This document shows positions 1-64,000 of a DNA stretch of 64,000 bases, in pieces. A model generated the notes under the pieces. The model searched no databases. It was not told where the DNA came from and saw nothing but the letters and a program-made list of their open reading frames with translations. Every line of letters starts with the position of its first letter. Positions within the stretch are counted from its first letter, which is position 1. This DNA comes from an uncultured Pseudomonadota bacterium (GTDB lineage: Bacteria; Bdellovibrionota_B; Oligoflexia; Oligoflexales; CAIYRB01): positions 12,172 through 76,171 of the forward strand of contig CAIWTN010000077.1 of NCBI GenBank assembly GCA_903915625.1. Reading direction: 5' to 3'. The position numbers were made by a program, and so were the translations under genes.

Positions 1-411
1 GGACATAGATGCTGATACGTCAACAGTTGCTCTAACGACCGCTGTGTAGTTCGCTATCGACTTTTTTCCGCTAATCGAAACGGGTAGGGAGCGCATAGAC
101 TTTTGAAACACGGTTGCCGATGGCTCAGGCAACTTACCATCTGGAAAGCCGCAGTCGCTGATTAAGGCTGCTATTGCTGCGTCATCAGCAGAGGTATCGA
201 CGGGTCCTTGAACTACTTCGTCTGATCCATCATCACCCGCGGGCTGGGTGTTGTTAGTTGCGTTTCTTATTTGTGTCGATCGGAGGCCGGGTAGTTTATC
301 TCTAGCCGCGCCACTGTTCTTTAATATCGGTCTCCCTGGGCCTGGCTCGCTTGAGCAACCTGTCAGGCTGAGTGTAAGAGCTAGACTTGCAATTAGAGTA
401 ACGTGAAGCAT
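1..411 (-). CDS. Hypothetical lipoprotein (3' end runs off the window; not in ORF track)
   Basis: Manual translation from ATG at 411: MLHVTLIASLALTLSLTGCSSEPGPGRP..., open to base 1. Lipobox LTGC; GAGG RBS upstream. Confidence 0.8.
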   Translation of the reverse strand, partial: MLHVTLIASLALTLSLTGCSSEPGPGRPILKNSGAARDKLPGLRSTQIRNATNNTQPAGDDGSDEVVQGPVDTSADDAAIAALISDCGFPDGKLPEPSATVFQKSMRSLPVSISGKKSIANYTAVVRATVDVSASMS

Positions 412-435
412 AGCGACCTCGTTGTGAATAATAAC

Positions 436-463
436 TGATCGGAAGCTGAATTCTAGATCTTGA
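436..463 (-). promoter_or_regulatory. Putative sigma28/FliA promoter
   Basis: Minus strand TCAAG-N15-TCCGATCA, about 25 nt upstream of the lipoprotein start at 411. Confidence 0.55.
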
Positions 464-717
464 GAAATAAATTTAAGTATTTGATTTGACGAGGATATCG
501 AGGCGCAATTAACGCCGTTGAAAGTGTGGTTTCTGAAATAATCCTAAAGTGTGGAGGCAGCGACTACGCAAAAACTCTAGAGGTCGCAACGCGGTAAACG
601 CTGCCGATTTGCTCTCGATTGCCTTGGCTTTGATCACCGAAAGGTTTATGTACAGGCAATGGTGGGTTGGGAGTGGCTGCGCGATTTAGTTTGGAAACAT
701 GATAGGAATGTAAATCC

Positions 718-1020
718 ATGATAATCAAAAGAATTCTTACACTAGCATGCGGAGTGATGATCTTTGGCAGTGCCGCCAGTGCTGCGGGTGTGCCTTATGG
801 GGCTATCCTTGCGGGTGCTAGGAATGCCAGGCACCAAGGTGGCAATTATCCTGGCTACTGCGATTATAGCAATGCCTCCAACAATGGCGGATGGGGGTGG
901 AATCCTGTGACCAATTCGTCGTGTCCACCGGCGCATGACCAAGGCTACTGCGACTTCTCCAACGCTGCGAACAGCAACGGCTGGGGATGGAATCCAGTGA
1001 CCTGTCAATCATGCCGTTAA
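718..1020 (+). CDS. Small secreted protein with two Cys-flanked GWGW repeats
   Basis: Signal peptide (..SAASA) followed by GYCDYSNASNNGGWGWNPVTNSSC and GYCDFSNAANSNGWGWNPVTCQSC. Confidence 0.75.
   Translation: MIIKRILTLACGVMIFGSAASAAGVPYGAILAGARNARHQGGNYPGYCDYSNASNNGGWGWNPVTNSSCPPAHDQGYCDFSNAANSNGWGWNPVTCQSCR
853..1014 (+). repeat. Two 72-bp intragenic direct repeats (853-924, 943-1014)
   Basis: ggctactgcga...ggntggaatccngtgacc...tgy occurs twice, with synonymous divergence. Confidence 0.85.
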
Positions 1021-1057
1021 ACAGAGGCCGAAGGATTTTGGTGATGACACAACCAAG

Positions 1058-2104
1058 TCACTGACAGCTAGTCTGCGTTGGCGTATCAAACCTAATATCC
1101 ACCCCATGTCTAATCAAAGACTTGAGCCACGACTGGTATTGGGGCGCAGTTAGGTTAAGGTTGATAAAACCGGCTATGTTTCGCCCTGACTGAATATCCG
1201 CCCGTAGCTGCGGGCTATTTAAATTTTTTGCAAACACAGCCGCTATATCCTGCTGTAAAGAATCTCCGGTGGGGATGGTCGCCATCTTCGCGTGGATTGA
1301 CTCGTCCAAGTACTCTATCGACAGATTAGTAATTAAATTTGTCACGCCGGCAACCGCTTGGCCAATCATCATCGGACCACCAGAATCACCATGGCCGGTG
1401 CCGGAGAATTGTCCGGGTGCAGATTGAATATCTGTGCCTGATTCGCCCAGGAAATAAAGTAGCTCGTCGTCAGCCGCGACTATTTTATTTTGGCCATAAT
1501 AGAGTAGATGATTAGGATTAAGATTGATGGACGAGTCGTTAGCCAAAAGTCTCCCATATCCGGCGAGCGTAAAAGCATCCCCTGCTTTTGGCCTCGCTGT
1601 TGCAACAGGCATGATTGCAGGCGCAACGGAACCTTCGAGTACCAAGACTGCTAAGTCATTATCGTAAGGTTGATTTGCTCCCGCCCATTTGGGGAAATAC
1701 ACAGCCTTTACAGGAATCCTTTCCCCATTAAATCCACCAATCAGTATTTCCAAGTTCGCCAACGCTGGTCCGCCATTAGTCTGAGCATCAGCCAAGCAGT
1801 GTGCGGCGGTTAAAACGCTGTTTGGACCAATAAATGTGCCAGTACAATGACCAAGGTCGGACTCTACTGGTACGACGGCAGGGAACTTTGCCGCATTAGC
1901 CACAAGGCCATTCGTAATATAAAGACAGGCTGCTGCCTGACTTCCCGGAATCGCGGATTTGCGTTCAGAGTTTTGAGCGTCGGCTGTCTTTGGCTCCTGT
2001 TTTGATGTTCTTTCAGTAGTCGGAGTGGTGTGTGGTTCTCTAACTATGCAAGCTACTAGAACTAAATGAATTAACATCATCGGACTTAGGACAAATAGTC
2101 TCAT
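1058..2104 (-). CDS. Trypsin-like (S1) serine protease lipoprotein
   Basis: Catalytic motifs LTAAHC, DLAVL and GDSGGP; lipobox LVAC. Start moved to ATG 2104, which has a GGAG RBS. Confidence 0.9.
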   Translation of the reverse strand: MRLFVLSPMMLIHLVLVACIVREPHTTPTTERTSKQEPKTADAQNSERKSAIPGSQAAACLYITNGLVANAAKFPAVVPVESDLGHCTGTFIGPNSVLTAAHCLADAQTNGGPALANLEILIGGFNGERIPVKAVYFPKWAGANQPYDNDLAVLVLEGSVAPAIMPVATARPKAGDAFTLAGYGRLLANDSSINLNPNHLLYYGQNKIVAADDELLYFLGESGTDIQSAPGQFSGTGHGDSGGPMMIGQAVAGVTNLITNLSIEYLDESIHAKMATIPTGDSLQQDIAAVFAKNLNSPQLRADIQSGRNIAGFINLNLTAPQYQSWLKSLIRHGVDIRFDTPTQTSCQ

Positions 2105-2162
2105 GATGGCTCCAGTGCTGATCACTAGGCATGGTAGGTTAGGGGATCTCACCTATGAATTC

Positions 2163-2190
2163 TTATCGGCAGATTACCCGATTAACTTTA
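2163..2190 (-). promoter_or_regulatory. Putative sigma28/FliA promoter
   Basis: Minus strand TAAAG-N15-GCCGATAA (consensus) upstream of the trypsin gene. Confidence 0.75.
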
Positions 2191-2293
2191 GGTCAAAATT
2201 CATTTTATCAATAAATCTTTATCCCTGAATTCGGCGGTTAAATGCCATTTATTTCAGGGGCTTTGATTACTTTTCTTACGACCGCGTAAGCCG

Positions 2294-3670
2294 TTATCTG
2301 TCTTTTAGCTGCTTTTCGATCCATGCAAAGACACTGCTGTCGGTGCGAACAATGACCCTGGTGCCTTCGTTTTCATGGGATTCTTGCATGATGCGAGCAC
2401 GTTCGCGGATCATGCCCAGGACTTTACCTTTGGCGTAGGGGATCAATATCTCGTGATCGAGCATGTCTTTTTCGAAGAAGCCAAGAATGATGTCACGGAT
2501 ACGACCGACATCGTCAGGGTTGCGCGTGGAGATGAAAATAGCTTCCGGAAATTCTTCGGCTAGAGCAGCTTGCTCTTCCGTGCTTACTTGGTCACATTTG
2601 TTTAAAACCAAACGGCTAGATGTTTGGTTAGCACCAATTTCTGCCAGTACCTGCTTGGTGACTTCGATCTGGGATCTGAAATTTGCATCCGAAGCATCAA
2701 CAGTAAACAGCAGTAGCGACGCTGACAGCGCCTCATCTAAAGTCGAGCGAAACGATGCCACTAAATCATGCGGTAATTTTTTTATGAAACCTACTGTGTC
2801 TGAAATTAAGATGCGCGGTACCGACTCAGGCTGTAGCGCGCGCACGGTGGTATCGAGAGTGGCGAATAATTTATTTTCTACAAGCACGGCGCTGCCCGTT
2901 AAGGCGCGCATGAGCGAAGATTTACCAGCGTTGGTATAACCCACCAGAGCCACACATGGGGATTCCTGGCGATTCGCTCTCCTCGTGATTTGCTCATGGC
3001 GAATAGATTCAAGCTGCTGACGTAGTTCGGCTATGCGGTCCCTTATGCGGCGACGGTCCAGCTCATGTGCACTTTCGCCGGCTCCTTTGGCGCCGATGCC
3101 GCCACCTTGGCGGTCGCCACCTACGTGCGACTCGCGCAGGCGCGGAGCTAAGTAAGCCAGTTTGGCAATTTCTACCTGCAGTCGTGCTTCGCGGCTGCGG
3201 GCGTGACGACTAAAGATCTCTAGAATGACGCCGCTGCGGTCTAGGACCTCGACTCCCGTGGCCTCTTCTAGATTGCGTAGCTGGGTTGGGGTCATTTCGC
3301 AGTCGAAGACCACGATCTCGGCTTTTGTGGTCAGGTCGCTGGCTGAGTCATCTTCCTCTATAAATGAGGGTAGCTCGTCAAATTCTGCCTCATCATCGTT
3401 CCGGTCGCCACCCTTACGGAAGCCGTGGACGATGCCGGTTCCGCCTGTCCAAGTGGCTAGTTCCTTGAGTTTTCCCTCGCCCAAAATCGTGCCAGTGACT
3501 ATAGCTTTGCGCTTTTGCGACACCCGGCCGAGGGTGGCTAAGCCTAAGGTCGAACACAGACGCTCCAGTTCATCGAGCGAGGCCTGGTGCTCTATGTCTG
3601 AGATTCCGGGTAGTTGTACGGATGCCAAGATCACCGGGGTCTTGGTCTTTGGAGCTGCGGATTGAGTCAT
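2294..3670 (-). CDS. hflX: Ribosome-splitting GTPase HflX
   Basis: LDRSGVILEIFSRHA..EARLQVE, G1 GYTNAGKS, LFATLDTT, DTVGFI, NKCD. Confidence 0.95.
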   Translation of the reverse strand: MTQSAAPKTKTPVILASVQLPGISDIEHQASLDELERLCSTLGLATLGRVSQKRKAIVTGTILGEGKLKELATWTGGTGIVHGFRKGGDRNDDEAEFDELPSFIEEDDSASDLTTKAEIVVFDCEMTPTQLRNLEEATGVEVLDRSGVILEIFSRHARSREARLQVEIAKLAYLAPRLRESHVGGDRQGGGIGAKGAGESAHELDRRRIRDRIAELRQQLESIRHEQITRRANRQESPCVALVGYTNAGKSSLMRALTGSAVLVENKLFATLDTTVRALQPESVPRILISDTVGFIKKLPHDLVASFRSTLDEALSASLLLFTVDASDANFRSQIEVTKQVLAEIGANQTSSRLVLNKCDQVSTEEQAALAEEFPEAIFISTRNPDDVGRIRDIILGFFEKDMLDHEILIPYAKGKVLGMIRERARIMQESHENEGTRVIVRTDSSVFAWIEKQLKDR

Positions 3671-3757
3671 CGAGGTTCCTTAGTGAGGCGGACCGCACTA
3701 TACCTGATTTCCCAGAAAAAGGGCACAATTTGTGCCAATTGCGCCCCGAAATGCTAG

Positions 3758-4414
3758 TTAGTGCGGCGGCAATGGCTGACCTGGAATCCAGATCACAGCA
3801 GCTGGTCTCACCGCTAATTCTTTGTCGATCAGTAAAATTCCCTCGAGGGAGCTCTTAACGAGGAGGATTCGATCGAGGATATTTTGAAAGCGGTCTTCCT
3901 CCTGAACTTGCTCATCGATAAACCATTGCAAGAAACTTGTAGCATCGCGCGAGTTCAATGCGGCTGATTTGGCTTGGAGGTCATGAATACGATTGGTCTG
4001 GGTCTCTTCCAGCTTTAAAGACTGGTCAAAAATAGCTGCTGGCTCCTCCGATGTTAATGCATCTGGAGCATCCACAGAAGTCAGGATGACTTTGGCGTTT
4101 TTGCGTTTGAGGAAGTCCATCATGATGCGCGCATGATTTAGTTCTTCAAAATATTGCTGGCTATACCAATGGGCGAAGCCGTCAAGATTTGTCAAATAAA
4201 AATGATTAGCCACGGATAGGTAGAAATGAGCACCGTCGAGTTCGTGCTTGATTTGCGCATTGAAAGCATCAACTAACTCGTCTGGGAGTTTGTTGGCGGC
4301 GAATTCAAGGACTGTCGACTCAGTCGGTGCTGCTGTTAGCTGGGCAGTGCCAAAACTGAAAGCAGAAAGTACTAAAGACGCTTTTATGAAATAAGAACGA
4401 AGCATGACTCTCAT
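3758..4414 (-). CDS. Non-heme ferritin (FtnA-like) with N-terminal signal-peptide-like extension
   Basis: NAQIKHEL, GFAHW..QYFEELNHA, FLQWFIDEQVQEE ferroxidase motifs. Start ATG 4414 with GGAG RBS. Confidence 0.85.
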   Translation of the reverse strand: MRVMLRSYFIKASLVLSAFSFGTAQLTAAPTESTVLEFAANKLPDELVDAFNAQIKHELDGAHFYLSVANHFYLTNLDGFAHWYSQQYFEELNHARIMMDFLKRKNAKVILTSVDAPDALTSEEPAAIFDQSLKLEETQTNRIHDLQAKSAALNSRDATSFLQWFIDEQVQEEDRFQNILDRILLVKSSLEGILLIDKELAVRPAAVIWIPGQPLPPH

Positions 4415-4705
4415 GATTCTGACTCCTGAACATGTGGCCTCTATAACGCCCGTCAAACCAAGGCAACGCTAGCCACTTTGGCGACCCAAAGCAAGGAGTC
4501 GTTAGGTTCTATATTATGAGACCCAAGATACTGATTATACTTATCAATATCAATGATTTTGGGGGTCGTTTTTGGGCCCGGTTAGCGGCTTAGCTGTGGT
4601 TTTCTTAATATCACCCATGCAATTTACCTAACGTCCTGATATCGTGGGAATAACAATATATTGCGCTTGCTCGAGTAAGCTCATCATAGGAACGAACCAC
4701 AGCTA

Positions 4706-6334
4706 ATGGACGAAAAGCAAAGACACACTATCCGTGAGCGTTTGCAAACCGAAGTGTTTGATGTCGCAATCATCGGCGGTGGCATAAACGGTGCGGTGGC
4801 CGCGGCGGCATGCAGTGCTAGTGGACTTAATGTCGCTCTTATCGAGCAAAAAGATTTTGCCTCGGGCACGTCCCAAGAATCATCGAACTTAGTTTGGGGT
4901 GGTATTAAATATCTGGAAAGCTACGAATTTGGTTTAGTTTGGGATCTATGTCGATCGCGTAATGAACTGATGCGACGTTACCCAAGTGAAGTGGAAGAGC
5001 TTCGCTTCTTCACCAATCTCGATCGCGGATTTCGCAAGCCCCGAATTTTAGTTTTTCTCGGTAGTGTCCTCTATTGGCTCATGGGGCGCTTTCGTACCAG
5101 AGCTCCCAGGCTGCTGAATTTAGCCACTATAAATCGTGATGAGCCGTTAGTTGTGACGGACAAAAGTCAGGGTGGACTGGAGTATTCGGACTGCTTCTTA
5201 AAAGACAACGATGCTCGTTTTGTCTTTCACTTCGTGCGCCGTGCCGTTCGTGCTGGTGCCTCTGTGCTTAATTATGCGAAGGCAGCTGAGGCGACTCAGC
5301 AGGTGGATAAGCTGTGGCTGGTGAAGGTGCTAGATGAATGCTCCGGTGAAACTTTTACTTTGCGCGCCAAAGTTCTAGTTAATGCGGGTGGTCCTTACGT
5401 TGATGCGTTCAATCGCTCAAGCGAGATAAAAACCAAACATAAGCACATTTTCTCTAAAGGCGTGCACCTGATCGTTCCGCGTATAAACCAAAGCGAACGA
5501 GTGTTAACCTTCTTTGCCGACGATGGTCGTTTGTTCTTTGTGATCCCTATGGGTTCCTGTTCCTGTATCGGTACCACGGATACCAGAGTAACGGAGTTGC
5601 CCGCAGTTGTTTCCGATGCTGATCGGAAGTTTATTTTGGATAATATCAATAAGAGGCTGCGGCTTAAAAAGCTCCTTGAGACTGGTGATGTGATCGCGGA
5701 GCGCTGTGGCGTGCGGCCTCTAGTTATTAAAGGCAATGCGGGTGATTTTGACCAAGTTGAATGGATCAATCTGTCCCGTAAACACATCATCGAATGCGAC
5801 GTAGCTAAATCACAAGTCAGTATATTTGGTGGCAAGTTAACGGACTGCTTGAATATCGGACGAGAGCTGCTCGATCATGTCCGGCGACTTGGTCTCATGC
5901 CTCGGAGGCAGCAGGCGTGGTATGGTGAGGGGCAAGCTGAGTTAAAAGAACAGCTGCAGTCACGTGTCGAGGCCGCTAGTCTTAGCAATGAAGCATGGCT
6001 GGGCGAAGGGCGGATGTCTGAACGTCTATGGCGACTTTACGGTGAGGATTCTCTGGTCGTGATAGGTCTCATTGAGGCCCAGCCGGAGCTGCGTGATCCA
6101 GTCGTACTCGGCCATCCTGTGCTTTTGGCTGAGGCGGCGTTTATGGCTAACCATGAGATGGTGGTCAACCTTGAGGATTTTCTGCGCCGGCGAACCCGCC
6201 TAAGTTTGGTGGTGCCTCGTGAAGAACTACTGCGCAGCCCCGGTCTTAGGATTGCATGCTCCCTGCTCTTTGGTCCTCAAGCAGATGCCATGTGGCAGCA
6301 GTATTTTAAGACCCTTGGACTTGCTGCGCAGTAG
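4706..6334 (+). CDS. FAD-dependent glycerol-3-phosphate dehydrogenase/oxidase family protein
   Basis: IIGGGINGA, DFASGTS..SSNLVWGGIKYL, SKGVHL, IGTTD, GVRPL, GGKLT, DFLRRRT. Confidence 0.85.
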   Translation: MDEKQRHTIRERLQTEVFDVAIIGGGINGAVAAAACSASGLNVALIEQKDFASGTSQESSNLVWGGIKYLESYEFGLVWDLCRSRNELMRRYPSEVEELRFFTNLDRGFRKPRILVFLGSVLYWLMGRFRTRAPRLLNLATINRDEPLVVTDKSQGGLEYSDCFLKDNDARFVFHFVRRAVRAGASVLNYAKAAEATQQVDKLWLVKVLDECSGETFTLRAKVLVNAGGPYVDAFNRSSEIKTKHKHIFSKGVHLIVPRINQSERVLTFFADDGRLFFVIPMGSCSCIGTTDTRVTELPAVVSDADRKFILDNINKRLRLKKLLETGDVIAERCGVRPLVIKGNAGDFDQVEWINLSRKHIIECDVAKSQVSIFGGKLTDCLNIGRELLDHVRRLGLMPRRQQAWYGEGQAELKEQLQSRVEAASLSNEAWLGEGRMSERLWRLYGEDSLVVIGLIEAQPELRDPVVLGHPVLLAEAAFMANHEMVVNLEDFLRRRTRLSLVVPREELLRSPGLRIACSLLFGPQADAMWQQYFKTLGLAAQ

Positions 6335-6492
6335 CTATGCAAGCAATGAAGAATATTTGACAAATACACAACAAGAATTGATTTAACTAAAGTTTTTCGC
6401 TGGAAATACCGATACCCACATATCCGCAATAGGCAAAGCGCTGTCACGACTTGGTCAGACAGCCGGCCGAGAGGGTAACTGGGGGGTAGCGA

Positions 6493-7371
6493 ATGGGCCA
6501 GCAGCCAAATAAGTTGCCAAATGGGATCGTGGTGCGCAAAATCGAAACCGATTTTAGCTCGACGCCTCGTCACTGGTTTGGAAACAATCCCTACTTAAGC
6601 CATTTTGTGAACTCACTTTCCTTAGTGTTTCCCGAGGGCGAAAGGATGTTTGTTAGATCAGTAAAGCATTTTCAAAAGCTAGTTAAAGACCCAGCGCTAA
6701 AGCGTGATATTGCCGCTTTTATCGGTCAGGAAATGATGCATGGCGATACACACGAGGCCTTCAACAACTGGGTGACAGAAGAAGCGATAGAAGTGCGGGA
6801 CCTAATCACCAGAACCGATGAGCGCATTCGTAAGAGCGCTGATGTTCTCCTGGAAAAATCACCAAAGTCGGCTTTGGCATTTACAGTAGCGCTGGAGCAT
6901 TTGACATCAATAATTGCCAATTCGTATTTATCTCAGCGAAATTTTGTAGATAAAATGCACCCATCAGTTGCTCCGATACTGGTGTGGCATGCAATTGAGG
7001 AGATCGAACACAAGTCTGTTGCCTTTGATGTTTATGTGGCGGCAGGAGGTGGCTACTTCCGTCGAGTGCTCTGGCTTGCGATAGCTGCGGTAGTCCTTCA
7101 ATTTGCCGTTGCCCAGCTGATGATTTCAATGCTGTGGCGAGATAAACAGTTGACAAGGTTCAAGGCCGGATTTGAATTTATAGCGATGATGTACGGGCGT
7201 CGGGGTCTGGTTACAAGCCTGTTACCAAGCTTCTTCCTCGCATTTTTGCCGTCTTTTCATCCAAGTCAAATAGACGAAAAAGCAATGCTAGTGAGCTGGA
7301 CTACTGCCTTGGATAATATGATCAAGGTAAACGTTGTCGGAGCTAAGGTCGCAAAGCAGGCGGCGAGTTAA
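6493..7371 (+). CDS. Predicted metal-dependent hydrolase (ferritin-like ExxH family)
   Basis: SLVFPEGERMF, FIGQEMMH, TVALEHLT, WHAIEEIEHKSVAFDV, FHP. Confidence 0.85.
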   Translation: MGQQPNKLPNGIVVRKIETDFSSTPRHWFGNNPYLSHFVNSLSLVFPEGERMFVRSVKHFQKLVKDPALKRDIAAFIGQEMMHGDTHEAFNNWVTEEAIEVRDLITRTDERIRKSADVLLEKSPKSALAFTVALEHLTSIIANSYLSQRNFVDKMHPSVAPILVWHAIEEIEHKSVAFDVYVAAGGGYFRRVLWLAIAAVVLQFAVAQLMISMLWRDKQLTRFKAGFEFIAMMYGRRGLVTSLLPSFFLAFLPSFHPSQIDEKAMLVSWTTALDNMIKVNVVGAKVAKQAAS

Positions 7372-7464
7372 CTTACTGCGCTCTAAATCCATTGTCAGGC
7401 TGGTGTGCAAGCAATAGATCTGAAATAATCAGGTATTATATGTAATGCACGGATTAACCAGACA

Positions 7465-8847
7465 ATGAGAATCGGAGTATCCCACGTGAGGACTCTGGCG
7501 AAGTTTTGTTTCCTAGTGCTCTTAAGCGTCGTGTCGTGTGTTCATCCCAGTATCAAACGTGCGGATCGCACTGGCAATGTAGCCACGGTTACTGTCCCCA
7601 AACTTATTCCAGGCCCGAATCGCCCTGCTTGGACATCCATGAGCGTGACGTTTAGCGCTCAGCAGTCCAGACAAGTTGTCCTGAAAAAATCTCATGGTCT
7701 GGTGGACTTTCCGACGGATATTAACGGTGCCAATGGCCTAGAGTTACAGTCAATTCCTTACGGTGACTATTGGATCAATCTCGAGTTTTTCGACAAGGGT
7801 AATGCGGTTATTTATCGAAGCTGTGATAGCGACCGGCAGACGCTCCGAAAAATTAATACGTCTACGTACGTTCTTAGTGTTGCGATCTGTGACGCGAAAA
7901 ATCAACCGGTCAGCGTCATCGGCGCTGATGCCGTTCAGCAGCAAAAAGGTCGGGCAAAGGTAACATGGCTGACAGTTAGCGGAGTAAAGTTGCTAGAAGA
8001 CGGGGGTGCTCCTGTCGTGTTGCGAGGTATGAGCACGCACGGACTGCAATGGTTTGGTCAGTTTGCCAATCCCTCGGCAGTCAAGTGGATCCGTGATGAT
8101 TGGCAAATGTCTTTGATCCGGGCAGCTATGATGACAGCACCAAATGACAACGGCTACATCGCCAATAAGGGGCTTGCCGACACCGTCACGAAGCTAGTGG
8201 ATTCCGCTATAGAACTCGGCATGTATGCCATGATCGACTGGCACATTCTGAGCGACAACAATCCGAACACCTATAAGACGGAGGCCATAGCTTTTTTCAC
8301 TGACATGGCTAAGCGCTACGGCAATACACCGAATGTGATCTTTGAAATTTGTAACGAACCAAACGGTGACGTGACGTGGCAGAGGGATATAAAGCCTTAT
8401 GCTCAAGAGTTGATCGCAGTCATTCGCCAGTACGCGCCCAAAAACATCATCATCGTCGGCACGCCCACCTGGAGCCAAGATGTCGACATCGTCGCAGAGT
8501 CTCCGCTCACAGGGACGAATATTATGTACGCATTGCATTTTTACGCGGGGACCCATAAGCAAGATTTGCGCACCAAAGCGGACCAAGCTCTCGCAAAGGG
8601 CCTACCTTTATTTGTCACGGAGTGGGGAGTCAGCGATGCATCAGGTGGCGGCGGAGTATTCACCGAAGAGGCAAATCGCTGGCTAGATTTTTTAGCCAAG
8701 CGTCAGATTAGCTGGGTGAACTGGAACTTGTCTGACAAGAACGAATCGTCCTCGGCTTTAACTCCCGGCGCGAGGCCGACCGGCTCATGGACCGTGCAAG
8801 AACTCAGTGAATCTGGGCGATTTGTTCGGGACGCTGCGAACAAATAG
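7465..8847 (+). CDS. GH5 (subfamily 2-like) endoglucanase lipoprotein
   Basis: LRGMSTHGLQW, IDWH, EICNEP (acid/base), LHFYAG, VTEWG (nucleophile). N-terminal lipobox VSC; start may be GTG 7486. Confidence 0.9.
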   Translation: MRIGVSHVRTLAKFCFLVLLSVVSCVHPSIKRADRTGNVATVTVPKLIPGPNRPAWTSMSVTFSAQQSRQVVLKKSHGLVDFPTDINGANGLELQSIPYGDYWINLEFFDKGNAVIYRSCDSDRQTLRKINTSTYVLSVAICDAKNQPVSVIGADAVQQQKGRAKVTWLTVSGVKLLEDGGAPVVLRGMSTHGLQWFGQFANPSAVKWIRDDWQMSLIRAAMMTAPNDNGYIANKGLADTVTKLVDSAIELGMYAMIDWHILSDNNPNTYKTEAIAFFTDMAKRYGNTPNVIFEICNEPNGDVTWQRDIKPYAQELIAVIRQYAPKNIIIVGTPTWSQDVDIVAESPLTGTNIMYALHFYAGTHKQDLRTKADQALAKGLPLFVTEWGVSDASGGGGVFTEEANRWLDFLAKRQISWVNWNLSDKNESSSALTPGARPTGSWTVQELSESGRFVRDAANK

Positions 8848-8948
8848 GCACGTCTGACGGATTGTCAGCGCGCATGATCAAATTGTGATCGAAATAAGTA
8901 CTGCCGTGATGGCGGGTAGTTAAGTAGTTAACGTGAGGGCCTGACCCC

Positions 8949-9752
8949 TTAAGTGCCGCTGCTGTTCTCGGATGCTGGAGCCTCGTTGTTATTATCTTTA
9001 TTGCCGACACTGGCGCCAATTTTTGCGTTGTTAGCAGCGGATTTTCCGAAATTTCCTGGGTTGAGTGCCTCGGCCGTATCTCCGCATTCTGCGCCGTAGT
9101 GAACTCCTCCGGCAACTGTTGCGGTGGTGGTACTTGCGGCAAGTCCTCCGGCACCAAAGGCTGTCAACCACCATCCAATGGGGGCAAATGGCGTCAGCGA
9201 TAGCGCAACGCCAAGCCCTAATGCTGTTCCGGAACCCGCCATACCCAAGGCTCCGCCTTTCGCGGCTCCCTTGGCAGCTTTGCAGTTAACTCCGAGCAAG
9301 CCTAGCTGATTTTCAGAGTGATTCCATTGCTTCACGCTTTGAGAAATAATTGATTTCAGCTCCGCGTTCGAAAGTTTACTTATATCAATTCGGGATGCAG
9401 CCAAGATTTTTCCAACATTGTTTTGCGCGCCACTTCCGGTGGTAAGTCCGAGTTGTACTTGTTTAGCGTAGTCCGCTGGAATTTTCACCCGTACGCCATC
9501 GATGACTAGGCTCTTGCCGCTGATCTGCCTCGCTGCTTTCAGTAGGTGGCTATTTATGTCGACGTCTAAGGCCTTATTAAATTTCTCAGTGAAATTTGGC
9601 AGGGTTTGGATTTTGGTCAGGCTGCCTGCTATGTCGTCACTCGATGCTTGAATGGCAGCGGCAGCGCTCTGGAGACTTTCCGAGCCGTTTACAGGTTTAC
9701 AGCCACAAATGGCTAGTACTATTAGCAGAGAAGTTTGTGTACGTGGTGTCAT
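8949..9752 (-). CDS. Hypothetical lipoprotein with Gly/Ala-rich hydrophobic C-terminal hairpin
   Basis: Lipobox ICGC; GxxxG-rich hydrophobic stretch bounded by two Cys. Confidence 0.75.
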   Translation of the reverse strand: MTPRTQTSLLIVLAICGCKPVNGSESLQSAAAAIQASSDDIAGSLTKIQTLPNFTEKFNKALDVDINSHLLKAARQISGKSLVIDGVRVKIPADYAKQVQLGLTTGSGAQNNVGKILAASRIDISKLSNAELKSIISQSVKQWNHSENQLGLLGVNCKAAKGAAKGGALGMAGSGTALGLGVALSLTPFAPIGWWLTAFGAGGLAASTTTATVAGGVHYGAECGDTAEALNPGNFGKSAANNAKIGASVGNKDNNNEAPASENSSGT

Positions 9753-9836
9753 TTGGTCTCCAAAACTTGCATCTCGTTGGCCTTGTGCCTACCTAGTTGC
9801 TCCGAATCTGACCAGTATTTGTCTTTAACGGCCCTC

Positions 9837-9864
9837 TTATCGTCAGATCGTGGTCAAAGCTTTA
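9837..9864 (-). promoter_or_regulatory. Putative sigma28/FliA promoter
   Basis: Minus strand TAAAG-N15-GACGATAA upstream of the 9752 start. Confidence 0.65.
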
Positions 9865-9930
9865 GTTGAAATCTATATTAGATCAATAAACTTCAATATA
9901 ATTAGGTTTTTATGGCTTTGATTTGTGGTG

Positions 9931-10770
9931 TTACAGCATCGCTGCATGTAGAAATGACTGCACAAAATAGTAGCTGTGATCGTAGCCCTCACACCACTTT
10001 ATCTCGTGCTCTTGTCCGACATCTCGTGCTACGCGGCTAAACTCATCGGGTTGTAGTTGGGGGCCGAGAAATTCGTCGCTGGTTCCCTGGTAGATCAATA
10101 TGGGGGCGGGGTGCCGGTGACCACTTTGCAGAAGTTTACAGGCATCGTAGGATTGCCATTTGGCCTCAATCTCACTGCTATCCCTCCTATCTGCCTCGCC
10201 TAAATAACCGCAGAAAGCTTTGACTCCCCAAGGTACAGAGCACGGATTAACTATGGGTGCGAATGCTACAATTCGGCTAAATAATTCCGGATGACGGAGT
10301 CCCATGACTAAAGCGCCGTGCCCGCCCATTGAGTGGCCCATGATCATGAGTTCAGTGGCACCGAATTTATCTCTCGCAATTGGGCAGATTTCATTAATGA
10401 CGTAGCTAAACATCCGGTAGTGGCGCGCATAGTTACCGACTGTAGCGTCGACATAAAATCCGGCGCCTGAACCAAAATCGTAACTGTCATGTTCAGCCGG
10501 AAGGTTTAGTCCCCGCGGCGAGGTGTCAGGTGCGATGACCATAGTTTGCGTGTTGGCCAACAGGCTTTGCGCGCCAGCCTTTGCCATGAAGTTTTCTTCA
10601 GTACAGGTCAGGCCAGATAGCCACACAATGCAGCGTTTAATCTTGCCGCCAGCAGGTTGAAATGTGGAGAACCGCATCGGTGTGCGTGTTTCCGTTGAGT
10701 CGTGCGTCCAAAAGGAGGTCATTCCGCCAAATGTTTTATGTGCCTTGACGAGTTGCATGGGGCTCTCCAT
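9931..10770 (-). CDS. fghA: S-formylglutathione hydrolase
   Basis: WLSGLTCTEENF, PDTSPRG, GAGFYVDAT, GHSMGGHGA, GYDHSYYF; directly downstream of class III ADH. Confidence 0.92.
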   Translation of the reverse strand: MESPMQLVKAHKTFGGMTSFWTHDSTETRTPMRFSTFQPAGGKIKRCIVWLSGLTCTEENFMAKAGAQSLLANTQTMVIAPDTSPRGLNLPAEHDSYDFGSGAGFYVDATVGNYARHYRMFSYVINEICPIARDKFGATELMIMGHSMGGHGALVMGLRHPELFSRIVAFAPIVNPCSVPWGVKAFCGYLGEADRRDSSEIEAKWQSYDACKLLQSGHRHPAPILIYQGTSDEFLGPQLQPDEFSRVARDVGQEHEIKWCEGYDHSYYFVQSFLHAAML

Positions 10771-10804
10771 CTGGACCTTGTGGCCATTAACTTGTGACCT
10801 ATAA

Positions 10805-11926
<1,122 letters not shown>

Positions 11927-11939
11927 TTAAGTTTTTGAC

Positions 11940-13286
11940 TTATTTCACCATAGCCACGGCCCCAGTGGTTCGCCTGCGCTCTAGCAAATCTATAGTTTGC
12001 GCGAGAGCATCGGCAAGGGCTTGTGCTTCATCAACACGAACACTTCTGCCACCTTGGATCACCGGTCGTCCGTCCACCCAGACATCGCGAACATCACTGG
12101 CGCGAGCAGCGTAAACCAGATTCCAAATAAGAGGGTCGTGGTCCCCGTCGTCAATGAACGGCATTAGGTGCGGCTGCCATAGGTCGACCGTGATGATGTC
12201 GGCTCTTTTACCGACCTCTAAAGATCCAATCAAGTGGTCCTGCTTAAGCAACTTAGCGCCGTCTATGGTGGCGAGTCTGAGTACCTCGGGCGCCGGCAGG
12301 GCGGCGGCATTGCCGAGGAGATTCTTCTGAGTCAGAGACGCGAACTTCATCAGCTCCCACATGCTCAATGAATTATTCGAAATGCTGCCGTCTGTTCCCA
12401 GTCCCATGGTGATGCCACTATTTTTGTAGCGGTAGTAAGGCGGGACTCCACCAGCCAGCTTGGCATTGCTAGTAGGACAGAGGGCTATTCCGGCTATACC
12501 GCCGTCGACTAAAAGGCGTTCCTCATGTTCATTTAGCCATACACAGTGTGCGAGAATCGTGCGTGGGCCTATCATGCCATAATCGTCTAACAGCTCGATA
12601 GGACGGCGGCCGAACTGTTTCTCGACTGCTTCGACCTCTGAGTTGAGTTCGCTAGTGTGAGTGTGTACCTGTACGTCATAATGCCGAGCCATAGCCTGTG
12701 CCCGGCGGTAGGCCTCAGGAGTGCAGTAAAATAGGTGTTCGAGTCCGACCAGCGCTTTTATTCGTCCGTGGTCGCTGTTGTGACAGGCCTTGATGAAGGC
12801 TTCATTGCTGTCCAGAGTTTCAAAAAAGGTCTTGTCGGACCGATCGGCGACGTAAGGCGCTATATGCGCTCTCAGTCCAAGCGCGGTAGCAGCCTCAGCG
12901 CAGCGTTGCGGGTGGCGGTACATGTCCAGCACCGTGGTGGTGCCGCCTTTGAGGGCCTCGAGATAGCTCAGCATTGCTGCCCAATAAGCATCTCGTTCGG
13001 TGAGCACTTGATGTTCGCGTTGGTAAACCGGCAGCCAATCAAGGAGGTTTAGGTTCTCGGAATAGCCCTTAAGCAGACTCGAGTGGCTATGAACATCGAC
13101 GAATCCCGGTAGGACCGCTAAACGCCCGCCTCCATCGATAATCTTGGTGTCCGGCGACAATGTCACTTGATCGGCGGGGCCGACCGACTGAATTTCACCC
13201 TGGTCAAAAACGATACAACCGTCACGGATCACTCGGTCGTTTTTATCGATGGTGACCAGGATGCAATGATTCAAGGCTATTTTCAT
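11940..13286 (-). CDS. Metal-dependent amidohydrolase (MtaD/chlorohydrolase-like deaminase family)
   Basis: PGFVDVHSH, HTHTSE, LAHCVW, GTDG..SNN, GSLEVGKRAD. Confidence 0.85.
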   Translation of the reverse strand: MKIALNHCILVTIDKNDRVIRDGCIVFDQGEIQSVGPADQVTLSPDTKIIDGGGRLAVLPGFVDVHSHSSLLKGYSENLNLLDWLPVYQREHQVLTERDAYWAAMLSYLEALKGGTTTVLDMYRHPQRCAEAATALGLRAHIAPYVADRSDKTFFETLDSNEAFIKACHNSDHGRIKALVGLEHLFYCTPEAYRRAQAMARHYDVQVHTHTSELNSEVEAVEKQFGRRPIELLDDYGMIGPRTILAHCVWLNEHEERLLVDGGIAGIALCPTSNAKLAGGVPPYYRYKNSGITMGLGTDGSISNNSLSMWELMKFASLTQKNLLGNAAALPAPEVLRLATIDGAKLLKQDHLIGSLEVGKRADIITVDLWQPHLMPFIDDGDHDPLIWNLVYAARASDVRDVWVDGRPVIQGGRSVRVDEAQALADALAQTIDLLERRRTTGAVAMVK

Positions 13287-13834
13287 TAGAACCTATACAG
13301 TAAACCCTGCGCTAATTCCTGGGCAAGTTCTTTGCTGCGCAGCAGTTCCACCAATTTTAAAGCAAAGGGTACTGAACTGCCAGGGCCATTACCTGTAATT
13401 GTCTTGCCATCGACGACGACGCCTTCATCGCTGACTTTCGCGCCTTTAAGCTTGCCCTCGAATCCTGGATAGCAGGTAACGTGCTTGCCATTCAGTACGC
13501 CGGCCTTGGCTAGAACTATAGGCGCAGCGCAAATGGCAGCGACATAGCCGCCGGCCTTATTGATCTTTTGCACTAAATCGATCACACGATGGTCTTCAAG
13601 GAGATTGGTGCTGCCCGGCATGCCACCGGGTAGACAGATCATGGCGCAGCTATCCGCATCGACTGCATCGATGGACACATCTGCTTGCACATTAATCTTG
13701 TGAGCTCCGCCCACTAACGGCTCTTTCAGATAACAAGTGCGCACGTCAAGATCGGCGCGCCTTAACACATCGGTAATGGTGATCGCCTCGATCTCTTCAA
13801 ACCCTTCAGCGAGCGGCATGATAATGGTCTTCAT
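13286..13834 (-). CDS. DJ-1/YajL/ThiJ family protein
   Basis: GFEEIEA, LPGGMPG, AAICAAP, TCYPGF, GPG. Confidence 0.92.
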   Translation of the reverse strand: MKTIIMPLAEGFEEIEAITITDVLRRADLDVRTCYLKEPLVGGAHKINVQADVSIDAVDADSCAMICLPGGMPGSTNLLEDHRVIDLVQKINKAGGYVAAICAAPIVLAKAGVLNGKHVTCYPGFEGKLKGAKVSDEGVVVDGKTITGNGPGSSVPFALKLVELLRSKELAQELAQGLLYRF

Positions 13835-13918
13835 GAAACATCCTCCTTACTGCTTCCCTAATGGGAGGAGATGGGTCTCCTGCTGGAATTGCTAACACGA
13901 ACCCAGAGGCGGTGGTAG

Positions 13919-14674
13919 CTATACTTTTTTCGTTAAGCGCAAGGCAGCGAATAATTGGAATTTCCCATTTTTTGAGCTGGTATATCTGCGGTCAGCGCTT
14001 TTATTGAAGAAGTTTTCGAAAAAAGGACGACGCCGAAATATCCATTTGGCAATGTATAGATTGAGTACAAAAATTGAGTCCAGGAAACCACCCTTAACCG
14101 TCATATTCTCAACAGTCAACTGGGCCTCTTCGGCAAATTTTTCGATCATTCGCGGCTTATAGTGCCTGTGTCCAGTAAGCAGGTAAGCTGGATCTAGTAA
14201 ATTCGTGATAAAACTGTGGTGAGGAGTAGACAGATAAATACGCCCTTCAGGGCGGAGAACACGCTTCATTTCACGGAACATCTGGACTTCGGTCCGCTTT
14301 GGAATATGTTCTAAAACTTCCCAAGTTACTACCGTATCAAAAGAGTTGTCAGGAAACGGAAGTGCGATCGCACTGCCGACGCTGAAATCAACTCTTGGAT
14401 CTAAGATAAACTTACGAATGGTCTTGAGATCCTCGTCTGTGTGATCCATAGCGATAATTTTTTTTATATCTTGTTTTATTGCGTGCCGTTCGAACCAGCC
14501 GAATCCGCATCCGATGTCGAGAACATCTTTTCCAGTAAGATCCTTTGGGTCAAGGAAATTATTGATGGCATATAATTGACCACCATGCAGGTCCGCAGCT
14601 GGAAATTCATTTATAATATTTATCATGTGACTGGACCTCGGAAGTATTTCATCGCGCGATATTATGTGACTCAA
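13919..14674 (-). CDS. Class I SAM-dependent methyltransferase
   Basis: VLDIGCGFG, LPFPDNSFD, EVLEHI, RVLRPEG. Confidence 0.85.
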   Translation of the reverse strand: MSHIISRDEILPRSSHMINIINEFPAADLHGGQLYAINNFLDPKDLTGKDVLDIGCGFGWFERHAIKQDIKKIIAMDHTDEDLKTIRKFILDPRVDFSVGSAIALPFPDNSFDTVVTWEVLEHIPKRTEVQMFREMKRVLRPEGRIYLSTPHHSFITNLLDPAYLLTGHRHYKPRMIEKFAEEAQLTVENMTVKGGFLDSIFVLNLYIAKWIFRRRPFFENFFNKSADRRYTSSKNGKFQLFAALRLTKKV

Positions 14675-14800
14675 GTTTTATATTTCTAAGCATTATATGG
14701 TAAGATCATGCTCAAGGACAATTGGCATTGAATTAAAAAAAGTCCTCAAGTTTAGGCCGTTTCAGTCATGTGATTAAACTTGTGGATATTGGAGCGCACG

Positions 14801-15493
14801 ATGTTGAAGCGCTATATGAGATATCTTTTTAGCTCAGCCTATCAGCTAAATCGGGATAATATACTTTCACTCTGTACAGAAAACTCCGAGGCTAAAATTC
14901 TCGATCTTGGCTGTGATGACGGGGAATGGACTTGCCAGCTTGGTCGCAAAATTCGCAGCGGACATCTTTTCGGTGTCGAGATTGTCAAAGATCAAGCGCT
15001 AATTGCACGGAATAACGGAATCGATGTTGTAGAGCATGATTTAAATCAGGCACTGCCATTTCCTGACAATCATTTTGATGTGATTCATGCAAATCAAGTG
15101 ATCGAGCATGTTGGGTCGGTTGATTTGTTTGCGTCCGAAATCTACCGGACTTTAAAGCCAGGTGGATATGCTGTGATCTCGACAGAGAACGCGAGCAGTT
15201 GGCATAATGTGTTTGCCATCATATTGGGTTGGCAAATGTTCTCGCTGACGAACTTGTCAGACAAGATGCTTGGCATCGGCAATCCCTTCGCCATTTTGCG
15301 TCATCAAAATCTGAAATGGGGATCTTGGACTCACAAAACTATTTTTAGCTACTTGGGATTGATGGAGTTTTTAGGCTGCCATGGCTTTAAAAACCAAAAA
15401 ATACTTGGATCTGGATACTTTCCTTTTGGTGCTAAGTTTGGACGGTTTGACGTGCGACATGCGCATTTCATCACAGCTTACGCCGTAAAGTGA
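14801..15493 (+). CDS. Class I SAM-dependent methyltransferase
   Basis: ILDLGCDDG, LPFPDNHFD, QVIEHV, LKPGG. Start taken as ATG 14801. Confidence 0.85.
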   Translation: MLKRYMRYLFSSAYQLNRDNILSLCTENSEAKILDLGCDDGEWTCQLGRKIRSGHLFGVEIVKDQALIARNNGIDVVEHDLNQALPFPDNHFDVIHANQVIEHVGSVDLFASEIYRTLKPGGYAVISTENASSWHNVFAIILGWQMFSLTNLSDKMLGIGNPFAILRHQNLKWGSWTHKTIFSYLGLMEFLGCHGFKNQKILGSGYFPFGAKFGRFDVRHAHFITAYAVK

Positions 15494-15541
15494 AACTCAT
15501 GATCGCTCCACTTTGATTCTAAGTGTGACCTTAAGTATTTT

Positions 15542-15557
15542 TGGCGCGAAAAATGCA
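15542..15557 (+). promoter_or_regulatory. Putative sigma54 promoter
   Basis: TGGCGCGAAAAATGCA (GG-N10-GC), 31 nt before ATG 15589. Confidence 0.45.
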
Positions 15558-15588
15558 CGGCAGTCTTTTTAGGAAGGCGAGGTGCGAG

Positions 15589-17187
15589 ATGAGCATCGGG
15601 AATCACCTAGGTCGTGCTGCTGTTGAATACAATTATGACACTGTGGTGATAGGGTCTGGTATCGGTGGGCTAACTACCGCAGCTTGTTTGGCCAAGGGTG
15701 GGCAAAAGGTACTAGTTCTCGAGCGTCATTACACGCCAGGTGGCTTTACGCACACTTTCGAGCGTAAGAAGTATATTTGGGATGTCGGGGTCCATTATAT
15801 CGGTGAGGTTCGGCGCCCAGATGCCAGTGTTAGACGTATCTTCGACTACATCACTGATGGCAAATTACTCTGGAACAGCATGGACGATGTCTATGATGTG
15901 ATTGAGGTGGACGGTAAATCCTACGAGTTGGTTGCTGGCCGTGAACGTTTTCGGGCGCGCATGTATGACTACTTTCCGAACGAGGCATCGGCGATCGACA
16001 GATACCTGGACCTTATCGGGGAGGTTGGCCGTAGTGCCCAGTCATTTTTTGTGCAACGCGCGTTGCCGGCTTGGATGGGGAGGCTGCTGTACGACAAGCT
16101 TAGTCGGCCATTCCTGACGCTTTCCAACGCCACGACTGAGGCCGTTCTTGCGGATCTAACTAGGGACCAGACTTTGATCAAAGTGCTGACTGGCCAGTGG
16201 GGCGACTATGGTCTGCCGCCAGGGTCATCAAGTTTTGCCATGCATGCGATGGTTGCCGGGCACTATCTTGGCGGCGCAAGTTATCCCGTGGGCGGTGCCG
16301 GTGCCATCGCTGCGCATATCGAACCAGTGATAAAAAGTCGCGGCGGCCAGATTGTAACCAGTGCTGAAGTTTCGCAGATTCACACCTCCCAAGGTGTAGC
16401 GACGGGAGTCCGTCTAAGCGATGGTCGTGAGGTCAAAGCCAACAACATAATTAGCTCGGTGGGCGTGAAAAATACCTATGAGAGGTTAATTCAGGATCCT
16501 GCCCTGATTCCCGATCAAGTGCGCAGGTATTTGAGTCGGGATCAACAATCGATGGCGCATGTATGTCTTTATATCGGCATTAATTGCGATCTGCGTACCC
16601 TTGGTCTGAGTGACTCTAATCTTTGGTTGCATAGGGACAGTGTCCAAGACGTGCACATGAAGGAATTATCCAAGCTACTTGGTGAGGATATTCCTGTGGT
16701 TTTTATATCTTTTCCTTCGCTAAAAGATCCCGAATGGGAGCTCACTCGCCCGAATCTCGGCACCGTCGAAATTGTCATGCCAGCTTCAATGCAGCGCTTT
16801 TCATTGTGGCAAGAGAGCAAGTGGCATAAGCGCGGTGCTGATTACGAGCAATTAAAGGCAGAAGCTACCGGACACTTGCTGGAAATTTTATTTTCCAAGT
16901 GTCCAATTTTGCGAGAGCACGTTGCCTACAGCGAGTTGTCGACCCCCTTATCTACGAGGCACTTCTCGAACTATAGCAGCGGTGAGATTTACGGACTCAA
17001 GCACGATCCCGAGCGCTTTAAGCAGTCGTGGTTGCGAGCAGAGACACCGATCAAAAACCTCTATCTAACCGGTCAGGACATTGCCACGTGCGGTATCGCC
17101 GGAGCTCTGCTTGCCGGTGTGATCACGGCAAGTCGTGTGCTAGGTCCGGTGCGGAGTTTGGGGCTTTTGCGTCGTACTTTTTTCTAG
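15589..17187 (+). CDS. Phytoene desaturase / retinol saturase-like FAD oxidoreductase
   Basis: VIGSGIGGL, LERHYTPGG..HTF, WDVGVHYIG, QWGDYG, YPVGG, STPLS, LYLTGQD. Confidence 0.88.
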   Translation: MSIGNHLGRAAVEYNYDTVVIGSGIGGLTTAACLAKGGQKVLVLERHYTPGGFTHTFERKKYIWDVGVHYIGEVRRPDASVRRIFDYITDGKLLWNSMDDVYDVIEVDGKSYELVAGRERFRARMYDYFPNEASAIDRYLDLIGEVGRSAQSFFVQRALPAWMGRLLYDKLSRPFLTLSNATTEAVLADLTRDQTLIKVLTGQWGDYGLPPGSSSFAMHAMVAGHYLGGASYPVGGAGAIAAHIEPVIKSRGGQIVTSAEVSQIHTSQGVATGVRLSDGREVKANNIISSVGVKNTYERLIQDPALIPDQVRRYLSRDQQSMAHVCLYIGINCDLRTLGLSDSNLWLHRDSVQDVHMKELSKLLGEDIPVVFISFPSLKDPEWELTRPNLGTVEIVMPASMQRFSLWQESKWHKRGADYEQLKAEATGHLLEILFSKCPILREHVAYSELSTPLSTRHFSNYSSGEIYGLKHDPERFKQSWLRAETPIKNLYLTGQDIATCGIAGALLAGVITASRVLGPVRSLGLLRRTFF

Positions 17188-17213
17188 TATTACAGTGAAA
17201 AAGAGTGACCGAC

Positions 17214-17480
17214 TTAGCATCTTTTATTCGTATCCAAAGGATGCCAGCCTGGATGCTTCAAGGCATACTGCAGCGCTACTCGCAGGGACGGTGCTCTGCG
17301 GATGTCACGGAATAATGTCCAGAAATCGTGAAAGTTGATCACAAAAGGGTTGTATGATTTGAGGGGCTTGGTCAAACCATATACGACTGGCGCATCGCTA
17401 AGTTCCGCCTGGTAGGTACCAAACATTCGGTCCCAAATCATCAAGACGCCGCCATGATTTTTGTCAAGAAAGATAGGGTT
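17214..17480 (-). pseudogene. 3' remnant of a sterol desaturase / alkylglycerol monooxygenase-like gene
   Basis: NPIFLDKNHGGVLMIWDRMFGTY..YGLTKP..NPF..FH is the family C-terminus. In-frame TAG at 17483-17481; His boxes and N-terminus absent. Confidence 0.75.
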
Positions 17481-17788
17481 CTAACCAAGGCAATCTCACT
17501 GCTGTCGAAAGATTATACTGCTGGGAGCTATGGTGCACCGAGTGTGTGCAAGAATTTGCCGATTTAGCTTCGTTTCTACAAAATGGACAAGATCAAGGGT
17601 GGGTTGATCCCGAACTCGATCCAACCACTGCTGCCATCGCACTGCATGGAGCGATGGTCCAGCAGGTTCGCCTTGATCGATATCGCCGCGAGCTACAGGG
17701 CAAAAGCCTGGCAGATCAGCAACAACGGGCAACGGTCGTTCGCGATTTGATTGCAATCTTTAGTCGCGGTCTGAGCTTGCCCTTGTGA
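17477..17788 (+). pseudogene. 3' remnant of a TetR-family regulator (C-terminal domain only)
   Basis: LASFLQNGQDQGWVDPELDPTTAAIALHG..IFSRGL resembles a TetR C-terminus. No HTH; in-frame TAG at 17474-17476. Confidence 0.55.
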
Positions 17789-17802
17789 CTCGTTACTTGT
17801 GA

Positions 17803-19728
17803 CTAAGGTAGTTGCGTTTTGGTTGCGACGCTTTTCTCCGCCGAGAGTATGCTGTCGAGATACTGCGCTGCCTCTGCATTGCTTGGGTATTGCTGCTTGA
17901 GAATTTGGAGTTGGACGACCGCCTCTTTAAGATCGCTGTGATCTTTTAGCGCTAGTGCCCAATAGAGGCGAGCGTCGAAGTTGGTTGGATTGATGGCGAG
18001 GGCTTTAATGAAGCTAGCCCTGGCAGCATCCCATTGGTTTGTTCGCACCAGCGCCAGCGCTAGATTTAAATAGGCCGGTGCAAACTCAGGTGCCTGAGAC
18101 ACAGCCTCGCGGCACTGAGTGACGGCCTCTGAATAGCGATGTAAATCTGTAAGAACGGAGCAGCGGTTTGAAAGTGCGAGTGGATACAAAGGCCGAATGC
18201 GTATGGCTTCAGCAAGAGCATCGGCCGCATCTTGAAGTCTATTTAGATTGACGTAGGTTGTACCTAAGTTGTTGTGTGGTCTAGCCCAATCTGGAAGAGC
18301 ATTCCTTGCACGTTCCAGGAGTGGCAGGGTTGCCGCCCAGTTGCCTTGATTGGCTAAATCGTTCGATATGCCGATAAGTGCGACAGCACCATCCGGCTGC
18401 ACTGCTAAACTGTGGTCGAATAATTTGCGCTCACTCGACCAGAAGTCCACCTGCCGCAAAGTCTGGGTGGCAAGTAGGGCTAAAATTACCAAACTTGTTA
18501 TCAAAGTGCCGGTGCGCTGGGAGTGAACATGATTCACCAGACCGCACACCAATATAGAGGGACCAAGCACGGCGAGGTAAGCATAGCGGTCACAAACAGT
18601 GGAAAAGAATTGATAGCCGAATGGCAAAAATCCAAGGGAAGGTAGTAGCCCAAGTATAAATACCAAGGCGGCGATTAGCGGCAGTCTGTAACCCAGCATT
18701 GGTCTTCTAAACCAAATCCAAATGCCCAGTGCTGCACCGCAATACGGCACTAGCGAGCGAATTAGGAGCCAGACATTTCCCATGACCAACTTGGGATGAC
18801 GTCCATAGTCCAGAGCGAAGTCGATGGGTATCATGATCTTTTGCAGGTAAAAAATGATTGCATCACCGGCAATCAAGGGTCGCGCCAGCCACGGCACCGG
18901 TTGAAAAGTGCCTTCTGCCCCTTGTGTTGCGTTGGCTACTGAAAAATAGGCGCAAAATGCTAGCGCATGCGGGATGAGCTGCGTCAGGGACCTAAGCATC
19001 AATTTGCCGTTTGTGTAAATGGACATAAGCAAATAAAGCGCGGGTAGGACCAGCTGCGAGGGCTTAGCTAAAATAGCCAGTATGAAGCAAACAAAAGAGA
19101 TGGCGTAGAATAAGTTCAGGATCCGCTGAGACTGCTGAGCCCTCCGTGATGATGCGGATGCAGAACGTGGCGATACGGTAGATCTCGGCTGTAAAAATTT
19201 TGCGTAAAACAGCAACGAGGCTAGCCCAAAAAACGATGACAGTACGTCTTTTGCTCCTGATGCCCAGGCAACCGCTTCGACCTGAATCGGATGAGCGACA
19301 AAAAATAGCGCCGCGATTAAGGCTGCGGCAACGCTAGCACCGAATTCAAGCAGCAGCATCCACACTAGCGCCCCGTTAGCTGCGTGAAGCACGACATTAC
19401 CAAGGTGAAATATCCATGGCTTAATTGTCGGGAGTGCCTCGCCACTACTTAGAGCATGGGAAAGCGCAGTCCCAGCAGACCAGTATAGATAGGTGGCTGG
19501 TATGTAGAGACCAAGGTAGGGCTCTTGCCAGTAGCTCGACAGAGTCTCGCTGGTCATCGCTAGCATGCGCGGGTTTTCGTAGATATTTCGGTCGTCATCA
19601 TGCTCGAGAAAGCCGAAGCGGATACTTACGCCGAAAAGAAGAAGAGCTATTACGACTATTAAACCTGCGCCTCGCCAGCGTTGCTTGGAAGTTACGATCT
19701 CGCGAGAAATTTTCAATTCTTGTCCCAT
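17803..19728 (-). CDS. TMTC-like multi-pass membrane protein with C-terminal TPRs (putative GT-C protein O-mannosyltransferase)
   Basis: HDD..IYEN, FHLGNVVLH, FVAHPIQVEAVAW, AKP, DRYAYL, followed by TPR repeats. Confidence 0.85.
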   Translation of the reverse strand: MGQELKISREIVTSKQRWRGAGLIVVIALLLFGVSIRFGFLEHDDDRNIYENPRMLAMTSETLSSYWQEPYLGLYIPATYLYWSAGTALSHALSSGEALPTIKPWIFHLGNVVLHAANGALVWMLLLEFGASVAAALIAALFFVAHPIQVEAVAWASGAKDVLSSFFGLASLLFYAKFLQPRSTVSPRSASASSRRAQQSQRILNLFYAISFVCFILAILAKPSQLVLPALYLLMSIYTNGKLMLRSLTQLIPHALAFCAYFSVANATQGAEGTFQPVPWLARPLIAGDAIIFYLQKIMIPIDFALDYGRHPKLVMGNVWLLIRSLVPYCGAALGIWIWFRRPMLGYRLPLIAALVFILGLLPSLGFLPFGYQFFSTVCDRYAYLAVLGPSILVCGLVNHVHSQRTGTLITSLVILALLATQTLRQVDFWSSERKLFDHSLAVQPDGAVALIGISNDLANQGNWAATLPLLERARNALPDWARPHNNLGTTYVNLNRLQDAADALAEAIRIRPLYPLALSNRCSVLTDLHRYSEAVTQCREAVSQAPEFAPAYLNLALALVRTNQWDAARASFIKALAINPTNFDARLYWALALKDHSDLKEAVVQLQILKQQYPSNAEAAQYLDSILSAEKSVATKTQLP

Positions 19729-19878
19729 TGTCTTTTTCCCGAATCAAGGCTCGCTGTCGGCAAAGGTGGCCTGAAGGTGCGATTTCATTATAGCCCAAGT
19801 CGGTTGCCTAAAAGGCTCCTGCTGACAATTGTAAGTGATGGAAAGATTTGATTATAGATGGGTTTTTGAGCGTTGCAC

Positions 19879-19906
19879 TAAAGAAAACTGAGCACTGTGC
19901 CGATAA
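19879..19906 (+). promoter_or_regulatory. Putative sigma28/FliA promoter
   Basis: TAAAG-N15-GCCGATAA (consensus) upstream of GTG 19959. Confidence 0.75.
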
Positions 19907-19958
19907 GCAACGTGCAGTGCTGGCGTCGATTAGGGGCAAGAGACTTACGAGGGTATTA

Positions 19959-21254
19959 GTGAAAATAGAACTCGTAGCAAGAAAAATTTCTGTGATCTTA
20001 TTGGCCAGCATACCGGTCAATTTGGCTGGCTGCGACTTTAAGTCACGTGCGGATAATCACCTAAAATATCTTACCGAAAGCGACGAGCAGTGCGCATCCT
20101 ACGACACGGCCAGGATGGATTACATTCGTAAACTGCCGTCGGGTTTCATCACCGGTTATCAAGGCAACCAGATGGAGGTTGTCGTCAATCGCATCGCAGG
20201 GATTCCTGACCGTGACTTGGACCATTTACTGTGGTCATTTTCAAATCGAAAGCTAAGCGGCATAAAGCCGGGATTTGCACTCTTCGGTGTTGCAGGATTG
20301 ACCACTTTGTCGTCAGGAAGCACTAAAGATGGGTTCCGCGGCATGCAAGCTATCAGTATCACGACAGGAGCTAACCAAGGTGGTTTTGCCCTTCAGCATG
20401 AGGTTGGTCACGCAGTCGAAATCGTAGCGCGTGAAGCAGCGCAAAAGACAGAATATTCAAATTTTGATGCGGCGATGCGCGATGTCGTGAACGAACTCAA
20501 CAGCAAAGGTGGACTGATTCGAGGGTATGCGAAGTCCAGTCCTGGAGAAGCATGGGCTGAGTCTTATGCTAACTATTACTGCTCCCCCAAGACTCAGAAT
20601 TTTATCCGCGATAATTTACCGAGGACGTTTAAATTTTTGAACGCCGTATTGACACCGGCCCGCTGGGCATCGCCACCAGCCCCCACGGCAGCTGTGGTAA
20701 ACAACCCCAGTGGTGGTCAAGGTGGCCAGCAAGATTCGCAGACATCCGGTGCGTCAAAAGCCGCTGACAGTGCTGGGCAGCCGCGGGGCGCTGGTGAGGC
20801 TAGCGGCGAATGGTTGGATAAACTAGTCAAGAATGCAGATCCTAGCGTTTTTAAACCATCAGCCGCCGCCCAGAGTAGTTTTAAGGGCAGTGCTGAGGGC
20901 AGTAACGAAAGCATTCGTCTCGCCTTAGAGGATTCCGCAGATGGCTCGACGGACACCGGGATGATGTTTGCTTCGGACGCTGATGCGGACCAGGTTTTGG
21001 TCTGTTTCGACTCGGAATCAGCCTGCAAAGCCAAGAGCGCTCTATCGGCTGCGGACGCCTTATTGACCGTTCCAAGAACTAAAATCATCGGTGGCCGCAG
21101 TTTCTTTTTGACGAAATACTTCCGTGCAGATCAGGCTAACTATCTGCTGCAGCCGTGGTCCGCCTTGGCCTATGACAAAGACGGGACCCTACTGAGTTCA
21201 CGACGGTTCATGCTCAGCGAGAGGGGCGGGAAGGTTGGGAAGGCAAAAAAATGA
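19959..21254 (+). CDS. Lipoprotein zinc metallopeptidase, lethal-factor/Pro-Pro endopeptidase-like (HExxH...E)
   Basis: Lipobox LAGC, QHEVGHAVE, YAKSSPGEAWAESYANYY..P.TFKFL, a low-complexity linker and a C-terminal domain. Start moved to GTG 19959. Confidence 0.7.
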   Translation: MKIELVARKISVILLASIPVNLAGCDFKSRADNHLKYLTESDEQCASYDTARMDYIRKLPSGFITGYQGNQMEVVVNRIAGIPDRDLDHLLWSFSNRKLSGIKPGFALFGVAGLTTLSSGSTKDGFRGMQAISITTGANQGGFALQHEVGHAVEIVAREAAQKTEYSNFDAAMRDVVNELNSKGGLIRGYAKSSPGEAWAESYANYYCSPKTQNFIRDNLPRTFKFLNAVLTPARWASPPAPTAAVVNNPSGGQGGQQDSQTSGASKAADSAGQPRGAGEASGEWLDKLVKNADPSVFKPSAAAQSSFKGSAEGSNESIRLALEDSADGSTDTGMMFASDADADQVLVCFDSESACKAKSALSAADALLTVPRTKIIGGRSFFLTKYFRADQANYLLQPWSALAYDKDGTLLSSRRFMLSERGGKVGKAKK

Positions 21255-21511
21255 AAAACGCCCCAAAACTGACCATTAGCGCTGAATCGAACCCACGGCG
21301 CTCTCTTGCGATGGCTGTTTTAACGGTATTAACAATTGCTTATGGTTGCAGTGAGCCGCAGTCGGCAAGAATAAACCCGGTGACCGGAGGGTCCGCAGGT
21401 GCTATCAGTACCCGTACGACAAGAGAAGACCTGGTCGTAATGGTCAATGGTAAGAAGTGGGATGGTCGTAGCGATGTGGATAGTTCCCAGTATAAGATCA
21501 CTGGCGATTAA
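21251..21511 (+). CDS. Small hypothetical lipoprotein
   Basis: Overlaps the upstream stop; lipobox AYGC. Confidence 0.55.
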   Translation: MKNAPKLTISAESNPRRSLAMAVLTVLTIAYGCSEPQSARINPVTGGSAGAISTRTTREDLVVMVNGKKWDGRSDVDSSQYKITGD

Positions 21512-21574
21512 TCTGCGGGCACCGACTGTGCCCGCAAATCTGTTGTGATTCTCATGCTTAGAAAGCTCCGCTAG

Positions 21575-23209
21575 ATGATTCATCTGTCTAATCTGACCAA
21601 ACGTCAGGGTGTCCGTACCCTTTACGAAAATGCCAACTTCCACATCCGTCCGGGGGACAGAATCGGCCTAGTTGGACCCAACGGGGCAGGTAAGACGACG
21701 ATTTTTCGCTTGATCACTGGCGAGGATCAGGCTGATGTCGGGACCATTTCGATCAATCCCAACGCTGTGGTTGGCTACTTCTCCCAGGATGTTGGTGACA
21801 TGCGTGGCAGGACGGCACTTGAGGAGGTCAAGGCCGGTGCGGGCCGGGTGTACGAGCTTGGTAGTATCATAGCCGCAGCAGAGCAGCGGCTTGCCGAGTC
21901 AGAGGAAAATCCGCTTAGCGATGACGAGATGACCACTCTGATGGAGCGCTACGGCGATGCACAGCTGGAATTTCAGCAACGCGGTGGCTACGACCTGGAC
22001 GCGAGAGCGAAGGCGGTACTGACAGGCCTTGGGATTGGCCCCGATGATCATCATCGAGCGGTCGAGGACTTCAGCGGTGGTTGGAAGATGCGGATCGCCT
22101 TGGCGCGTATTCTTACCCTTAATCCCGATGTCTTGCTGATGGATGAACCGACTAACCACTTGGATATCGAATCCATCGTGTGGTTGGAACAGTGGCTGGC
22201 TGCGTTCAAAGGCGCCATCCTCATGACGAGTCACGACCGCGAATTTATGAACCGCCTGGTGTCCCGCGTGGTCGAGATCGCTAATAAAGCGATCACGATG
22301 TACAGCGGTAATTACGACTTCTACCTGCGTGAGCGCGAAGTTCGTAGAGAGCAACTGTTGGCAGCTCATAAGCGCCAGGCTGATATGCTAGCAAAAGAAG
22401 AAGACTTCATCGCTAAGTTTGCCGCACGTGCATCGCACGCAGCGCAGGTGCAGTCGCGGGTGAAAAAGCTCGATAAGATCGAGCGCATCGAGATTCCGCC
22501 GGAAGCCAAAACGATCTACTTCCAATTTGCGACACCCCCACGCAGCGGTAACGATGTGGTGCGGTTGAACGATCTGGAGAAGGTGTGGGAGCGTGATGAT
22601 GGCAAAACTAAGCGCGTATTCTCTGGAGTGAGTGGCACCGTCCGGCGCTTGGACAAAATCGCGGTGACCGGTGTCAACGGTGCCGGTAAATCTACGCTCC
22701 TTAAGACAATCATCGGCCAAACTGAGCCTACAGGCGGTACCCTGGCCCTTGGAGCAAGCGTCAACGTTGGTTATTTCAGCCAGCATGCGTTGGATGTCCT
22801 GAATCCAAATCAGACGGTATTTGACTGCGTATCGCAGCGCCTGCCGGATGCCAGCATTGGTTACGTTCGCAACCTGCTGGGTGCGTTTCTGTTTAGTGGA
22901 GACGATATCGAGAAGAAGATCGGCGTACTATCCGGTGGGGAAAAGAGCCGTGTGGCGCTTGCTCTCATTCTGGCGAGCCCAGTCAATTTCTTGATTCTTG
23001 ACGAACCGACTAACCACTTAGATATCGAGTCGCGCGAGGTGCTACTTCGTGCGGTGCAGGAATTCGATGGCACGGTCATGCTGGTGAGCCATGATAGGCA
23101 CTTCCTCCGCCAGATTGTGAACCGGGTCTTTGAGATACGGGACGGCGAGATGCGTAGCTATGACGGTAGCTATGACTACTACTTAGAGAAGACGAATCAG
23201 GTGGTCTAA
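21575..23209 (+). CDS. ABC-F family ATPase
   Basis: Two ABC domains (GPNGAGKT / GVNGAGKS, FSGGW / LSGGEK, DEPTNHLD twice); no TM segments. Confidence 0.95.
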   Translation: MIHLSNLTKRQGVRTLYENANFHIRPGDRIGLVGPNGAGKTTIFRLITGEDQADVGTISINPNAVVGYFSQDVGDMRGRTALEEVKAGAGRVYELGSIIAAAEQRLAESEENPLSDDEMTTLMERYGDAQLEFQQRGGYDLDARAKAVLTGLGIGPDDHHRAVEDFSGGWKMRIALARILTLNPDVLLMDEPTNHLDIESIVWLEQWLAAFKGAILMTSHDREFMNRLVSRVVEIANKAITMYSGNYDFYLREREVRREQLLAAHKRQADMLAKEEDFIAKFAARASHAAQVQSRVKKLDKIERIEIPPEAKTIYFQFATPPRSGNDVVRLNDLEKVWERDDGKTKRVFSGVSGTVRRLDKIAVTGVNGAGKSTLLKTIIGQTEPTGGTLALGASVNVGYFSQHALDVLNPNQTVFDCVSQRLPDASIGYVRNLLGAFLFSGDDIEKKIGVLSGGEKSRVALALILASPVNFLILDEPTNHLDIESREVLLRAVQEFDGTVMLVSHDRHFLRQIVNRVFEIRDGEMRSYDGSYDYYLEKTNQVV

Positions 23210-23332
23210 GTCACACTGTAATATAATAGCTCTTCACAATTTCGAAATCCCCAGTGTATTCCTCAGGGACTACAGGTTTAGTTTTGTTGACCACAAAACG
23301 ACGACCCATTACCACTATTGGGGGTAGATCCA

Positions 23333-24022
23333 ATGAAGAAGTTGCTGCTTGCGGTCACGCTAAGTCTCTTGTCTGTACAGGCCTCTGCCGAAGTCGCTTC
23401 GTTAACTCGCTCGTGTGAGACGGGTAAGTGTACCTGGGCCGAGATGGTCCAGGCACGCGGCTCGTCTGATAAACTGGTGCTGAAGAAATTCCCCTCGGAC
23501 GGCATTGAAGCCTATATGCCCATCGGCCGCACCGAGGTGAACGGTATTCCGGAAACCGCTCAGGGAATATGGTGGATCAGCCTAAATTTACCTGGCGATA
23601 TTCTTTGCACGTTCGGCAATGCGACCTGGGATGCTAGCACTAGAACAGCGACGGTACCGGTTTATGGCGCCGGCAATTTTAGTTTTCACGCAAATGAAAC
23701 GGGTGCCTCAGCCTATTATCCTCTCCTGGCAACTCACTTTACCTATGAAGTGAAGTTTACGGATGATGACCACTACGCAACGATCACTCCCGTGCTCGAC
23801 TTTCTCGGTCACCGAGTCTCAGTGCCCAAGCTGTTCGTGAAATTTGCGATGCGTTACGTCGATGATGGTCACTGGGTGCGGGAAAGCTGGCTCCTCGGCA
23901 AACGCTTGCCTGATTATGACTTCCTTCGCGTCGTGCGCGCTGATGGACAGCGGGACGACGCTTATGCTGGTTATTTGAAGGTGGCTGATGAGGAGTCTTA
24001 TTTGGCGGTCAAAGTTGAGTGA
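23333..24022 (+). CDS. Secreted hypothetical protein
   Basis: Signal peptide MKKLLLAVTLSLLSVQASA; beta-rich mature region; no family recognised. Confidence 0.75.
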   Translation: MKKLLLAVTLSLLSVQASAEVASLTRSCETGKCTWAEMVQARGSSDKLVLKKFPSDGIEAYMPIGRTEVNGIPETAQGIWWISLNLPGDILCTFGNATWDASTRTATVPVYGAGNFSFHANETGASAYYPLLATHFTYEVKFTDDDHYATITPVLDFLGHRVSVPKLFVKFAMRYVDDGHWVRESWLLGKRLPDYDFLRVVRADGQRDDAYAGYLKVADEESYLAVKVE

Positions 24023-24033
24023 AGGCTGATTTT

Positions 24034-25620
24034 TTACTCAACAATGCACCAGTCTTCGACAGCGCTTCCTGAGGTGGGAGATTTCTTGCGATAAAGGGTC
24101 TCGCTGACGAAGAAGGGCTTACCGTGGCCCCCTCCGAAGTTTGTGCACAAATCAGGATCGTTAATGGTCGGTGCTGGATTTTGTAGGTAGGTCATCGCGT
24201 TTAGCATCAGTGGCATGGCTTGGATGGAGGCATCCTTCCAGCCTAGCACTCCATGGTAACCGAGCTGTTTTAGTTTGTCGTAAGTCAGGCGGGGTGACGT
24301 GAGTTCAAACTCGAGATACTCTTTCATGTCGAACTCGCCCACATAAATTGGCTTATCAAAGCCAAAGGAACTTGCCGCATTCTGGAATGGGCTGTTCTCT
24401 TTTCCTTTATTGGCATAGTAATGGACTTGATAGAAATCGAGATATCCCATCGGGTCTTTACCGGCTTTGACTAAAGCCTCGTCGGAATAGATATTGCCTG
24501 TGCTCAGGTTTTTATTCAGATACTTCATGGACACTGCGCCTACCGTGACTAAATTGGACGGGGCGATGTGGTGAATTCTACCGGCAATTTTATTGACGAA
24601 GGTTTGCACAGCCGCTAAGTCAACTCGGTCTGTAGCTTCGACATTGCCCCAGTTTTCTGCCGTAGTCATACCCTCTGGTTCATTAATAACGTCCCAGGAG
24701 TGAAGTGCGGGGTGACTGCGAACCGCGTAAACCATCGGAGTGAGTGCCCTGTCGAGATAATCTCGCATGTGCTTGGCATCAGTTAGTAATAGGCGATTTG
24801 CGGCGACTCGGCCGGAATCCTTTTTCTTCAGCTCCGACCTCAGCATATCAAAGGACCACAGAGTCAGCATGAGCTGGACTTTTTGAGTGGCGGCTACATC
24901 GAGAATTTTTGTTAAATCTTTGATCGTGTAGGCGCCTGGCCCTAGAACGCGTGCGCCTTCGTATTCTGGCGTCAGTGATCCATCTGTATGTAACCAGATC
25001 CGAGCGACCGTGCCGCCGGCTGCGGCTACTTGGCTTAGCTGACGTTTGATTTCTGCTAAATTCGGTGCGCCTGTACCGACATCTCTGGCGAAATCAACCC
25101 AAGCCAGGTTTATTCCTGTGCTGAAATTGTCGCGTAGTCGCTTTTGATTGGCTAATTGGATATTGGGATCGGGGGAGTCATTGGTAACAGGCTCCCAGGG
25201 ACGTTGGTCCTTAAAGCAGAGGGTCACGGGAAAACCATTCACGTCGCCCGGTTTATTACGAGTCAGATTAAATTTGAGGGCTTTACTCACGCAGTTGGCG
25301 GTGCTGAGGACAGCCTCTCCACCAGCGAAATAGTTTAGGCTGAGTTGATACTCACCGGGAGGGGCGCTCACTGCAATCGAATCGCTGACCTTCTTGCTCT
25401 CTTTGTCGTAGGTTTTTTTTGTATCCGAACTGCGCATTAATGAGAGCGAGACTCGATCGATGCCAAGATCCATGGCTTGGATCTCTTGTATGCCGGGAAT
25501 GGTGAGCGTTGCTAAATCGTCTCCTCGGCGCAGTTCTCTTTGGGACGCTTGCGTGGGTACACACGCTGAAATTAGAAGTGATGACCATAGCGGACGGCGA
25601 AGCATCGGACCATGGGGCAT
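24034..25620 (-). CDS. GH5 endo-beta-1,4-mannanase-like lipoprotein (GH5_10-like)
   Basis: GINLAW, RIWLHTDG..TP, TLWSFD, WDVINEPEG, LDFYQVHYY, VGEF. Start ATG 25620 with AAGGA RBS; lipobox ISAC. Confidence 0.8.
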   Translation of the reverse strand: MPHGPMLRRPLWSSLLISACVPTQASQRELRRGDDLATLTIPGIQEIQAMDLGIDRVSLSLMRSSDTKKTYDKESKKVSDSIAVSAPPGEYQLSLNYFAGGEAVLSTANCVSKALKFNLTRNKPGDVNGFPVTLCFKDQRPWEPVTNDSPDPNIQLANQKRLRDNFSTGINLAWVDFARDVGTGAPNLAEIKRQLSQVAAAGGTVARIWLHTDGSLTPEYEGARVLGPGAYTIKDLTKILDVAATQKVQLMLTLWSFDMLRSELKKKDSGRVAANRLLLTDAKHMRDYLDRALTPMVYAVRSHPALHSWDVINEPEGMTTAENWGNVEATDRVDLAAVQTFVNKIAGRIHHIAPSNLVTVGAVSMKYLNKNLSTGNIYSDEALVKAGKDPMGYLDFYQVHYYANKGKENSPFQNAASSFGFDKPIYVGEFDMKEYLEFELTSPRLTYDKLKQLGYHGVLGWKDASIQAMPLMLNAMTYLQNPAPTINDPDLCTNFGGGHGKPFFVSETLYRKKSPTSGSAVEDWCIVE

Positions 25621-25830
25621 GCAAATTGTCCTTTCCGTTGGAGCATGGAGAATCAGTGGAGTCATAGGAGATCGGAGCAGGAGGGCCGGGTGTGCGGAGC
25701 TGCGAGCTCTACACATTCATAGTTATATTAAAATAAATTATACTTGTAAACATTTTTTTAATAGTGTAGTTAATAATTATAAAGATTGTTGATTTATTTT
25801 AAACGCGCATGAACCATGGCGAGATGATAA

Positions 25831-26466
25831 ATGCCCAATAAGATTAGGGATTTTATTGATTTGGTCGCCTGCGTATTCGTTCTTATGGTCATTCTTCAGA
25901 GCGGCAGTGCTATGGCTGACAGTTGGCCGCAGGAACGCCGGGAGCATCTCCGGGTTTGCTGGGAGATTCCTGATTTTAAAGAAGAAAAGCAGTGGGTTGC
26001 CAATGCTATTGAACGTGAGTACGGCAGCCGACAGTTACTAAATGTGGTGGAGTGGGGCGAATGTGACGCCATGCCCGATGCCAACATCCGGATCACGATT
26101 ATGGATCAAGGCCCCCATACGCGCGGGATCGGTCCTCAACTAGATCAACTAGAGCACGGTGTCGTATTTAATTTTACGTTTATGCACTGGGGTCGCTCTT
26201 GTAAGGCGCAGCGGCGAGAATGTATTGAAGGCATCGCTGTGCATGAGTTTGGTCACGTGTTAGGCCTTCCTGATGCCGCTATTCCTATGGGTGGAGATTC
26301 AGCGACGTGCAGCGGTGTGCAGCTTGCGACTCAGGAAGTGCAGTCTGATGTGGTGATCGGGGAAGACTCTGTCATGAACTACTGCAATCCTAACTGGCGC
26401 AGCGGTAGGTTGACCGGTACGGATCTCGTGGCGATTGGGTCCATGTTCCAGTTACAGGGTAAATGA
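25831..26466 (+). CDS. Secreted metzincin-like metallopeptidase
   Basis: Signal peptide; HEFGHVLGLPD zinc motif; Met-turn SVMNYC. Confidence 0.75.
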   Translation: MPNKIRDFIDLVACVFVLMVILQSGSAMADSWPQERREHLRVCWEIPDFKEEKQWVANAIEREYGSRQLLNVVEWGECDAMPDANIRITIMDQGPHTRGIGPQLDQLEHGVVFNFTFMHWGRSCKAQRRECIEGIAVHEFGHVLGLPDAAIPMGGDSATCSGVQLATQEVQSDVVIGEDSVMNYCNPNWRSGRLTGTDLVAIGSMFQLQGK

Positions 26467-26545
26467 ACGCGGTTTGACGGCGTAGAGTCAGATTGTTATT
26501 TTCGCCCTCGGCCGCGTTGCTTGTGGCCTAGTCGAGGATTTACCC

Positions 26546-27646
26546 ATGAGCATCGAAACGCTGTTTAAGCCGTTCCAACTTAAAAGTTTAGCGCTGAAGA
26601 ACCGCTTTGTTATGGCGCCCATGACGCGGTCGTTTTCACCGGGCGGTGTTCCGACCGATGCCGTCGCAGCATATTACCTTCGTCGAGCTGCTGGTGGGAC
26701 CGGTTTGATCCTGTCCGAAGGGACTGTAGTGGCTCGCCAGGCGTCGTCGAACGATGCAAATATTCCCCATTTCTATGGCGAGGATGCCTTAGCTGGGTGG
26801 CGCCGCGTCATCAGTCAAGTCCATGCTGCCGGGGGAGCCATGGCGCCTCAAATTTGGCACATGGGCGTGATGGCCCCGCATAAGTCCGGATGGTTGCCAC
26901 CGGTGCCCTTTGAAGGACCCTCAGGTTTAGACAAAGATGGTCAAGTCGGCGGGGTAGCGATGAGCCTTACTGACATCCAAAATACGATTGCTGCATTTGC
27001 TCAAGCTGCAGCCGATGCAAAGCGCCTAGGCTTTGATACTGTTGAAATCCACGGTGCACATGGGTATTTAGTGGACCAATTCTTTTGGGACCAAACCAAT
27101 CGCCGCACGGACGAGTACGGTGGCAAAACCCTGGCCGAGCGCAGTCGTTTCGCAGTGGACCTAGTCAAAGCCGTGCGCCAAGCCGTAGGCCCGGATTTTC
27201 CGATTATTCTGCGCCTCTCGCAGTGGAAGCAAGGGGCCTATGATTACCGCCTGGCTAAGACACCGGAGGAAATGGCTGCCTGGTTAGTGCCGCTTGCCGA
27301 TGCAGGTGTCGACATCTTCCATTGCTCTCAGCGCCGTTTCGAGGATCCTGAATTCGCAGGATCTGATTTAAACTTTGCTGGATGGGCGAAGAAATTGACC
27401 GGCAAGGCCACGATCACCGTCGGGTCGGTCGGATTGTCCGGGGATTTCATCAGAGGCTTTCAAGGCGAAAGCTCGACAGCGCAGGCCTTTGATAATCTCT
27501 TGGAGAGATTTGATCGCGGTGATTTTGACCTAGTTGCAGTCGGGCGTGCATTACTTTCAGATGCGGATTGGGTCGAAAAAGTAAAGACTGGCCGACTGGC
27601 TGATCTGCATGGTTTTAAACCAAGTGATTTAGCAATTTTAAGTTAA
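26546..27646 (+). CDS. NADH:flavin oxidoreductase (Old Yellow Enzyme family)
   Basis: NRFVMAPMTR, QIWH.G, EIHGAHGYLVDQF, NRRTDEYGG, VAVGRALL. Confidence 0.93.
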   Translation: MSIETLFKPFQLKSLALKNRFVMAPMTRSFSPGGVPTDAVAAYYLRRAAGGTGLILSEGTVVARQASSNDANIPHFYGEDALAGWRRVISQVHAAGGAMAPQIWHMGVMAPHKSGWLPPVPFEGPSGLDKDGQVGGVAMSLTDIQNTIAAFAQAAADAKRLGFDTVEIHGAHGYLVDQFFWDQTNRRTDEYGGKTLAERSRFAVDLVKAVRQAVGPDFPIILRLSQWKQGAYDYRLAKTPEEMAAWLVPLADAGVDIFHCSQRRFEDPEFAGSDLNFAGWAKKLTGKATITVGSVGLSGDFIRGFQGESSTAQAFDNLLERFDRGDFDLVAVGRALLSDADWVEKVKTGRLADLHGFKPSDLAILS

Positions 27647-27678
27647 ATGAATCGTAAACTAGAATCAGTGCCGCGCGC

Positions 27679-28311
27679 TCAGCGACGGAGTATGGCGCGC
27701 ACTGGGCTGGCGTCAAAACCAACTAGTTTGAGCGGCAGTGCTACTAGTTCGTAGTCGCCATCAGCCACGTCAATCAGGTGGAGTCCCTCGATATTGCGGA
27801 TGCCGTAGCGAAGAAGCATGTTATGTGCCGGCAGAGTCTTAGAGTCAAAGGGGTCGACTGACGGTGTGTCGATCCCAATTAATTTGACCTTCGCCTCGCC
27901 CATAGCAGCGACGGCTTCCGGGCTAAACGCCACAAAGTCTGTATTAAAAAATTTGTAATCCGGCGCGCTCAGTGTACGAAACAAAATTCGTGTAGCTCCG
28001 CGCTTAATAGCTTGAATACAGTGTGCGGTTTGAATCAAGGCACCAGGGACTATCTGGCAGCTAACGACCGTGCACGGACCAATATAGGGATCTAGATCGA
28101 CTTGTTCGATTGAGGCCCCTGAGGCTGAGTAATGACTTGGTGCGTCGGTGTGAGCTCCGATATGTACCGTGGTTTTAAGGCTGGAGAGGGTCAGATTAGC
28201 GCCGGTCGCCATATCTAGTTGTACATCTCGACTGAACCCAACGTCTCCAGGCCAGACGGCAGTTTGGTTGGTGATCGGCGGCGAGATGTCGATAATTTGC
28301 GTGTAGCTCAT
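27679..28311 (-). CDS. kynB: Kynurenine formamidase / cyclase family protein
   Basis: VWPGD, HIGAHTDAPSHY, GIDTPSVD, ALPLKL...DASPVRA. Confidence 0.8.
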   Translation of the reverse strand: MSYTQIIDISPPITNQTAVWPGDVGFSRDVQLDMATGANLTLSSLKTTVHIGAHTDAPSHYSASGASIEQVDLDPYIGPCTVVSCQIVPGALIQTAHCIQAIKRGATRILFRTLSAPDYKFFNTDFVAFSPEAVAAMGEAKVKLIGIDTPSVDPFDSKTLPAHNMLLRYGIRNIEGLHLIDVADGDYELVALPLKLVGFDASPVRAILRR

Positions 28312-28490
28312 GTGCCTTGAAGCTCATCATTCATTATGCTGAATTTGTGCCACTATTGTCTGCCATATAGGAACAGTCTGCAATCAATTTGGGAAATGCG
28401 TTGGTGCTTTGCTCCCTGGTGGAAGCTGCACAAAGTTCGAAGTTTCCAACCTAGCAAGTATACTTGACGATCTAGCGTACGACTCAGTGC

Positions 28491-28781
28491 TTAATGATGG
28501 TGTCTGAGATATCTGTGATGGGAGTTTGAACGGTGAGCTTGGGGCTCTTTCCTGCTTGCCCAGCGAAGTGCAAAGTGTCCGCCAAATAGTACGAAAATGC
28601 CAATGGCGGTGCGTACCAGCCAGATAAGCAGCGGGTCATCCAGTGCTCCTTGCATGGTTGCAGCCAAGCTCTCAGCAGTGGTCATGGGCTCTTGCTGGGG
28701 GTCCGCCTGAGACGACGCACACCATAACATCGCCATCGTTGAAAAGAACAAAGTTGTAATTAAAGGTTTGGTGGAGAGCAT
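28491..28781 (-). CDS. Small hypothetical membrane protein
   Basis: Signal peptide, one TM helix and a His/Arg-rich tail. Confidence 0.55.
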   Translation of the reverse strand: MLSTKPLITTLFFSTMAMLWCASSQADPQQEPMTTAESLAATMQGALDDPLLIWLVRTAIGIFVLFGGHFALRWASRKEPQAHRSNSHHRYLRHHH

Positions 28782-29022
28782 TCTGAATTCTTAATCCTGA
28801 TCGCGGCGTTGACCACCTAGTTGCTACGTTTTTAAGATCTCCGATTTGATCTAAAAATGGCGTAAAAAGGGCACCGGAAAGGATAAAAATTCTATAAAAA
28901 TCTGCCTGTCATGCATATCGCAGAAGATTCGTTTAAAGCTGAATTTGCATTCCCTCCCATAGCTCTGATGGGTGATAAATAGCAATAATTATCAATTGTT
29001 ATAAAAATCTCAAAGAAATCGC

Positions 29023-29050
29023 TTAATAAGACTGATGATGTTGCCGATAT
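29023..29050 (+). promoter_or_regulatory. Putative sigma28/FliA promoter
   Basis: TTAAT-N15-GCCGATAT upstream of the 29139 gene. Confidence 0.5.
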
Positions 29051-29138
29051 GTCGAAAGAACCAAGCGGGACTAGAGGCTGCCCCCCCTGAGCATTAAGGG
29101 AGGCCCGATGTGCACTAAACGCTACGCGAGTTCAAACT

Positions 29139-29900
29139 ATGAAACCGATGAGATCTATCACGGGTAACTACTTTGCCGCCTCTACTGCGGTAGTCCTGAT
29201 CAGCTTTGCTTTGGGGTGTAGCACTCCTCCGGTCACAACTCCTTCTAACGTCGGTTCGAAAGACGATGCCTCGGATGAAGAGGATACAGACACACCTGCC
29301 AACAAGAGTAAAAAGCCAACTACTTCGAAGAAGCCGCCTGCTCCCAGCCCGGATCCGGCCACTCCACCCGGATCGGACGTGTTCACAACTGGTAGCGGTA
29401 CGTGGAAGGTCCCGAAAGGTATCACCTCGGTGACGATTGAAATCTGGGGCGGTGGTGGTGGCGGTGGGAATAGCAACGATGGTGGCGGTGGCGGTGGCGG
29501 TGGTGGTGGCTATGCAAAGGCGGTCATCACGACCGCGCCCGACACTGAATTCAGCTATTCAGTGGGAGAAGGCGGTAGCGCTGGACCGCAAGCAAAAGCT
29601 GGTGGCCAGAGTAAAGTTAGCGGTCCAGCCACCATAACTGCGGAAGGCGGACTCCCGGGCGCAGATGGCGACACCCAAATGGTAGGTGGCGGTGCCGGTG
29701 GTGCAGCGAGCGGTGGCACGGAGCAAAATCTGACGGGTAATAATGGCGGAAACGGTACTTTATTTATTAATTACGCCCCAAGGGGGGGACCTGCCATCTA
29801 TGGTACCGGAGGCACTGGTGGTGACGCCGCTTGTTCCAGTTGTGCGACAAAGATTAAACCCACTGCCGGTACCGCAGGTCAGGTCAAATTTAGCTGGTAA
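29139..29900 (+). CDS. Glycine-rich-domain lipoprotein
   Basis: Lipobox ALGC, Pro/acidic linker, FTTGSGTWKVPKGITSVTIEIWGGGGGGG, poly-Gly. Confidence 0.85.
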   Translation: MKPMRSITGNYFAASTAVVLISFALGCSTPPVTTPSNVGSKDDASDEEDTDTPANKSKKPTTSKKPPAPSPDPATPPGSDVFTTGSGTWKVPKGITSVTIEIWGGGGGGGNSNDGGGGGGGGGGYAKAVITTAPDTEFSYSVGEGGSAGPQAKAGGQSKVSGPATITAEGGLPGADGDTQMVGGGAGGAASGGTEQNLTGNNGGNGTLFINYAPRGGPAIYGTGGTGGDAACSSCATKIKPTAGTAGQVKFSW

Positions 29901-29935
29901 CCTTGCATACGCGATGTCAATTGAGCCTAAGTAAC

Positions 29936-30385
29936 TTAACTTAGCTGCTCTGTCGGCGATGATGTCGATTTACATGCAGCCAATTGGGCTTCAAAAACGC
30001 GCAGGGAAATCGCAAAATCTTTGATAAAGAAGCCAAGCGCCGCAATCATCAGTGCTACGCTAAGAGAAAACAGCGTCGGTACGACTACGGGAAGATCCAA
30101 GCTAAATAGCAGGCTCCCAAAGATCACGAAGATGGTTAGAGCGACGCAGAAGATACTCGCCGAGTTGAGGATAATGGTTAAACGGAGTAGTCGTGCCCTG
30201 CGGTGCAGCACGCGCAATTCAGACCAATCTAGTTGTCCACGGTCCATAAGGACGCGGGCCCGGTCAATGACTCGTCCGAACCGTACTGACATTGAGGCGA
30301 GGAGAGTGCCTGCTCCCATGATCAAAAAAACCGGAGCGACGGCAGTCTGCATGGCATGGGTAACATCTGTGACGGAATGAAACAC
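29936..30385 (-). CDS. DUF2721-like membrane protein
   Basis: QTAVAPVFLI, RFGRVIDRAR, L.RRARL, three hydrophobic helices. Confidence 0.8.
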   Translation of the reverse strand: MFHSVTDVTHAMQTAVAPVFLIMGAGTLLASMSVRFGRVIDRARVLMDRGQLDWSELRVLHRRARLLRLTIILNSASIFCVALTIFVIFGSLLFSLDLPVVVPTLFSLSVALMIAALGFFIKDFAISLRVFEAQLAACKSTSSPTEQLS

Positions 30386-30407
30386 GGGTATAACTCGCTG
30401 ATAAAAA

Positions 30408-30770
30408 CTATTTAGTTAAAAGGTTGCCCGCTGCTAGGCGGTTCTCGGTGTCTTGGTAGCCACCAATAAGTACGCCGTTCACAAAGACTTGCGGGAAGGT
30501 TGGCCAACCGCTCCACAATTTAATGGCCAAGCGTTTCTTCCACTGTGAGGTATACCCTCCGTATTCAATGTAGTGAAAGGAAACGTTTGCCTTCGTCAGC
30601 GCGGCGCGAACCTTGCGTACAAAAGGATTGGATGCCATGCCTACGACGACGACCATATGTTCCTGGACGGCCTTGCTTACCTCGGCAACGGCATCTGGAT
30701 AAAACGCCGCTATCGCTGCACCTGCCTCAGGGCTGATTTTGTCTTTGGGTAGCGTCTCGCGTGTAGCCAT
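30408..30770 (-). CDS. Glutaredoxin-fold protein lacking cysteine
   Basis: WSGWPTFPQVFVNG.LIGG signature; the active-site position reads SNPF. Confidence 0.8.
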   Translation of the reverse strand: MATRETLPKDKISPEAGAAIAAFYPDAVAEVSKAVQEHMVVVVGMASNPFVRKVRAALTKANVSFHYIEYGGYTSQWKKRLAIKLWSGWPTFPQVFVNGVLIGGYQDTENRLAAGNLLTK

Positions 30771-30832
30771 TTGGGAATCGCCTTTCGTTTTAATGCTGAT
30801 ACCGCGCGTCTATCGTGCTGTGGCTCCGAGGT

Positions 30833-32590
30833 TCAGCGGGCCATTTGCTTCTCGACTAGGTGAAAGTAAACCCCTTGCTTATTCTGGATGAGGTCATCGT
30901 GAGTCCCTTTTTGCACGATGCGTCCATGGGCGAGCACGACTACTTGATCTGCGTACCTTACCGTCGATAGGCGGTGCGCGATCACGAGCACAGTACGCCC
31001 GCGCATCAAGCGTTGCAAGGCCTCCTGTACTAAAGACTCACTCTCAGCATCAAGTGCACTAGTAGCCTCGTCTAGGATCAGAATCTTTGGATCTTTTAAC
31101 ATCGCTCGTGCAATCGCAATGCGCTGGCGCTGCCCTCCAGAAAGTTGCACGCCCCTTTCTCCAACGAGGGTGTCATAGCCGTTAGGAAACCGCTGAATGA
31201 ACTCCTCTGCGTGTGCCGATAAAGCTGCCGACTTGATATCTTCGAACGATGCATCTGGACGCCCATAAGCGATGTTGTCGCGGATGCTGGTCGACATTAA
31301 TATTGGCTCCTGAGCCACGGTGCCGATAGAGCGCCGCAGGCTTGAGCCAGACAGTGTTGTTAGATTTTGGCTGTCTAGGGTGACGGTGCCACTCAATGGG
31401 TCATAAAAGCGCTGGAGTAAGCCTGCAATCGTCGATTTTCCGCTACCGGAAGCCCCAACTAGGGCGACTACTTTTCCCGGACGGATATCCAGATCGATAT
31501 CTTGCAGGACTGGTACGTCAGAGCGAGTAGGGTAGGCGAAGCTAACATGTTTGAATTGAATATCGCCATCGACCTGAGTCAGCGTCTGCCCGTCTTCGTT
31601 TGGCAAACTAGGCACGCGGTCGAGAATTTGAAAAATGCGCCCCGCCGCGCCTGCCGCACTCATAAAATCAGTCCATAGACTGCCTAAGGTGCCGGCGCTT
31701 ACAGCGACGGTCACCGTGTATAGAATGTACGCCGACATCGTTCCAATAGTTAGCTCTCCAACTACAACCTGCCTAGCTCCGTACCATAGGACAGCGGCTA
31801 TGGCAGTCAGGCCCCAAAGAGAGATGAGTCCCATGAACTTACCGATTTTTCTGATCCGTCCGCGTGCCAATTCCAAAGCATGATCTAATGCTAGGGAAAA
31901 TCTTTGGTTTTCTGTTTGTTCCGCGGCAAAGGAGCGGACGGTGCGAATGTTGGTCAGGGTTTCGTCAGCGACGGCACTGGCAACGCCAAGTGCCTCCTGG
32001 ACTTGCCGCGAGGTGCCGCGAATTTGTCCACCGAATCTGGCGACAACCACTGCTGCTGGTGGTAGTGCTGCCAAAAGCACCAGCGTCAGCTTGGGTGCTG
32101 TAATCACCATCAATACTAGACCACCAATGGTGGAGGCGAGATTTCGCAGTAGCATCGAAATGTTGACGCTCAGTGCATTTTGCAAAACACTAGCATCTGT
32201 CGTTAGGCGACTAAGAAGGTCGCCAGTCATCTGACTGTCAAAAAAACCGACCTCCTGGCGTAGTAGCGACTGAAATAACTGGGCCTTGATAGCGCGCACT
32301 GTGCGTTCGCCAGAATAGGTGAACAGGTAATAGCGTGCCGCCGAGGTAATCGCAGTGGTGATAAGGATAGCCATCATCGCGAGACCGATGCGATCTATAC
32401 TTGCAACATCACCGTGATTTAGAGCTTGGTCTAAGGCCTCTCGTACTGCTTGCGGAAAAATTAAGGTGAGTGATGATGAGATAGCCAAACAAACGGTGCC
32501 CCAAATTAGGCGCCGCCGTTCCGGTTTAGCGAACTTAAGTAGTTTACTGAGGGCAGTGAAACGGCCTAGGTTCGCAAGATCGTCAGTCAC
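30833..32590 (-). CDS. ABC exporter, fused TMD-NBD (MsbA/ABCB10-like)
   Basis: TM domain, GASGSGKST, LSGGQRQRIAIAR, LDEATSALD, IAHRLST. Confidence 0.93.
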   Translation of the reverse strand: MTDDLANLGRFTALSKLLKFAKPERRRLIWGTVCLAISSSLTLIFPQAVREALDQALNHGDVASIDRIGLAMMAILITTAITSAARYYLFTYSGERTVRAIKAQLFQSLLRQEVGFFDSQMTGDLLSRLTTDASVLQNALSVNISMLLRNLASTIGGLVLMVITAPKLTLVLLAALPPAAVVVARFGGQIRGTSRQVQEALGVASAVADETLTNIRTVRSFAAEQTENQRFSLALDHALELARGRIRKIGKFMGLISLWGLTAIAAVLWYGARQVVVGELTIGTMSAYILYTVTVAVSAGTLGSLWTDFMSAAGAAGRIFQILDRVPSLPNEDGQTLTQVDGDIQFKHVSFAYPTRSDVPVLQDIDLDIRPGKVVALVGASGSGKSTIAGLLQRFYDPLSGTVTLDSQNLTTLSGSSLRRSIGTVAQEPILMSTSIRDNIAYGRPDASFEDIKSAALSAHAEEFIQRFPNGYDTLVGERGVQLSGGQRQRIAIARAMLKDPKILILDEATSALDAESESLVQEALQRLMRGRTVLVIAHRLSTVRYADQVVVLAHGRIVQKGTHDDLIQNKQGVYFHLVEKQMAR

Positions 32591-32614
32591 AGTTTATCCT
32601 ATCGTCAAAAGACG

Positions 32615-35317
32615 TTAGCTAAGTGAGGATGTCGGCTCTATAGCCTCCGATACTATACGCACTTCACCGGCACCCGCATCAACGATCAGGTGTTGTCCGG
32701 AGCGGATGCTTGATGTGAGGCCCGAGACGCCAATAATCGTCGGTAATCCAAGCTCCCGCGCCACGACAGCGGAGTGGGATAGCAGGCTGCCCCTTTCCAC
32801 AACCAAGGCGGAACAAACGGGATAGAGGGTAACCCAGCCTGGATCAGTGCGCTCTGCCACAAGTATCTCGCGGTTGACTACTTTTGCTTCGGTAAAAGTA
32901 CGCGCTACGAGGGCTTTTCCCTCGACCCGGCCGGGGTAACAGGAGGTGCCCACAAGGATGTTGCTGCCTATGACGCCATGGGTTTGAGGTTGTTGGTGGA
33001 GCGCGGAGTAAATACTCGTTAGACCTGGGACGCCCCTGCTGACTATGCGTTCTGCCGGTGCCGGAGTCTGATCGTAGGTCGTATATTCGGTGCTTCTTAG
33101 ATGAATCGTGCCCTTCAGATCGAGGCTTACAGCTTTGCCGTGAACTAAATTTTCAAGTTCGTCCACAGTCAGCCAGAAGATATCTTTCGGACTGGAGATT
33201 AGATTGAGTTTGGTCAGATGCTGCCCCATGGCTCTAAATATTCGCCGTGGTACTCCGTAGGTGCGAGAGCGGAGCAAGCGGAGGCTTTCCCTGTCCGCTA
33301 TTGCGGCACTGCACTGTTTGACGAGCCAACGCATAATCCAGCGTCGCATGCCGCTCATGGTGCTGATCAATTGTTCCGCCTCCTTGCGGCGGTCGGTTTT
33401 GTCGTCGCGGCGAGTTGCCGTGGTTTGAAGGGGTGCACTTAGATAAGTTTTTAGCAAAACAAAAATAGGACTGGCGTCGTAGGTCAAATCATCGGTCTCA
33501 AGTTTTGCCTCGTCGGCGCATCTGCAGCCATACTCGCGCAGATATTCGTCAACCTCTTTGCTCAGTGCGCGCAGTTCGTAGGATTCGCGTAATTTGCTGA
33601 TGGCCTCTTCTGGTTGGACCTGCAGTAACCAGTCGCGGCCGGGCAAAGATCCTTCCCGTATTCGCTGGGCTAGTTGCATTAGAATACGGGCTGGTGCAGC
33701 TGATACGAGCTCAGCTTCTTGACCAAGTAGATCGTTAAAAATTTGCTTGTCGTTCGGTAACCAAGCCTCTGTTGTCTTTTTCAGAATGCCAAAAAACAGC
33801 ATGCATCGCGTGTCATTTAGTATCGGAGCCTGCCAATGCAGGACAAGCTCGTTGTAGGCGAGCTGATACGCCTGTAGTTGATCCCTTAAACTCATTTTCG
33901 AATAGTCGGATTCCATGGCAGCGTCGCAAACTTTCACGACCCGTTGACGGAAGTCCTCAATGCATTTTTGCAGAGTTGCCAAGCGGTAGATTGCGGTACC
34001 GATCAGGAGGATTTTACGCGTCAAACTTGGTTTATAGCCGGGACCCGTGGAGTCAAAAAACTTGTCTGCTTGATCGCCGAGGCTCTCCTTTACCCCCATC
34101 ATTGTTTCCATAAAGCTGGAACTAGATTTGGCATTGGGTAGTAGATAGAGTAGCTTGTACCAGTTTAGTAAATTGTAATAGACGCGGCCGCGGACTAGGC
34201 CCAGCATGTTGCCGAATAATCTATCATTCGCTTGGATTGTGGTCTCGGGTACTCCCATAATCCGGCAAAAATCAATATAAACTTGTTTATATGACCGTGT
34301 CGCATGGCTAAATGTTAGCGGCATCACTGTACCAGAAAAACTCTCTACAATATTGGCATTGTCCCAGATAATTCGTTCGTCGCCGGCAATTTTCGCGGAG
34401 AATGCCGAATTACTTGGTAGATTTGCAATGGGTCTGGCTTGAAGTAGTAACAATGATCCGTCCGCGACGCACCACTCAAGGTCTAGCGGGTGGCCCAAGG
34501 ACTGCTCGATCGTCAAAGATGCACGGGCAATCTCCTGCACTTGCGTATGGCTAAGTGTTGCGGCAGTTGCCTTTGTCTTCGGGACTTCAACCTTTTGGGT
34601 GCCGCCCCCGATGCCTCTGCGGTAGCTGGACGTTTTTTTTGATACTTTACTCATCACAGTAAAATCGTGGCGATGTACTTCGAAGTGATCCGGTTCTAAG
34701 TCACCGTTCACCAGACCTTCACCAACACCTAGCACTGCATCAATAAGTAACCAATCATGAGTTTTTCCAGGTAGAGGGCTGCGGCTAAAAGCCACTCCGG
34801 ATACATCGGGATCAATCATCTCTTGAATAATGATTGCCATGCGACAGTCAATATTTACGAGCTTTTTGAGCTGCAGGTAAGTATTTACCCTGGCGCTGTA
34901 TGCAGAGATCCAGACAGCTTGAATTGCTGAGGTAATAGCATCCATGCCACTGACATAAAGTTGTGACTCGAAGAGTCCGGCAAAGCTATGATCTCTATGA
35001 TCTTCGCCAATAGCGCTTGAGCGGATGGCGAGATCTTTGTTGATCAGACCAGTAACTGTTAACGCTGAAGCTATCTGAGATTTTAGTGACTCAGGCCATT
35101 GACCACTACGAAGTGTGTCAAGAATGACATTCGTATCCGAGCTAGGACTCACGCCATTAGCAACGAGAAAGTTGTCACGCCATTCAGCGGCAAGGCAGAT
35201 AAAGCGAGGGATCTTGAAGCCTAAATCAGTGAGTCTGGCTAGGCCTAAAGCTTTTCCGCCTGCATTTTGGCCTGCTAGCAAAATATCGCGACTACTCTTT
35301 AATACGGTCGATTTCAT
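32615..35317 (-). CDS. PEP-utilising dikinase, RPH/PigC-type architecture
   Basis: N-terminal ATP-grasp (GGKA, IRSSAIGED..SFAG, LQARPI), large central domain, C-terminal phospho-His swivel domain (TDPGW, SLLSHSAVVARELG). Confidence 0.85.
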   Translation of the reverse strand: MKSTVLKSSRDILLAGQNAGGKALGLARLTDLGFKIPRFICLAAEWRDNFLVANGVSPSSDTNVILDTLRSGQWPESLKSQIASALTVTGLINKDLAIRSSAIGEDHRDHSFAGLFESQLYVSGMDAITSAIQAVWISAYSARVNTYLQLKKLVNIDCRMAIIIQEMIDPDVSGVAFSRSPLPGKTHDWLLIDAVLGVGEGLVNGDLEPDHFEVHRHDFTVMSKVSKKTSSYRRGIGGGTQKVEVPKTKATAATLSHTQVQEIARASLTIEQSLGHPLDLEWCVADGSLLLLQARPIANLPSNSAFSAKIAGDERIIWDNANIVESFSGTVMPLTFSHATRSYKQVYIDFCRIMGVPETTIQANDRLFGNMLGLVRGRVYYNLLNWYKLLYLLPNAKSSSSFMETMMGVKESLGDQADKFFDSTGPGYKPSLTRKILLIGTAIYRLATLQKCIEDFRQRVVKVCDAAMESDYSKMSLRDQLQAYQLAYNELVLHWQAPILNDTRCMLFFGILKKTTEAWLPNDKQIFNDLLGQEAELVSAAPARILMQLAQRIREGSLPGRDWLLQVQPEEAISKLRESYELRALSKEVDEYLREYGCRCADEAKLETDDLTYDASPIFVLLKTYLSAPLQTTATRRDDKTDRRKEAEQLISTMSGMRRWIMRWLVKQCSAAIADRESLRLLRSRTYGVPRRIFRAMGQHLTKLNLISSPKDIFWLTVDELENLVHGKAVSLDLKGTIHLRSTEYTTYDQTPAPAERIVSRGVPGLTSIYSALHQQPQTHGVIGSNILVGTSCYPGRVEGKALVARTFTEAKVVNREILVAERTDPGWVTLYPVCSALVVERGSLLSHSAVVARELGLPTIIGVSGLTSSIRSGQHLIVDAGAGEVRIVSEAIEPTSSLS

Positions 35318-35357
35318 TAAGTTGTCCTAGTCTCAAGAGATAGAAATAGCGCCAGCG

Positions 35358-36503
35358 TCAATATGGGTAGTGACTATTAGTCCGTCCTTCAATCTTCTGA
35401 AAGACGCCGATTTTGTAAATGCAGGTGATCTCGCTGCTGATAATCTTTTCGTATTTTATTGTGACATCTTCTAACTTTTCTAACTTAGTAGTGGGGGGAC
35501 AGAAACGAAAGTAGCGTGCTACTGCAAGGCCGCCTGTGGCCATGCCCACCGCAAGCTTTTGCATGATGTTCGGCGTGGTCGTAGTTGACCCAGAGTAAGA
35601 GGGGGTGTCGGAAAGTGACACAAAGTTGGCAATACTGGGGTTTTTTTCGAGGAACTCGTAAAGATCGGACTGTACATAGCTAATGGCGCAGGATTTGATG
35701 CCCTGTTGAATCTCGGAATAATGCAAATTAGAGCACTCGAGTGGGAGAGCCTCATCGTTTTCAAGCTGGCCACGCAGCAAGATTTTCAAAAAAAAGTTCT
35801 CTCGGGCTAAGCTCACTCTCAGCGTTGAGGCAAGCCTGTCGTTAAAGTAGCGATAATCACTTTTCGCGAGATTTAATTGTGGCAATTGATTGCCGTAAAT
35901 GAGGCGATTAAATACATATGATTGACCGATCATGGCTACTGCCAGTCGCCAGCGCCAGCGTGGAAATTTGTCTGCGAGATATTGTCTCTGCTCATCCATG
36001 GTGCGGCAGTGGAAAATAGCCAGTCCACGTGGCCCGATGACTCGCGTCGCAAATCGTGCTAATTTGCCGAATGCCTTCTCCCAGCGCCCTAAGTAAATAA
36101 TGGGGCCCCAATTGGAACGACTGAATAACTCCGTTAAGTTAATTTTGGTTTCGGTTGATAGATTGAGGCGACCAAATACCTCTTGGCGTTCCTCAGAGCT
36201 AAAAGACCGAGAACCGTAGCCAAAAAACCTGCGGTAATCCTCTAGGCTTAAGGTTTTCGCGGCCTCGATCCTAAGTTCTGTCAGATGGAGTTGCTGTGGT
36301 GAAACGTCCACGCACACTAGAGACTTTGGTGCTTTTGCAAATAAAGGTAGTACTCTCGCCCCACTGCCGGCTACGCAGACGACGCAGTTAGCATCCCGTG
36401 GCAGGATACTTAGTTCCACCGCTGTGTCTTCATTGGCAAGGCTGTAATTCAGGACTGAGAAGTATTCCAATGATTTTGGCCCCAAAGCAACAGAGCGCGA
36501 CAA
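35358..36503 (-). CDS. BtaA/DUF3419-like SAM-dependent transferase
   Basis: LNYSLANED..VE, VAGSG, VDVSPQQ.HL.ELR, G.WE, ENFF, SLSD. Confidence 0.75.
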   Translation of the reverse strand: MSRSVALGPKSLEYFSVLNYSLANEDTAVELSILPRDANCVVCVAGSGARVLPLFAKAPKSLVCVDVSPQQLHLTELRIEAAKTLSLEDYRRFFGYGSRSFSSEERQEVFGRLNLSTETKINLTELFSRSNWGPIIYLGRWEKAFGKLARFATRVIGPRGLAIFHCRTMDEQRQYLADKFPRWRWRLAVAMIGQSYVFNRLIYGNQLPQLNLAKSDYRYFNDRLASTLRVSLARENFFLKILLRGQLENDEALPLECSNLHYSEIQQGIKSCAISYVQSDLYEFLEKNPSIANFVSLSDTPSYSGSTTTTPNIMQKLAVGMATGGLAVARYFRFCPPTTKLEKLEDVTIKYEKIISSEITCIYKIGVFQKIEGRTNSHYPY

Positions 36504-36626
36504 GGCGCGACTGCGTGCCGTTTGGAAATATTATATAAACATGTCTAAATTAGTCTAAGTTAGGCTTACTCTAGCACAGAGATTTATTGAATCCAAACGA
36601 GATGAGAGCAGGCTTTTATTGGGGCT

Positions 36627-36648
36627 AGCGGCACACCTTGGTGCCGCT
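36627..36648. other. 8-bp GC-rich stem-loop between operon genes
   Basis: AGCGGCAC-accttg-GTGCCGCT just downstream of the 36666 stop; no U-tract. Confidence 0.45.
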
Positions 36649-36665
36649 GAGCTATTGGCGGCGCG

Positions 36666-38912
36666 TCATTTCAGCATTGCTAAAGCCCATAGCTGGCTGA
36701 AGCCCACTAATAGGCTACTTACCTCGACAAGTTGATAGCGATCGGGCCGGCGACGCCAGTATTGGATTGCGACAAAAAACAATAAAAAGGTCGGCCATGT
36801 CCATATGATAGTGCGCATGGATGCCCCGCCCACTGCAGACATTAAGCCGCAGATCATTAGGAGGTATCCGGTCAGTTTCGGCCCGTATGCCTGTAAATAG
36901 GTCTCCCGTCCCGGTGGAGCTTTGGGGTCTAACTTACGCGACACCTCGTATGCCATCGAGCCAGCAAGATTCGCAAGAATGAAACCAAATAAGATTCGCA
37001 GGTCGAGATCAGGGCGGCGTGGCACTGCCAATACCGGTAGCAAGTAAAGAGGTATGACAAGTAGTTGGTGAGTTATGGCGTAGAGTAACGGAGACTTTGC
37101 TAAGCGCTCGCCAACAAAGAACTCTCGTTCCATCAAAAGGAGATAAAGAGTGGTCGTAAGGCCCATGATGGCTGCCCATGTGGCTTGCAAGTAAGCTAGG
37201 CCGAAGGCCATCGCTGCCATGCAAGCAGTCATTGCGTGTATTGCAGAGCGCGCTTCACTGATTTTTAGCAAGCCGCGAGGGAGTGGTCGTCCCGGATTGA
37301 CGACACAGTCTTTTTGATAGTCCTTACATTCATCCATTAGCCGAGCTAGTACGAGAGCTGCTATGACAAAGATAAAGCTAAGTGCTGCAAGCAGCCAATT
37401 TGAACTCGGGCCGTTTGTGTCCATGCCGCCAAAAGTTGGTCCAGAAGCCACAAGTGCGAGCCCGGGCAAGGCGGCACGCTCGTGGAAGAACATCAGCCAG
37501 CGTTTGACCTTTGATTTCGGTCGCAAAGTTGTAGCGCGGTCGATGCGGGTCCGATGCCGGGGATCACGTGCTATCGGGAGCTTGGCAATTGATGTGATCT
37601 CGGGAAAGCGCCGGAGAATATCGACTGTTTTTTGGGGAAGGCGGTTAGTGACCAGAAAGCGCGAGCCTGCCGGTGAGCGTGCGATGAATGCATTCGTGTG
37701 TTTCAGCAGTGGGAACAGTTTTTGCTCCAGCTGGAAGTCGTCAGAAGGTAGGTGTGATCGGCCCGCATAGTACCAGCCATCAGACCTGATTTCCATGCGG
37801 TCACCAGTTAAGTGCCAAGGATACCCAGTGTTAATAGCGGGGGTTGGAACAATAGCCCGACTCGAATCGAGAAATGCTTCAGAGCATACATTAGGTCCCG
37901 ATACCCAAAGCCCTTCGGGGCGTACCTCTGTCGTTAGGAAGGGAAGTGGCTCCCCGATATAGCGAATCTGACTCTCACCATTGGCCCTTGCCTTGCTCAG
38001 TGCCACTCGGGCGTCAACAAGCGCTATGGGTTCTGCTTCGCTGCAGCCGTATACATGAGTTATCTCCGATTTCGGCCACCGTTTAGTTGCTGATTCGATA
38101 AGTCGGCAGTCAGTCGAGGCGCCGCCAATATAGATGTGTCTTAGACTTTCGAAACCGTGAACTTGGAGTAGTCGCTCGAGAAAGGCTGGGCTGGTCGTTA
38201 GAGTCTTGGGCTTTAGTGTCTTGGCGGCTCGTGCGAGCTTGTTAAGTGCACTATTGTTCCAGCGGTGGTCGACAATCATCGTGCCTCTGCCGCTGAATAA
38301 GTGCAGGGCTCCGATGGCGGGGAATAGCGTAAGGTCGGGCTCTTCGTAGGGATCGCGACAGCCACCCTCGGTCAAGATGTCGACTAAATCTACTGTGTAT
38401 TTATGAGTGCGGATAATGCCCTTCGGGCGTCCCTGTGTCCCCGAACTGAAGGTAATGGTCGCCCCGGAGTCGCCTGGAGTATCCTCTAAAATAAAATCAC
38501 CAGACCGTCGGGACAGAAGTTGGCTCAAGGTTGGTTGTATTTCAATCTTGCTCAAGGCGGGTATGCGGCTCATCAGGCGCCGAAGGAGGGGGGACGTGAC
38601 AAGGAACTTTGGCCGCGCCATTTGCACTGCGTATTCAATAGAATGAACATCAAGCCATGGCTCTAAAAACATCAGGCGCCCCCCTAGCCCGAGTACCGCG
38701 CAATATAGGGCGTAGGTTTCCGGGCTGGGTCTTAAAGCGAGCAACAGCGTGTCGCCAGGCTCAAAACTTAGGCTCCTCAAGCAGGTTTGCATAGTTGCCG
38801 CCAATGTCAGCAGCTGCTCGTACGTGACCTCTCCGCTCGTCTGATCCCACGTAGCTAGTTTGGTCGGAGCGCGGTCACGGCATAAAACGATACGTCCAAG
38901 GGAGTTCGTCAC
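36666..38912 (-). CDS. Fusion: OleC-like AMP-binding (adenylation) domain + UbiA-family prenyltransferase
   Basis: TFSSGTQGRPKG, YGCSEAEP, HLTGD, RDPRH..RIDR; then a multi-TM region with RLMDECKDYQKD..NPGRPLPRG and YEVSRK. Confidence 0.8.
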   Translation of the reverse strand: MTNSLGRIVLCRDRAPTKLATWDQTSGEVTYEQLLTLAATMQTCLRSLSFEPGDTLLLALRPSPETYALYCAVLGLGGRLMFLEPWLDVHSIEYAVQMARPKFLVTSPLLRRLMSRIPALSKIEIQPTLSQLLSRRSGDFILEDTPGDSGATITFSSGTQGRPKGIIRTHKYTVDLVDILTEGGCRDPYEEPDLTLFPAIGALHLFSGRGTMIVDHRWNNSALNKLARAAKTLKPKTLTTSPAFLERLLQVHGFESLRHIYIGGASTDCRLIESATKRWPKSEITHVYGCSEAEPIALVDARVALSKARANGESQIRYIGEPLPFLTTEVRPEGLWVSGPNVCSEAFLDSSRAIVPTPAINTGYPWHLTGDRMEIRSDGWYYAGRSHLPSDDFQLEQKLFPLLKHTNAFIARSPAGSRFLVTNRLPQKTVDILRRFPEITSIAKLPIARDPRHRTRIDRATTLRPKSKVKRWLMFFHERAALPGLALVASGPTFGGMDTNGPSSNWLLAALSFIFVIAALVLARLMDECKDYQKDCVVNPGRPLPRGLLKISEARSAIHAMTACMAAMAFGLAYLQATWAAIMGLTTTLYLLLMEREFFVGERLAKSPLLYAITHQLLVIPLYLLPVLAVPRRPDLDLRILFGFILANLAGSMAYEVSRKLDPKAPPGRETYLQAYGPKLTGYLLMICGLMSAVGGASMRTIIWTWPTFLLFFVAIQYWRRRPDRYQLVEVSSLLVGFSQLWALAMLK

Positions 38913-39086
38913 GCTCAGATCCTTCTATTAGTATTCAGGTGCTTATGTTCGCATTCTAACCCAAGCACTGTGTTCAAAACAAATATCTGTGATTTGTTTC
39001 AGTATTGGTCGCATGATACGATAGGGGAAATTCTCAGCTCCGATGTTTTTGTATACAGGTTAAGTTAGGAAATCCGGTAGTACGCC

Positions 39087-40139
39087 TTGCCGCGGGGTCA
39101 AATGTCACTAAGTCTAGAATCATATGCTGACGCCGCAGATAAGGCTGAATTTATCCAGGCGTTCAGAAACTTTGGACCCGAAGTAGTGGGTGCGTCGCAG
39201 CACTACTTCGAAACTCTCTTGCCGCTTTATATTGCATCAGGAAACATGTGGGTTGCGCGCTTCGAGGGGTCAGTGGTGGGGAGGCTAGCCGGTAGTAGAT
39301 CGGCAGTGGATCCGAGCCGGGGCGGCCTTGGACTTTTAGCGCTTGATGAACATCATTCAAGGCGGCGCGAGATCGGGCAGTTATTAATTCAAGCGTCACT
39401 AGACTGGCTGGCCAAACTCGGCGTGGATCAAACATTCGCACCCATTGATATCAATACTTGGTTCAGATTTCGCCTAGCAGAGGTTGACTTTCGTCATCCG
39501 CCTCGCTTCTCTTGGGAGCCAGGGGTACAGCAACTTTGGCAAGAGATTCTCCAGGAATCTGGATTCTCCAAGGCAATTCATTTCAAAACTGCTGTATTTG
39601 ACACGCCAGATCTTTCCCCTGCGCTAAGTGTATTAGGTCCGCATGTACGGCGCGCCGAGGCAGAGGGCTACACCTTTCGTAATTTTGCTAGCGATGGTGA
39701 TTTGGACCGCGATCTTCGACTAACCCATCAATTTTCCCATGCCTGTTTTCAAGGCACTGCATTATTTGAACCGCTCAATTTCCCACTCTATGAACGTTCG
39801 TTTGGACATATTATTAGGGCTGGTGCCAAAGACACGTCATTTTTTATCTGTGGACCAGACAAGAAGGAACTCGGGTTCATTTTTGCGTTCATAGAAAATG
39901 ATTACTTGGTGGTTAAGACCATTTACGTTCTGCCAGATTTCGCTCGCGAAAAAGCTCGTAAATGGGCTGCTTCAGCCACTTTATTGCACAGGGCTATTCA
40001 GCGTGGCATGGAACTTAAAGTTAGGGGAGGAGTGGCAGCTATGATGCGTGATGATGCCACTAGCAATCTGCTAGTGCGCTGGCAGAAGTGGATGGAACCT
40101 ATCATGCGTCACTACTTCCTGCTAGCACGTGATGTTTGA
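39087..40139 (+). CDS. GNAT-fold putative N-acyltransferase (YghO-like)
   Basis: VVGRLA, APIDINTWFRFRL, FSWEP, ESGF, FEPL..YE, GFIFAF, VVKTIYVLP. Start may be ATG 39102. Confidence 0.6.
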   Translation: MPRGQMSLSLESYADAADKAEFIQAFRNFGPEVVGASQHYFETLLPLYIASGNMWVARFEGSVVGRLAGSRSAVDPSRGGLGLLALDEHHSRRREIGQLLIQASLDWLAKLGVDQTFAPIDINTWFRFRLAEVDFRHPPRFSWEPGVQQLWQEILQESGFSKAIHFKTAVFDTPDLSPALSVLGPHVRRAEAEGYTFRNFASDGDLDRDLRLTHQFSHACFQGTALFEPLNFPLYERSFGHIIRAGAKDTSFFICGPDKKELGFIFAFIENDYLVVKTIYVLPDFAREKARKWAASATLLHRAIQRGMELKVRGGVAAMMRDDATSNLLVRWQKWMEPIMRHYFLLARDV

Positions 40140-40225
40140 TTCGAACCCATTGAGATGACGAGAGATTTGATATTTTATTTTTCTACACGATTTATATTTA
40201 AACTTATCCCGCATTTGGAGGCGTT

Positions 40226-41644
40226 ATGAAACGTAAATTGGTAGCCCTATCCCTAGGCAGTTTAGCTCTGATTTCTCACATCGGTTGCAAAAACTCGGCT
40301 AATTCAGAGAGCAAAGCTAAGGAATCGACGGTTAAAAGCCGGGTAGGTAATGCGAGTGAAGAACAGGAATCACCAGCGTACAAAGCGTTTGTTAGCGAAT
40401 TTGTGGCCATCAAAAATGCCGATGATTTTGCCGCTATTCTTGGTAAACTTCAAAGAGATTACAATACTTATCCCGTCGACCTGAAGTTTGTTGCAGCGCA
40501 ACTCATACCTCTATCTGGTCTGCGGGGCCTTGGATATTTAGTACATAACCTCGCTGTTCAGAGCAAGGTAACGGACAGTCTAGCAGTGACTGGTCTGATG
40601 GTGACTGCGAGTGGAATAAATCTATTTTCGCCACCGCCAACCAACGGGGGCTCTGGGACAGCAGCATGGTCGGCGATTTTCGACTATCTGACTTTGCCTT
40701 TTGCAGGTGTTTCTGAGAAGTTTAGAAGTGTACGAGATCTGCAGGCTTTTATTCATACGAATCTGGTTGCTAATAAAGCCCTTGATATCGCGATTTCCAG
40801 GATTTCTGAGTTGAATATCACGGTAAATACCCCAGTGGTCTGGGACAACCGTTTGGTATACGGTGCAAGTGGCTTCGCGGATAGTCAAGACCGCTTTGTA
40901 ACCCTAACAGACTCTGAGAAGAATGTGGCCATTGCTGGTCTACACTCTATATACCACAACACATTAGTCTTTTTGTCTTATAACTATGACGATTCCATCA
41001 AGGCTATGGATAAAGTTGGTAGGCTGGTTGGGTTAGATGTTGTTTTGCCTGGTCAACCAGATGGAGTTTCGGCTCGAGATAGAGCAAAAATTATTCGGAG
41101 CTTTCCAGCTCTGTTCACAGCACTTCCAACTGCTGCTGAATACATGCCTGCTGCATATGCGCATCTGAAGGCTTCAGTCGAAGCAGTAGGCGAGGCATGG
41201 CGCGCAACTAAAGCTCAGGGCAACAACAGCTCAAACGATTTCCAACTGCTCAGTCCCGCAAAGATCTTGCCGTGGCAGCGGATCAACGATGTGTCTTTGA
41301 GTAATATCAAAGCTCTGTTGAATGGTCAGCCTGTGCGTAGCGCAGTCACTGGAGAAACAGTAACGATGAATATACCCGCTTTTTACACCAATCCGCCGCA
41401 GAATATGCAGGCTTTTTTGCCCGTTGCCTTCAAGTCGGGAGACCAAAATATCGTAGTAGCAGGGCAAACAACGCGTAATTATCACTACGGTGAGGCGGAG
41501 CAGTGGGACATCAATGCCTTTAAGCCTTATATGCCTGGTGTTAATAGTTCAACAGACGTGGCGCGTGACATTCGGATCTTAGGACAAGTATGGGGCGGGT
41601 GGTTTGCCAGTGTTCCGACTGTGGCTATGACCATTGCAATGTGA
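40226..41644 (+). CDS. Hypothetical lipoprotein
   Basis: Signal MKRKLVALSLGSLALISHIGC; GGAGG RBS; 472 aa; no family recognised. Confidence 0.8.
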   Translation: MKRKLVALSLGSLALISHIGCKNSANSESKAKESTVKSRVGNASEEQESPAYKAFVSEFVAIKNADDFAAILGKLQRDYNTYPVDLKFVAAQLIPLSGLRGLGYLVHNLAVQSKVTDSLAVTGLMVTASGINLFSPPPTNGGSGTAAWSAIFDYLTLPFAGVSEKFRSVRDLQAFIHTNLVANKALDIAISRISELNITVNTPVVWDNRLVYGASGFADSQDRFVTLTDSEKNVAIAGLHSIYHNTLVFLSYNYDDSIKAMDKVGRLVGLDVVLPGQPDGVSARDRAKIIRSFPALFTALPTAAEYMPAAYAHLKASVEAVGEAWRATKAQGNNSSNDFQLLSPAKILPWQRINDVSLSNIKALLNGQPVRSAVTGETVTMNIPAFYTNPPQNMQAFLPVAFKSGDQNIVVAGQTTRNYHYGEAEQWDINAFKPYMPGVNSSTDVARDIRILGQVWGGWFASVPTVAMTIAM

Positions 41645-41667
41645 CTTTGCGATAATTGCGAGCATGA

Positions 41668-43929
41668 ATGAACGCATTTAATTGGCGGCGTATATTTTTG
41701 GTGATTCCGGGGGTGCCGCTGCAGCGCATGTTGCGTGCGGCCTTCCGGCGCCCCAAGAGTGTGTTAGCAGTGTTTGCACTTGCCATAGCTTTGCTACTGC
41801 CAGGTTTAGGTAGTCTGAAAATATTATTATCTGTAGTCGATATGTTGGACTCAGATGCTCCGTCTCGACAGGCCAATGTGCTGGCAAAAAGCGCATTTCC
41901 CGGTGATCAAGAACTAAGCGTGCTTTTTCAGCGGCGTGATGGTCACAGCCTAGATCAGGGGGAATTATGCCGCATCCGTACTTGGACCCGGCAGCTTGAT
42001 TTTACTAATCAAGAACTGCAATTTATCAATTCGCCCTTCCACGTGCGTATAGGCCAGGAGGCGACGCGCGCATTGCAATATCCGCTGCTTATGCCGTTGG
42101 ATTGCGATGCGGTCTCAAGTCCAAATAATACAAGGCTCGGGCCAGTGCTTGACTCGCCACTAGAGCGGATCTTCGTGGGAGTGCGTCAAGATACTGTTCT
42201 TGTGGACTTATTCTTGCGAAATACTTTAGGTGGTAGCCGCTATGGTGCGTTTGACCCAGCACCTGTCAGCGAGATTCAGGCGAGTTTGGCCTCTGCGTTT
42301 CCTCAGACGGATAAGATCCAGACAAGTATTAGCAGTAGTGCCGCTTTTAAGTGGTATTTTGTCAAAAGCTTGATGCAAGACCAGAGTGTAAATTTGCTGG
42401 TGCTAGTTGTCTTTTGTTTTGGTTTTCGCGCACTTTTTGGATCTTGGCGCGGTGCTCTGATACTGGCTGGATCGTTAATTACCTGCACAATCATGCTTTT
42501 TGCCGGTATGGGTTTCTATGGTACTCCCATCGATATCCTCACAAATAGTCTATTCACTATCGTTGCGTTGGCTTCTGCGGAAGACTTTTTGTACCTTTCG
42601 CAGGCGCAGCAGAGTCAGCCGCCCGGATCGAGTTGGCGCGAGCCATTTCGAAAATTGATTCTACCGTCTTTTTATACATCCCTCAGTACTGTGATTGGCT
42701 TCGCCTCACTCTGTTTGTCTGATATCACGCCGATCCGCCGCCTCGGGCTTTGGGCGGCGGTGGGTGCTGCGCTAGAATTTTTTATTGTTTTTTTGATGCT
42801 TCCGGCCTTTCTGCAAATATCTCCGAAGATGCAGCGGTGGACGAAGCAGCACCCCACTAGCTTGACCCGCCGTCTGTCAGTATTAAGTGATATGCGTCTT
42901 CCGATGCCTTTTTTTCGCGCACTTATCGTTATATTTGGTGTGGCCTCTTTCGGTTTTACGCGCCTTGAGGTTCAGGATTCCCTTGAACGGATGTGGGATT
43001 CGCAGCACTCATTTAATCTGAGCATGCGGCAACTGCAGGAGAGTTTTGGCTGGAACGGTGCTCTCGACTTGGTCCTGCGTGACCCTAGTCGTATTGCGGA
43101 TCACCGCTCTATTTTAAACAAGATATCGCAGGTCCCAGGGGTAGTTAAGGTCGAAGATCCTTATGAACTGCTCGATTTCACTGGCAAGGATTTATCAACA
43201 AGTCGGCGGGAGCTACAGCGTCGAGAATTTGCACTGTCCCCGCAATACGCACGATGGTTTTCGACTAAAAATCCTTTGGTCAGGGCGACCATTTTTACCT
43301 CCGGTTCCGACCTGGCTACTTTGCGGCCGATCAGAGCGCGAGTTGAAGAACTCTGTGGTAGGGACTTGTGTTTCTTGACGGGCGATCTTGCCGCCTATGC
43401 TGATTTTTCCGATCATGTGATCACCACTCTGATAGGCAGCTTTTTGCTAAGTCTTGTTCTGGTTGCAGCGCTCCTCTTTGGACTATCCAGAGCTCTCAAG
43501 GTGCGTGCCGCGTTGCCTCTGATCGCCTCTTCGATGTGGGGGCCGTTCGTTCTTCTCGGCCTGACGCCACTTGTGTTTGGGGGAGTCAATTTTGTCACCT
43601 GCGTATTTGCAGCCGTATTAGTCGGTCTCGCGGGTGACAGTGGTATTCAATTTTTGTTCGCTAGCCGTCATGGTAGTATAGCCGAGGGTATGCGTAGCAA
43701 AGGTGTTGGTTCGGTGCAGATGGCCTTTCTTGCAGCCACGGCATCACTTGCCTATTTAAAGTCAGATTTCGCTCAGCCAAGGATTTTGGGTCTGCTGTTT
43801 GCTGCCGGGTTTATTTGCATGCTCGTGGGAGACCTCTGGCTACTGCGTGGGTTTTTGGGTTTAAGTTGGCGTCGAAAGCATAAGTACGGTTTGGACTCTG
43901 AATCCACAAGGCAGCCTCGGCGAATTTAA
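41668..43929 (+). CDS. MMPL/RND-family membrane transporter
   Basis: Two repeats of TM + periplasmic loop + TM bundle; TSLSTVIGFASL, GLAGDSGI. Confidence 0.75.
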   Translation: MNAFNWRRIFLVIPGVPLQRMLRAAFRRPKSVLAVFALAIALLLPGLGSLKILLSVVDMLDSDAPSRQANVLAKSAFPGDQELSVLFQRRDGHSLDQGELCRIRTWTRQLDFTNQELQFINSPFHVRIGQEATRALQYPLLMPLDCDAVSSPNNTRLGPVLDSPLERIFVGVRQDTVLVDLFLRNTLGGSRYGAFDPAPVSEIQASLASAFPQTDKIQTSISSSAAFKWYFVKSLMQDQSVNLLVLVVFCFGFRALFGSWRGALILAGSLITCTIMLFAGMGFYGTPIDILTNSLFTIVALASAEDFLYLSQAQQSQPPGSSWREPFRKLILPSFYTSLSTVIGFASLCLSDITPIRRLGLWAAVGAALEFFIVFLMLPAFLQISPKMQRWTKQHPTSLTRRLSVLSDMRLPMPFFRALIVIFGVASFGFTRLEVQDSLERMWDSQHSFNLSMRQLQESFGWNGALDLVLRDPSRIADHRSILNKISQVPGVVKVEDPYELLDFTGKDLSTSRRELQRREFALSPQYARWFSTKNPLVRATIFTSGSDLATLRPIRARVEELCGRDLCFLTGDLAAYADFSDHVITTLIGSFLLSLVLVAALLFGLSRALKVRAALPLIASSMWGPFVLLGLTPLVFGGVNFVTCVFAAVLVGLAGDSGIQFLFASRHGSIAEGMRSKGVGSVQMAFLAATASLAYLKSDFAQPRILGLLFAAGFICMLVGDLWLLRGFLGLSWRRKHKYGLDSESTRQPRRI

Positions 43930-43957
43930 GACTCATTCCTCAAAGAGTACGGGACCT

Positions 43958-45745
43958 TTACGATGTTGTGGCCTTTGATTTTAGAAGGCGGAGATCGCGT
44001 GTATTTAGAATGTTTGGTGCTGCCAAACCGCCTCGACGTGCTTGATACACAGCGAATTTCATAAAGTTCAATTCGTTCATGGAGTGAGCGTCCGAACTTA
44101 CGACGAAATGTACCGGATAATTCATAGCTCTACTTAATGCCTGCTCATTTAGATCTAGGCGCGACGGTTGGCCGTTTATTTCCAGTGCACAACCGTAATC
44201 GACGGCGGCTTTGCAAACCTCGGTCCATTCGAAGTCATAGGCAGGCCTTTTACCTATGAGTCGTCCCGTAGGGTGAGCAATGGCATGGACAAGGCCACTC
44301 TGGATTGCTTTGATGAGGCGCTTGGTAATGACCTGAGGTGATTGCTTGAGCCCATAATGGATGGCTGCTATCACCCAGTCCGCCTCCTTCAGTGTCTCCT
44401 TAGGCATATCCAAGGCTCCGTCCTCGAGAATATCGAGTTCAACGCCTTTTAGGATTCGGATGTCAGGAAATGAGCCCTGAATTTTATTGATATTTGACCA
44501 CTGTTCTTGCAGTTGAAATTCATCTAATCCCTTAGCCACAGTCACTCGCTGGGAGTGATCGGTTATAGCTAAATACTCATAATGATGCCGTTGTGCCGCC
44601 TCGATCATCTCTAGCATGGAATGGCGTCCATCAGTCGCATCGGTATGAACATGCAGATCGCCGCGGATATCTTGGGTCTCGACGAGTTGAGGGAGTCGAC
44701 CGGTAGCTGCTAGTTCAATTTCGCCGTGGCCCTCGCGCAGTTCGGGGGGGATCCAAGTTAGTCCTAGTGTTCTATAGACGTCCTCCTCAGTTCTGCCGGC
44801 ACGCGCAATGTCGCCTTCAAATAAGCCGTACTCATTGAGCTTGAGGCCGAGATTCTGCGCCATCTTCCGCAACTCAATGTTGTGAGATTTTGAGCCAGTA
44901 AAGTAGAGGAGTGCTGCGCCAAAAGATTCCCTCGGAACTACACGCAGATCCACTTGCCGGCCGCTGGCGAGTCGTAGGGACATTTTTGTCGCCCCACGGC
45001 CGAGTACCGTTGCCGCCGTGTCGAAGTTTTGAAGCCGGTCCATGAGCGCTGCGGCATCGTCACAGTCCGCAACCAGATCAAGGTCACCGACTGTCTCTCG
45101 CGAGCGACGGTAACTGCCAGCAACCTCAAACTTATTGTTGCCCGTAGTAGGTGCTAGGTAACTAGTCAAGCGATTCGCAAGGTCGCTAGCCTCATCGAGA
45201 AGCATGCGCCCCGAGGCCGCTTCCGCCTGCGTCAAGGAGGTTAGAATATTGGCCTCGGTCTTGGCACCGAATCCTTTCACGCCTGCCAATTGATGGGCTT
45301 CGGTCGCTGCGCGGAGCCCTTCTAGTGAATGGATACCAAGCACTCTCTCGAGCTGACGTGCCTTTTTGGGCCCGATTCCAGGGACTAGTAGCAGGTCGCG
45401 GGTGCCAGTTGGTATTTGTCGGCGGAGCTTATAAAGTAATTTGAATTCACCAGTACTCAGGATTTCTGTGATCTTACCGGCGAGGTCTTTGCCAATTCCT
45501 GGTATGTCGGTCAGTTTGTAAGTGGGGTCCGAGGTAAGCGAGCTTAGCGGTTGATCTAGATCACGCAGGCTGCGCGCAGCGTTTCGATAGGCTCTGATTC
45601 GAAACGGGTTCTCATTATGTAATGCAAGTAAATCGGCGGCTTCGTCGAAAAGCTCAGCGATTTCTTTGTTGTCACGATCATGGGGCGGTAAGTTTGTATG
45701 ATCTGGTGCTGGCTTGTCACCGGCCCCGGTACGAGATTGGCGCAT
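43958..45745 (-). CDS. polX: DNA polymerase X with PHP domain
   Basis: NPFRIRAYR.AA, GIG HhH motifs, GSYRR..TVGDLD, YFTGSKSHN, DLHVHT, ITDHS, SSDAH. Confidence 0.95.
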   Translation of the reverse strand: MRQSRTGAGDKPAPDHTNLPPHDRDNKEIAELFDEAADLLALHNENPFRIRAYRNAARSLRDLDQPLSSLTSDPTYKLTDIPGIGKDLAGKITEILSTGEFKLLYKLRRQIPTGTRDLLLVPGIGPKKARQLERVLGIHSLEGLRAATEAHQLAGVKGFGAKTEANILTSLTQAEAASGRMLLDEASDLANRLTSYLAPTTGNNKFEVAGSYRRSRETVGDLDLVADCDDAAALMDRLQNFDTAATVLGRGATKMSLRLASGRQVDLRVVPRESFGAALLYFTGSKSHNIELRKMAQNLGLKLNEYGLFEGDIARAGRTEEDVYRTLGLTWIPPELREGHGEIELAATGRLPQLVETQDIRGDLHVHTDATDGRHSMLEMIEAAQRHHYEYLAITDHSQRVTVAKGLDEFQLQEQWSNINKIQGSFPDIRILKGVELDILEDGALDMPKETLKEADWVIAAIHYGLKQSPQVITKRLIKAIQSGLVHAIAHPTGRLIGKRPAYDFEWTEVCKAAVDYGCALEINGQPSRLDLNEQALSRAMNYPVHFVVSSDAHSMNELNFMKFAVYQARRGGLAAPNILNTRDLRLLKSKATTS

Positions 45746-45891
45746 GAGCTACTCAACCTAAGATCTGCGCGTGTGAAATCGCGCTAATTTCCTTAGCCTG
45801 CTTACCCACTACTCAACCAGCAACTTTCGGGCCATTCATATTAGCTAAGCTGGGACGGGGCTCTGAGCGCGCATCCCAGCATTCAATCTGA

Positions 45892-47055
45892 TTAGTTTTT
45901 GTCGATAAATGTATTGCGGCAGAAGGTGTTGATCCCTTCGCTATCGCCGATGATAGGACATTTCCCGCGGGAGAGCGGGTTATTACTAAAGTCGAGATAC
46001 TTGACATATCGAAGTGAACTATTTTGTGCCAAGGGCCTCAGGTCGGCAACTTGGTTGTTCGCGATGTGCAGCACTTCAAGATTGGTTAGTCCGGCCAATG
46101 GGGCCAGATCATCGAGTTTATTATCGTTAGCGTAGAATCTGACCAGTGTCTTGGCTGTGGCCACCGAATCAACGGTTTTAATTTGGTTACCGGAAACGTC
46201 AAGCTCTTCGAGAGCGGTCAGTTTTTCCACTCCGCCTAAGTTAGTCAGACCATTGCCAGACACGTTGAGTATCGTTAACTGCGCCCAGTCCGTGCTAGCG
46301 GGCAGTTTCGTCAGTTTATTGTTGGCAGCGACTAATGAGGTCAGGTTCTTGAGTTGGAAAAGTGGCGCAAGGTCGGTAAGTCCGTTGTCAGATAAATCAA
46401 GCGTTTCCAGTCTGGTGGCTCGGGTCAGTAGCGTCAAATCTACAAGGCCCTGTCCTGGAAGTGCCAGATCGGACATGCTGGCTAGACGCTTTAGCATGTC
46501 AATACAGTTACGAGTTTGCGTGGACTTTTGCAAAATAAGGGCTGTCTTGGCGAATTCGCCTTGATCATTGGCAGCCCTATCGCAGATCTGCTGATCACTC
46601 GACGTGATCGAACGTATGGCGCGTACGCCACCCTGTCTCAGGAGCGAAGCCGCGTGCCCTCGCCAATCAGTGGCTTTACCCTCTGGGAGCGTACTGATGT
46701 CTACCCAGGCCGTGGTTGCGTCGCTGCCGAACGAGATACGCCCAGTGACGGATTCACTAATGGTAACAGTCAAGTCGTAGCGCACATCGTCGCCTAAATT
46801 CGCCACTCTTAAATGGCGTATCGAACCGAGCATCCGGAGTTTATCTTTAGTAAACTGGAGCTCATCGGGGGTTGGAACCAGCCAATGGTCGCCGAATAGG
46901 TGGACATCTTTGGCCTCATCGATGCCTGCTAAAGCACTGGCTACGCGGTCTAAGTCGGCATTGTCGGGGCTTGAAAGCGGCGCCGATCCGGTCGTCCGGC
47001 ACCCATACAGCGCGAGGCAAATGATTGTACATAAGCTGATGAACCGCTTGTCCAT
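45892..47055 (-). CDS. Internalin-like leucine-rich-repeat lipoprotein
   Basis: Lipobox LYGC; repeated LxxLxLxxNxL units. Start ATG 47055. Confidence 0.85.
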   Translation of the reverse strand: MDKRFISLCTIICLALYGCRTTGSAPLSSPDNADLDRVASALAGIDEAKDVHLFGDHWLVPTPDELQFTKDKLRMLGSIRHLRVANLGDDVRYDLTVTISESVTGRISFGSDATTAWVDISTLPEGKATDWRGHAASLLRQGGVRAIRSITSSDQQICDRAANDQGEFAKTALILQKSTQTRNCIDMLKRLASMSDLALPGQGLVDLTLLTRATRLETLDLSDNGLTDLAPLFQLKNLTSLVAANNKLTKLPASTDWAQLTILNVSGNGLTNLGGVEKLTALEELDVSGNQIKTVDSVATAKTLVRFYANDNKLDDLAPLAGLTNLEVLHIANNQVADLRPLAQNSSLRYVKYLDFSNNPLSRGKCPIIGDSEGINTFCRNTFIDKN

Positions 47056-47294
47056 GAGATCTCCTGCGCTGAAATGAATCTTGAACATGAGCCTAGCAAA
47101 GGATCATCCTATGATCTAGCGCCGTACCGGCGATTGTTTTTAAGACCCTAGAATTATTGGTGTATTAGCTTCCAGCGCGGGGCGACCTCCGGAGTGCGGC
47201 TATCACCCTCGGTGCGGAAAAGCCGCTGCGATTTAAAGCGCGTCATAAGCCACATATCTAATGGAACCTAACCACAACGCTCATAATCGGTCTT

Positions 47295-47310
47295 TGGTTC
47301 CGGATTTGCA
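47295..47310 (+). promoter_or_regulatory. Putative sigma54 promoter
   Basis: TGGTTCCGGATTTGCA upstream of 47345. Confidence 0.6.
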
Positions 47311-47344
47311 TCGGGATCATCAGGGTTAAGTGAGGTGACGTTAC

Positions 47345-49045
47345 ATGAATGAAAAAACTAACAATGCGTTCGGGGAGCAAAATCAAAATTGGCACATGGT
47401 CGCTGATTTTCTCAAAACTCCGGATGCCTTTGTTGGGTGCGGCGCACCAGAGTTGATTGAGACGCACATCTCACTCATTTTCCTTACCAAGAACTATGTC
47501 TACAAGTTGAAGAAACCAGTTCGCTTTGATTTCCTCGATTATTCAACGCTACGGGCTCGTAAATATGCCTGTGAGCAAGAAGTGCAACTCAACCGTCGTC
47601 TCGCCGCAAATGTATATTTAAGTGTGCTGCCAGTGACGGTGAGTGAAGGTGGTGCCCTTAGCATCGATGGTGAAGGCGAACCCGTAGAGTGGTTGGTTAA
47701 AATGCGCCGCCTGCCACAAGAGCTTATTTTGGACCACATCTTAGAAGGGCCGCACAAGTTCGGCCTTGATATGAGAAGGCTAGCAGCGACCCTAACAAAT
47801 TTTTATCAGCGGGCACCATCCCTCAACATCAACGCTGAGACCTATGTCCGTCACCTCGGTGAGCACGTGCAGAGTAATCGTCACGAGCTACTACGCACCG
47901 AACATGGACTTCCTGAAGCGCTGATCAAGAGAATTCATGGGCGGCAATTGCAGTTTATTGCTTTTGAGACACCTCTGTTTGCGAAAAGGGTGCAAGACGG
48001 ACACATTGTGGACGGTCATGGTGATCTGCGTCCCGAGCATATTTGTCTTGAGGCAGATCCGGTGATCTTTGATTGTGTTGAGTTTAGTGATGAGCTGCGG
48101 CAAGTTGATACCATCGATGAACTTTGTTTTCTTGCGATGGAATGTGAGCGGCTTGGTTTTCCCGAGTACGGTGACACTGTCATTAATTATTATGCAGAAA
48201 CCAGCGGTGATTTCGCGCCCCAGCGACTCATCGCGTTTTATAAATCATATCGAGCATGTGTGCGGGCAAAGGTAGCTGTGCTGAGAGCACTGCAGTCGGT
48301 AGGTGCGATTCGCGACCATGCAAAAAATCTCGCTCTCAAATACCTAGAAATGGCTGATCAAAGTTTTGGTTGGGCGAGTGCTCCCTTGTGTGTGATTACG
48401 CGAGGTATTGTCGGCACCGGAAAGTCCACTATCGCTAAGGGGCTGGCTGAAATCTTGGGAATGGATCTACTGCAAACGGATGCCTTGCGGCGTCAAATCG
48501 TGCTCGAAGTCCCGCCGCCAGGTTCGTATGGTGTTGGGATTTATCAGGCGGAAAGACGGCGAGAAGTTTACGAGCTTATATTTGAGTTGGCCTCTTCAAG
48601 GTTGTCAGAAAGGATTTCGGTGATTTTGGATGCATGCTTCTTGACTCAAGATCTCCAGCAAAGTGTGCGTTTTTTGACCGAAGCCCTAGGGGTATCATTA
48701 GTAATCATAAACTGTGAATGTCCTAGTGATATTGCCGTTGGGCGCATTATTGCTCGTTCGCGCGACCCATCCTGCTTGTCCGACGCTAAGCCCGAGCATT
48801 TTGCTCAGCAAAACCGAGAAGACGAAGGGATATTACCGGGAGTCGCATCGATCCGAATAGACACGTCGAAAGGGACAACTCAGGGTCAGTTGCGGATGAT
48901 TTGTGAGGCATTACGCCAGGTAGTTTTCGCTAAGCAAAAATCTGACGCCGCTTTCATGAAGGCGTCAGAGGTAGTATCAACGGTTGTTCCCCTGGGAGTG
49001 CCAGAGATGGCGAGCCCCAGAAGCGCAATGGAAAACAAGTCTTGA
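47345..49045 (+). CDS. Aminoglycoside-phosphotransferase-like + P-loop kinase fusion (Rv2004c-like)
   Basis: ETHIS, YKLKKPV.FDFLD, LNRRLA, HGDLRPEH, DCVEF, GIVGTGKST, LDA.F. Confidence 0.88.
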   Translation: MNEKTNNAFGEQNQNWHMVADFLKTPDAFVGCGAPELIETHISLIFLTKNYVYKLKKPVRFDFLDYSTLRARKYACEQEVQLNRRLAANVYLSVLPVTVSEGGALSIDGEGEPVEWLVKMRRLPQELILDHILEGPHKFGLDMRRLAATLTNFYQRAPSLNINAETYVRHLGEHVQSNRHELLRTEHGLPEALIKRIHGRQLQFIAFETPLFAKRVQDGHIVDGHGDLRPEHICLEADPVIFDCVEFSDELRQVDTIDELCFLAMECERLGFPEYGDTVINYYAETSGDFAPQRLIAFYKSYRACVRAKVAVLRALQSVGAIRDHAKNLALKYLEMADQSFGWASAPLCVITRGIVGTGKSTIAKGLAEILGMDLLQTDALRRQIVLEVPPPGSYGVGIYQAERRREVYELIFELASSRLSERISVILDACFLTQDLQQSVRFLTEALGVSLVIINCECPSDIAVGRIIARSRDPSCLSDAKPEHFAQQNREDEGILPGVASIRIDTSKGTTQGQLRMICEALRQVVFAKQKSDAAFMKASEVVSTVVPLGVPEMASPRSAMENKS

Positions 49046-49501
49046 TCAATGAGGGGTCAGAGCAGATACCACTCGTTCGTTCGCGATTTGTCGTGCACTT
49101 ACCTTTGAAAGTGTAGTCAACTCAGTGGCAAAGAGTTCGTACAGATCATCAATTGATACAATTCCGGTCAGATGACCCTGATCGTCAATCACTGGCAAGC
49201 GCCGAATACCAGTCTGCTCAAGCTTACGAGCTGTCTCAAAAAGTCCGTCGCTTTCCTTCGCAACTGTCGGGTTTCGGACCATGATCTCATTTATCTGAAT
49301 CATTCTAGGATCCATGTTGTTAGCCATTACTTTGGTGACCAAATCACGATCGGTGATGATGCCAATTGCTTTTTTGTCTTGTGGTTTTACGACAACAAGT
49401 TCTCCGACGTGTTTGTCTCTCATCAAGCGTGCAGCCTCAGCAGCTGAAACGTCCGATGTTGTACACACTACTGAGCTTTTACACACATCCTTGAGGGCCA
49501 T
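49046..49501 (-). CDS. Tandem CBS-domain protein (Hrp1/Rv2626c-like)
   Basis: AARLMRDKHVG, GIITDRD, IRRLPV, GIVSIDD. Start ATG 49501. Confidence 0.9.
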   Translation of the reverse strand: MALKDVCKSSVVCTTSDVSAAEAARLMRDKHVGELVVVKPQDKKAIGIITDRDLVTKVMANNMDPRMIQINEIMVRNPTVAKESDGLFETARKLEQTGIRRLPVIDDQGHLTGIVSIDDLYELFATELTTLSKVSARQIANERVVSALTPH

Positions 49502-49572
49502 AAAAGAATCTCCCTGAGTTGAAATAAATCGTAGATTGCATTCAATACCAATCAATCAAGTGGGCTACCTAA

Positions 49573-49588
49573 AGCAAATGCTGTGCCA
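49573..49588 (-). promoter_or_regulatory. Putative sigma54 promoter (CBS gene)
   Basis: Minus strand TGGCACAGCATTTGCT. Confidence 0.8.
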
Positions 49589-49622
49589 TAAATTATCTGG
49601 AGTGCGATAACGCGCAGATTTA

Positions 49623-49638
49623 TGGCACGTCGTTTGCT
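49623..49638 (+). promoter_or_regulatory. Putative sigma54 promoter (Hsp20)
   Basis: TGGCACGTCGTTTGCT, consensus. Confidence 0.82.
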
Positions 49639-49728
49639 TGTGAGTAACGGGAATGCATAAGGTTGTATGGATTTTGAAAATGTCCGACCTTATCTTGGTG
49701 TGTGAAAATAAATATTGGGAGACAAATC

Positions 49729-50223
49729 ATGTTAACGGATCTAGTTCCAAGTGGTTTTAGGGCTCTTGCACCGTGGCGCCGTCGTGATGAGTTGGCTGAT
49801 TTTCAGCGAAGTGTGAATAAGCTGATGCGCGACTTCTTTGAGGATGAGCCCGCATTTCTCAGCCAAATTGACGCTGCTGACGTTGGTGCGGCATTTGCAC
49901 CACGGATGGAACTGCAAGAGTACGATGATAAGATCGTCTTGTCCGCTGAGTTACCTGGACTTAGCGATAAAGATGTCGAAGTATCGATAGATAAAGAGGC
50001 ACTTACGGTAAGGGGCGAGAAAAAAGAAGAGAAAGAAACAAAAGGGGTAGGGCGTAGTTTTAGCGAACGTCGCTACGGTGCGTTTGAACGCACGATCCGC
50101 CTGCCGGCATCAGTAGATAAGGATAAAATTTCTGCTAAGTTCGAACATGGCGTTTTGACTGTTGAAGTGCCGAAAACCCCAGAAGCACGCAGAGAAGTCA
50201 AGAAAATCCCAATCAAGCACTAA
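49729..50223 (+). CDS. Hsp20/alpha-crystallin small heat-shock protein
   Basis: AELPGL, LTVRGEK, ERRYGAFERTIRLP, AKFEHGVLTV, IPI. Start ATG 49729. Confidence 0.95.
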   Translation: MLTDLVPSGFRALAPWRRRDELADFQRSVNKLMRDFFEDEPAFLSQIDAADVGAAFAPRMELQEYDDKIVLSAELPGLSDKDVEVSIDKEALTVRGEKKEEKETKGVGRSFSERRYGAFERTIRLPASVDKDKISAKFEHGVLTVEVPKTPEARREVKKIPIKH

Positions 50224-50232
50224 GCTTAAAAT

Positions 50233-50271
50233 AGAGTCCCCGGAACTAGTATCCGTGGACTCTTTTTATTT
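50233..50271 (+). terminator. Intrinsic terminator (possibly bidirectional)
   Basis: AGAGTCC-c-CGGA...TCCG-t-GGACTCT followed by a T-tract, between the convergent Hsp20 and HPF genes. Confidence 0.7.
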
Positions 50272-50295
50272 GGCTGCTTTGGCTAGAATTATATT

Positions 50296-50841
50296 TTATG
50301 CATGAACAGTGCTAGCCTGTGGACCTTTTTCACCGCGCTCTTCAAAAAATCTTACTTTTCGCCCGACTTCCAGATTCTCGAACGGCTTATCGAGCACAGA
50401 ATTTGCGTCAAAATAGATTTCACGATTGTCATCAGTCAATATGAATCCATAACCCTCGTATGGAAAAATTCGTTCAATTTTACCGTCCGCTAGAGCTGGC
50501 TCATGATGTTTAACTTCACCGCGTAATTTTCTGACATAATCCTGCAGAATCCGTTCCATGGCGTCAAAGGCGTCGCGCATAGCTACGTAGACGTCAGAAT
50601 GTGCGTGGTTTTCGGCAGCGTCATTGCTAACTACCAGTCTATCTCCAGGAACATTTAATTCTATCCGAATACGGAATATATTTCCTTTGCGCCGCCGATG
50701 ATTAGACAGCTCAACTACAACTCGCCCGTCTATGATGCGAGGAAAAAGTTTCTCGAGGTGATCAACCCGACGCTTTATGCGCGCCGAAATCGCATCTGAC
50801 GGGGTGATTCCATCAAATTCAATTTGTAGCGGACTTTGCAT
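50296..50841 (-). CDS. HPF/RaiA ribosome hibernation domain fused to cold-shock domain
   Basis: S.AI..RI....LEK, VPG..L, DVYVAMRDAFD; C-terminal GYGFI...EIYF..NSV, G.KGPQAS. Confidence 0.88.
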   Translation of the reverse strand: MQSPLQIEFDGITPSDAISARIKRRVDHLEKLFPRIIDGRVVVELSNHRRRKGNIFRIRIELNVPGDRLVVSNDAAENHAHSDVYVAMRDAFDAMERILQDYVRKLRGEVKHHEPALADGKIERIFPYEGYGFILTDDNREIYFDANSVLDKPFENLEVGRKVRFFEERGEKGPQASTVHA

Positions 50842-50907
50842 GAAGAACCTCCCAGGAATTTATTGAGCGCCGCAAGTGCGGCAGCCCCAATCGCCTGTTT
50901 TGATCTT

Positions 50908-50923
50908 TGCAAAGAGTGAGCCG
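50908..50923 (-). promoter_or_regulatory. Putative sigma54 promoter (HPF-CSD)
   Basis: Minus strand CGGCTCACTCTTTGCA. Confidence 0.6.
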
Positions 50924-51050
50924 AAGCGTGGTTATGTGCAGCCTGTGGCATTTGCCGCTAAACAGGCAAAAAATTGTCGCAAATTCAGAACAGTGTAATT
51001 TTTTAGCTTCAGTATTTGAAGCGCGCTCAATATTTTCTGGCTTTAGAAGA

Positions 51051-51830
51051 TTAAGACTTTTTAATGAGTGCTAAGATCAGCTCTAGCGCAATTAGGGCGG
51101 TGATCAGCACTTCTAGGATATTGGCCCGGCGGCTGGACACTAGGTTCGCTAAAATTTCGATATTGTCTTGAACTAATGTCAATTTTCTATCTAGGGCGCG
51201 AAAGCGAACGTCAATATCAAAGCATTGTTGTGCTTCTTTAAATAACTTCTGCATGTCATGACTGCGCCAAGTTTCTTCTGGGGGATCAAGTATCGCTAGA
51301 TTGGACACGATGCTTTGCCTAGTACTGGCTGCAGAACCAATAAATTTCAGTAGAACCTTCGCGCTAAGCGGCACAGATCCAATCTTTTCCAGCCTCTGCA
51401 TAAAGTCAGCCGAGTCCCGCAACATACTGTCGGAATTGATTTCGTAAGTTTCGAGAGCTGCAGACTGGCCCACAGTCAATGCGACCATGCTCAGACTTTG
51501 CGGGGTCAATTTCCTCAATTCCACAAAGTCAAAATCGAAACGATCCTGGGTACCGATCTGGATCTGAAACGTCTCAGTAGTGGTGTTAACTACAGTTGGT
51601 CCAAGTACGGATTTTATCTTTCCCATTTCTTCATCAATTTGTTCTTGCGACATATTAAAGAAGACTAGGGCCCCGAATCGATAGACGAAAAGATAACTAT
51701 CATCCCCATACTGAATTTGTAGCTCGGAAGGGCTGCTGTCTATGATGCGTCCGTTAAGAACGGCACGGACCGGCTTGATCGCGATCGAGTGGTAAAGGTT
51801 GTATGCCTGTAGCAGGTAAGTTGCTGACAC
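51051..51830 (-). CDS. RMD1/YagE (DUF155) family protein
   Basis: FVYRFGALVFFN, QSAALE.YE, LDPPEETW, FDI..RF..LDRKL, LEVLI..LIALE. Confidence 0.85.
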   Translation of the reverse strand: MSATYLLQAYNLYHSIAIKPVRAVLNGRIIDSSPSELQIQYGDDSYLFVYRFGALVFFNMSQEQIDEEMGKIKSVLGPTVVNTTTETFQIQIGTQDRFDFDFVELRKLTPQSLSMVALTVGQSAALETYEINSDSMLRDSADFMQRLEKIGSVPLSAKVLLKFIGSAASTRQSIVSNLAILDPPEETWRSHDMQKLFKEAQQCFDIDVRFRALDRKLTLVQDNIEILANLVSSRRANILEVLITALIALELILALIKKS

Positions 51831-51933
51831 TTCGACCCTGGTATTTACAAGGGCTGCTTTACTTCGGCTTCTTAGTTTGAGCCCGAAGCAACAGCAGCCC
51901 TACTCGATTTATTTCTTGGCTACTAACCTTATC

Positions 51934-52581
51934 TTATTCGATCGATAGATTTGTTTCAACCGCTGTCACACCGGGAGCTGCCCAGGCTGCCCATTTTGCA
52001 TCCTGTAATTCTGCCTGGGACCTTACTTTGCCGGTCAGTGTTACTTTTCCATTGACCGTGGCGACCCTGATTCGCTTCGCGTCAGCTTCAGCACTTCGGA
52101 CCAGTGCCTGCTCGATTCGGTTTTTAATATCTGTAGGCTGTGGCCGCTGGTGGATAGCTAGGTGATTTTTTACCTGACGCACTCCTGTTATGTATCTTAC
52201 GGCGGATGTTGCGGCATCACGTTGATATTGCCAATCTACGTCACCACGTAAAATGACATCGCCGTCTTCCACTGAAATTTGAATCGTTGAAGGCAAGCTG
52301 ACATTCCAGCGTATAGCATCAGCAGCTGCCTTGGCGATTTCCTGATCGCTGCGCATACTTGTGCCGGGTAATTTCACTTCTATTTCCTCAGCGACTGCTT
52401 TGACGCCAGCTACCCGGAATGCCGCCTTTTCAGCCGCATATTTATCAGCAAAGCTCGGCACGAACCCGCTTAATGTAACAACACCATCCGCGACCGAGAC
52501 AGCGATATTTTCCGATGAGACACTTGGATCAAAGCTGAGTTCGTCGAGGACATCTTGGCGCATCTCGGTATCCGATTTCAT
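51934..52581 (-). CDS. Triple BON-domain protein (OsmY-like, no signal peptide)
   Basis: I.VSV.DGVVTLSG..RVAGVKAV; three BON repeats; AAWAAPGV..V. Confidence 0.9.
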   Translation of the reverse strand: MKSDTEMRQDVLDELSFDPSVSSENIAVSVADGVVTLSGFVPSFADKYAAEKAAFRVAGVKAVAEEIEVKLPGTSMRSDQEIAKAAADAIRWNVSLPSTIQISVEDGDVILRGDVDWQYQRDAATSAVRYITGVRQVKNHLAIHQRPQPTDIKNRIEQALVRSAEADAKRIRVATVNGKVTLTGKVRSQAELQDAKWAAWAAPGVTAVETNLSIE

Positions 52582-52664
52582 AATAATCCTCCAGTGGCAA
52601 TTGGCACATTAATCAAGTATTTAACTCGCGAATATGAACATCGCACAGCTAACGGCTGATTGGT

Positions 52665-52680
52665 TGCAGGTTCTGTGCCA
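52665..52680 (-). promoter_or_regulatory. Putative sigma54 promoter (BON-RMD1)
   Basis: Minus strand TGGCACAGAACCTGCA. Confidence 0.7.
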
Positions 52681-52784
52681 CTGTATAAACGCTCCATGAG
52701 TCATCGGCTACATGTGGACGTGAGATACAGACAGCATGGTTATTGCATGCAGAATCCTATATCGCCTACTACTCGGAGGTTTGT

Positions 52785-53510
52785 ATGTCTCTGTTTAAGA
52801 ATCGGCGTCAGGCGGGTGAACTGCTAGGCCGGAGCTTGCGGACTCTGCCAGCTCTGCAAGACGTGACAGATATTCAGGTGATTGGACTGCCACGCGGTGG
52901 TGTGCCAGTGGCGTATGAAGTGGCACAAAAAATCGGTACCGGTCTTGATGTGCTTATAGTGCGCAAGCTGGGTGTGCCTGGTCACGAAGAGTTGGCTATG
53001 GGCGCCATAGCCAGCGGCGGTATTCAGGTATTAAATCGAGATGTGGTTGATTCATTGTCAATTTCTGAAAAAGAAATCGAACAAGTCGCTCTGCAAGAAG
53101 AACGCGAGATCTTTAGGCGTAACTCACTTTACCGGGATGGTAAACCGAGGATTAACGTGCGGGGAAAGGTTGTTATATTGGTGGACGATGGACTTGCAAC
53201 AGGATCTACTATGCGTGCTGCGGTCCGGACGTTACGAAATGATCAGCCGAAATTATTAATAGTTGCTGTGCCTGTGGCACCAGCGTCAACTTGCCAACAA
53301 TTACGTCGCGATGTTGATGAATTAGTATGCCTACACACACCCGAAAACTTCCTAAGTGTTGGGTTGTGGTATGACGAATTTGAACAAACCAGTGATGAGG
53401 AGGTTCGTGAGCTTTTACAATCAGCCAAGACGTTGCCTAAGCCGGTTGAAAGCTCGCGTAGTGAAGTTATCTCCACGAAGAATATTCCTAGTGCGGAACT
53501 GCCGGTCTAG
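52785..53510 (+). CDS. Phosphoribosyltransferase-like protein (Rv0571c/Rv2030c N-domain type)
   Basis: F.NR.QAG, LPRGGVPVA, RKLGVPGHEELAMGA, VILVDDGLATGST, FEQTSDEEV. Start ATG 52785. Confidence 0.9.
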   Translation: MSLFKNRRQAGELLGRSLRTLPALQDVTDIQVIGLPRGGVPVAYEVAQKIGTGLDVLIVRKLGVPGHEELAMGAIASGGIQVLNRDVVDSLSISEKEIEQVALQEEREIFRRNSLYRDGKPRINVRGKVVILVDDGLATGSTMRAAVRTLRNDQPKLLIVAVPVAPASTCQQLRRDVDELVCLHTPENFLSVGLWYDEFEQTSDEEVRELLQSAKTLPKPVESSRSEVISTKNIPSAELPV

Positions 53511-53952
53511 CAGCAAGTTCAGCTTGCGCAAGCTCGGATTCCGTTACCAGGTGCTTGATGAAGTCGGATTCTGTCAAAATTCCGACAAGGCGATTACCTT
53601 CGACCACTGGCAGGCAGCCAATTTTGTTCTCCAAAAGTAGCCTCCCTGCATCTGCCAATGGCATCTCCGGTCCGATAGTATCGGGATCTGTGGTCATAAC
53701 ATCCCGTACAAGCATGCCTTTTAATGCATCTCGCTGATCGAGGTACGTTAAATCGTCAAATTCATAAAGAGCGGTTCTTATCAAATCTCGGTGCGAGATC
53801 ACCCCCTCTATGTTTCCCTCGCTATCAATGACTGGGACGTGACGAATCATCCTTTCACTCATCAATGCGTAGACTTCTCCGAGTTCGTCATCGGGAAAGA
53901 CTGTCTCAGGGTTACCGGTCATTAGGTCGCTTACCGTAATGATGTCTTCCAT
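53488..53952 (-). CDS. CBS-domain protein (AcuB-like)
   Basis: IRHVPV, GVISHRD, IGCLPVV, GILTESD. Start ATG 53952. Confidence 0.88.
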   Translation of the reverse strand: MEDIITVSDLMTGNPETVFPDDELGEVYALMSERMIRHVPVIDSEGNIEGVISHRDLIRTALYEFDDLTYLDQRDALKGMLVRDVMTTDPDTIGPEMPLADAGRLLLENKIGCLPVVEGNRLVGILTESDFIKHLVTESELAQAELAARPAVPH

Positions 53953-53986
53953 GCGATTTATCCCCTGTCCTATTAGTATTTGTAAA

Positions 53987-54409
53987 CTAGTGAGCGCGTG
54001 TTTCTTGGCCAAACGCAGTTTTCACTCGCTCAACTAACTGGCCCTGTGTCATATGCGCCGCAGGCTGCACTCCAACTACTTCCAGGGCTGGACCGGCGTG
54101 CTCCTTAAGGTATGCAACAAACCCTGATTTCGCGGGTCCAGGTCCCATTACCAAGATCTCGGCGTCCTGAGGTAGCGCTTTTAAGATACTCTGGTAATGT
54201 CGCTTCCAATCATTACGCCGATTCTCCTCATCCCTAGCACCCGACATTGCTGATCTGTGTGCATATGGGAATTTCCCGCGTACACCGCCCGTAGATTTAT
54301 GACGCCGTTCCGCTTGAGACTCGATTCGATCGATCGAATAGCTATCACTGCTGAGTTTAACTATCACGGCTTCTTTATGGCTTACCCAAATACCGCATCT
54401 TTCATGCAT
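53987..54409 (-). CDS. Small eRF1-domain-2 / host-attachment-protein-like protein
   Basis: GIWVSHKEAVIV, ILVMGPGPAK.GF, A.HMT.GQL. GGAGG RBS before ATG 54409. Confidence 0.65.
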   Translation of the reverse strand: MHERCGIWVSHKEAVIVKLSSDSYSIDRIESQAERRHKSTGGVRGKFPYAHRSAMSGARDEENRRNDWKRHYQSILKALPQDAEILVMGPGPAKSGFVAYLKEHAGPALEVVGVQPAAHMTQGQLVERVKTAFGQETRAH

Positions 54410-54436
54410 ATAATAATCCTCCGTCAATGGTATCTG

Positions 54437-54452
54437 AGCAATTTTCATACCA
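54437..54452 (-). promoter_or_regulatory. Putative sigma54 promoter (eRF1-like/CBS)
   Basis: Minus strand TGGTATGAAAATTGCT. Confidence 0.7.
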
Positions 54453-54526
54453 AGAACTGAAGCAGGTGAAATGAATCTAGCAGTGCGATATGCCACTCGC
54501 AGCATTCAGTTTTGTTTTAGCAGGAT

Positions 54527-54542
54527 CGGCATGACTTTTGCT
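54527..54542 (+). promoter_or_regulatory. Putative sigma54 promoter (54609-ppsA-hydrogenase operon)
   Basis: CGGCATGACTTTTGCT. Confidence 0.65.
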
Positions 54543-54608
54543 TTAGCCAAGGAGTCTTAATGTTAGCCATCATTTCATTTAGATCGTGTAGATCGTGGGA
54601 GTCCGAAC

Positions 54609-55127
54609 ATGAGAAAAAATACAATTCGAATCCTTTTTTTAGGATCAGCTTTATGGGCGGGCGTAGGTGCAGGTGTAGCTTCGGCGGCAGACACCGCGAA
54701 TGCACCTGCCAGTCATGATTGGCCATGCCCGGCAATGGGCAACGGACAGATGATGGGTGCTCAGTGGCTTAGGGAGCTTAAGAGAGAGACTATTGAGGGG
54801 CGGATTGAGGACGTGAATGTGCAAGAGTTTTGTATGGGTGAGCATCATGGGCTACATCTAAAAGTGCGGAGCGGTGACACTACCTATAACGTTCATTTAG
54901 GTCCCACCAATGTTGTCGATGACCGCAAATTTCGCTTCGCTTTGGGCGATGATATTCAGGTACATGGCGCATTGTACGAGGCCAATGGTGAAAAATTCAT
55001 TGTGGCATTTACCATAGAAAAAGGTGGACAAAAGTTGATCTTGCGCGATGAAGATGGTCGACCCACATGGACAGCTGGGCGAGGACGGATGCATGGTCGT
55101 CGAGTTAAATCGGTACCCGCACATTGA
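54609..55127 (+). CDS. Secreted OB-fold-like protein (VHLGP motif)
   Basis: Signal peptide, Met/Gly-rich segment, ETIEG.I, GLHL, VHLGP, GD.IQVHG, LRDEDGRP.W. Confidence 0.75.
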   Translation: MRKNTIRILFLGSALWAGVGAGVASAADTANAPASHDWPCPAMGNGQMMGAQWLRELKRETIEGRIEDVNVQEFCMGEHHGLHLKVRSGDTTYNVHLGPTNVVDDRKFRFALGDDIQVHGALYEANGEKFIVAFTIEKGGQKLILRDEDGRPTWTAGRGRMHGRRVKSVPAH

Positions 55128-55163
55128 TCAAGCCCAACTTCCCTTTGGAAAGGATGGCATGCT

Positions 55164-57590
55164 ATGGCAGCCAGAAGTCAGCAGTCGTACATCCAGTGGT
55201 TTGAAGATATCTGTTACAACGATGTAGCTAGGGTAGGTGGCAAAAACGCCTCTCTTGGTGAGATGTACCGTGAGCTAGGTCAGGATGGTATTACAGTTCC
55301 GCCCGGCTTTGCTGTAACTGTGGACGCATACTGGCGTCATATTGATGGCAATAAGCTTCGCGGTAAGATTGAGGAGCTGTTGACATCTCTATCCAAGCGT
55401 CCAGATGACTTACCAAAAATCGCTGGGGATTTACGCCACCTAATCCTTGAGTCGCCACTTCCCACTGATATTGTCCGTAGCGTCACTCAGGCCTATGAAG
55501 AGCTGTGTGAGCGTTGTGGAGAGCTGGCGGATGTAGCCGTTCGTAGCAGCGCCACTGCCGAGGATTTACCAACTGCGAGTTTCGCCGGTCAGCAGGAAAC
55601 ATTTCTCCATGTTCAAGGTCAAAATGCTCTACTTGAAACGCTGCGCCAGTGCTTCGCATCGTTGTTTACCGATCGAGCTATATCGTACCGAATAGATCAA
55701 AAATTCGATCACCTTAAGGTAGGTCTTTCGGTCGGCATTCAGCGTATGGTGAGGTCCGACCTTGCAGCGGCTGGCGTTATGTTCACCCTCGACACAGAGA
55801 CGGGTGCTAGAGACGTAGTGCTGATCAACTCATCCTACGGACTCGGTGAGACTGTGGTCCAGGGTTCAGTAAATCCCGATGAATTTTATGTATTTAAGCC
55901 CACGCTGCTGCAAGGTAAGAAGGCTATCCTGCATAAGCGCTCTGGTAGTAAAGAGTTCAAACTAGTGTACGACGCCGGCGCTGGAAGACGAACGCGTATA
56001 GAATCTGTGGCGGTGGTAGACCGCGAGCGTATGTCGTTATCCGATGAGGACATTCTACAGCTGTCGCAATGGGCTTGCCGAATTGAAAAGCATTACAGCG
56101 ACAAGCTTGGAGTGCCTACCCCGATGGACATAGAGTGGGCCAAGGATGGTTTAACGGGTAAGCTGTATATACTGCAGGCTCGCCCCGAAACGGTACATTC
56201 GCAGCGAGAAGCGCTGAAGATCGATGTTTATTCTCTAGACGTTGGTGTTCGTGAAAAAGCGAAAATTATTTTGCGGGGGCGGGCCGTTGGGGACCGTATC
56301 GGTGTGGGTGCAGTGCGTGTCATAGATGATCCTCATCATTTAGACCTGCTGCAGCAGGGAGAGGTTTTAGTCGCCCAAAAAACTGATCCTGATTGGGAAC
56401 CGGCTATGAAGCGCGCTGCAGCCATCATTACCGACCGTGGTGGGCGCACTTGCCATGCCGCCATAGTTAGTCGCGAGCTGGGTATTCCTGCAGTTGTGGG
56501 TTGTGAGTATGCCACCTCGTTACTCAAGACAGGCCAGCATGTAACTGTCTCCTGCGCAGAAGGAGATACTGGGACAATTTTCGAAGGTCTACTTCCGTTT
56601 ACACGTCGAGCGGTAGATGCTTCGACACTCAGGCCGACCTTCACAAACATCATGCTTAATGTGGCAAATCCGGACGAAGCGCTGCGTCTTGGACTACTGC
56701 CCAGCGACGGTGTCGGCCTAGCGCGGATGGAGTTTATTATCAGCCATGCGATTAAAGTTCATCCGATGGCTTTGGTAAAATTTGATGATTTTCCAGAGTG
56801 TGAAGAAAAGCGTGAAATCGACAAAATCACTAAGGGATATCAGCGTCGCACAGATTACTTTGTCGATAAGCTGGCTGAAGGCGTTGGGATGATAGCTGCG
56901 GGATTTTACCCACGTGAAGTAATCATTCGCTTTAGTGATTTTAAAACGAACGAATATGCTGGACTTCTCGGCGGTAAATTCTTTGAACCGGTCGAAGAGA
57001 ACCCAATGCTTGGATTCCGCGGAGCCTCGCGTTATTACCATGACCGATATCGACTTGGATTTGCGCTTGAGTGTGCTGCCATTCGACGCGTGCGAGACGA
57101 TTTCGGTCTCACAAACGTCAAGGTTATGATTCCATTCTGCCGTACGATTGCTGAGGGTCGCAAGGTGATCGCTGAGATGGCACAAAATGGTCTCAAGCGA
57201 GGTGAGGCTGGGCTCGAAATTTACGTTATGTGTGAAATACCCAGTAATGTGATTCTTGCTGACGAGTTTTCGGAGATATTTGATGGTTTCTCTATTGGAT
57301 CGAATGATTTAACCCAACTGATCTTGGGAGTTGACCGCGATTCCGAGATTGTGGCCTCACTCTTCGATGAGCGCAACAAAGCTGTGACACTTATGATTGA
57401 AAATGTCATAGAGAAGGCACATGCCAAAGGCCGTAAGGTTGGGATTTGTGGCCAGGCTCCAAGCGACTATCCAGAGTTTGCCAATATGTTGGTACGGTTT
57501 GGTATCGACAGTATTTCGCTAAGTCCGGACAGTTATGTACGTACCGCAAGGATGATTGCACAATTAGAGGAGACTGGCCAAGACCGTTAG
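55164..57590 (+). CDS. ppsA: Phosphoenolpyruvate synthase
   Basis: VGGKNASLGEM, VRSSATAEDLP.ASFAGQQET, GGRTCHAAI, EENPMLGFRGASRY, SIGSNDLTQL, GICGQAPSD. Confidence 0.96.
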   Translation: MAARSQQSYIQWFEDICYNDVARVGGKNASLGEMYRELGQDGITVPPGFAVTVDAYWRHIDGNKLRGKIEELLTSLSKRPDDLPKIAGDLRHLILESPLPTDIVRSVTQAYEELCERCGELADVAVRSSATAEDLPTASFAGQQETFLHVQGQNALLETLRQCFASLFTDRAISYRIDQKFDHLKVGLSVGIQRMVRSDLAAAGVMFTLDTETGARDVVLINSSYGLGETVVQGSVNPDEFYVFKPTLLQGKKAILHKRSGSKEFKLVYDAGAGRRTRIESVAVVDRERMSLSDEDILQLSQWACRIEKHYSDKLGVPTPMDIEWAKDGLTGKLYILQARPETVHSQREALKIDVYSLDVGVREKAKIILRGRAVGDRIGVGAVRVIDDPHHLDLLQQGEVLVAQKTDPDWEPAMKRAAAIITDRGGRTCHAAIVSRELGIPAVVGCEYATSLLKTGQHVTVSCAEGDTGTIFEGLLPFTRRAVDASTLRPTFTNIMLNVANPDEALRLGLLPSDGVGLARMEFIISHAIKVHPMALVKFDDFPECEEKREIDKITKGYQRRTDYFVDKLAEGVGMIAAGFYPREVIIRFSDFKTNEYAGLLGGKFFEPVEENPMLGFRGASRYYHDRYRLGFALECAAIRRVRDDFGLTNVKVMIPFCRTIAEGRKVIAEMAQNGLKRGEAGLEIYVMCEIPSNVILADEFSEIFDGFSIGSNDLTQLILGVDRDSEIVASLFDERNKAVTLMIENVIEKAHAKGRKVGICGQAPSDYPEFANMLVRFGIDSISLSPDSYVRTARMIAQLEETGQDR

Positions 57591-57613
57591 ACTAGGACCG
57601 GAGGCAACCTTAC

Positions 57614-58783
57614 ATGTCCAGTGTATCTGATCTTGTTGGTAGGTGTTTTCGAGTCAGTTCTGATGTGCTTGGATTATTGATCAGAACACTCAGAGACGAC
57701 GGATACATTGCGATAGGTCCACGTAAAGTTGGTGAGTCTATTCAGCTAGAGGTCTTAGATAGTGCCGAAGATCTGCCACGAGGCTGGGGTGACCAACAGG
57801 ACGCGGGCACATATCGACTGGTAAGGCGCTCCGACGCAGCTTATTTTGGTTTTAATCTTGGCGCTGATTCGTGGAAAAAGTGGTTGGATCCGAATCGCAA
57901 GCTGCTTTGGCGTGCAAAGCGTGAAGGTGAATCCTGGGAGGTAGAACAGGCGCACACGCAGGTCCGCAGGATGGCCTTCATCGGTGTGCGGGCATGTGAA
58001 TTGGCTGCAATTAAAATCCAATTACGTGTTCGCGAAGTCTCCCGGTTACAATCAAACTCGACTGATACAAATTCATCTGCATTAAGTGCGGAGGTGTCGG
58101 TAGAAGCCCCGGAAGAGCCTTTTTTAGTTGGATTAAATTGCTCTCAGGCAGCCGCAACTTGTTTTTGCGCCTCGGTGCATACGGGTCCAGCTTTCGCTAG
58201 CGGCTGTGACTTGGTACTTACTGAGGTTCTCAATGATGACGATCACTATTTTCTAATTCAGATTCTGACAAAACGGGGCGCAAGAATTTCCTCGCAATTT
58301 GAATTGCAAACATCTATTGCAGATGATCTAGCGCACATAGATCGCCAAGTGGCTCAGGTGTCTGACTCACAATCGCGGCAGCTTAATATATCCAATCCAG
58401 TGGATTTTTTTAGCCGTCGTCTGGAGCACTCTCACTGGGACGATGTAGCAGCTAGATGTTTGAGCTGTGCCAATTGCACCCTAGTTTGTCCAACATGTTT
58501 TTGTTCAACAGTCGAAGATACTAGTGACGTGCAAAACGCGGTGGCCGAACGTTGGTCGCGCTGGGATTCCTGTTTTAATTTGGACTTCAGTTTCATTCAC
58601 GGCGGTAGCTTGAGGTCCTCAACACGCTCCAGGTACCGCCAGTGGTTGACACACAAACTGGGCACTTGGCATGAGCAATTTGGTAGCTCGGGTTGTGTTG
58701 GATGTGGGCGCTGTATAGCTTGGTGTCCAGTCGGCATCGATTTGACTGCAGAGGTTAAATATCTTTCGCAAGCGACGCGATGA
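57614..58783 (+). CDS. Group 3b hydrogenase beta subunit (4Fe-4S; HydB/AsrA-like)
   Basis: [48 protein letters not shown]. Confidence 0.9.
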
Positions 58784-58793
58784 AAGGCGATTT

Positions 58794-59273
58794 GTGGTTA
58801 CTTTACGAACTATAGACAATCTAATTGCAGATCATCCTTTTTTTGCTGGATTGGGCTCAGACTTTGTAACCTTTATCGCTGGCTGTGGTCGCAACCGGTA
58901 CGTCGAAGAGGGTGATTATCTGGCCCACGAGGGAGAGGAGGCGAATGCTTTTTTCTTGATTCGTCGCGGGAAAATATCAGTAGAAACGAATGTCCCTGGA
59001 CGTGGTCCAGTGGTGTTAGAAACTCTTGGCATTGGCGACATTGCCGGCTGGTCTTGGATTTTTCCCCCATATAAATGGGCATTTGATGTAGTAGCCCGCG
59101 AGGCTGCATCTTTTATAGAAATCAATGGTCTATGCCTGAGAGGTAAATGTGAGGCTGATCCGGCCCTTGGGTATGCGGTTTTGAAACGCTTTGCTGGGAT
59201 TATGAGTGAACGACTGAGAGACACTCGGCTCAGGCTCTTGGATCTTTATGGTAACGATCGCAAAAGAAGTTAA
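58794..59273 (+). CDS. Cyclic-nucleotide-binding domain protein
   Basis: [29 protein letters not shown]; no HTH. Confidence 0.85.
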
Positions 59274-60159
59274 TCTCAGCCAAGCTGAGGTACAGCTCAA
59301 AGGTGTAGTTGCAGGCGCCGGCGATCAGTATTTGCCAGTGGCATATTCTGTTACATCTAGGAAGCGGGAGACTGCTGATACTGTAACTCTGACTCTTAAA
59401 CCAAAAGACTCTAGATCTTCTGTTTGCCCACGCCCCAGGCCAGGTCAGTTTAATATGCTGTATGTGTTCGGGGTTGGGGAGATTCCGGTGTCAGTTTGTG
59501 GAATTGAGCCAGACGGTGCGCTGCTACATACAATCCGCCGCGTTGGTGCTGTATCTGTGGCCCTTTGCGATTCCAAAGTTGGCACCGTTATCGGTGTCAG
59601 AGGTGCTTATGGCGTGGGTTGGCCTGTCGCAAGAATGAGACAACGGTCGCTAATTATTTTGGCCGGAGGCCTTGGTTTAGCCCCATTGCTTATGCTGATT
59701 CGGCACGTGGTGCGTTGCCGTAGCGATTTTGCTGATATTACCATCTGTATCGGTGCTCGGACACCACAGGATGTACCATTTTTAAGAGAAATTCTTAGTT
59801 GGCAACGTTTGAAATACGATGCTGGGCTCTTCGACGTTCGGTTGATTGTCGACCGGGCTGATCGCGACTGGCGTGGCGAGGTTGGGGTAGTGACTTCACT
59901 TTTACCACGGTCTTTGACTGCACCAGAGTGCAGTTTAGCGCTGATATGTGGACCGGAAGTAATGATGCGACATGCAGCGAGTGACTTAGTGCGACTTGGT
60001 CTAAGCCATTGCGATATCTATCTGTCTTTAGAGCGAAATATGAAGTGTGCCTTCGGGCTGTGTGGGCATTGTCAGCTCAATAGGTACTTTGTTTGTCGCG
60101 ATGGTCCAATCTTTTCGTTTGAAAAAGTTGAATCATTGCTGAATGTGAAGGATCTATGA
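59248..60159 (+). CDS. Group 3b hydrogenase gamma subunit (FAD/NAD(P)-binding, 2Fe-2S)
   Basis: [46 protein letters not shown]...VC.DGP. Confidence 0.9.
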
Positions 60160-60968
60160 CGCGCCGTCGAGCTCAAAAAAAATTGGCAGTCTGGAAATTT
60201 GCCTCATGCGACGGCTGTCAGCTTAGTCTACTCGACTGCGAAGATGAACTTTTGCACTTGGCTGGGCGTATTCAGTTCGCCCATTTTATGGAGGCGAGTA
60301 GTGCGTTATTGCGCGGACCCTACGATCTATCGATCGTGGAAGGCTCTATCACAACACCGAGGGATGTTGAGCGTATCTTAGAAGTTAGGCGGCGGTCAAA
60401 GTTCCTCGTAACGGTAGGTGCTTGTGCAACTGCCGGAGGGATTCAAGCGCTCCGCAATTTTGCTGATGTCAAAGAATTCATTTCTATAGTTTACGCAAGA
60501 CCTGAATATATTGAGACTCTAACCCAGTCGACGGGTATTGCCAATCATGTCCACGTTGACTATGAATTGCGCGGATGCCCTGTCAACAAACGCCAACTTC
60601 TCGAAGTGATTGTTGCCTTTCTAGTGGGGAGGCGGCCAAATATTCCGGCTGAAAGTGTTTGTGTCGAGTGCAAGGAGCGTCGCACCACTTGTATTGCTGT
60701 CGCGCAAGGGGTTCCCTGTATGGGACCTGTGACTCAAGCAGGCTGCGGTGCTATTTGCCCAGCCTATGGCCGGGGCTGCTATGGCTGTTTTGGGCCCAAG
60801 GAAAAAGCCAATGTCGATGCACTAGTCGCGGATTGGCGCCTTAATAAAAGCGTGTCAGAGGATCAAGCACGCAGGCTACTGCATACATTTAATGCGTGGG
60901 CCGAGCCCTTTCGCAGTGCAGGTTGCAGTCCTGGTGTGGGACCTATCAGGAAGGATCTTTGTGACTAA
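60156..60968 (+). CDS. Group 3b [NiFe]-hydrogenase small (delta) subunit
   Basis: [48 protein letters not shown]. Confidence 0.92.
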
Positions 60969-62298
60969 GAGTGCAATCAAAACAAAAACCATCAAGGTTA
61001 ACTATCTGGCTCGAGTTGAGGGAGAGGGTGCCCTGTTGGTGCGCCTGCGTGGTCAGGACGTTGAGGATGTGCAGCTAAAAATATTTGAGCCGCCGCGATT
61101 TTTCGAAGCGCTTTTGCGCGGCCGTAGTGTGATGGAAGCCCCCGATATTACCGCTCGGATCTGTGGTATTTGTCCCATTGCGTATCAAATGAGTGCAGTT
61201 TACGCGGTGGAGCAAGGCCTGGACGTGATGGTACCCCCGCCGATTCATGATCTTAGGCGCCTACTCTACTGCGGCGAGTGGATCGAAAGTCATGCACTAC
61301 ATTTGTTTATGCTGCATGCACCAGATTTTCTTGGGTATCCAGATGCGGTTGCAATGGCGAAGGATCATGCGCAGAGAGTTGAGCACGGTCTTGCAATTAA
61401 AAAATCAGGCAATGCAATCGTATCCTTAGTCGGTGGTCGTGAGATTCATCCTATCAATGTGAAAGTTGGCGGTTTTTACGGACTTCCAAGTAGGCGTGAG
61501 CTCAACCTGTTAAAGGATCAGCTCAGTAGCGCTCTGGAAATAGCAATTGCTAGTACAATCTGGGTTTCTGGTTTCGACTTTCCGGACTTTGATCGCAGTG
61601 TGGTGTTAGTCGCGTTGCGTTCGACTGATGAATATCCGATGGCCCGTGGTCGTATTGTGTCTAACCACGGGTTTGATCTTCCCGCCAAAGAATTTGACAA
61701 TTTTTTCGAGGAAATTCACGTCCCCTATACCACTGCACTACATTCCGTTGTCAAAACAGAAAAAGGTGGCGGGGCATATTTGACTGGTCCGTTGGCACGT
61801 TATGCAATCAATCGGCAGTGGCTACATGGTCGGGCCGGGGAATTGACGCGGTCTCTGAATTTAGGGTCCGTCGTCACCAACCCGTTCAAAAGCATCGTTG
61901 TTCGTGGCATCGAAATTGTTCATGCCATCGAGGAGGCTATCAGGATTATTGAATTATACGAGGATACAGCTATAGCGAGTGTCGGCGTTAGGCTGCGTGC
62001 CGGACAGGGATGTGCAGCGACAGAGGCTCCGCGAGGGCTACTTTATCACCGCTATACATTCGATGCGGATGGCATTATTTCTGATGCCAAGATAGTGCCG
62101 CCAACGTCTCAGAATCAAAAGTCGATTGAAGATGATTTGCGCAGGTTGCTGCCAAGTTTTATTGGTCTGCCTAAATCTCAGATGACACATTTGTGTGAGC
62201 AAGCCATTCGGAACCATGATCCGTGCATTTCCTGCGCCACACATTTTCTGAGGCTTGAGTTCGACTCGGTCGCAAATGACGGCATGGGAGACTTATGA
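60961..62298 (+). CDS. Group 3b [NiFe]-hydrogenase large (alpha) subunit
   Basis: [16 protein letters not shown]1 RICGICP, EAPRG, L2 DPCISCATH plus C-terminal extension. Start GTG 60961. Confidence 0.93.
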
Positions 62299-62777
62299 CA
62301 GTGCTATTAATCGGTATGGGAAATGTTTTTCGTGGTGACGATGGAGCGGGTCCCATGTTCGCTCGTCGCTTGCTGTCACGATTTAATGCTGAAGAGCACG
62401 CTGATTTTGAATTTGAGGTTCGTGAATCCGATGGTTCATCATTTTCTTTAATAGATCTTTGGCGGGGTTGGGAGACAGTGATGGTGGTGGATGCCTTAAT
62501 AGACGCATCAAGACCTCCTGGACAGATTCTCTGCATCGACGGTTTGCGGGAGGATTTGCCATGGGACCCGTTGAGTGTATCGACGCATGCCTTTGGTCTA
62601 ATTGAGGCCATAAAACTCTCTCGCGTGCTGGCGGTGCTTCCAAAGAAATTACAGGTGATAGCGATTGTGGCAGAGAGCTTCGCTATGGGCGATGGGCTTA
62701 GCCCATCCGTAGATCAAGCAATCGACGTGCTGGTCCAGCAGTGGCCGAATCCGGTTTTTCAAACGGTTCAGCGATGA
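62295..62777 (+). CDS. Hydrogenase maturation protease
   Basis: IGMGN..RGDDGAG, VVDA, STH.FG. Confidence 0.92.
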   Translation: MTVLLIGMGNVFRGDDGAGPMFARRLLSRFNAEEHADFEFEVRESDGSSFSLIDLWRGWETVMVVDALIDASRPPGQILCIDGLREDLPWDPLSVSTHAFGLIEAIKLSRVLAVLPKKLQVIAIVAESFAMGDGLSPSVDQAIDVLVQQWPNPVFQTVQR

Positions 62778-62801
62778 AAATATCAAGGAGGGCGGGGAAG
62801 C

Positions 62802-63068
62802 ATGCATGAATCCTCAATTATTCATAACTTAATTAATCAGATCAGAGCATTAGCTAATCAAGAAGGTGGTGGGCGCATCGTAGGCGTAAAGGTTCGATTT
62901 GGTGCCTTGTCAGGAATGTCTCCTGAGCATTTTCGCCGGCATTTTATTGCCGTAGCTGATCATAGCATTGGGTCAGATGTAGTGCTGCACATGGAATCAT
63001 CTCAGGATATTTACGATCCTAACGCAACGGCTATCGTTTTGGATGGAATTGAAATTGAGACGAATTGA
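62802..63068 (+). CDS. hypA: HypA-like nickel chaperone lacking zinc-finger
   Basis: N-terminal MHE Ni motif, GALSG.SPEH; no CxxC. Confidence 0.75.
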   Translation: MHESSIIHNLINQIRALANQEGGGRIVGVKVRFGALSGMSPEHFRRHFIAVADHSIGSDVVLHMESSQDIYDPNATAIVLDGIEIETN

Positions 63069-63092
63069 TTATGAAACCAAGTTGAGTTAACT

Positions 63093-64000
63093 GTGCGCGT
63101 GCGATTTAAATTAACGGTAGAGGGTAGAGTTCAAGGTGTGGGATTTCGTCCCTATGTGGCAAAGCTCGCCTCTGAGTTAGGCCTCGGAGGGTCGGTATAC
63201 AATTCCCGTCGCGGTGTTGTCATTGAAATCGAAGGTTCTGAATTCGCGACCGTGACATTCATCGAGAGACTAAGAGCCATACCACTGCCTGCCATTATTA
63301 ATTCTATTGGTAGTGAAACACTGCCGAAAAAAGGATCATCTGCATTTAATATATTGCGTAGCGATGTCCGTGGCAGTGGATCAACGCTTATTCCAGTCGA
63401 TTTAGCTCCCTGCAGTGAATGCTTAGGGGAGATGTTAGACCCTCGTAACCGGCGCTACCTGTATCCGTTCATCACCTGTGCTAAATGCGGACCTCGATTC
63501 AGCATATTACGGGAACTGCCTTTTGATCGTGCAAGGACGTCGATGGCTGCCTTTACGACTTGCCCGGACTGTGCAGGTGAGTATGCGGATCCGCAAAGTC
63601 GGCGCTTTCATGCCGAGACTATTTCTTGCGGTAAGTGTGGCCCCCAAGTAAGACTGGAAAGTTCTCAGAAGGAGGTGTTGGCTACAGGTCTTAGTTCGAT
63701 TCATCAAGCAGTGGAACACTTGAAGAAGGGCGCCGTCGTGGCGTTTAAAGGTATCGGCGGATACCAATTATTGGTAGATGCCTCAAATGATTCTGCGATA
63801 GATCGTCTTCGCATCAGCAAGCACAGGCCAGGTAAGCCATTAGCTGTATTGTTTCCCTCACTCGATTCGGTATCGCAGTATTGTGAGGTTAGCGAGGAAG
63901 AGGCCAAGGTTTTGTTATCGATGCAGCGACCGATTGTACTGTTGGCAAAGCGCTTGGAAACAAACAGTGATTGCATCAGCCATCTAGTGGCTCCCTACTC
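63093..64000 (+). CDS. hypF: Carbamoyltransferase HypF (runs off the window; not in ORF track)
   Basis: Manual translation: GRVQGVGFRP, PVDLAPCSEC, RRYLYPFITCAKCGPRFSI, CPDC..EY.DP.SRRFHA, KGIGGY. Confidence 0.93.
   Translation, partial: MRVRFKLTVEGRVQGVGFRPYVAKLASELGLGGSVYNSRRGVVIEIEGSEFATVTFIERLRAIPLPAIINSIGSETLPKKGSSAFNILRSDVRGSGSTLIPVDLAPCSECLGEMLDPRNRRYLYPFITCAKCGPRFSILRELPFDRARTSMAAFTTCPDCAGEYADPQSRRFHAETISCGKCGPQVRLESSQKEVLATGLSSIHQAVEHLKKGAVVAFKGIGGYQLLVDASNDSAIDRLRISKHRPGKPLAVLFPSLDSVSQYCEVSEEEAKVLLSMQRPIVLLAKRLETNSDCISHLVAPY

Follow-up and report, generated by a model that had tools for sequence, protein, structure and literature searches.

In the BtaA/BtaB betaine-lipid (DGTS) pathway, BtaA transfers the 3-amino-3-carboxypropyl group of SAM to a hydroxyl. 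Phytol salvage in phototrophs runs through the phytol kinase VTE5 and the phytyl-phosphate kinase VTE6/DUF92, and then through VTE2/ChlG. The fungal siderophore side chain, made with mevalonate, the mevalonyl-CoA ligase SidI and the GNAT transacylase SidF, is a precedent for an HMGR product combined with an ANL enzyme and a GNAT, while xiamenmycin (XimA/XimB) is a precedent for an AMP-ligase and a UbiA enzyme acting on one molecule. The locus described here, found in a 64,000-nucleotide stretch of DNA (hereafter the window) of an uncultured bacterium, represents a cassette that is real and widespread and whose pathway is undescribed, its chemistry being accessible by inference only. A full-text literature search found no description of its enzyme set, in line with the preliminary description, which knew of no characterised pathway of this kind. 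We regard the locus as one copy of a widespread membrane-associated cassette, the predicted steps of which would lead to an exported amphiphile or lipid (probability roughly 0.55).

The likeness to BtaA/BtaB lies in the DUF3419 protein, which belongs to the Pfam family holding BtaA and makes a membrane-lipid context plausible; however, the locus has no BtaB-type N-methyltransferase, which counts against our reading, and the partners are instead the dikinase, UbiA, ANL and GNAT genes. The window protein is 27% identical to the product of a Taklimakanibacter btaA-like gene that adjoins a methyltransferase gene, and the cassette copy of that organism is separate from this pair. The dikinase shares with RPH, the prodigiosin ligase PigC/RedH and related PEP-synthase-like enzymes the three-part architecture, the lack of a PEP-binding barrel and the conserved His-domain motif, but its scores fall well short of the equivalog cut-offs (255 for RPH, where 999 is required, and 322 for PigC, where 1300 is required) and its genomic partners are wholly different. 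The likeness to phytol salvage is that in alphaproteobacterial and PVC cassettes the genes for a DUF92/phytol-kinase-like membrane protein, for the dikinase as a second phosphoryl-transfer enzyme and for UbiA stand in one operon, and the common logic would be alcohol to phosphate to diphosphate to UbiA transfer. Nevertheless, the kinase likeness is a lead only, the window has no kinase-like gene in cis, and phytol salvage has no counterpart to the HMGR-like, ANL, GNAT and DUF3419 partners. The nearest solved structure to the UbiA domain is the archaeal ether-lipid enzyme DGGGP synthase (6m31), with the first Asp-rich motif and RPLP(S/R)G aligned, but the match (E 0.003) spans only some 90 residues, the cassette family has not kept the second Asp-rich motif and, unlike 6m31, its domain is joined with an adenylating enzyme in one protein. 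The GNAT has the same two-GNAT fold as the tandem enzymes MAB_4324, Clostridium glucosamine N-acetyltransferase, MshD and a clavulanate-pathway protein, yet it shows 10-16% identity, a signature of its own and, in the window's clade, an altered CoA loop. The RND protein shares the topology of MmpL/HpnN with weak HpnN, MMPL and HAE3 matches below the family cut-offs, and its lipoprotein partner could be placed in no known family or fold. MsbA-related models align with the ABC protein from end to end, at scores below cut-off. Finally, the cassette lacks the hydroxyornithine, NRPS, chorismate-lyase and cyclase genes of the siderophore and xiamenmycin systems.

Gene content of the locus

All nine ORFs have the coordinates and strands first reported, as does the 24-bp spacing between the dikinase and ABC genes, and the domain assignments of the preliminary description agreed with Pfam and profile-model scores, except for a weak "MMPL" in the window's own protein. 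The ANL-UbiA fusion (36666-38912, - strand), a core gene, consists of an ANL adenylating domain (approximately residues 1-465; AMP-binding, 107.2 bits) and a UbiA-type intramembrane transferase domain (approximately residues 466-748; UbiA, 33.4 bits). The latter score is 0.8 under the Pfam cut-off of 34.2, which orthologues clear (e.g., L094 at 55.8 bits). The family alignment contains the motifs FSSGTxGRPKG, YGxSEAEP, WHxTGDR and DExKDxxKD...RPLPRG, and reads Y-E-x-x-R-K-L in place of the second Asp-rich UbiA motif. Because of this replacement and the sub-threshold UbiA score in the window, canonical prenyl-diphosphate chemistry is not assured. Two further properties count against our reading: the position that we take to be the A10 lysine of ANL enzymes is R or Q in the alignment, and NRPS A domains and DltA are the closest matches of the adenylation profile, 4CL and FadD10 being about level.

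The DUF3419 (BtaA-family) gene (35358-36503, - strand; PF11899, 113.6 bits) is the sole copy in the genome, and its product is presumed to be a SAM-dependent transferase. The positions Y....ED, G-S-G and VD.S..Q are kept in the alignment, and identity to other family members is 22-27%, which also counts against our reading. The next core gene (32615-35317, - strand) encodes an RPH/PigC-architecture "X, water dikinase" (PPDK_N, 197.8 bits; PEP-utilizers, 72.7 bits). The enzyme is built from ATP-grasp, large middle and C-terminal swivelling His domains and has no PEP/pyruvate TIM barrel; Pfam PEP-utilizers_C is absent from it and present in the true PpsA of the window. The best model was NF004881, an unnamed "PEP synthase" subfamily (742.5 bits against a cut-off of 883), and the nearest solved chains were those of the Listeria rifampin phosphotransferase (5fbs/5hv1, E ~5e-56). 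The PigC and RedH models were matched full-length with 322 and 312 bits, far under their cut-offs of 1300 and 1350, and the His-domain motif ERGSlLSHSAvVARElG.P is kept across 69 orthologues.

Divergent from these genes lies the tandem-repeat GNAT acyltransferase gene (39087-40139, + strand; Acetyltransf_1, 31.3 bits). Its true start is likely the ATG at 39102, and the Atlas record begins at residue 6. On the basis of its AF2 model (pLDDT 90.3), the protein can be assigned with confidence to the tandem-GNAT fold of the MshD/GlcN-acetyltransferase type: Foldseek retrieved the tandem GNATs 7q3a, 5kf1, 1ozp and 2wpw (E 2e-12 to 6e-11, TMq 0.5-0.6), and the aminoacyl transferases FemX and L-PGS/MprF matched more weakly than these acetyl-CoA-dependent enzymes (E ~5e-9 to 3e-8). 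The family signature is GP..x.TW..YR...F.WEP. Most orthologues have the loop R/Q-G-x-G-L-S, presumably the usual CoA-binding loop, which reads REKARKWAAS in the window's clade and thus weakens an acyl-CoA-dependent reading. The region between the fusion and GNAT genes (38913-39086) is presumed to carry bidirectional promoters; a consensus promoter scan of it was at chance level (16 sites against 17.1 expected), and the promoter and terminator scans of the locus gave nothing beyond that level. Genes of the locus are separated by short gaps of 24, 40 and 162 bp.

The MsbA-like ABC half-transporter of exporter type (30833-32590, - strand; ABC_membrane, 196.2 bits; ABC_tran, 118.3 bits) reached 618 bits with TIGR02204 MsbA_rel (cut-off 780.4). 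Its gene adjoins the cassette in the window, immediately downstream of the dikinase gene, and in L012, while L057, L065 and L082 have full-length ABC exporters of comparable type in the vicinity of the cassette. The 753-aa RND-superfamily (MMPL/HpnN-like) membrane transporter (41668-43929, + strand) had been called an MMPL protein. The Pfam MMPL match itself is weak (E 0.15), while the RND/MMPL-like hydropathy order (TM1, long loop, TM cluster, long loop, TM cluster) and the distant homologues in other lineages fit the call. This protein matched Pfam Sterol-sensing (E 0.0052), the HpnN model (46.2 bits, E 1.7e-12, cut-off 751.85), and HAE3 and MMPL-type models (E 1.3e-9 and 9e-7, both far below cut-offs); a sequence search of the PDB at E <= 1 returned noise only. 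Clustered RND homologues adjoin the cassette in L014, L020, L042 and L090, and two of these distant homologues clear Pfam MMPL (85.8 and 52.8 bits). The ABC and RND genes are lineage-specific add-ons, exporter genes of some type being present in 27 of 92 loci.

The 472-aa protein (p472; 40226-41644, + strand) is plausibly a lipoprotein, as first proposed, since its signal peptide MKRKLVALSLGSLALISHIGC closes with a Cys. It matched no Pfam family, and its homologues form only eight clusters, all unnamed, among 5.8 billion proteins. The AF2 model (pLDDT 65.3) is helical for the most part, and a fold search gave no convincing match. The gene is always paired with the RND gene, which it adjoins in the window, L012 and L014. 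At the other end of the locus, the glutaredoxin-fold protein (30408-30770, - strand; Glutaredoxin, 34.7 bits) is indeed Cys-less, with zero Cys in its translation and ASNPF at what we take to be the usual active-site position. The window and L012, a 94%-identical relative, are the only cases in which it adjoins the cassette, and its membership is doubtful; both this protein and p472 are restricted to the window's genus. The DUF2721 membrane protein (29936-30385, - strand; DUF2721, 86.9 bits) was found in none of 80 distant loci. It probably belongs to the chromosomal flank outside the cassette, because it has the same cyclase gene as its neighbour in a congener (G005:C90) from whose locus most of the cassette is missing: there it lies between this gene and DUF3419, and the dikinase, GNAT, ABC, Grx and RND genes are absent.

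Conservation of the core and its accessory modules

Co-conservation in other genomes, on which the preliminary description had staked its interpretation, was found for the core. The gene families recur together in 13 loci from relatives. A search with the adenylation domain yielded 581 confirmed loci, of which the 80 most similar in their AMP domain were analysed by tblastn; those from related genomes are not independent. Among these 80, the dikinase was present in 71, UbiA in 70, GNAT in 41 and DUF3419 in 27, and AMP, UbiA and dikinase occurred together in 64 of the 79 non-duplicate loci. These 80 loci place the core in about nine phyla by the submitters' labels. Transitive clustering of 92 loci gave AMP/UbiA in 89, dikinase in 79, GNAT in 68 and DUF3419 in 59; AMP and UbiA form a true fusion in 19 of them and separate ORFs of the same locus in 53. 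The core families adjoin in several gene orders as well as in gene fusions. Exceptions exist: L059 has full flanks without the dikinase, and L041 has AMP without an adjoining UbiA. Within the phylum sample the cassette has a patchy spread, with carriers in 12 of 55 genera and 35 of 131 genomes.

The core thus consists of ANL, UbiA, the RPH/PigC-architecture dikinase and the tandem GNAT, usually with the DUF3419/BtaA-like protein, and the alignments show the predicted catalytic motifs of these proteins to be intact. The arrangement is far beyond chance, as the same families stand together in dozens of unrelated genomes. The gene set first proposed stood in its core, but DUF2721, Grx and p472 do not share the conservation of the other genes, and the interpretation as a single unit holds for the core, several of the listed genes lying outside it. 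The window is a minimal cassette: the core, the MsbA-like ABC exporter, the RND protein and a lineage-specific lipoprotein.

The accessory "reductase + kinase" sets around the core are of three kinds that exclude one another: an HMGR-like protein with a DUF92/phytol-kinase-like protein, an HMGR-APH fusion (L014, L015 and L023), and an AAR-like reductase with an SDR and a DAGK-like kinase. HMGR is present in 30 loci and c5-c7 in another 30, and both in none of the 92. The kinase-like protein A445 matched no Pfam family; an Atlas structure comparison (TM 0.69) and feature scores of 0.81-0.86 link it, as leads only, to DUF92, phytol kinase and dolichol kinase. It is fused to a small GNAT in L096 and L065. 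A match of the accessory protein c5 to the PigE model (E 4.6e-41) spans the first 363 positions of that model. Other accessory genes encode a DAGK_cat/YegS lipid kinase, a NAD_binding_4 reductase, an AAR/PigE-N-like reductase, a P450, and LolA_like plus MacB/FtsX proteins. Tailoring genes vary with lineage (P450, AurF-like oxygenase, metallo-beta-lactamase, formyltransferase), the formyltransferase of some loci pointing to an amine intermediate, and the exporters are of MacB/LolA-like, MMPL/RND or MsbA-like ABC type. The further modules of most relatives (HMG-CoA-reductase-like proteins, acyl-thioester reductases, lipid/prenol kinases and P450) lay outside the view of the preliminary description. 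The cis reductase/kinase modules, present in about two thirds of the loci, are absent from the window and its genome, so an "alcohol phosphate" step may not apply to it; a weak relative of the DUF92/phytol-kinase-like gene lies on another contig of this genome.

Proposed pathway and alternatives

The cassette probably builds and exports a membrane-bound compound. In the proposed route, the dikinase would transfer phosphate from ATP to an oxygen atom on a hydrophobic substrate (X-OH + ATP + H2O -> X-O-P + AMP + Pi), by analogy with the rifampin phosphorylation of its solved relative, and the UbiA domain would join a (di)phosphate-activated hydrophobic group with an acceptor in the membrane. In other lineages, the "reductase + kinase" module probably supplies the alcohol phosphate from an acyl thioester. 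The DUF3419 protein may attach a SAM-derived 3-amino-3-carboxypropyl (or methyl) group to a hydroxyl, the tandem GNAT could acylate the resulting amine, and the cytoplasmic A domain, tethered to the UbiA domain, would activate an amino, aryl or fatty acid carboxylate for one of the couplings. The MsbA-like ABC protein would flip the product and the MMPL/RND protein with its lipoprotein carry it outward. This exported amphiphile or lipid would combine a hydrophobic part attached by UbiA with a head group of SAM/acyl origin; the aminoacylated, phosphorylated or prenylated lipid of the preliminary description remains a putative product. The lipid kinase, fatty-acyl-type reductases, P450, LolA-like and MacB proteins, MMPL homologues and exporters hint in this direction, as do the mutual exclusion of the reductase and kinase modules, the kinase likeness of A445 and the formyltransferase.

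A specialised-metabolite cluster making a diffusible pigment, signal or antibiotic instead of a membrane lipid, for example, a prenylated aryl- or amino-acid-derived compound, is rather unlikely. In that case, ATP-dependent condensation would be the role of the PigC-like protein and amide formation that of the A domain, with efflux or self-protection left to the transporters. The full-length PigC and RedH matches, the PigE-like N-terminal match of c5, the adenylation profile closest to NRPS A domains, tailoring genes that vary as in natural-product clusters and the patchy distribution all agree with this, and xiamenmycin-type prenylated benzoate amides are a precedent for the AMP-ligase and UbiA pair. 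However, the dikinase scores are far under the PigC/RedH cut-offs, no pyrrole, PKS, NRPS-carrier or chorismate-derived genes occur in the 92 clustered loci, and the recurrent accessories are of lipid type (DAGK_cat, fatty-acyl-reductase-like, LolA-like, MMPL).

It is improbable that an acid or amino acid is loaded on a polyprenyl-phosphate-type carrier, or the carrier itself modified, and then flipped to decorate an envelope polymer in a Dlt/Arn-like manner, with the UbiA domain as the carrier-binding part, as in decaprenyl-phosphate phosphoribosyltransferase. In favour of this reading, the acceptor of a UbiA-family enzyme can be a lipid phosphate, and the degeneration of the second Asp motif suggests that donor or acceptor is non-canonical. 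The 19 fusions mentioned above join the cytoplasmic A domain directly to a membrane domain, the A-domain profile reaches 74 bits with DltA, near the best single-domain matches, the GNAT fold also resembles FemX and L-PGS/MprF, and the MsbA-like ABC protein could serve as a flippase. Against these stand the lack of a recurrent glycosyltransferase, MBOAT/DltB-like or ArnT-like periplasmic transferase in the 92 loci, the better matches of the GNAT to acetyl-CoA-dependent enzymes, and the reductase/kinase, P450 and BtaA-like genes, which would be left unexplained. An accidental juxtaposition of unrelated neighbours with no common pathway is scarcely credible; the chance-level promoter and terminator scans and the poor conservation of DUF2721, Grx and p472 would fit it, but for the core it is contradicted by adjacency in about nine phyla, in several orders and with fusions, and the short gaps in the window also speak against it. 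The preferred reading, an exported amphiphile or lipid, is open to experiment, as cultured carriers of the cassette (Ruegeria, Roseovarius, Szabonella and Taklimakanibacter) make it testable.

Organization of the locus and its flanks

All the genes of the orphan lipid-type cluster proposed in the preliminary description (29936–43929) were recovered by ORF listing and Pfam searches. The leftward run consists of the genes for a DUF2721 protein (29936–30385), a glutaredoxin-fold protein with zero cysteines in its translation (30408–30770), an exporter with ABC_membrane and ABC_tran domains (30833–32590), a 900-aa dikinase with PPDK_N and PEP-utilizers domains and without the PEP-binding barrel (32615–35317), a DUF3419 protein (35358–36503), and a 748-aa AMP-binding–UbiA fusion (36666–38912). 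The gaps along this run, from DUF2721 to the fusion gene, are 22, 62, 24, 40, and 162 bp. A further 174 bp separate the fusion gene from the divergent gene of a 350-aa GNAT, which is followed by the genes of a 472-aa predicted lipoprotein (p472) and a 753-aa membrane protein (RND). The listed GNAT ORF starts at a TTG (39087); the orthologues and the Atlas record begin at an ATG that lies five codons further on (39102) and is the likelier start. The GC content of the cassette region (0.47–0.53) is the same as in the rest of the window, its base composition is not distinct, and consensus promoter and terminator scans of this region gave results at chance level.

On the right, the cassette is flanked (43958–47088, minus strand) by genes for a 595-aa DNA polymerase of the PolX family that contains a PHP domain and for a 398-aa leucine-rich-repeat protein. 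In genome G007, all that remains of the PolX gene is a 25-residue tblastn match, and the leucine-rich-repeat gene is retained. In a congener (G005), the position syntenic to the window (locus L013, contig C90, 819–7738) lies between cyclase/DUF2721 genes and PolX. The cassette genes found there are DUF3419 and the AMP–UbiA fusion only, with genes for a trypsin-like protease and a CarboxypepD_reg-domain protein in between. The same genome holds two copies, one of them the full locus L014 with p472, RND, dikinase, fusion, GNAT, and an HMGR–APH gene, and the remnant L013 looks like a decaying second copy. Since this remnant sits between the cyclase/DUF2721 genes and PolX, DUF2721 and PolX were regarded as flanks. 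The gene list of the preliminary description holds for the core, DUF2721 has to be moved to the flank, the place of the glutaredoxin is doubtful, and the exporters are accessory only.

Conservation of the cassette across genomes

Co-conservation of the genes was examined by tblastn of the window's proteins against 13 loci from relatives. DUF3419, AMP-binding, UbiA (fused or split), dikinase, and GNAT genes proved to be clustered in several families of the order, and among these 13 loci the glutaredoxin, ABC, and DUF2721 genes accompanied the core only in a 94%-identical genome. A wider scan with an alignment pattern of the adenylation domain, carried out on one genome per species, yielded at least 581 confirmed stretches from 600 candidates, of which the best 80 were kept (two of these loci, L018 and L069, are one and the same contig). 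According to the submitters' labels, the best 80 of the at least 581 loci come from Bdellovibrionota (Bacteriovoracales, Bdellovibrionales, Oligoflexia, and Silvanigrellaceae), Gemmatimonadota, Planctomycetota, Parachlamydiales, Pontiellaceae, Victivallales, Balneolaceae, Flavobacteriales, “Eubacteriales”, Myxococcales, and many Alphaproteobacteria, and they include the cultured Ruegeria atlantica, Roseovarius aestuarii, Szabonella alba, and Taklimakanibacter lacteus.

At E ≤ 1e-6, tblastn matches to the dikinase were present in 71 of the best 80 of at least 581 loci, to UbiA in 70, to GNAT in 41, to DUF3419 in 27, and to the ABC-type protein in 18, and none of these 80 loci matched p472, RND, the glutaredoxin, DUF2721, or any outer flank gene. 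AMP, UbiA, and dikinase occurred together in 64 of 79 loci from the same best 80; the remaining ones were mostly cut contigs or carried very divergent UbiA genes. A true exception is L059, where the flanks are complete and the dikinase is absent, and another exception, L041, has no UbiA adjoining AMP. ORFs were also called by a simple procedure in 93 loci and clustered by all-against-all BLASTP. After one duplicate was dropped, the AMP/UbiA family was found in 89, the dikinase family in 79, the GNAT family in 68, and the DUF3419 family in 59 of 92 loci, counts that include related, hence not independent genomes and refer to loci picked by similarity to the AMP domain. AMP and UbiA form one protein in 19/92 loci and are separate ORFs of the same locus in 53/92. 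The AMP orthologue is patchily distributed in the phylum sample (35/131 genomes and 12/55 genera at E ≤ 1e-40), and when 1.84 billion representatives were scanned exhaustively by HMMER with the adenylation profile, only 81 proteins reached E ≤ 1e-30. Judged by synteny in the relatives and in the best 80 of at least 581 loci, the core is co-conserved, and the cassette is real and widespread.

Motifs and relatives of the core enzymes

The adenylation domain (PF00501, 107.2 bits) has a nearly invariant A3 motif, F-S-S-G-T-x-G-R-P-K-G, and A3, A5, and A7-like motifs are conserved in the alignment. For the residue preceding I-D-R, which by eye we take to be the place of the canonical catalytic A10 lysine, two of the 16 aligned sequences have Q and most have R. 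The best matches of the adenylation profile are NRPS A domains (LgrA, with 140 bits in two stretches; 8xjz, 97 bits), followed by DltA (74 bits), 4-coumarate ligase (72 bits), and FadD10 (64 bits), and NCBIfam ranks the “fatty acid CoA ligase family” model first. The UbiA domain of the window scored 33.4 bits, just under the PF01040 cut-off of 34.2, and an orthologue from another locus (L094) reached 55.8; the nearest solved structure is the archaeal DGGGP synthase (E 0.003). In the UbiA superfamily, two Asp-rich motifs hold Mg-diphosphate. The first one is present and conserved here as D-E-x-K-D-x-x-K-D followed by RPLPRG, and the position of the second is occupied by Y-E-x-x-R-K-L in the nine UbiA-bearing alignment rows.

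The RPH/PigC architecture claimed for the dikinase was borne out by Pfam: an N-terminal ATP-grasp domain (PPDK_N) is combined with a C-terminal swivelling His domain, and the PEP-utilizers_C barrel is absent. Across 69 orthologues, conservation extends to the motifs of the ATP-grasp domain and to that of the His domain. The protein remains far below the equivalog cut-offs for RPH (255.3 vs. 999), PigC (322.4 vs. 1300), and RedH (312.4 vs. 1350). The closest NCBIfam model is NF004881 (742 bits against a cut-off of 883), which describes a “PEP synthase” subfamily that has no name, and the nearest solved chains are entries of the Listeria rifampin phosphotransferase. The window also encodes a true PEP synthase, PpsA (55164–57590, plus strand, 808 aa), 20 kb from the dikinase. 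It contains PPDK_N, PEP-utilizers, and the PEP-utilizers_C barrel, which the dikinase lacks, and thus underlines the RPH/PigC type of the latter.

The DUF3419 protein of the window scored 113.6 bits with PF11899 (cut-off 28.2), in contrast to 182–209 bits for the alphaproteobacterial cassette copies and 368.9 for a btaA-like gene. Conserved positions include an N-terminal Y....ED, a G-S-G stretch, and VD.S..Q, and a sequence search gave no PDB match. BtaA moves the C4 amino-acid moiety from SAM onto diacylglycerol, and a BtaB-type N-methyltransferase completes DGTS; unlike this pair, the window's locus has no methyltransferase domain among its 14 ORFs. The window protein is 27% identical to the product of a btaA-like gene of Taklimakanibacter that precedes a methyltransferase. 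In T. lacteus, this btaA-like gene and the following class-I methyltransferase ORF (L105, 1384–3289), presumably a true betaine-lipid pair, lie apart from the locus that carries the cassette DUF3419. A DUF3419 gene is also listed as a flank of the cly cluster in PMC7923214.

The GNAT model was predicted by AF2 with a pLDDT of 90.3 and comprises two GNAT folds in one chain; its top Foldseek matches are tandem GNATs, and the sequence profile likewise matches GNATs with both halves. The predicted fold is closest to MAB_4324, a glucosamine N-acetyltransferase, MshD, and the clavulanate-pathway tandem GNAT, with FemX, L-PGS, and MprF as weaker matches. The loop R/Q-G-x-G-L-S of most orthologues is represented by REKARKWAAS in the clade of the window. 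Bacterial ceramide synthase, the GNAT-like enzyme mentioned in the preliminary description, would be expected to co-occur with Spt and CerR, and no Spt-like (aminotransferase-class) family recurred when the ORFs of the 92 loci were clustered.

Exporters and the p472 lipoprotein

The ABC exporter is a fused half-transporter (ABC_membrane 196.2 bits, ABC_tran 118.3) that groups with MsbA-related exporters, although under the cut-offs of the respective models (TIGR02204, 618 vs. 780.4; TIGR02203, 456.6 vs. 602). Some exporter-type gene was found in 27/92 loci. The earlier naming of the 753-aa protein as an MMPL is the one shaky assignment: the family scores of the window protein itself are low (E 0.15 with Pfam MMPL; 46.2 bits with the HpnN model vs. 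a cut-off of 751.85), and its hydropathy layout is RND/MMPL-like. Transporters of this kind have 12 TM segments and two large periplasmic loops, and a simple scan of the window protein showed nine strong segments arranged as one segment, loop, cluster, loop, and cluster. RND homologues adjoin the cassette in four separate lineages, and those in L090 and L042, 22–25% identical to the window protein, pass Pfam MMPL. A sequence search with RND gave no PDB match.

The p472 protein has a lipoprotein-like signal peptide. In a set of 5.8 billion proteins, its very small family comprised 8 clusters, and neither a Pfam family nor a PDB sequence match was found. Its predicted model is mostly helical and of middling confidence (pLDDT 65.3, pTM 0.74). 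Foldseek gave no match at E ≤ 0.001, and the best VIA-align hits (Z 7.9) were generic helical proteins within the background for helical models, none of them a convincing structural relative. In L020, the RND gene is preceded by a 451-aa ORF that has no Pfam family and shows no similarity to p472.

Accessory modules in other lineages

The alphaproteobacterial operon, as seen in Ruegeria, consists of genes for an HMG-CoA-reductase-like protein, UbiA, the dikinase, DUF3419, a 443-aa membrane protein (A445), a 281-aa protein orthologous to the GNAT of the window, and the AMP-binding protein. No consistent Pfam family was found among 16 A445 members, and their profile had no PDB sequence match. 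Consensus motifs and ESM Atlas comparison (TM 0.69 to a DUF92 cluster, feature scores 0.81–0.86) point to the DUF92/phytol-kinase/dolichol-kinase group, and these leads may indicate kinship to such kinases. The recurrent extras of Bdellovibrionota are a DAGK_cat/YegS lipid kinase, an NAD_binding_4 (“male sterility”) reductase, and a cytochrome P450, accompanied on the export side by MacB/FtsX and LolA_like genes. Also recurrent there is the ORF family c5 (~690 aa, L016 5867–7981 and 25 other loci). Its C-terminal half matches the first 363 positions of the prodigiosin PigE model (E 4.6e-41) as well as cyanobacterial acyl-ACP reductase; no family was found for its N-terminal ~320 residues. Some other loci carry an AurF-like di-iron oxygenase, a formyltransferase, or a metallo-beta-lactamase. 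In the Silvanigrellaceae-type loci L029, L060, and L066, an AurF-like oxygenase gene lies immediately upstream of the cassette, which is followed by genes for MacB-type ABC/FtsX, a Bd3614-like deaminase, a YkuD L,D-transpeptidase-domain protein, and a subtilase.

Of the 92 loci, 30 contained the HMGR-like gene and 30 the reductase/lipid-kinase trio, and none contained both. Three HMGR-bearing loci without A445 (L014, L015, and L023) have HMGR fused to an APH-type kinase, and the ORF that falls into this cluster in L041, the fourth such locus, encodes 956 aa. In L014 (12715–15552), the HMG-CoA-reductase-like domain is joined to an APH/EcKL-type kinase domain in a protein of about 945 aa, and this fusion is confined to HMGR-bearing loci that lack A445. 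We read these gene sets as three interchangeable “four-electron reduction plus kinase” modules.

Proposed function of the cassette

In the cassette, soluble enzymes and membrane-tethered ones, all with intact motifs, form a conserved unit that is accompanied by tailoring genes of lipid type and by genes for export to the envelope; it probably directs the biosynthesis of a membrane compound. The core idea of the preliminary description, a joint biosynthetic cluster, stands on synteny, and its chemistry we infer as follows. The dikinase would phosphorylate an oxygen of a hydrophobic substrate, and the UbiA domain may couple a (di)phosphate-activated hydrophobic group to a membrane acceptor. The DUF3419 protein would add a SAM-derived group, the tandem GNAT may acylate an amine, and the A domain would activate a carboxylate for one coupling; the ABC exporter and the RND/lipoprotein pair could carry the product outward. 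In phototrophs, phytol is salvaged from the alcohol through the phosphate and diphosphate to a UbiA enzyme, which provides a precedent for the extended versions of the cassette. In a bolder reading, to which we give a probability of roughly 0.12, a carboxylic acid would be adenylated, reduced to the alcohol, and phosphorylated by a kinase and the dikinase to a non-canonical alkyl or allyl (di)phosphate. UbiA-type membrane transfer of this group would amount to a “pseudo-prenylation” independent of the isoprenoid pathway, and it would be followed by addition of a SAM-derived aminocarboxypropyl head group and N-acylation. The product would be a new class of ether-linked aminolipid, distributed over about nine phyla and exported to the envelope.

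Other explanations were weighed against the membrane-compound reading. A cassette that makes a diffusible specialised metabolite is, we consider, unlikely, yet a serious candidate; it would agree with parts that resemble PigC and PigE, with tailoring genes that vary, and with a distribution that is patchy. A carrier-lipid loading system of the Dlt/Arn type is rather improbable. That the genes came together by chance has a negligible probability, such a juxtaposition being excluded by the synteny.

As the preliminary description had supposed, no known pathway with this enzyme set was found: full-text literature searches outside subscription journals and supplements returned no description of it. 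The enzyme families are all known, their combination is not, and therefore the pathway and its product should be new. If the membrane-compound reading is true, a whole family of bacterial membrane compounds has been overlooked, occurring in predatory Bdellovibrionota, marine Rhodobacterales, Hyphomonadaceae, Planctomycetota, Gemmatimonadota, and others. The same reading would give a first function to a large unnamed branch of PEP-synthase-like dikinases, to a DUF3419 branch outside betaine-lipid synthesis, to a UbiA branch with a degenerate second motif, and to a new tandem-GNAT family. Since the cassette occurs in cultured, non-pathogenic bacteria, the question is directly testable, and the three mutually exclusive reductase-plus-kinase modules represent a natural experiment that narrows down the precursor.

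The minimal version of the window and its genome

The cassette of the window is a minimal form, consisting of the core, the MsbA-like ABC exporter, the p472 lipoprotein, and RND, and no reductase/kinase module was found in cis at this locus. The genome is a 4.4-Mb MAG, 96% complete, in which the window belongs to contig C77. Its contig C102 carries a mevalonate operon (L111, 613–5410) with genes for an FMN_dh/IDI-2-like protein, HMG-CoA reductase (345 bits), a GHMP kinase, and diphosphomevalonate decarboxylase. The alphaproteobacterial cassettes include their own HMGR-like gene, and the organism of the window has a housekeeping one in trans. On another contig, C208 (L112, 7153–9133), a 260-aa ORF without a Pfam family weakly resembles A445 in the N-terminal part of the latter (26.5% identity across 181 residues), and it is convergent with a 405-aa NAD_binding_4 fatty-acyl-reductase-like gene. 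This pair could be a “reductase plus kinase” module acting in trans.

Follow-up and report, generated by a model that had tools for sequence, protein, structure and literature searches.

Sigma-54-type promoters at a putative stress and low-oxygen survival island of an uncultured freshwater bacterium

Which promoters drive the stress-survival genes at the end of the window (the whole 64,000-nucleotide stretch analysed here, from an uncultured freshwater bacterium), and what switches them on? A sequence-only reading of this DNA had proposed that seven oriented GG-N10-GC sites cover nearly every transcription unit, and that a survival toolkit of the mycobacterial DosR kind is driven here by sigma-54 and an enhancer-binding protein (EBP) encoded outside the window. 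The explanation that we favour as a whole, at a probability of about 0.6, is a sigma-54-driven stress and low-oxygen island under a haem-PAS relay and an EBP. On balance, the region from 45.8 to 64 kb would be an island for survival of stress and of low oxygen, with hypoxia as the presumed signal.

Sigma-54 sites and genes of the island

All seven GG-N10-GC sites (7/7) were read in the sequence in the correct orientation, upstream of seven of the eight transcription units, as had been claimed; the earlier reading named minus-strand sites by their low coordinate, so that its 49573- is 49588- here. The sites were scored with a sigma-54 matrix built on 71 promoter-context sites, all outside the island, and were compared with those of a relative of 90% nucleotide identity (L003). 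Five scored strongly (21.9, 18.3, 15.6, 15.0 and 14.6) and two weakly (10.6 and 8.5). GG and GC were retained in L003 at all seven; one site differs there in the spacer only, and one weak site is nearer the consensus.

An eighth -24/-12 site (TGGCCCGAAAGTTGCT, 45819..45834, minus strand; score 18.7), kept in L003, lies upstream of the gene for a PolX-family DNA polymerase with a PHP domain (43958..45745, minus; Pfam). The next site, TGGTTCCGGATTTGCA (47295..47310, plus), scores 10.6, and its L003 counterpart begins TGGCTC and scores 13.7; it precedes the gene for a 566-aa APH-like kinase with an AAA_33 domain (47345..49045, plus; Pfam), whose homologues are named "aminoglycoside phosphotransferase family" or "predicted kinase" in their sources. 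This is the protein earlier called Rv2004c-type. Two perfect-consensus sites, unchanged in L003, serve the gene for CBS-pair protein 1 (49046..49501, minus; start set at Met19 of the ORF) and that for the Hsp20 small heat-shock protein (49729..50223, plus; start set at Met10): TGGCACAGCATTTGCT (49573..49588, minus; 21.9) and TGGCACGTCGTTTGCT (49623..49638, plus; 18.3). A ribosome hibernation factor (S30AE) fused to a cold-shock domain (HPF-CSD; 50296..50841, minus) is preceded by CGGCTCACTCTTTGCA (50908..50923, minus; 8.5), which has a CGGCTC -24 element and is identical over its whole length in L003 amid diverged flanks. Either weak site would be unremarkable if alone.

The DUF155 gene (51051..51830, minus; Pfam) is probably co-transcribed with that for a triple-BON, OsmY-like protein (51934..52581, minus), because the gap between them is 103 nt; the site of this unit, TGGCACAGAACCTGCA (52665..52680, minus; 14.6), is the one with an altered spacer in L003. 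The unit of the phosphoribosyltransferase-domain (PRTase) protein (52785..53510, plus) has no conserved sigma-54 site. CBS-pair protein 2 (53488..54012, minus) and a conserved 140-aa protein with no family match and an orthologue in L004 (53987..54409, minus) share TGGTATGAAAATTGCT (54437..54452, minus; 15.6), and a long operon starts beyond CGGCATGACTTTTGCT (54527..54542, plus; 15.0); both sites are unchanged in L003. The operon is headed by the gene for a 172-aa protein with no family match (54609..55127, plus), followed by PEP synthase (pyruvate, water dikinase; 55164..57590, plus; NCBIfam NF005057, 1148 bits against a cut-off of 598), a four-subunit NAD(P)-linked [NiFe] hydrogenase of group 3b type (57614..62298, plus; NCBIfam, Pfam) with a cNMP-binding ORF inside its gene set (58794-59273), and maturation genes for a HycI-like protease, HypA and HypF (62295..64000, plus), the last extending past the window end. 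The best NCBIfam matches of the hydrogenase are sulfhydrogenase Shy/Hyd subunits, every one under its equivalog cut-off.

Sites lie 19-89 nt upstream of the start codons as the ORFs were called, and about 70-90 nt for CBS-pair 1 and Hsp20 with the internal Met starts picked from the translations. Sigma-70-like sites were rarer than in shuffled sequence (6 versus 11.2 +/- 3.5), and an Rfam search gave no family match, which we counted in favour of promoters. The transcription units of the island appear to start from sigma-54 (-24/-12) promoters.

Density and conservation of the sites

Enrichment over background was found with the matrix but not with the loose pattern. TGG-N10-GC matched 174 times in the window where 151.7 +/- 12 matches were expected, which is no enrichment (4 of 100 shuffles reached 174). 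The full consensus TGGCAC-N5-TTGCW has 27 perfect matches in the 4,423,967 bases of the genome, and two of these stand 35 nt apart in the island. Among all 8-kb windows of the genome, the island ranks top at a threshold of 14 (5 sites, out of 194 genome-wide) and at 10 (8 sites), and ties with one other at 12; it is the densest sigma-54 site cluster in the 4.4-Mb genome, with that tie. Oriented sites scoring at least 14 occur in 60 of 2303 upstream regions, and those scoring at least 8.5 in 115 of 2303, giving binomial probabilities of 6e-7 for at least five of eight units and 6e-9 for at least seven of eight.

In L004, which belongs to the same genus but is less close than L003, sigma-54 sites recur at the orthologues of the kinase, Hsp20, CSD and 140-aa genes and immediately upstream of ppsA-hyh, despite a reshuffled gene order. 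A Pirellulaceae MAG locus with a similar gene set (L018) has five sites, preceding a PRTase gene, a PRPP-synthetase operon, a DksA-like gene, a PolX-like gene and a nitroreductase gene. Among related loci of other taxa, 47 of 50 had no sigma-54 sites, and two of those genomes that were tested have rpoN. In the source genome rpoN is complete (AID, CBD and DBD domains); this and the conservation of the promoters in relatives support the proposal that sigma-54 drives the survival toolkit. As predicted, the EBPs are encoded elsewhere: the genome has 11 EBP genes, none on the contig of the window.

A shared palindrome and a candidate relay

Each intergenic region of the island carries one 16-bp palindrome with the consensus AGTGnCATATGnCACT. 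Expectation maximization (EM) on six unique intergenic regions gave a log likelihood (LL) of 41.1, versus 21.7 +/- 1.7 for shuffles (maximum 24.7 of 30). The best copy, AGTGCGATATGCCACT (54482..54497), is centred 37 nt from each divergent TGG and is a conserved block in L003, as is CGCGTCATAAGCCACA (47239..47254), centred about 48 nt upstream of its TGG. AGTGCGATAACGCGCA (49601..49616) is flanked by two divergent promoters, whose TGGs are 14 and 20 nt away, and has one change in L003; TGTGGCATTTGCCGCT (50944..50959), centred about 29 nt upstream of the site at 50923-, is kept there between diverged flanks. For two copies the promoter lies upstream of the palindrome: that in the PolX leader (45770..45785), obtained by EM on the six regions, and AGTGGCAATTGGCACA (52593..52608), unchanged in L003, in the BON leader and upstream of the PRTase gene. 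Every promoter has a single copy, whose centre is some 14-48 nt away from the -24 element, whereas most EBP enhancers are described as farther from the promoter and in more copies (PMC11841059, available text).

A palindrome matrix trained on four island copies was applied to held-out promoters at a threshold score of 11. Palindromes reached it at 9 of 104 non-island sigma-54 promoters, compared with 12 of 1166 control windows (p ~1e-4 when counted as seven unique sites); five unique sites are centred 36-37 nt from the TGG. In three further species of the genus (G009/L004, G011 and G012), no copy of the palindrome was found at the corresponding promoters, and EM on seven promoter regions of the L004 species (six of them from L004 and the seventh from L156) equalled shuffles. 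We tentatively regard the palindrome as a new feature that may be the binding site of one activator.

The palindrome-bearing promoters outside the island include that of a locus on contigs C250/C156. Its products are an NtrC-type EBP (REC, AAA+ and HTH_8 domains), a haem-PAS kinase resembling FixL, a hybrid of receiver and kinase, and a receiver protein. The palindrome stands at this EBP's own sigma-54 promoter and at none of the other ten EBP loci. Of the 14 PDB matches of the PAS domain at E values of at most 1e-8, 13 carry the names of haem-PAS oxygen sensors (FixL, DosP, YddU), and the other is an unnamed multi-sensor kinase. The domain aligns with FixL haem domains at E 6e-17; at what we take to be the FixL residue positions, the proximal His and the following Arg are aligned with the same residues. 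Unlike in FixL, the distal Arg is replaced by Leu and the partner is not of FixJ type, and haem binding here is predicted. The hybrid kinase has both its receiver Asp and its H-box. Co-transcribed with the EBP is a kinase-like gene in which the H-box His is missing. The EBP has GAFTDA rather than GAFTGA; its orthologue in the L004 species is 73% identical across the C-terminal HTH stretch.

Activation of the island probably comes from an oxygen-sensing relay whose genes lie elsewhere in the genome. The C250/C156 EBP is a possible candidate for the activator, linked to the island by motif only because the relay sits on other contigs. Conceivably, the haem-PAS kinase would feed the EBP through the receiver-HisKA-ATPase hybrid, with the receiver-only protein alongside. 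A fall in oxygen, or a related haem ligand or redox signal, might then yield phosphorylated EBP that remodels the closed sigma-54 complex. The products could be the chaperone, the ribosome-hibernation factor, the CBS energy sensors and the PEP synthase/NAD(P)-hydrogenase module, which would serve redox balancing; the relay may also induce itself.

The same data can be read in other ways. If the promoters are real, they could serve a general regulon for starvation, stationary phase or energy stress, acting through one or several of the other ten EBPs with no oxygen relay. Hsp20, HPF, BON, CBS and DksA-like genes suit any growth arrest, sigma-54 sites also occur at KatG and OsmC, two EBPs (C87 and C150) have no sensor domain, and same-genus relatives keep the promoters without the palindrome. 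However, the palindrome is common to the island and, among EBP loci, to C156 only, which encodes the haem-PAS kinase, and the hydrogenase, PEP synthase and CoA-transferase suggest low-oxygen metabolism; we consider a general regulon unlikely. That the sites are chance matches, or places of non-productive sigma-54 binding such as has been mapped inside E. coli genes, is very improbable. Intragenic sigma-54 binding is reportedly widespread (PMC4591121), the loose pattern is unenriched and two sites are weak, yet every site is intergenic, oriented and at promoter distance, and the binomial probabilities, the conservation in L003 between diverged flanks and the recurrence at reshuffled L004 orthologues argue against chance.

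The palindrome itself might be the operator of a separate dimeric repressor or co-regulator, with the EBP binding elsewhere or acting without DNA binding. Its GTG-N8-CAC geometry is similar to that of CRP-type sites, its single copies lie very near the promoter or downstream of it, and in at least one EBP (C163) no HTH was detected. On the other hand, no CRP/FNR-type HTH scored above the cut-off in the genome (96% complete), TGT-N10-ACA also fits the site geometry of NifA, an EBP, and the palindrome is specifically associated with sigma-54 promoters, being found at 9 of 104 of them and at 1% of controls. A separate operator seems to us somewhat unlikely, and we retain the relay as the preferred reading.

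Comparison with known regulons

Control of hydrogenase and small heat-shock genes by sigma-54 and an EBP is established elsewhere, as for FhlA with hyc/hyp, HoxA with hox, and ibpB in E. coli. The FhlA and HoxA systems involve group 4, 1 or 2 enzymes and formate or H2 signals, whereas the enzyme here is of group 3b type; in the literature searched, as far as its available text goes, sigma-54 was not found linked to a group 3b hydrogenase as here.

The relay locus resembles NmpRSTU of Myxococcus xanthus in architecture. In hypoxia, that system activates CBS, USP and cbb3 genes through their sigma-54 promoters, an induction that the authors liken to mycobacterial dormancy USPs (PMC11841059). As described in the available text, it shares with our locus a haem-dependent sensor kinase, a receiver-HisKA-CA hybrid kinase, a receiver-only protein, an NtrC-like EBP, sigma-54 promoters and signalling genes that are autoregulated (apparently so here). 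CBS-domain genes beside the system are a further shared feature; NmpRSTU responds to hypoxia by induction, and we infer a low-oxygen signal for the island. The sensor domain is a FixL-like PAS here and a protoglobin in NmpRSTU, the receiver protein here contains a single receiver domain and theirs two, and the extra kinase-like gene without an H-box His is particular to our locus, as is a single AGTGnCATATGnCACT in place of tandem GCGCA-N5-TGCGC. Beyond the NmpR regulon as given there, the genes here include those for Hsp20, HPF-CSD, the APH-like kinase, PolX and the PEP synthase/hydrogenase operon, and a link to cbb3 or hemN was not observed. This sigma-54/EBP oxygen regulon, unnamed in the sequence-only reading, is a closer published precedent than DosR.

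The likeness to DosR held for the kinds of genes, and only at family level for individual Rv proteins. The DevR regulon table (PMC3177182, available text) includes the Rv2005c-Rv2004c operon, Rv2626c, hspX, Rv0571c and Rv0079, a "probable cytoplasmic translation factor". The parallels here are a CBS pair (matching Rv2626c at E 3e-10 among 34 CBS structures), an alpha-crystallin/Hsp20 protein, a translation or hibernation factor, and putative Rv2004c- and Rv0571c-type proteins. The hydrogenase parallel held as well: Hyd3 of M. smegmatis, also of group 3b type, adjoins a DosR-like cluster and is induced by low oxygen (PMC2799521). Haem-based kinases upstream of the regulator and sites common to divergent promoter pairs are further common features, whereas DosR is a NarL-type activator at sigma-70-class promoters with Dev boxes, and sigma-54 with an AAA+ EBP would act here. 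Unlike the DosR/DevR regulon as tabulated, the window has no USP or nitroreductase genes; one tandem-USP gene outside it has a sigma-54-like site.

Sigma-54 sites upstream of the island genes

A sequence-only reading had described an island (47,295 to 64,000 of the window) as a DosR-like dormancy region driven by sigma-54, based on seven GG-N10-GC sites; with the PolX gene included, we take the island to span approximately 45.8 to 64 kb. We found all seven sites, each oriented with a gene downstream, when five intergenic regions were read directly. The statement that nearly every transcription unit is covered was also borne out, as seven of the eight units between 47.2 and 55.2 kb have a site, the exception being the PRTase unit. 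The extended consensus TGGCAC-N5-TTGCW is matched perfectly by two of the seven sites, 49588- and 49623+, which lie on opposite strands 35 nt apart, with one mismatch by a single site, and with two mismatches by the remaining four. A sigma-54 matrix of 26 columns, trained on 71 promoter-context sites outside the island, gave scores of 10.6, 21.9, 18.3, 8.5, 14.6, 15.6, and 15.0 in order from 47295+ to 54527+, two of the seven (10.6 and 8.5) being low. An eighth site, 45834-, absent from the earlier description, was detected 5' of the PolX gene, with one mismatch and a score of 18.7.

The comparison with background, which had been proposed as a check, gave a divided answer. The loose pattern TGG-N10-GC is not enriched in the window (174 matches vs 151.7 +/- 12 in shuffles, 4 of 100 shuffles reaching 174), and the case therefore depends on the longer consensus together with the setting of the sites. 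Over the whole genome (4,423,967 bases), TGGCAC-N5-TTGCW occurs 27 times without a mismatch, 213 times with one, and 1167 times with two; 16 of the 27 perfect matches are in promoter context, and the non-coding share of the genome is about 9% by a crude ORF map. The matrix scan identified 194 sites scoring at least 14, and the densest single 8-kb window is the island, with five; at a threshold of 10 the island is again the densest window (eight sites), and at 12 it ties with one other. An oriented site of at least 14 is present in 60 of 2303 upstream regions and one of at least 8.5 in 115 of 2303, the binomial tails being 6e-7 for at least five of eight and 6e-9 for at least seven of eight. 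Enrichment was thus lacking for the loose pattern and was observed for the density of extended-consensus sites and in the upstream-region tails. Sigma-70-like matches in the region are below the shuffled level (6 vs 11.2 +/- 3.5), and no Rfam family was matched there. Control of the island by sigma-54 is very likely.

The genome has the rpoN gene that such a reading needs (contig C90:58418-59890), with the activator-interacting, core-binding, and DNA-binding Pfam domains all detected. The enhancer-binding protein (EBP) had been predicted to be encoded outside the window; in agreement with this, the genome has 11 Sigma54_activat genes (E <=2e-48), none of them on C77, the contig that carries the window. 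Eight of the 11 ORFs have a receiver domain, one has a PocR domain, and two have no sensor domain. Beyond the island, some 100 other sigma-54 promoters were predicted genome-wide, and the first genes at 60 of these encode, by Pfam, flagellar rod, FliK, three more CBS-pair, OsmC, KatG, and DksA-like proteins, among others. A search for a CRP/FNR-type regulator gave no HTH_Crp_2 match above the cut-off in the genome. Mycobacteria, by textbook account, lack sigma-54; a Sigma54_DBD match was obtained in four of 14 control genomes, and Corynebacterium was not among the four. A second, atypical protein with a sigma-54 DNA-binding domain is encoded in the host genome by a 912-aa ORF (C213:6431-9166), in which AAA_16 comes after a Sigma54_DBD-like segment (residues 45-191, E 1e-15), and the core-binding and activator-interacting domains are both absent. 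The close relative G001 has one PF04552 match only.

Gene content and likeness to the DosR regulon

Genes were called with Pfam and NCBIfam. The PolX-family polymerase, which has a PHP domain by Pfam, is encoded at 43958-45745 (-). Between it and the island lies a Pfam leucine-rich-repeat protein of 398 aa (45892-47088, -), which lacks its own sigma-54 site. The kinase gene (47345-49045, +) encodes a 566-aa protein with a Pfam AAA_33 domain, and its homologues are named 'aminoglycoside phosphotransferase family enzyme/predicted kinase'. Pfam and NCBIfam further identified two CBS-pair proteins, an Hsp20, a DUF155 protein, a triple-BON protein, a PRTase-domain protein, and a fusion of an S30AE hibernation factor with a C-terminal cold-shock domain (50296-50841, -); the cold-shock domain occupies the place where long HPFs usually have their dimerisation domain. 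Proteins of 140 aa and 172 aa matched nothing credible in Pfam at E up to 0.1. Start codons of CBS1, Hsp20, PRTase, and the 140-aa ORF were adjusted from translations; calculated from the coordinates, this gives CBS1 and Hsp20 leaders of roughly 60-80 nt, whereas the kinase gene has a shorter one of about 25 nt.

Downstream lie a PEP synthase gene (NCBIfam 1148 bits, cut-off 598) and genes for a hydrogenase of four subunits. Three of these (alpha, beta, and delta) best match group 3b sulfhydrogenase subunits in NCBIfam (ShyA 3e-81, HydB 5e-28, and ShyD 1e-48, all under the equivalog cut-offs). The gamma subunit matches AsrB first (6e-50), then cytochrome-c3 hydrogenase gamma (5e-47), with HydG (7e-39) and ShyC a little lower, again under equivalog cut-offs. 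HycI, HypA, and HypF maturation genes are located 3' of the hydrogenase genes. By these matches, and with the maturation genes present, the enzyme is probably of group 3b type. As gaps from 54609 to the hyp genes are 10-36 nt or are replaced by overlaps, a single long operon transcribed from 54527+ is plausible. Between the beta and gamma genes is a 159-aa ORF (58794-59273, +) consisting of a cyclic-nucleotide-binding domain only, with no HTH; it is found in the same place in L004, a locus of a relative, with 64% identity.

The DevR table of PMC3177182 lists the Rv2005c-Rv2004c operon, Rv2626c, hspX, Rv0571c, and Rv0079, the last as a 'probable cytoplasmic translation factor'. A passage of PMC2799521 describes M. 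smegmatis Hyd3 (msmeg_3931-3927) as induced at low oxygen and as adjoining a cluster homologous to DosR-regulated genes, and one in PMC8701281 describes phosphotransferase activity of Rv2004c. Because of these passages, the background from which the sequence-only reading had argued, that is, DosR-regulon membership and the M. smegmatis hydrogenase, stands (PMC3177182, PMC2799521). The likeness of the window proteins to the Rv proteins is at the family level only. The CBS pair matches Rv2626c structures at E 3e-10, ranking 15-16 of 34 CBS structures; Hsp20 and the PRTase protein match at the Pfam level; and the 566-aa protein shares with Rv2004c only a common phosphotransferase annotation. The regulators would also differ in class, in that DosR is a NarL-type regulator acting on Dev boxes, whereas the promoters found in the island are of the sigma-54 class.

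Conservation of the sites in relatives

Scanning relatives with the 566-aa protein yielded 50 loci. In L003, from a MAG labelled 'Proteobacteria bacterium', which is 90% identical in nucleotide sequence over 16 kb, every site is kept; the GG and GC are invariant and the flanks have diverged, the 52680 site being altered in its spacer only. The weak site at 47295 reads TGGCTC in L003 and scores 13.7 there. A plus-strand candidate for the PRTase gene in the window (52653, score 5.8) was rejected; it is destroyed in L003. PolX, intact in the window, is reduced in L003 to a 25-residue remnant (6371-6445), and the sigma-54 site upstream is still kept.

The kinase protein of L004, from a genome placed in the same genus, is 55% identical, and this locus has nine sites of at least 12 in 17.5 kb. 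The gene order differs, and the nine include sites before the orthologous kinase, Hsp20, 140-aa, and ppsA-hydrogenase genes and before a stand-alone cold-shock gene. The stand-alone cold-shock gene (10422-10568, -) keeps its sigma-54 site and a palindrome; an additional L004 'site', 10669+, overlaps a palindrome with no gene in its direction and was taken as spurious. L018, from a Pirellulaceae MAG, has five sites, before PRTase, PRPP-synthetase operon, DksA-like, PolX-like, and nitroreductase genes. The remaining 47 loci have no site of at least 12 in 36 cases, one in nine, and two in two, and many of them still neighbour PRTase, HPF, Hsp20, CBS, PpsA, PolX, or hydrogenase genes.

The kinase gene was detected in seven of 41 genomes (40 sampled relatives and the host), namely the host, four of the seven other genomes of its genus, and two that belong to a different family within the order. 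Two further same-genus genomes, G011 and G012, have a close divergent site pair beside the kinase gene, like 49588/49623. Elsewhere in the host genome (C21:9915-10889, -), a 348-aa protein is a paralogue of the kinase's N-terminal, phosphotransferase-like part; no correctly oriented sigma-54 site is nearby, and the same holds for the corresponding genes of three further genomes in the genus.

A persistence set consisting of sHSP, hibernation factor, CBS sensors, APH-like kinase, PRTase, and NAD(P)-hydrogenase recurs, at the family level, as neighbours in proteobacterial-labelled, Gemmatimonadota, Polyangiaceae, and Planctomycetota MAGs. Sigma-54 sites were found at loci of the host genus and of a Pirellulaceae MAG; the related loci in Microbulbifer and Gemmatimonadota have none. 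All five genomes tested for rpoN nonetheless have the gene, among them one Microbulbifer and one Gemmatimonadota genome with site-less loci. The regulatory input of the persistence set is lineage-specific.

A 16-bp palindrome and a candidate relay locus

An EM run on the six unique intergenic regions of the island returned one copy per region of a 16-bp palindrome with the consensus aGTGncATATgnCACt. Its log-likelihood was 41.1, compared with 21.7 +/- 1.7 in shuffles (maximum 24.7, 30 shuffles), and the second-best palindrome in each region scored at most 4.1. The copies start at 45770, 47239, 49601, 50944, 52593, and 54482. Four are upstream of the -24 element, with centre-to-TGG distances of approximately 48, 14/20, 29, and 37/37 nt, and two are downstream of the promoter, in the PolX and BON leaders. 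Five of the six copies, all but that of PolX, were checked in L003, and all were kept. A by-eye motif, 'GTGCGAT', failed multiple testing (best 6-mer p 4.6e-4 among 1084); it corresponds to half of the palindrome.

A held-out matrix trained on four island copies only was used to search up to 100 nt upstream of promoters elsewhere. A palindrome of at least 11 was detected at nine of 104 non-island sigma-54 promoters, compared with 12 of 1166 control upstream windows and 0.35% of shuffles; the tail probability was 1.5e-6, or 1e-4 when counted as seven unique palindromes. The scores are bimodal, with none between 9.9 and 11.9, and five unique copies have their centre at a distance of 36-37 nt from the TGG. 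The promoters marked in this way are those of a 144-aa protein without assigned function (contig C110), a DksA-like/dienelactone-hydrolase/NAD-binding operon (C185), an uncharacterised gene adjoining a tandem-USP gene (C231), a target on C124, and, on C250, a CBS gene and an acetyl-CoA hydrolase/transferase gene; of the four promoters on C156, three are marked. Among the 11 EBP loci, only that on C250/C156 carries the palindrome. In the three other species of the genus that were examined, EM on G002 gave values equal to those of shuffles, and G011 and G012 have no copy at equivalent promoters; the EBP orthologue in same-genus relatives that lack the palindrome has an overall identity of 68%, with 73% in a C-terminal stretch.

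C250 and C156 adjoin, as shown by synteny in a close relative (L155). The locus consists of a CBS pair; then, divergent, a CoA-transferase and a hybrid kinase (receiver-HisKA-ATPase); a second kinase (PAS-HisKA-ATPase) accompanied by a receiver-only protein; then, divergent, a kinase-like protein and a 582-aa REC-AAA+-HTH_8 EBP (C156 2864-4612, L076); an uncharacterised protein with a weak cytochrome c'-like ORF; and a second CBS pair. Six sigma-54 sites lie within about 9 kb, those on C156 at 1898-, 2030+, 4634+, and 6370+. The hybrid kinase (L155:3636-4844, corresponding to the end of C250 and the start of C156) has a receiver, with its Asp present, and HATPase_c, and its H-box reads SSHEIKN. 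The PAS domain has 14 PDB matches at E <=1e-8, which are the haem-PAS sensors FixL, DosP, and YddU plus one multi-sensor kinase. A His is aligned with the proximal His of FixL, and the Arg next to it is also conserved, whereas the distal Arg of FixL is aligned with Leu. The candidate EBP, which has a low-complexity linker of about 125 residues before its HTH, reads GAFTDA, not GAFTGA, a variant that its orthologues in G001 and G002 share; two other EBPs of the genome also deviate (C59, GSFTDA; C94, GAFTNA).

This architecture appears to resemble closely that of the M. xanthus NmpRSTU system, when domain architecture is compared with the published description. According to passages of PMC11841059, the haem-dependent kinase NmpU (a protoglobin) phosphorylates NmpS, a receiver-HisKA-CA hybrid, and the receiver protein NmpT, and at low oxygen NmpS phosphorylates the NtrC-like NmpR. 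The same source describes the NmpR sites as tandem GCGCA-N5-TGCGC boxes, and the activated sigma-54 promoters as those of its own operon (the first gene of which encodes a CBS protein), nmpU, USP, cbb3 oxidase, and hemN-hemerythrin. A hybrid kinase with an N-terminal receiver and a C-terminal HisKA-CA is also present at C250/C156, as is an NtrC-like output (REC-AAA+-HTH_8) with its own sigma-54 sites, so that autoregulation is predicted. Unlike NmpU, the sensor has a FixL-like PAS domain (proximal His aligned, haem binding predicted), and one different 16-bp palindrome per region takes the place of tandem boxes 14-15 bp apart. The locus also differs in having a single rather than a double receiver protein, an extra kinase-like gene, and another effector set. 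The common motif suggests a link from the island to this EBP, and we consider the EBP as island activator, with oxygen as the signal, to be reasoned candidates at somewhat below even odds. Weak points of this link are that the palindrome copies are single and lie unusually near the promoter or 3' of it, that other species of the genus lack them, and that the EBP has the GAFTDA variant.

The reading that would unite these observations is tentative (probability roughly 0.3): in this freshwater lineage, most of a mycobacterial-type dormancy toolkit would be placed under one sigma-54 regulon, in which a haem-PAS kinase would signal through the hybrid kinase to the EBP, acting from a single promoter-proximal palindrome. 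The toolkit would include the hibernation/cold-shock fusion, PolX, and the PEP synthase/group 3b hydrogenase operon, and the palindrome centre, predicted to lie no more than about 40-75 bp 5' of the transcription start, would be too close for the usual DNA loop. If this reading is true, the regulon would be convergent with that of DosR and a compact variant of NmpRSTU, extending the Myxococcus sigma-54 oxygen regulon to a much larger effector set, including fermentative hydrogen metabolism. That sigma-54 governs other hydrogenases as well as ibpB has long been known, and, given this and the NmpRSTU precedent, the kind of system is not new. A literature search returned no relevant paper linking sigma-54 with DosR dormancy, and a limited literature check gave no link between sigma-54 and a group 3b hydrogenase. 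The regulon would offer a concrete, testable example of rewiring, for which a defined promoter/palindrome set is supplied, with eight promoters here and about nine elsewhere.

In the kinase-like protein co-transcribed with the EBP (C156 2087-2860, +, L157), Asp replaces the phospho-accepting His of the H-box (ADNIRNP; ADHINNP in G002) and the ATP-binding motifs are intact, so that the protein may be a pseudo-kinase. One of the two tandem-USP genes of the host genome (C231:19692-20816, +) has a sigma-54-like site, 19681+ (12.6), with no palindrome, and adjoins a target that has both the palindrome and a sigma-54 site.
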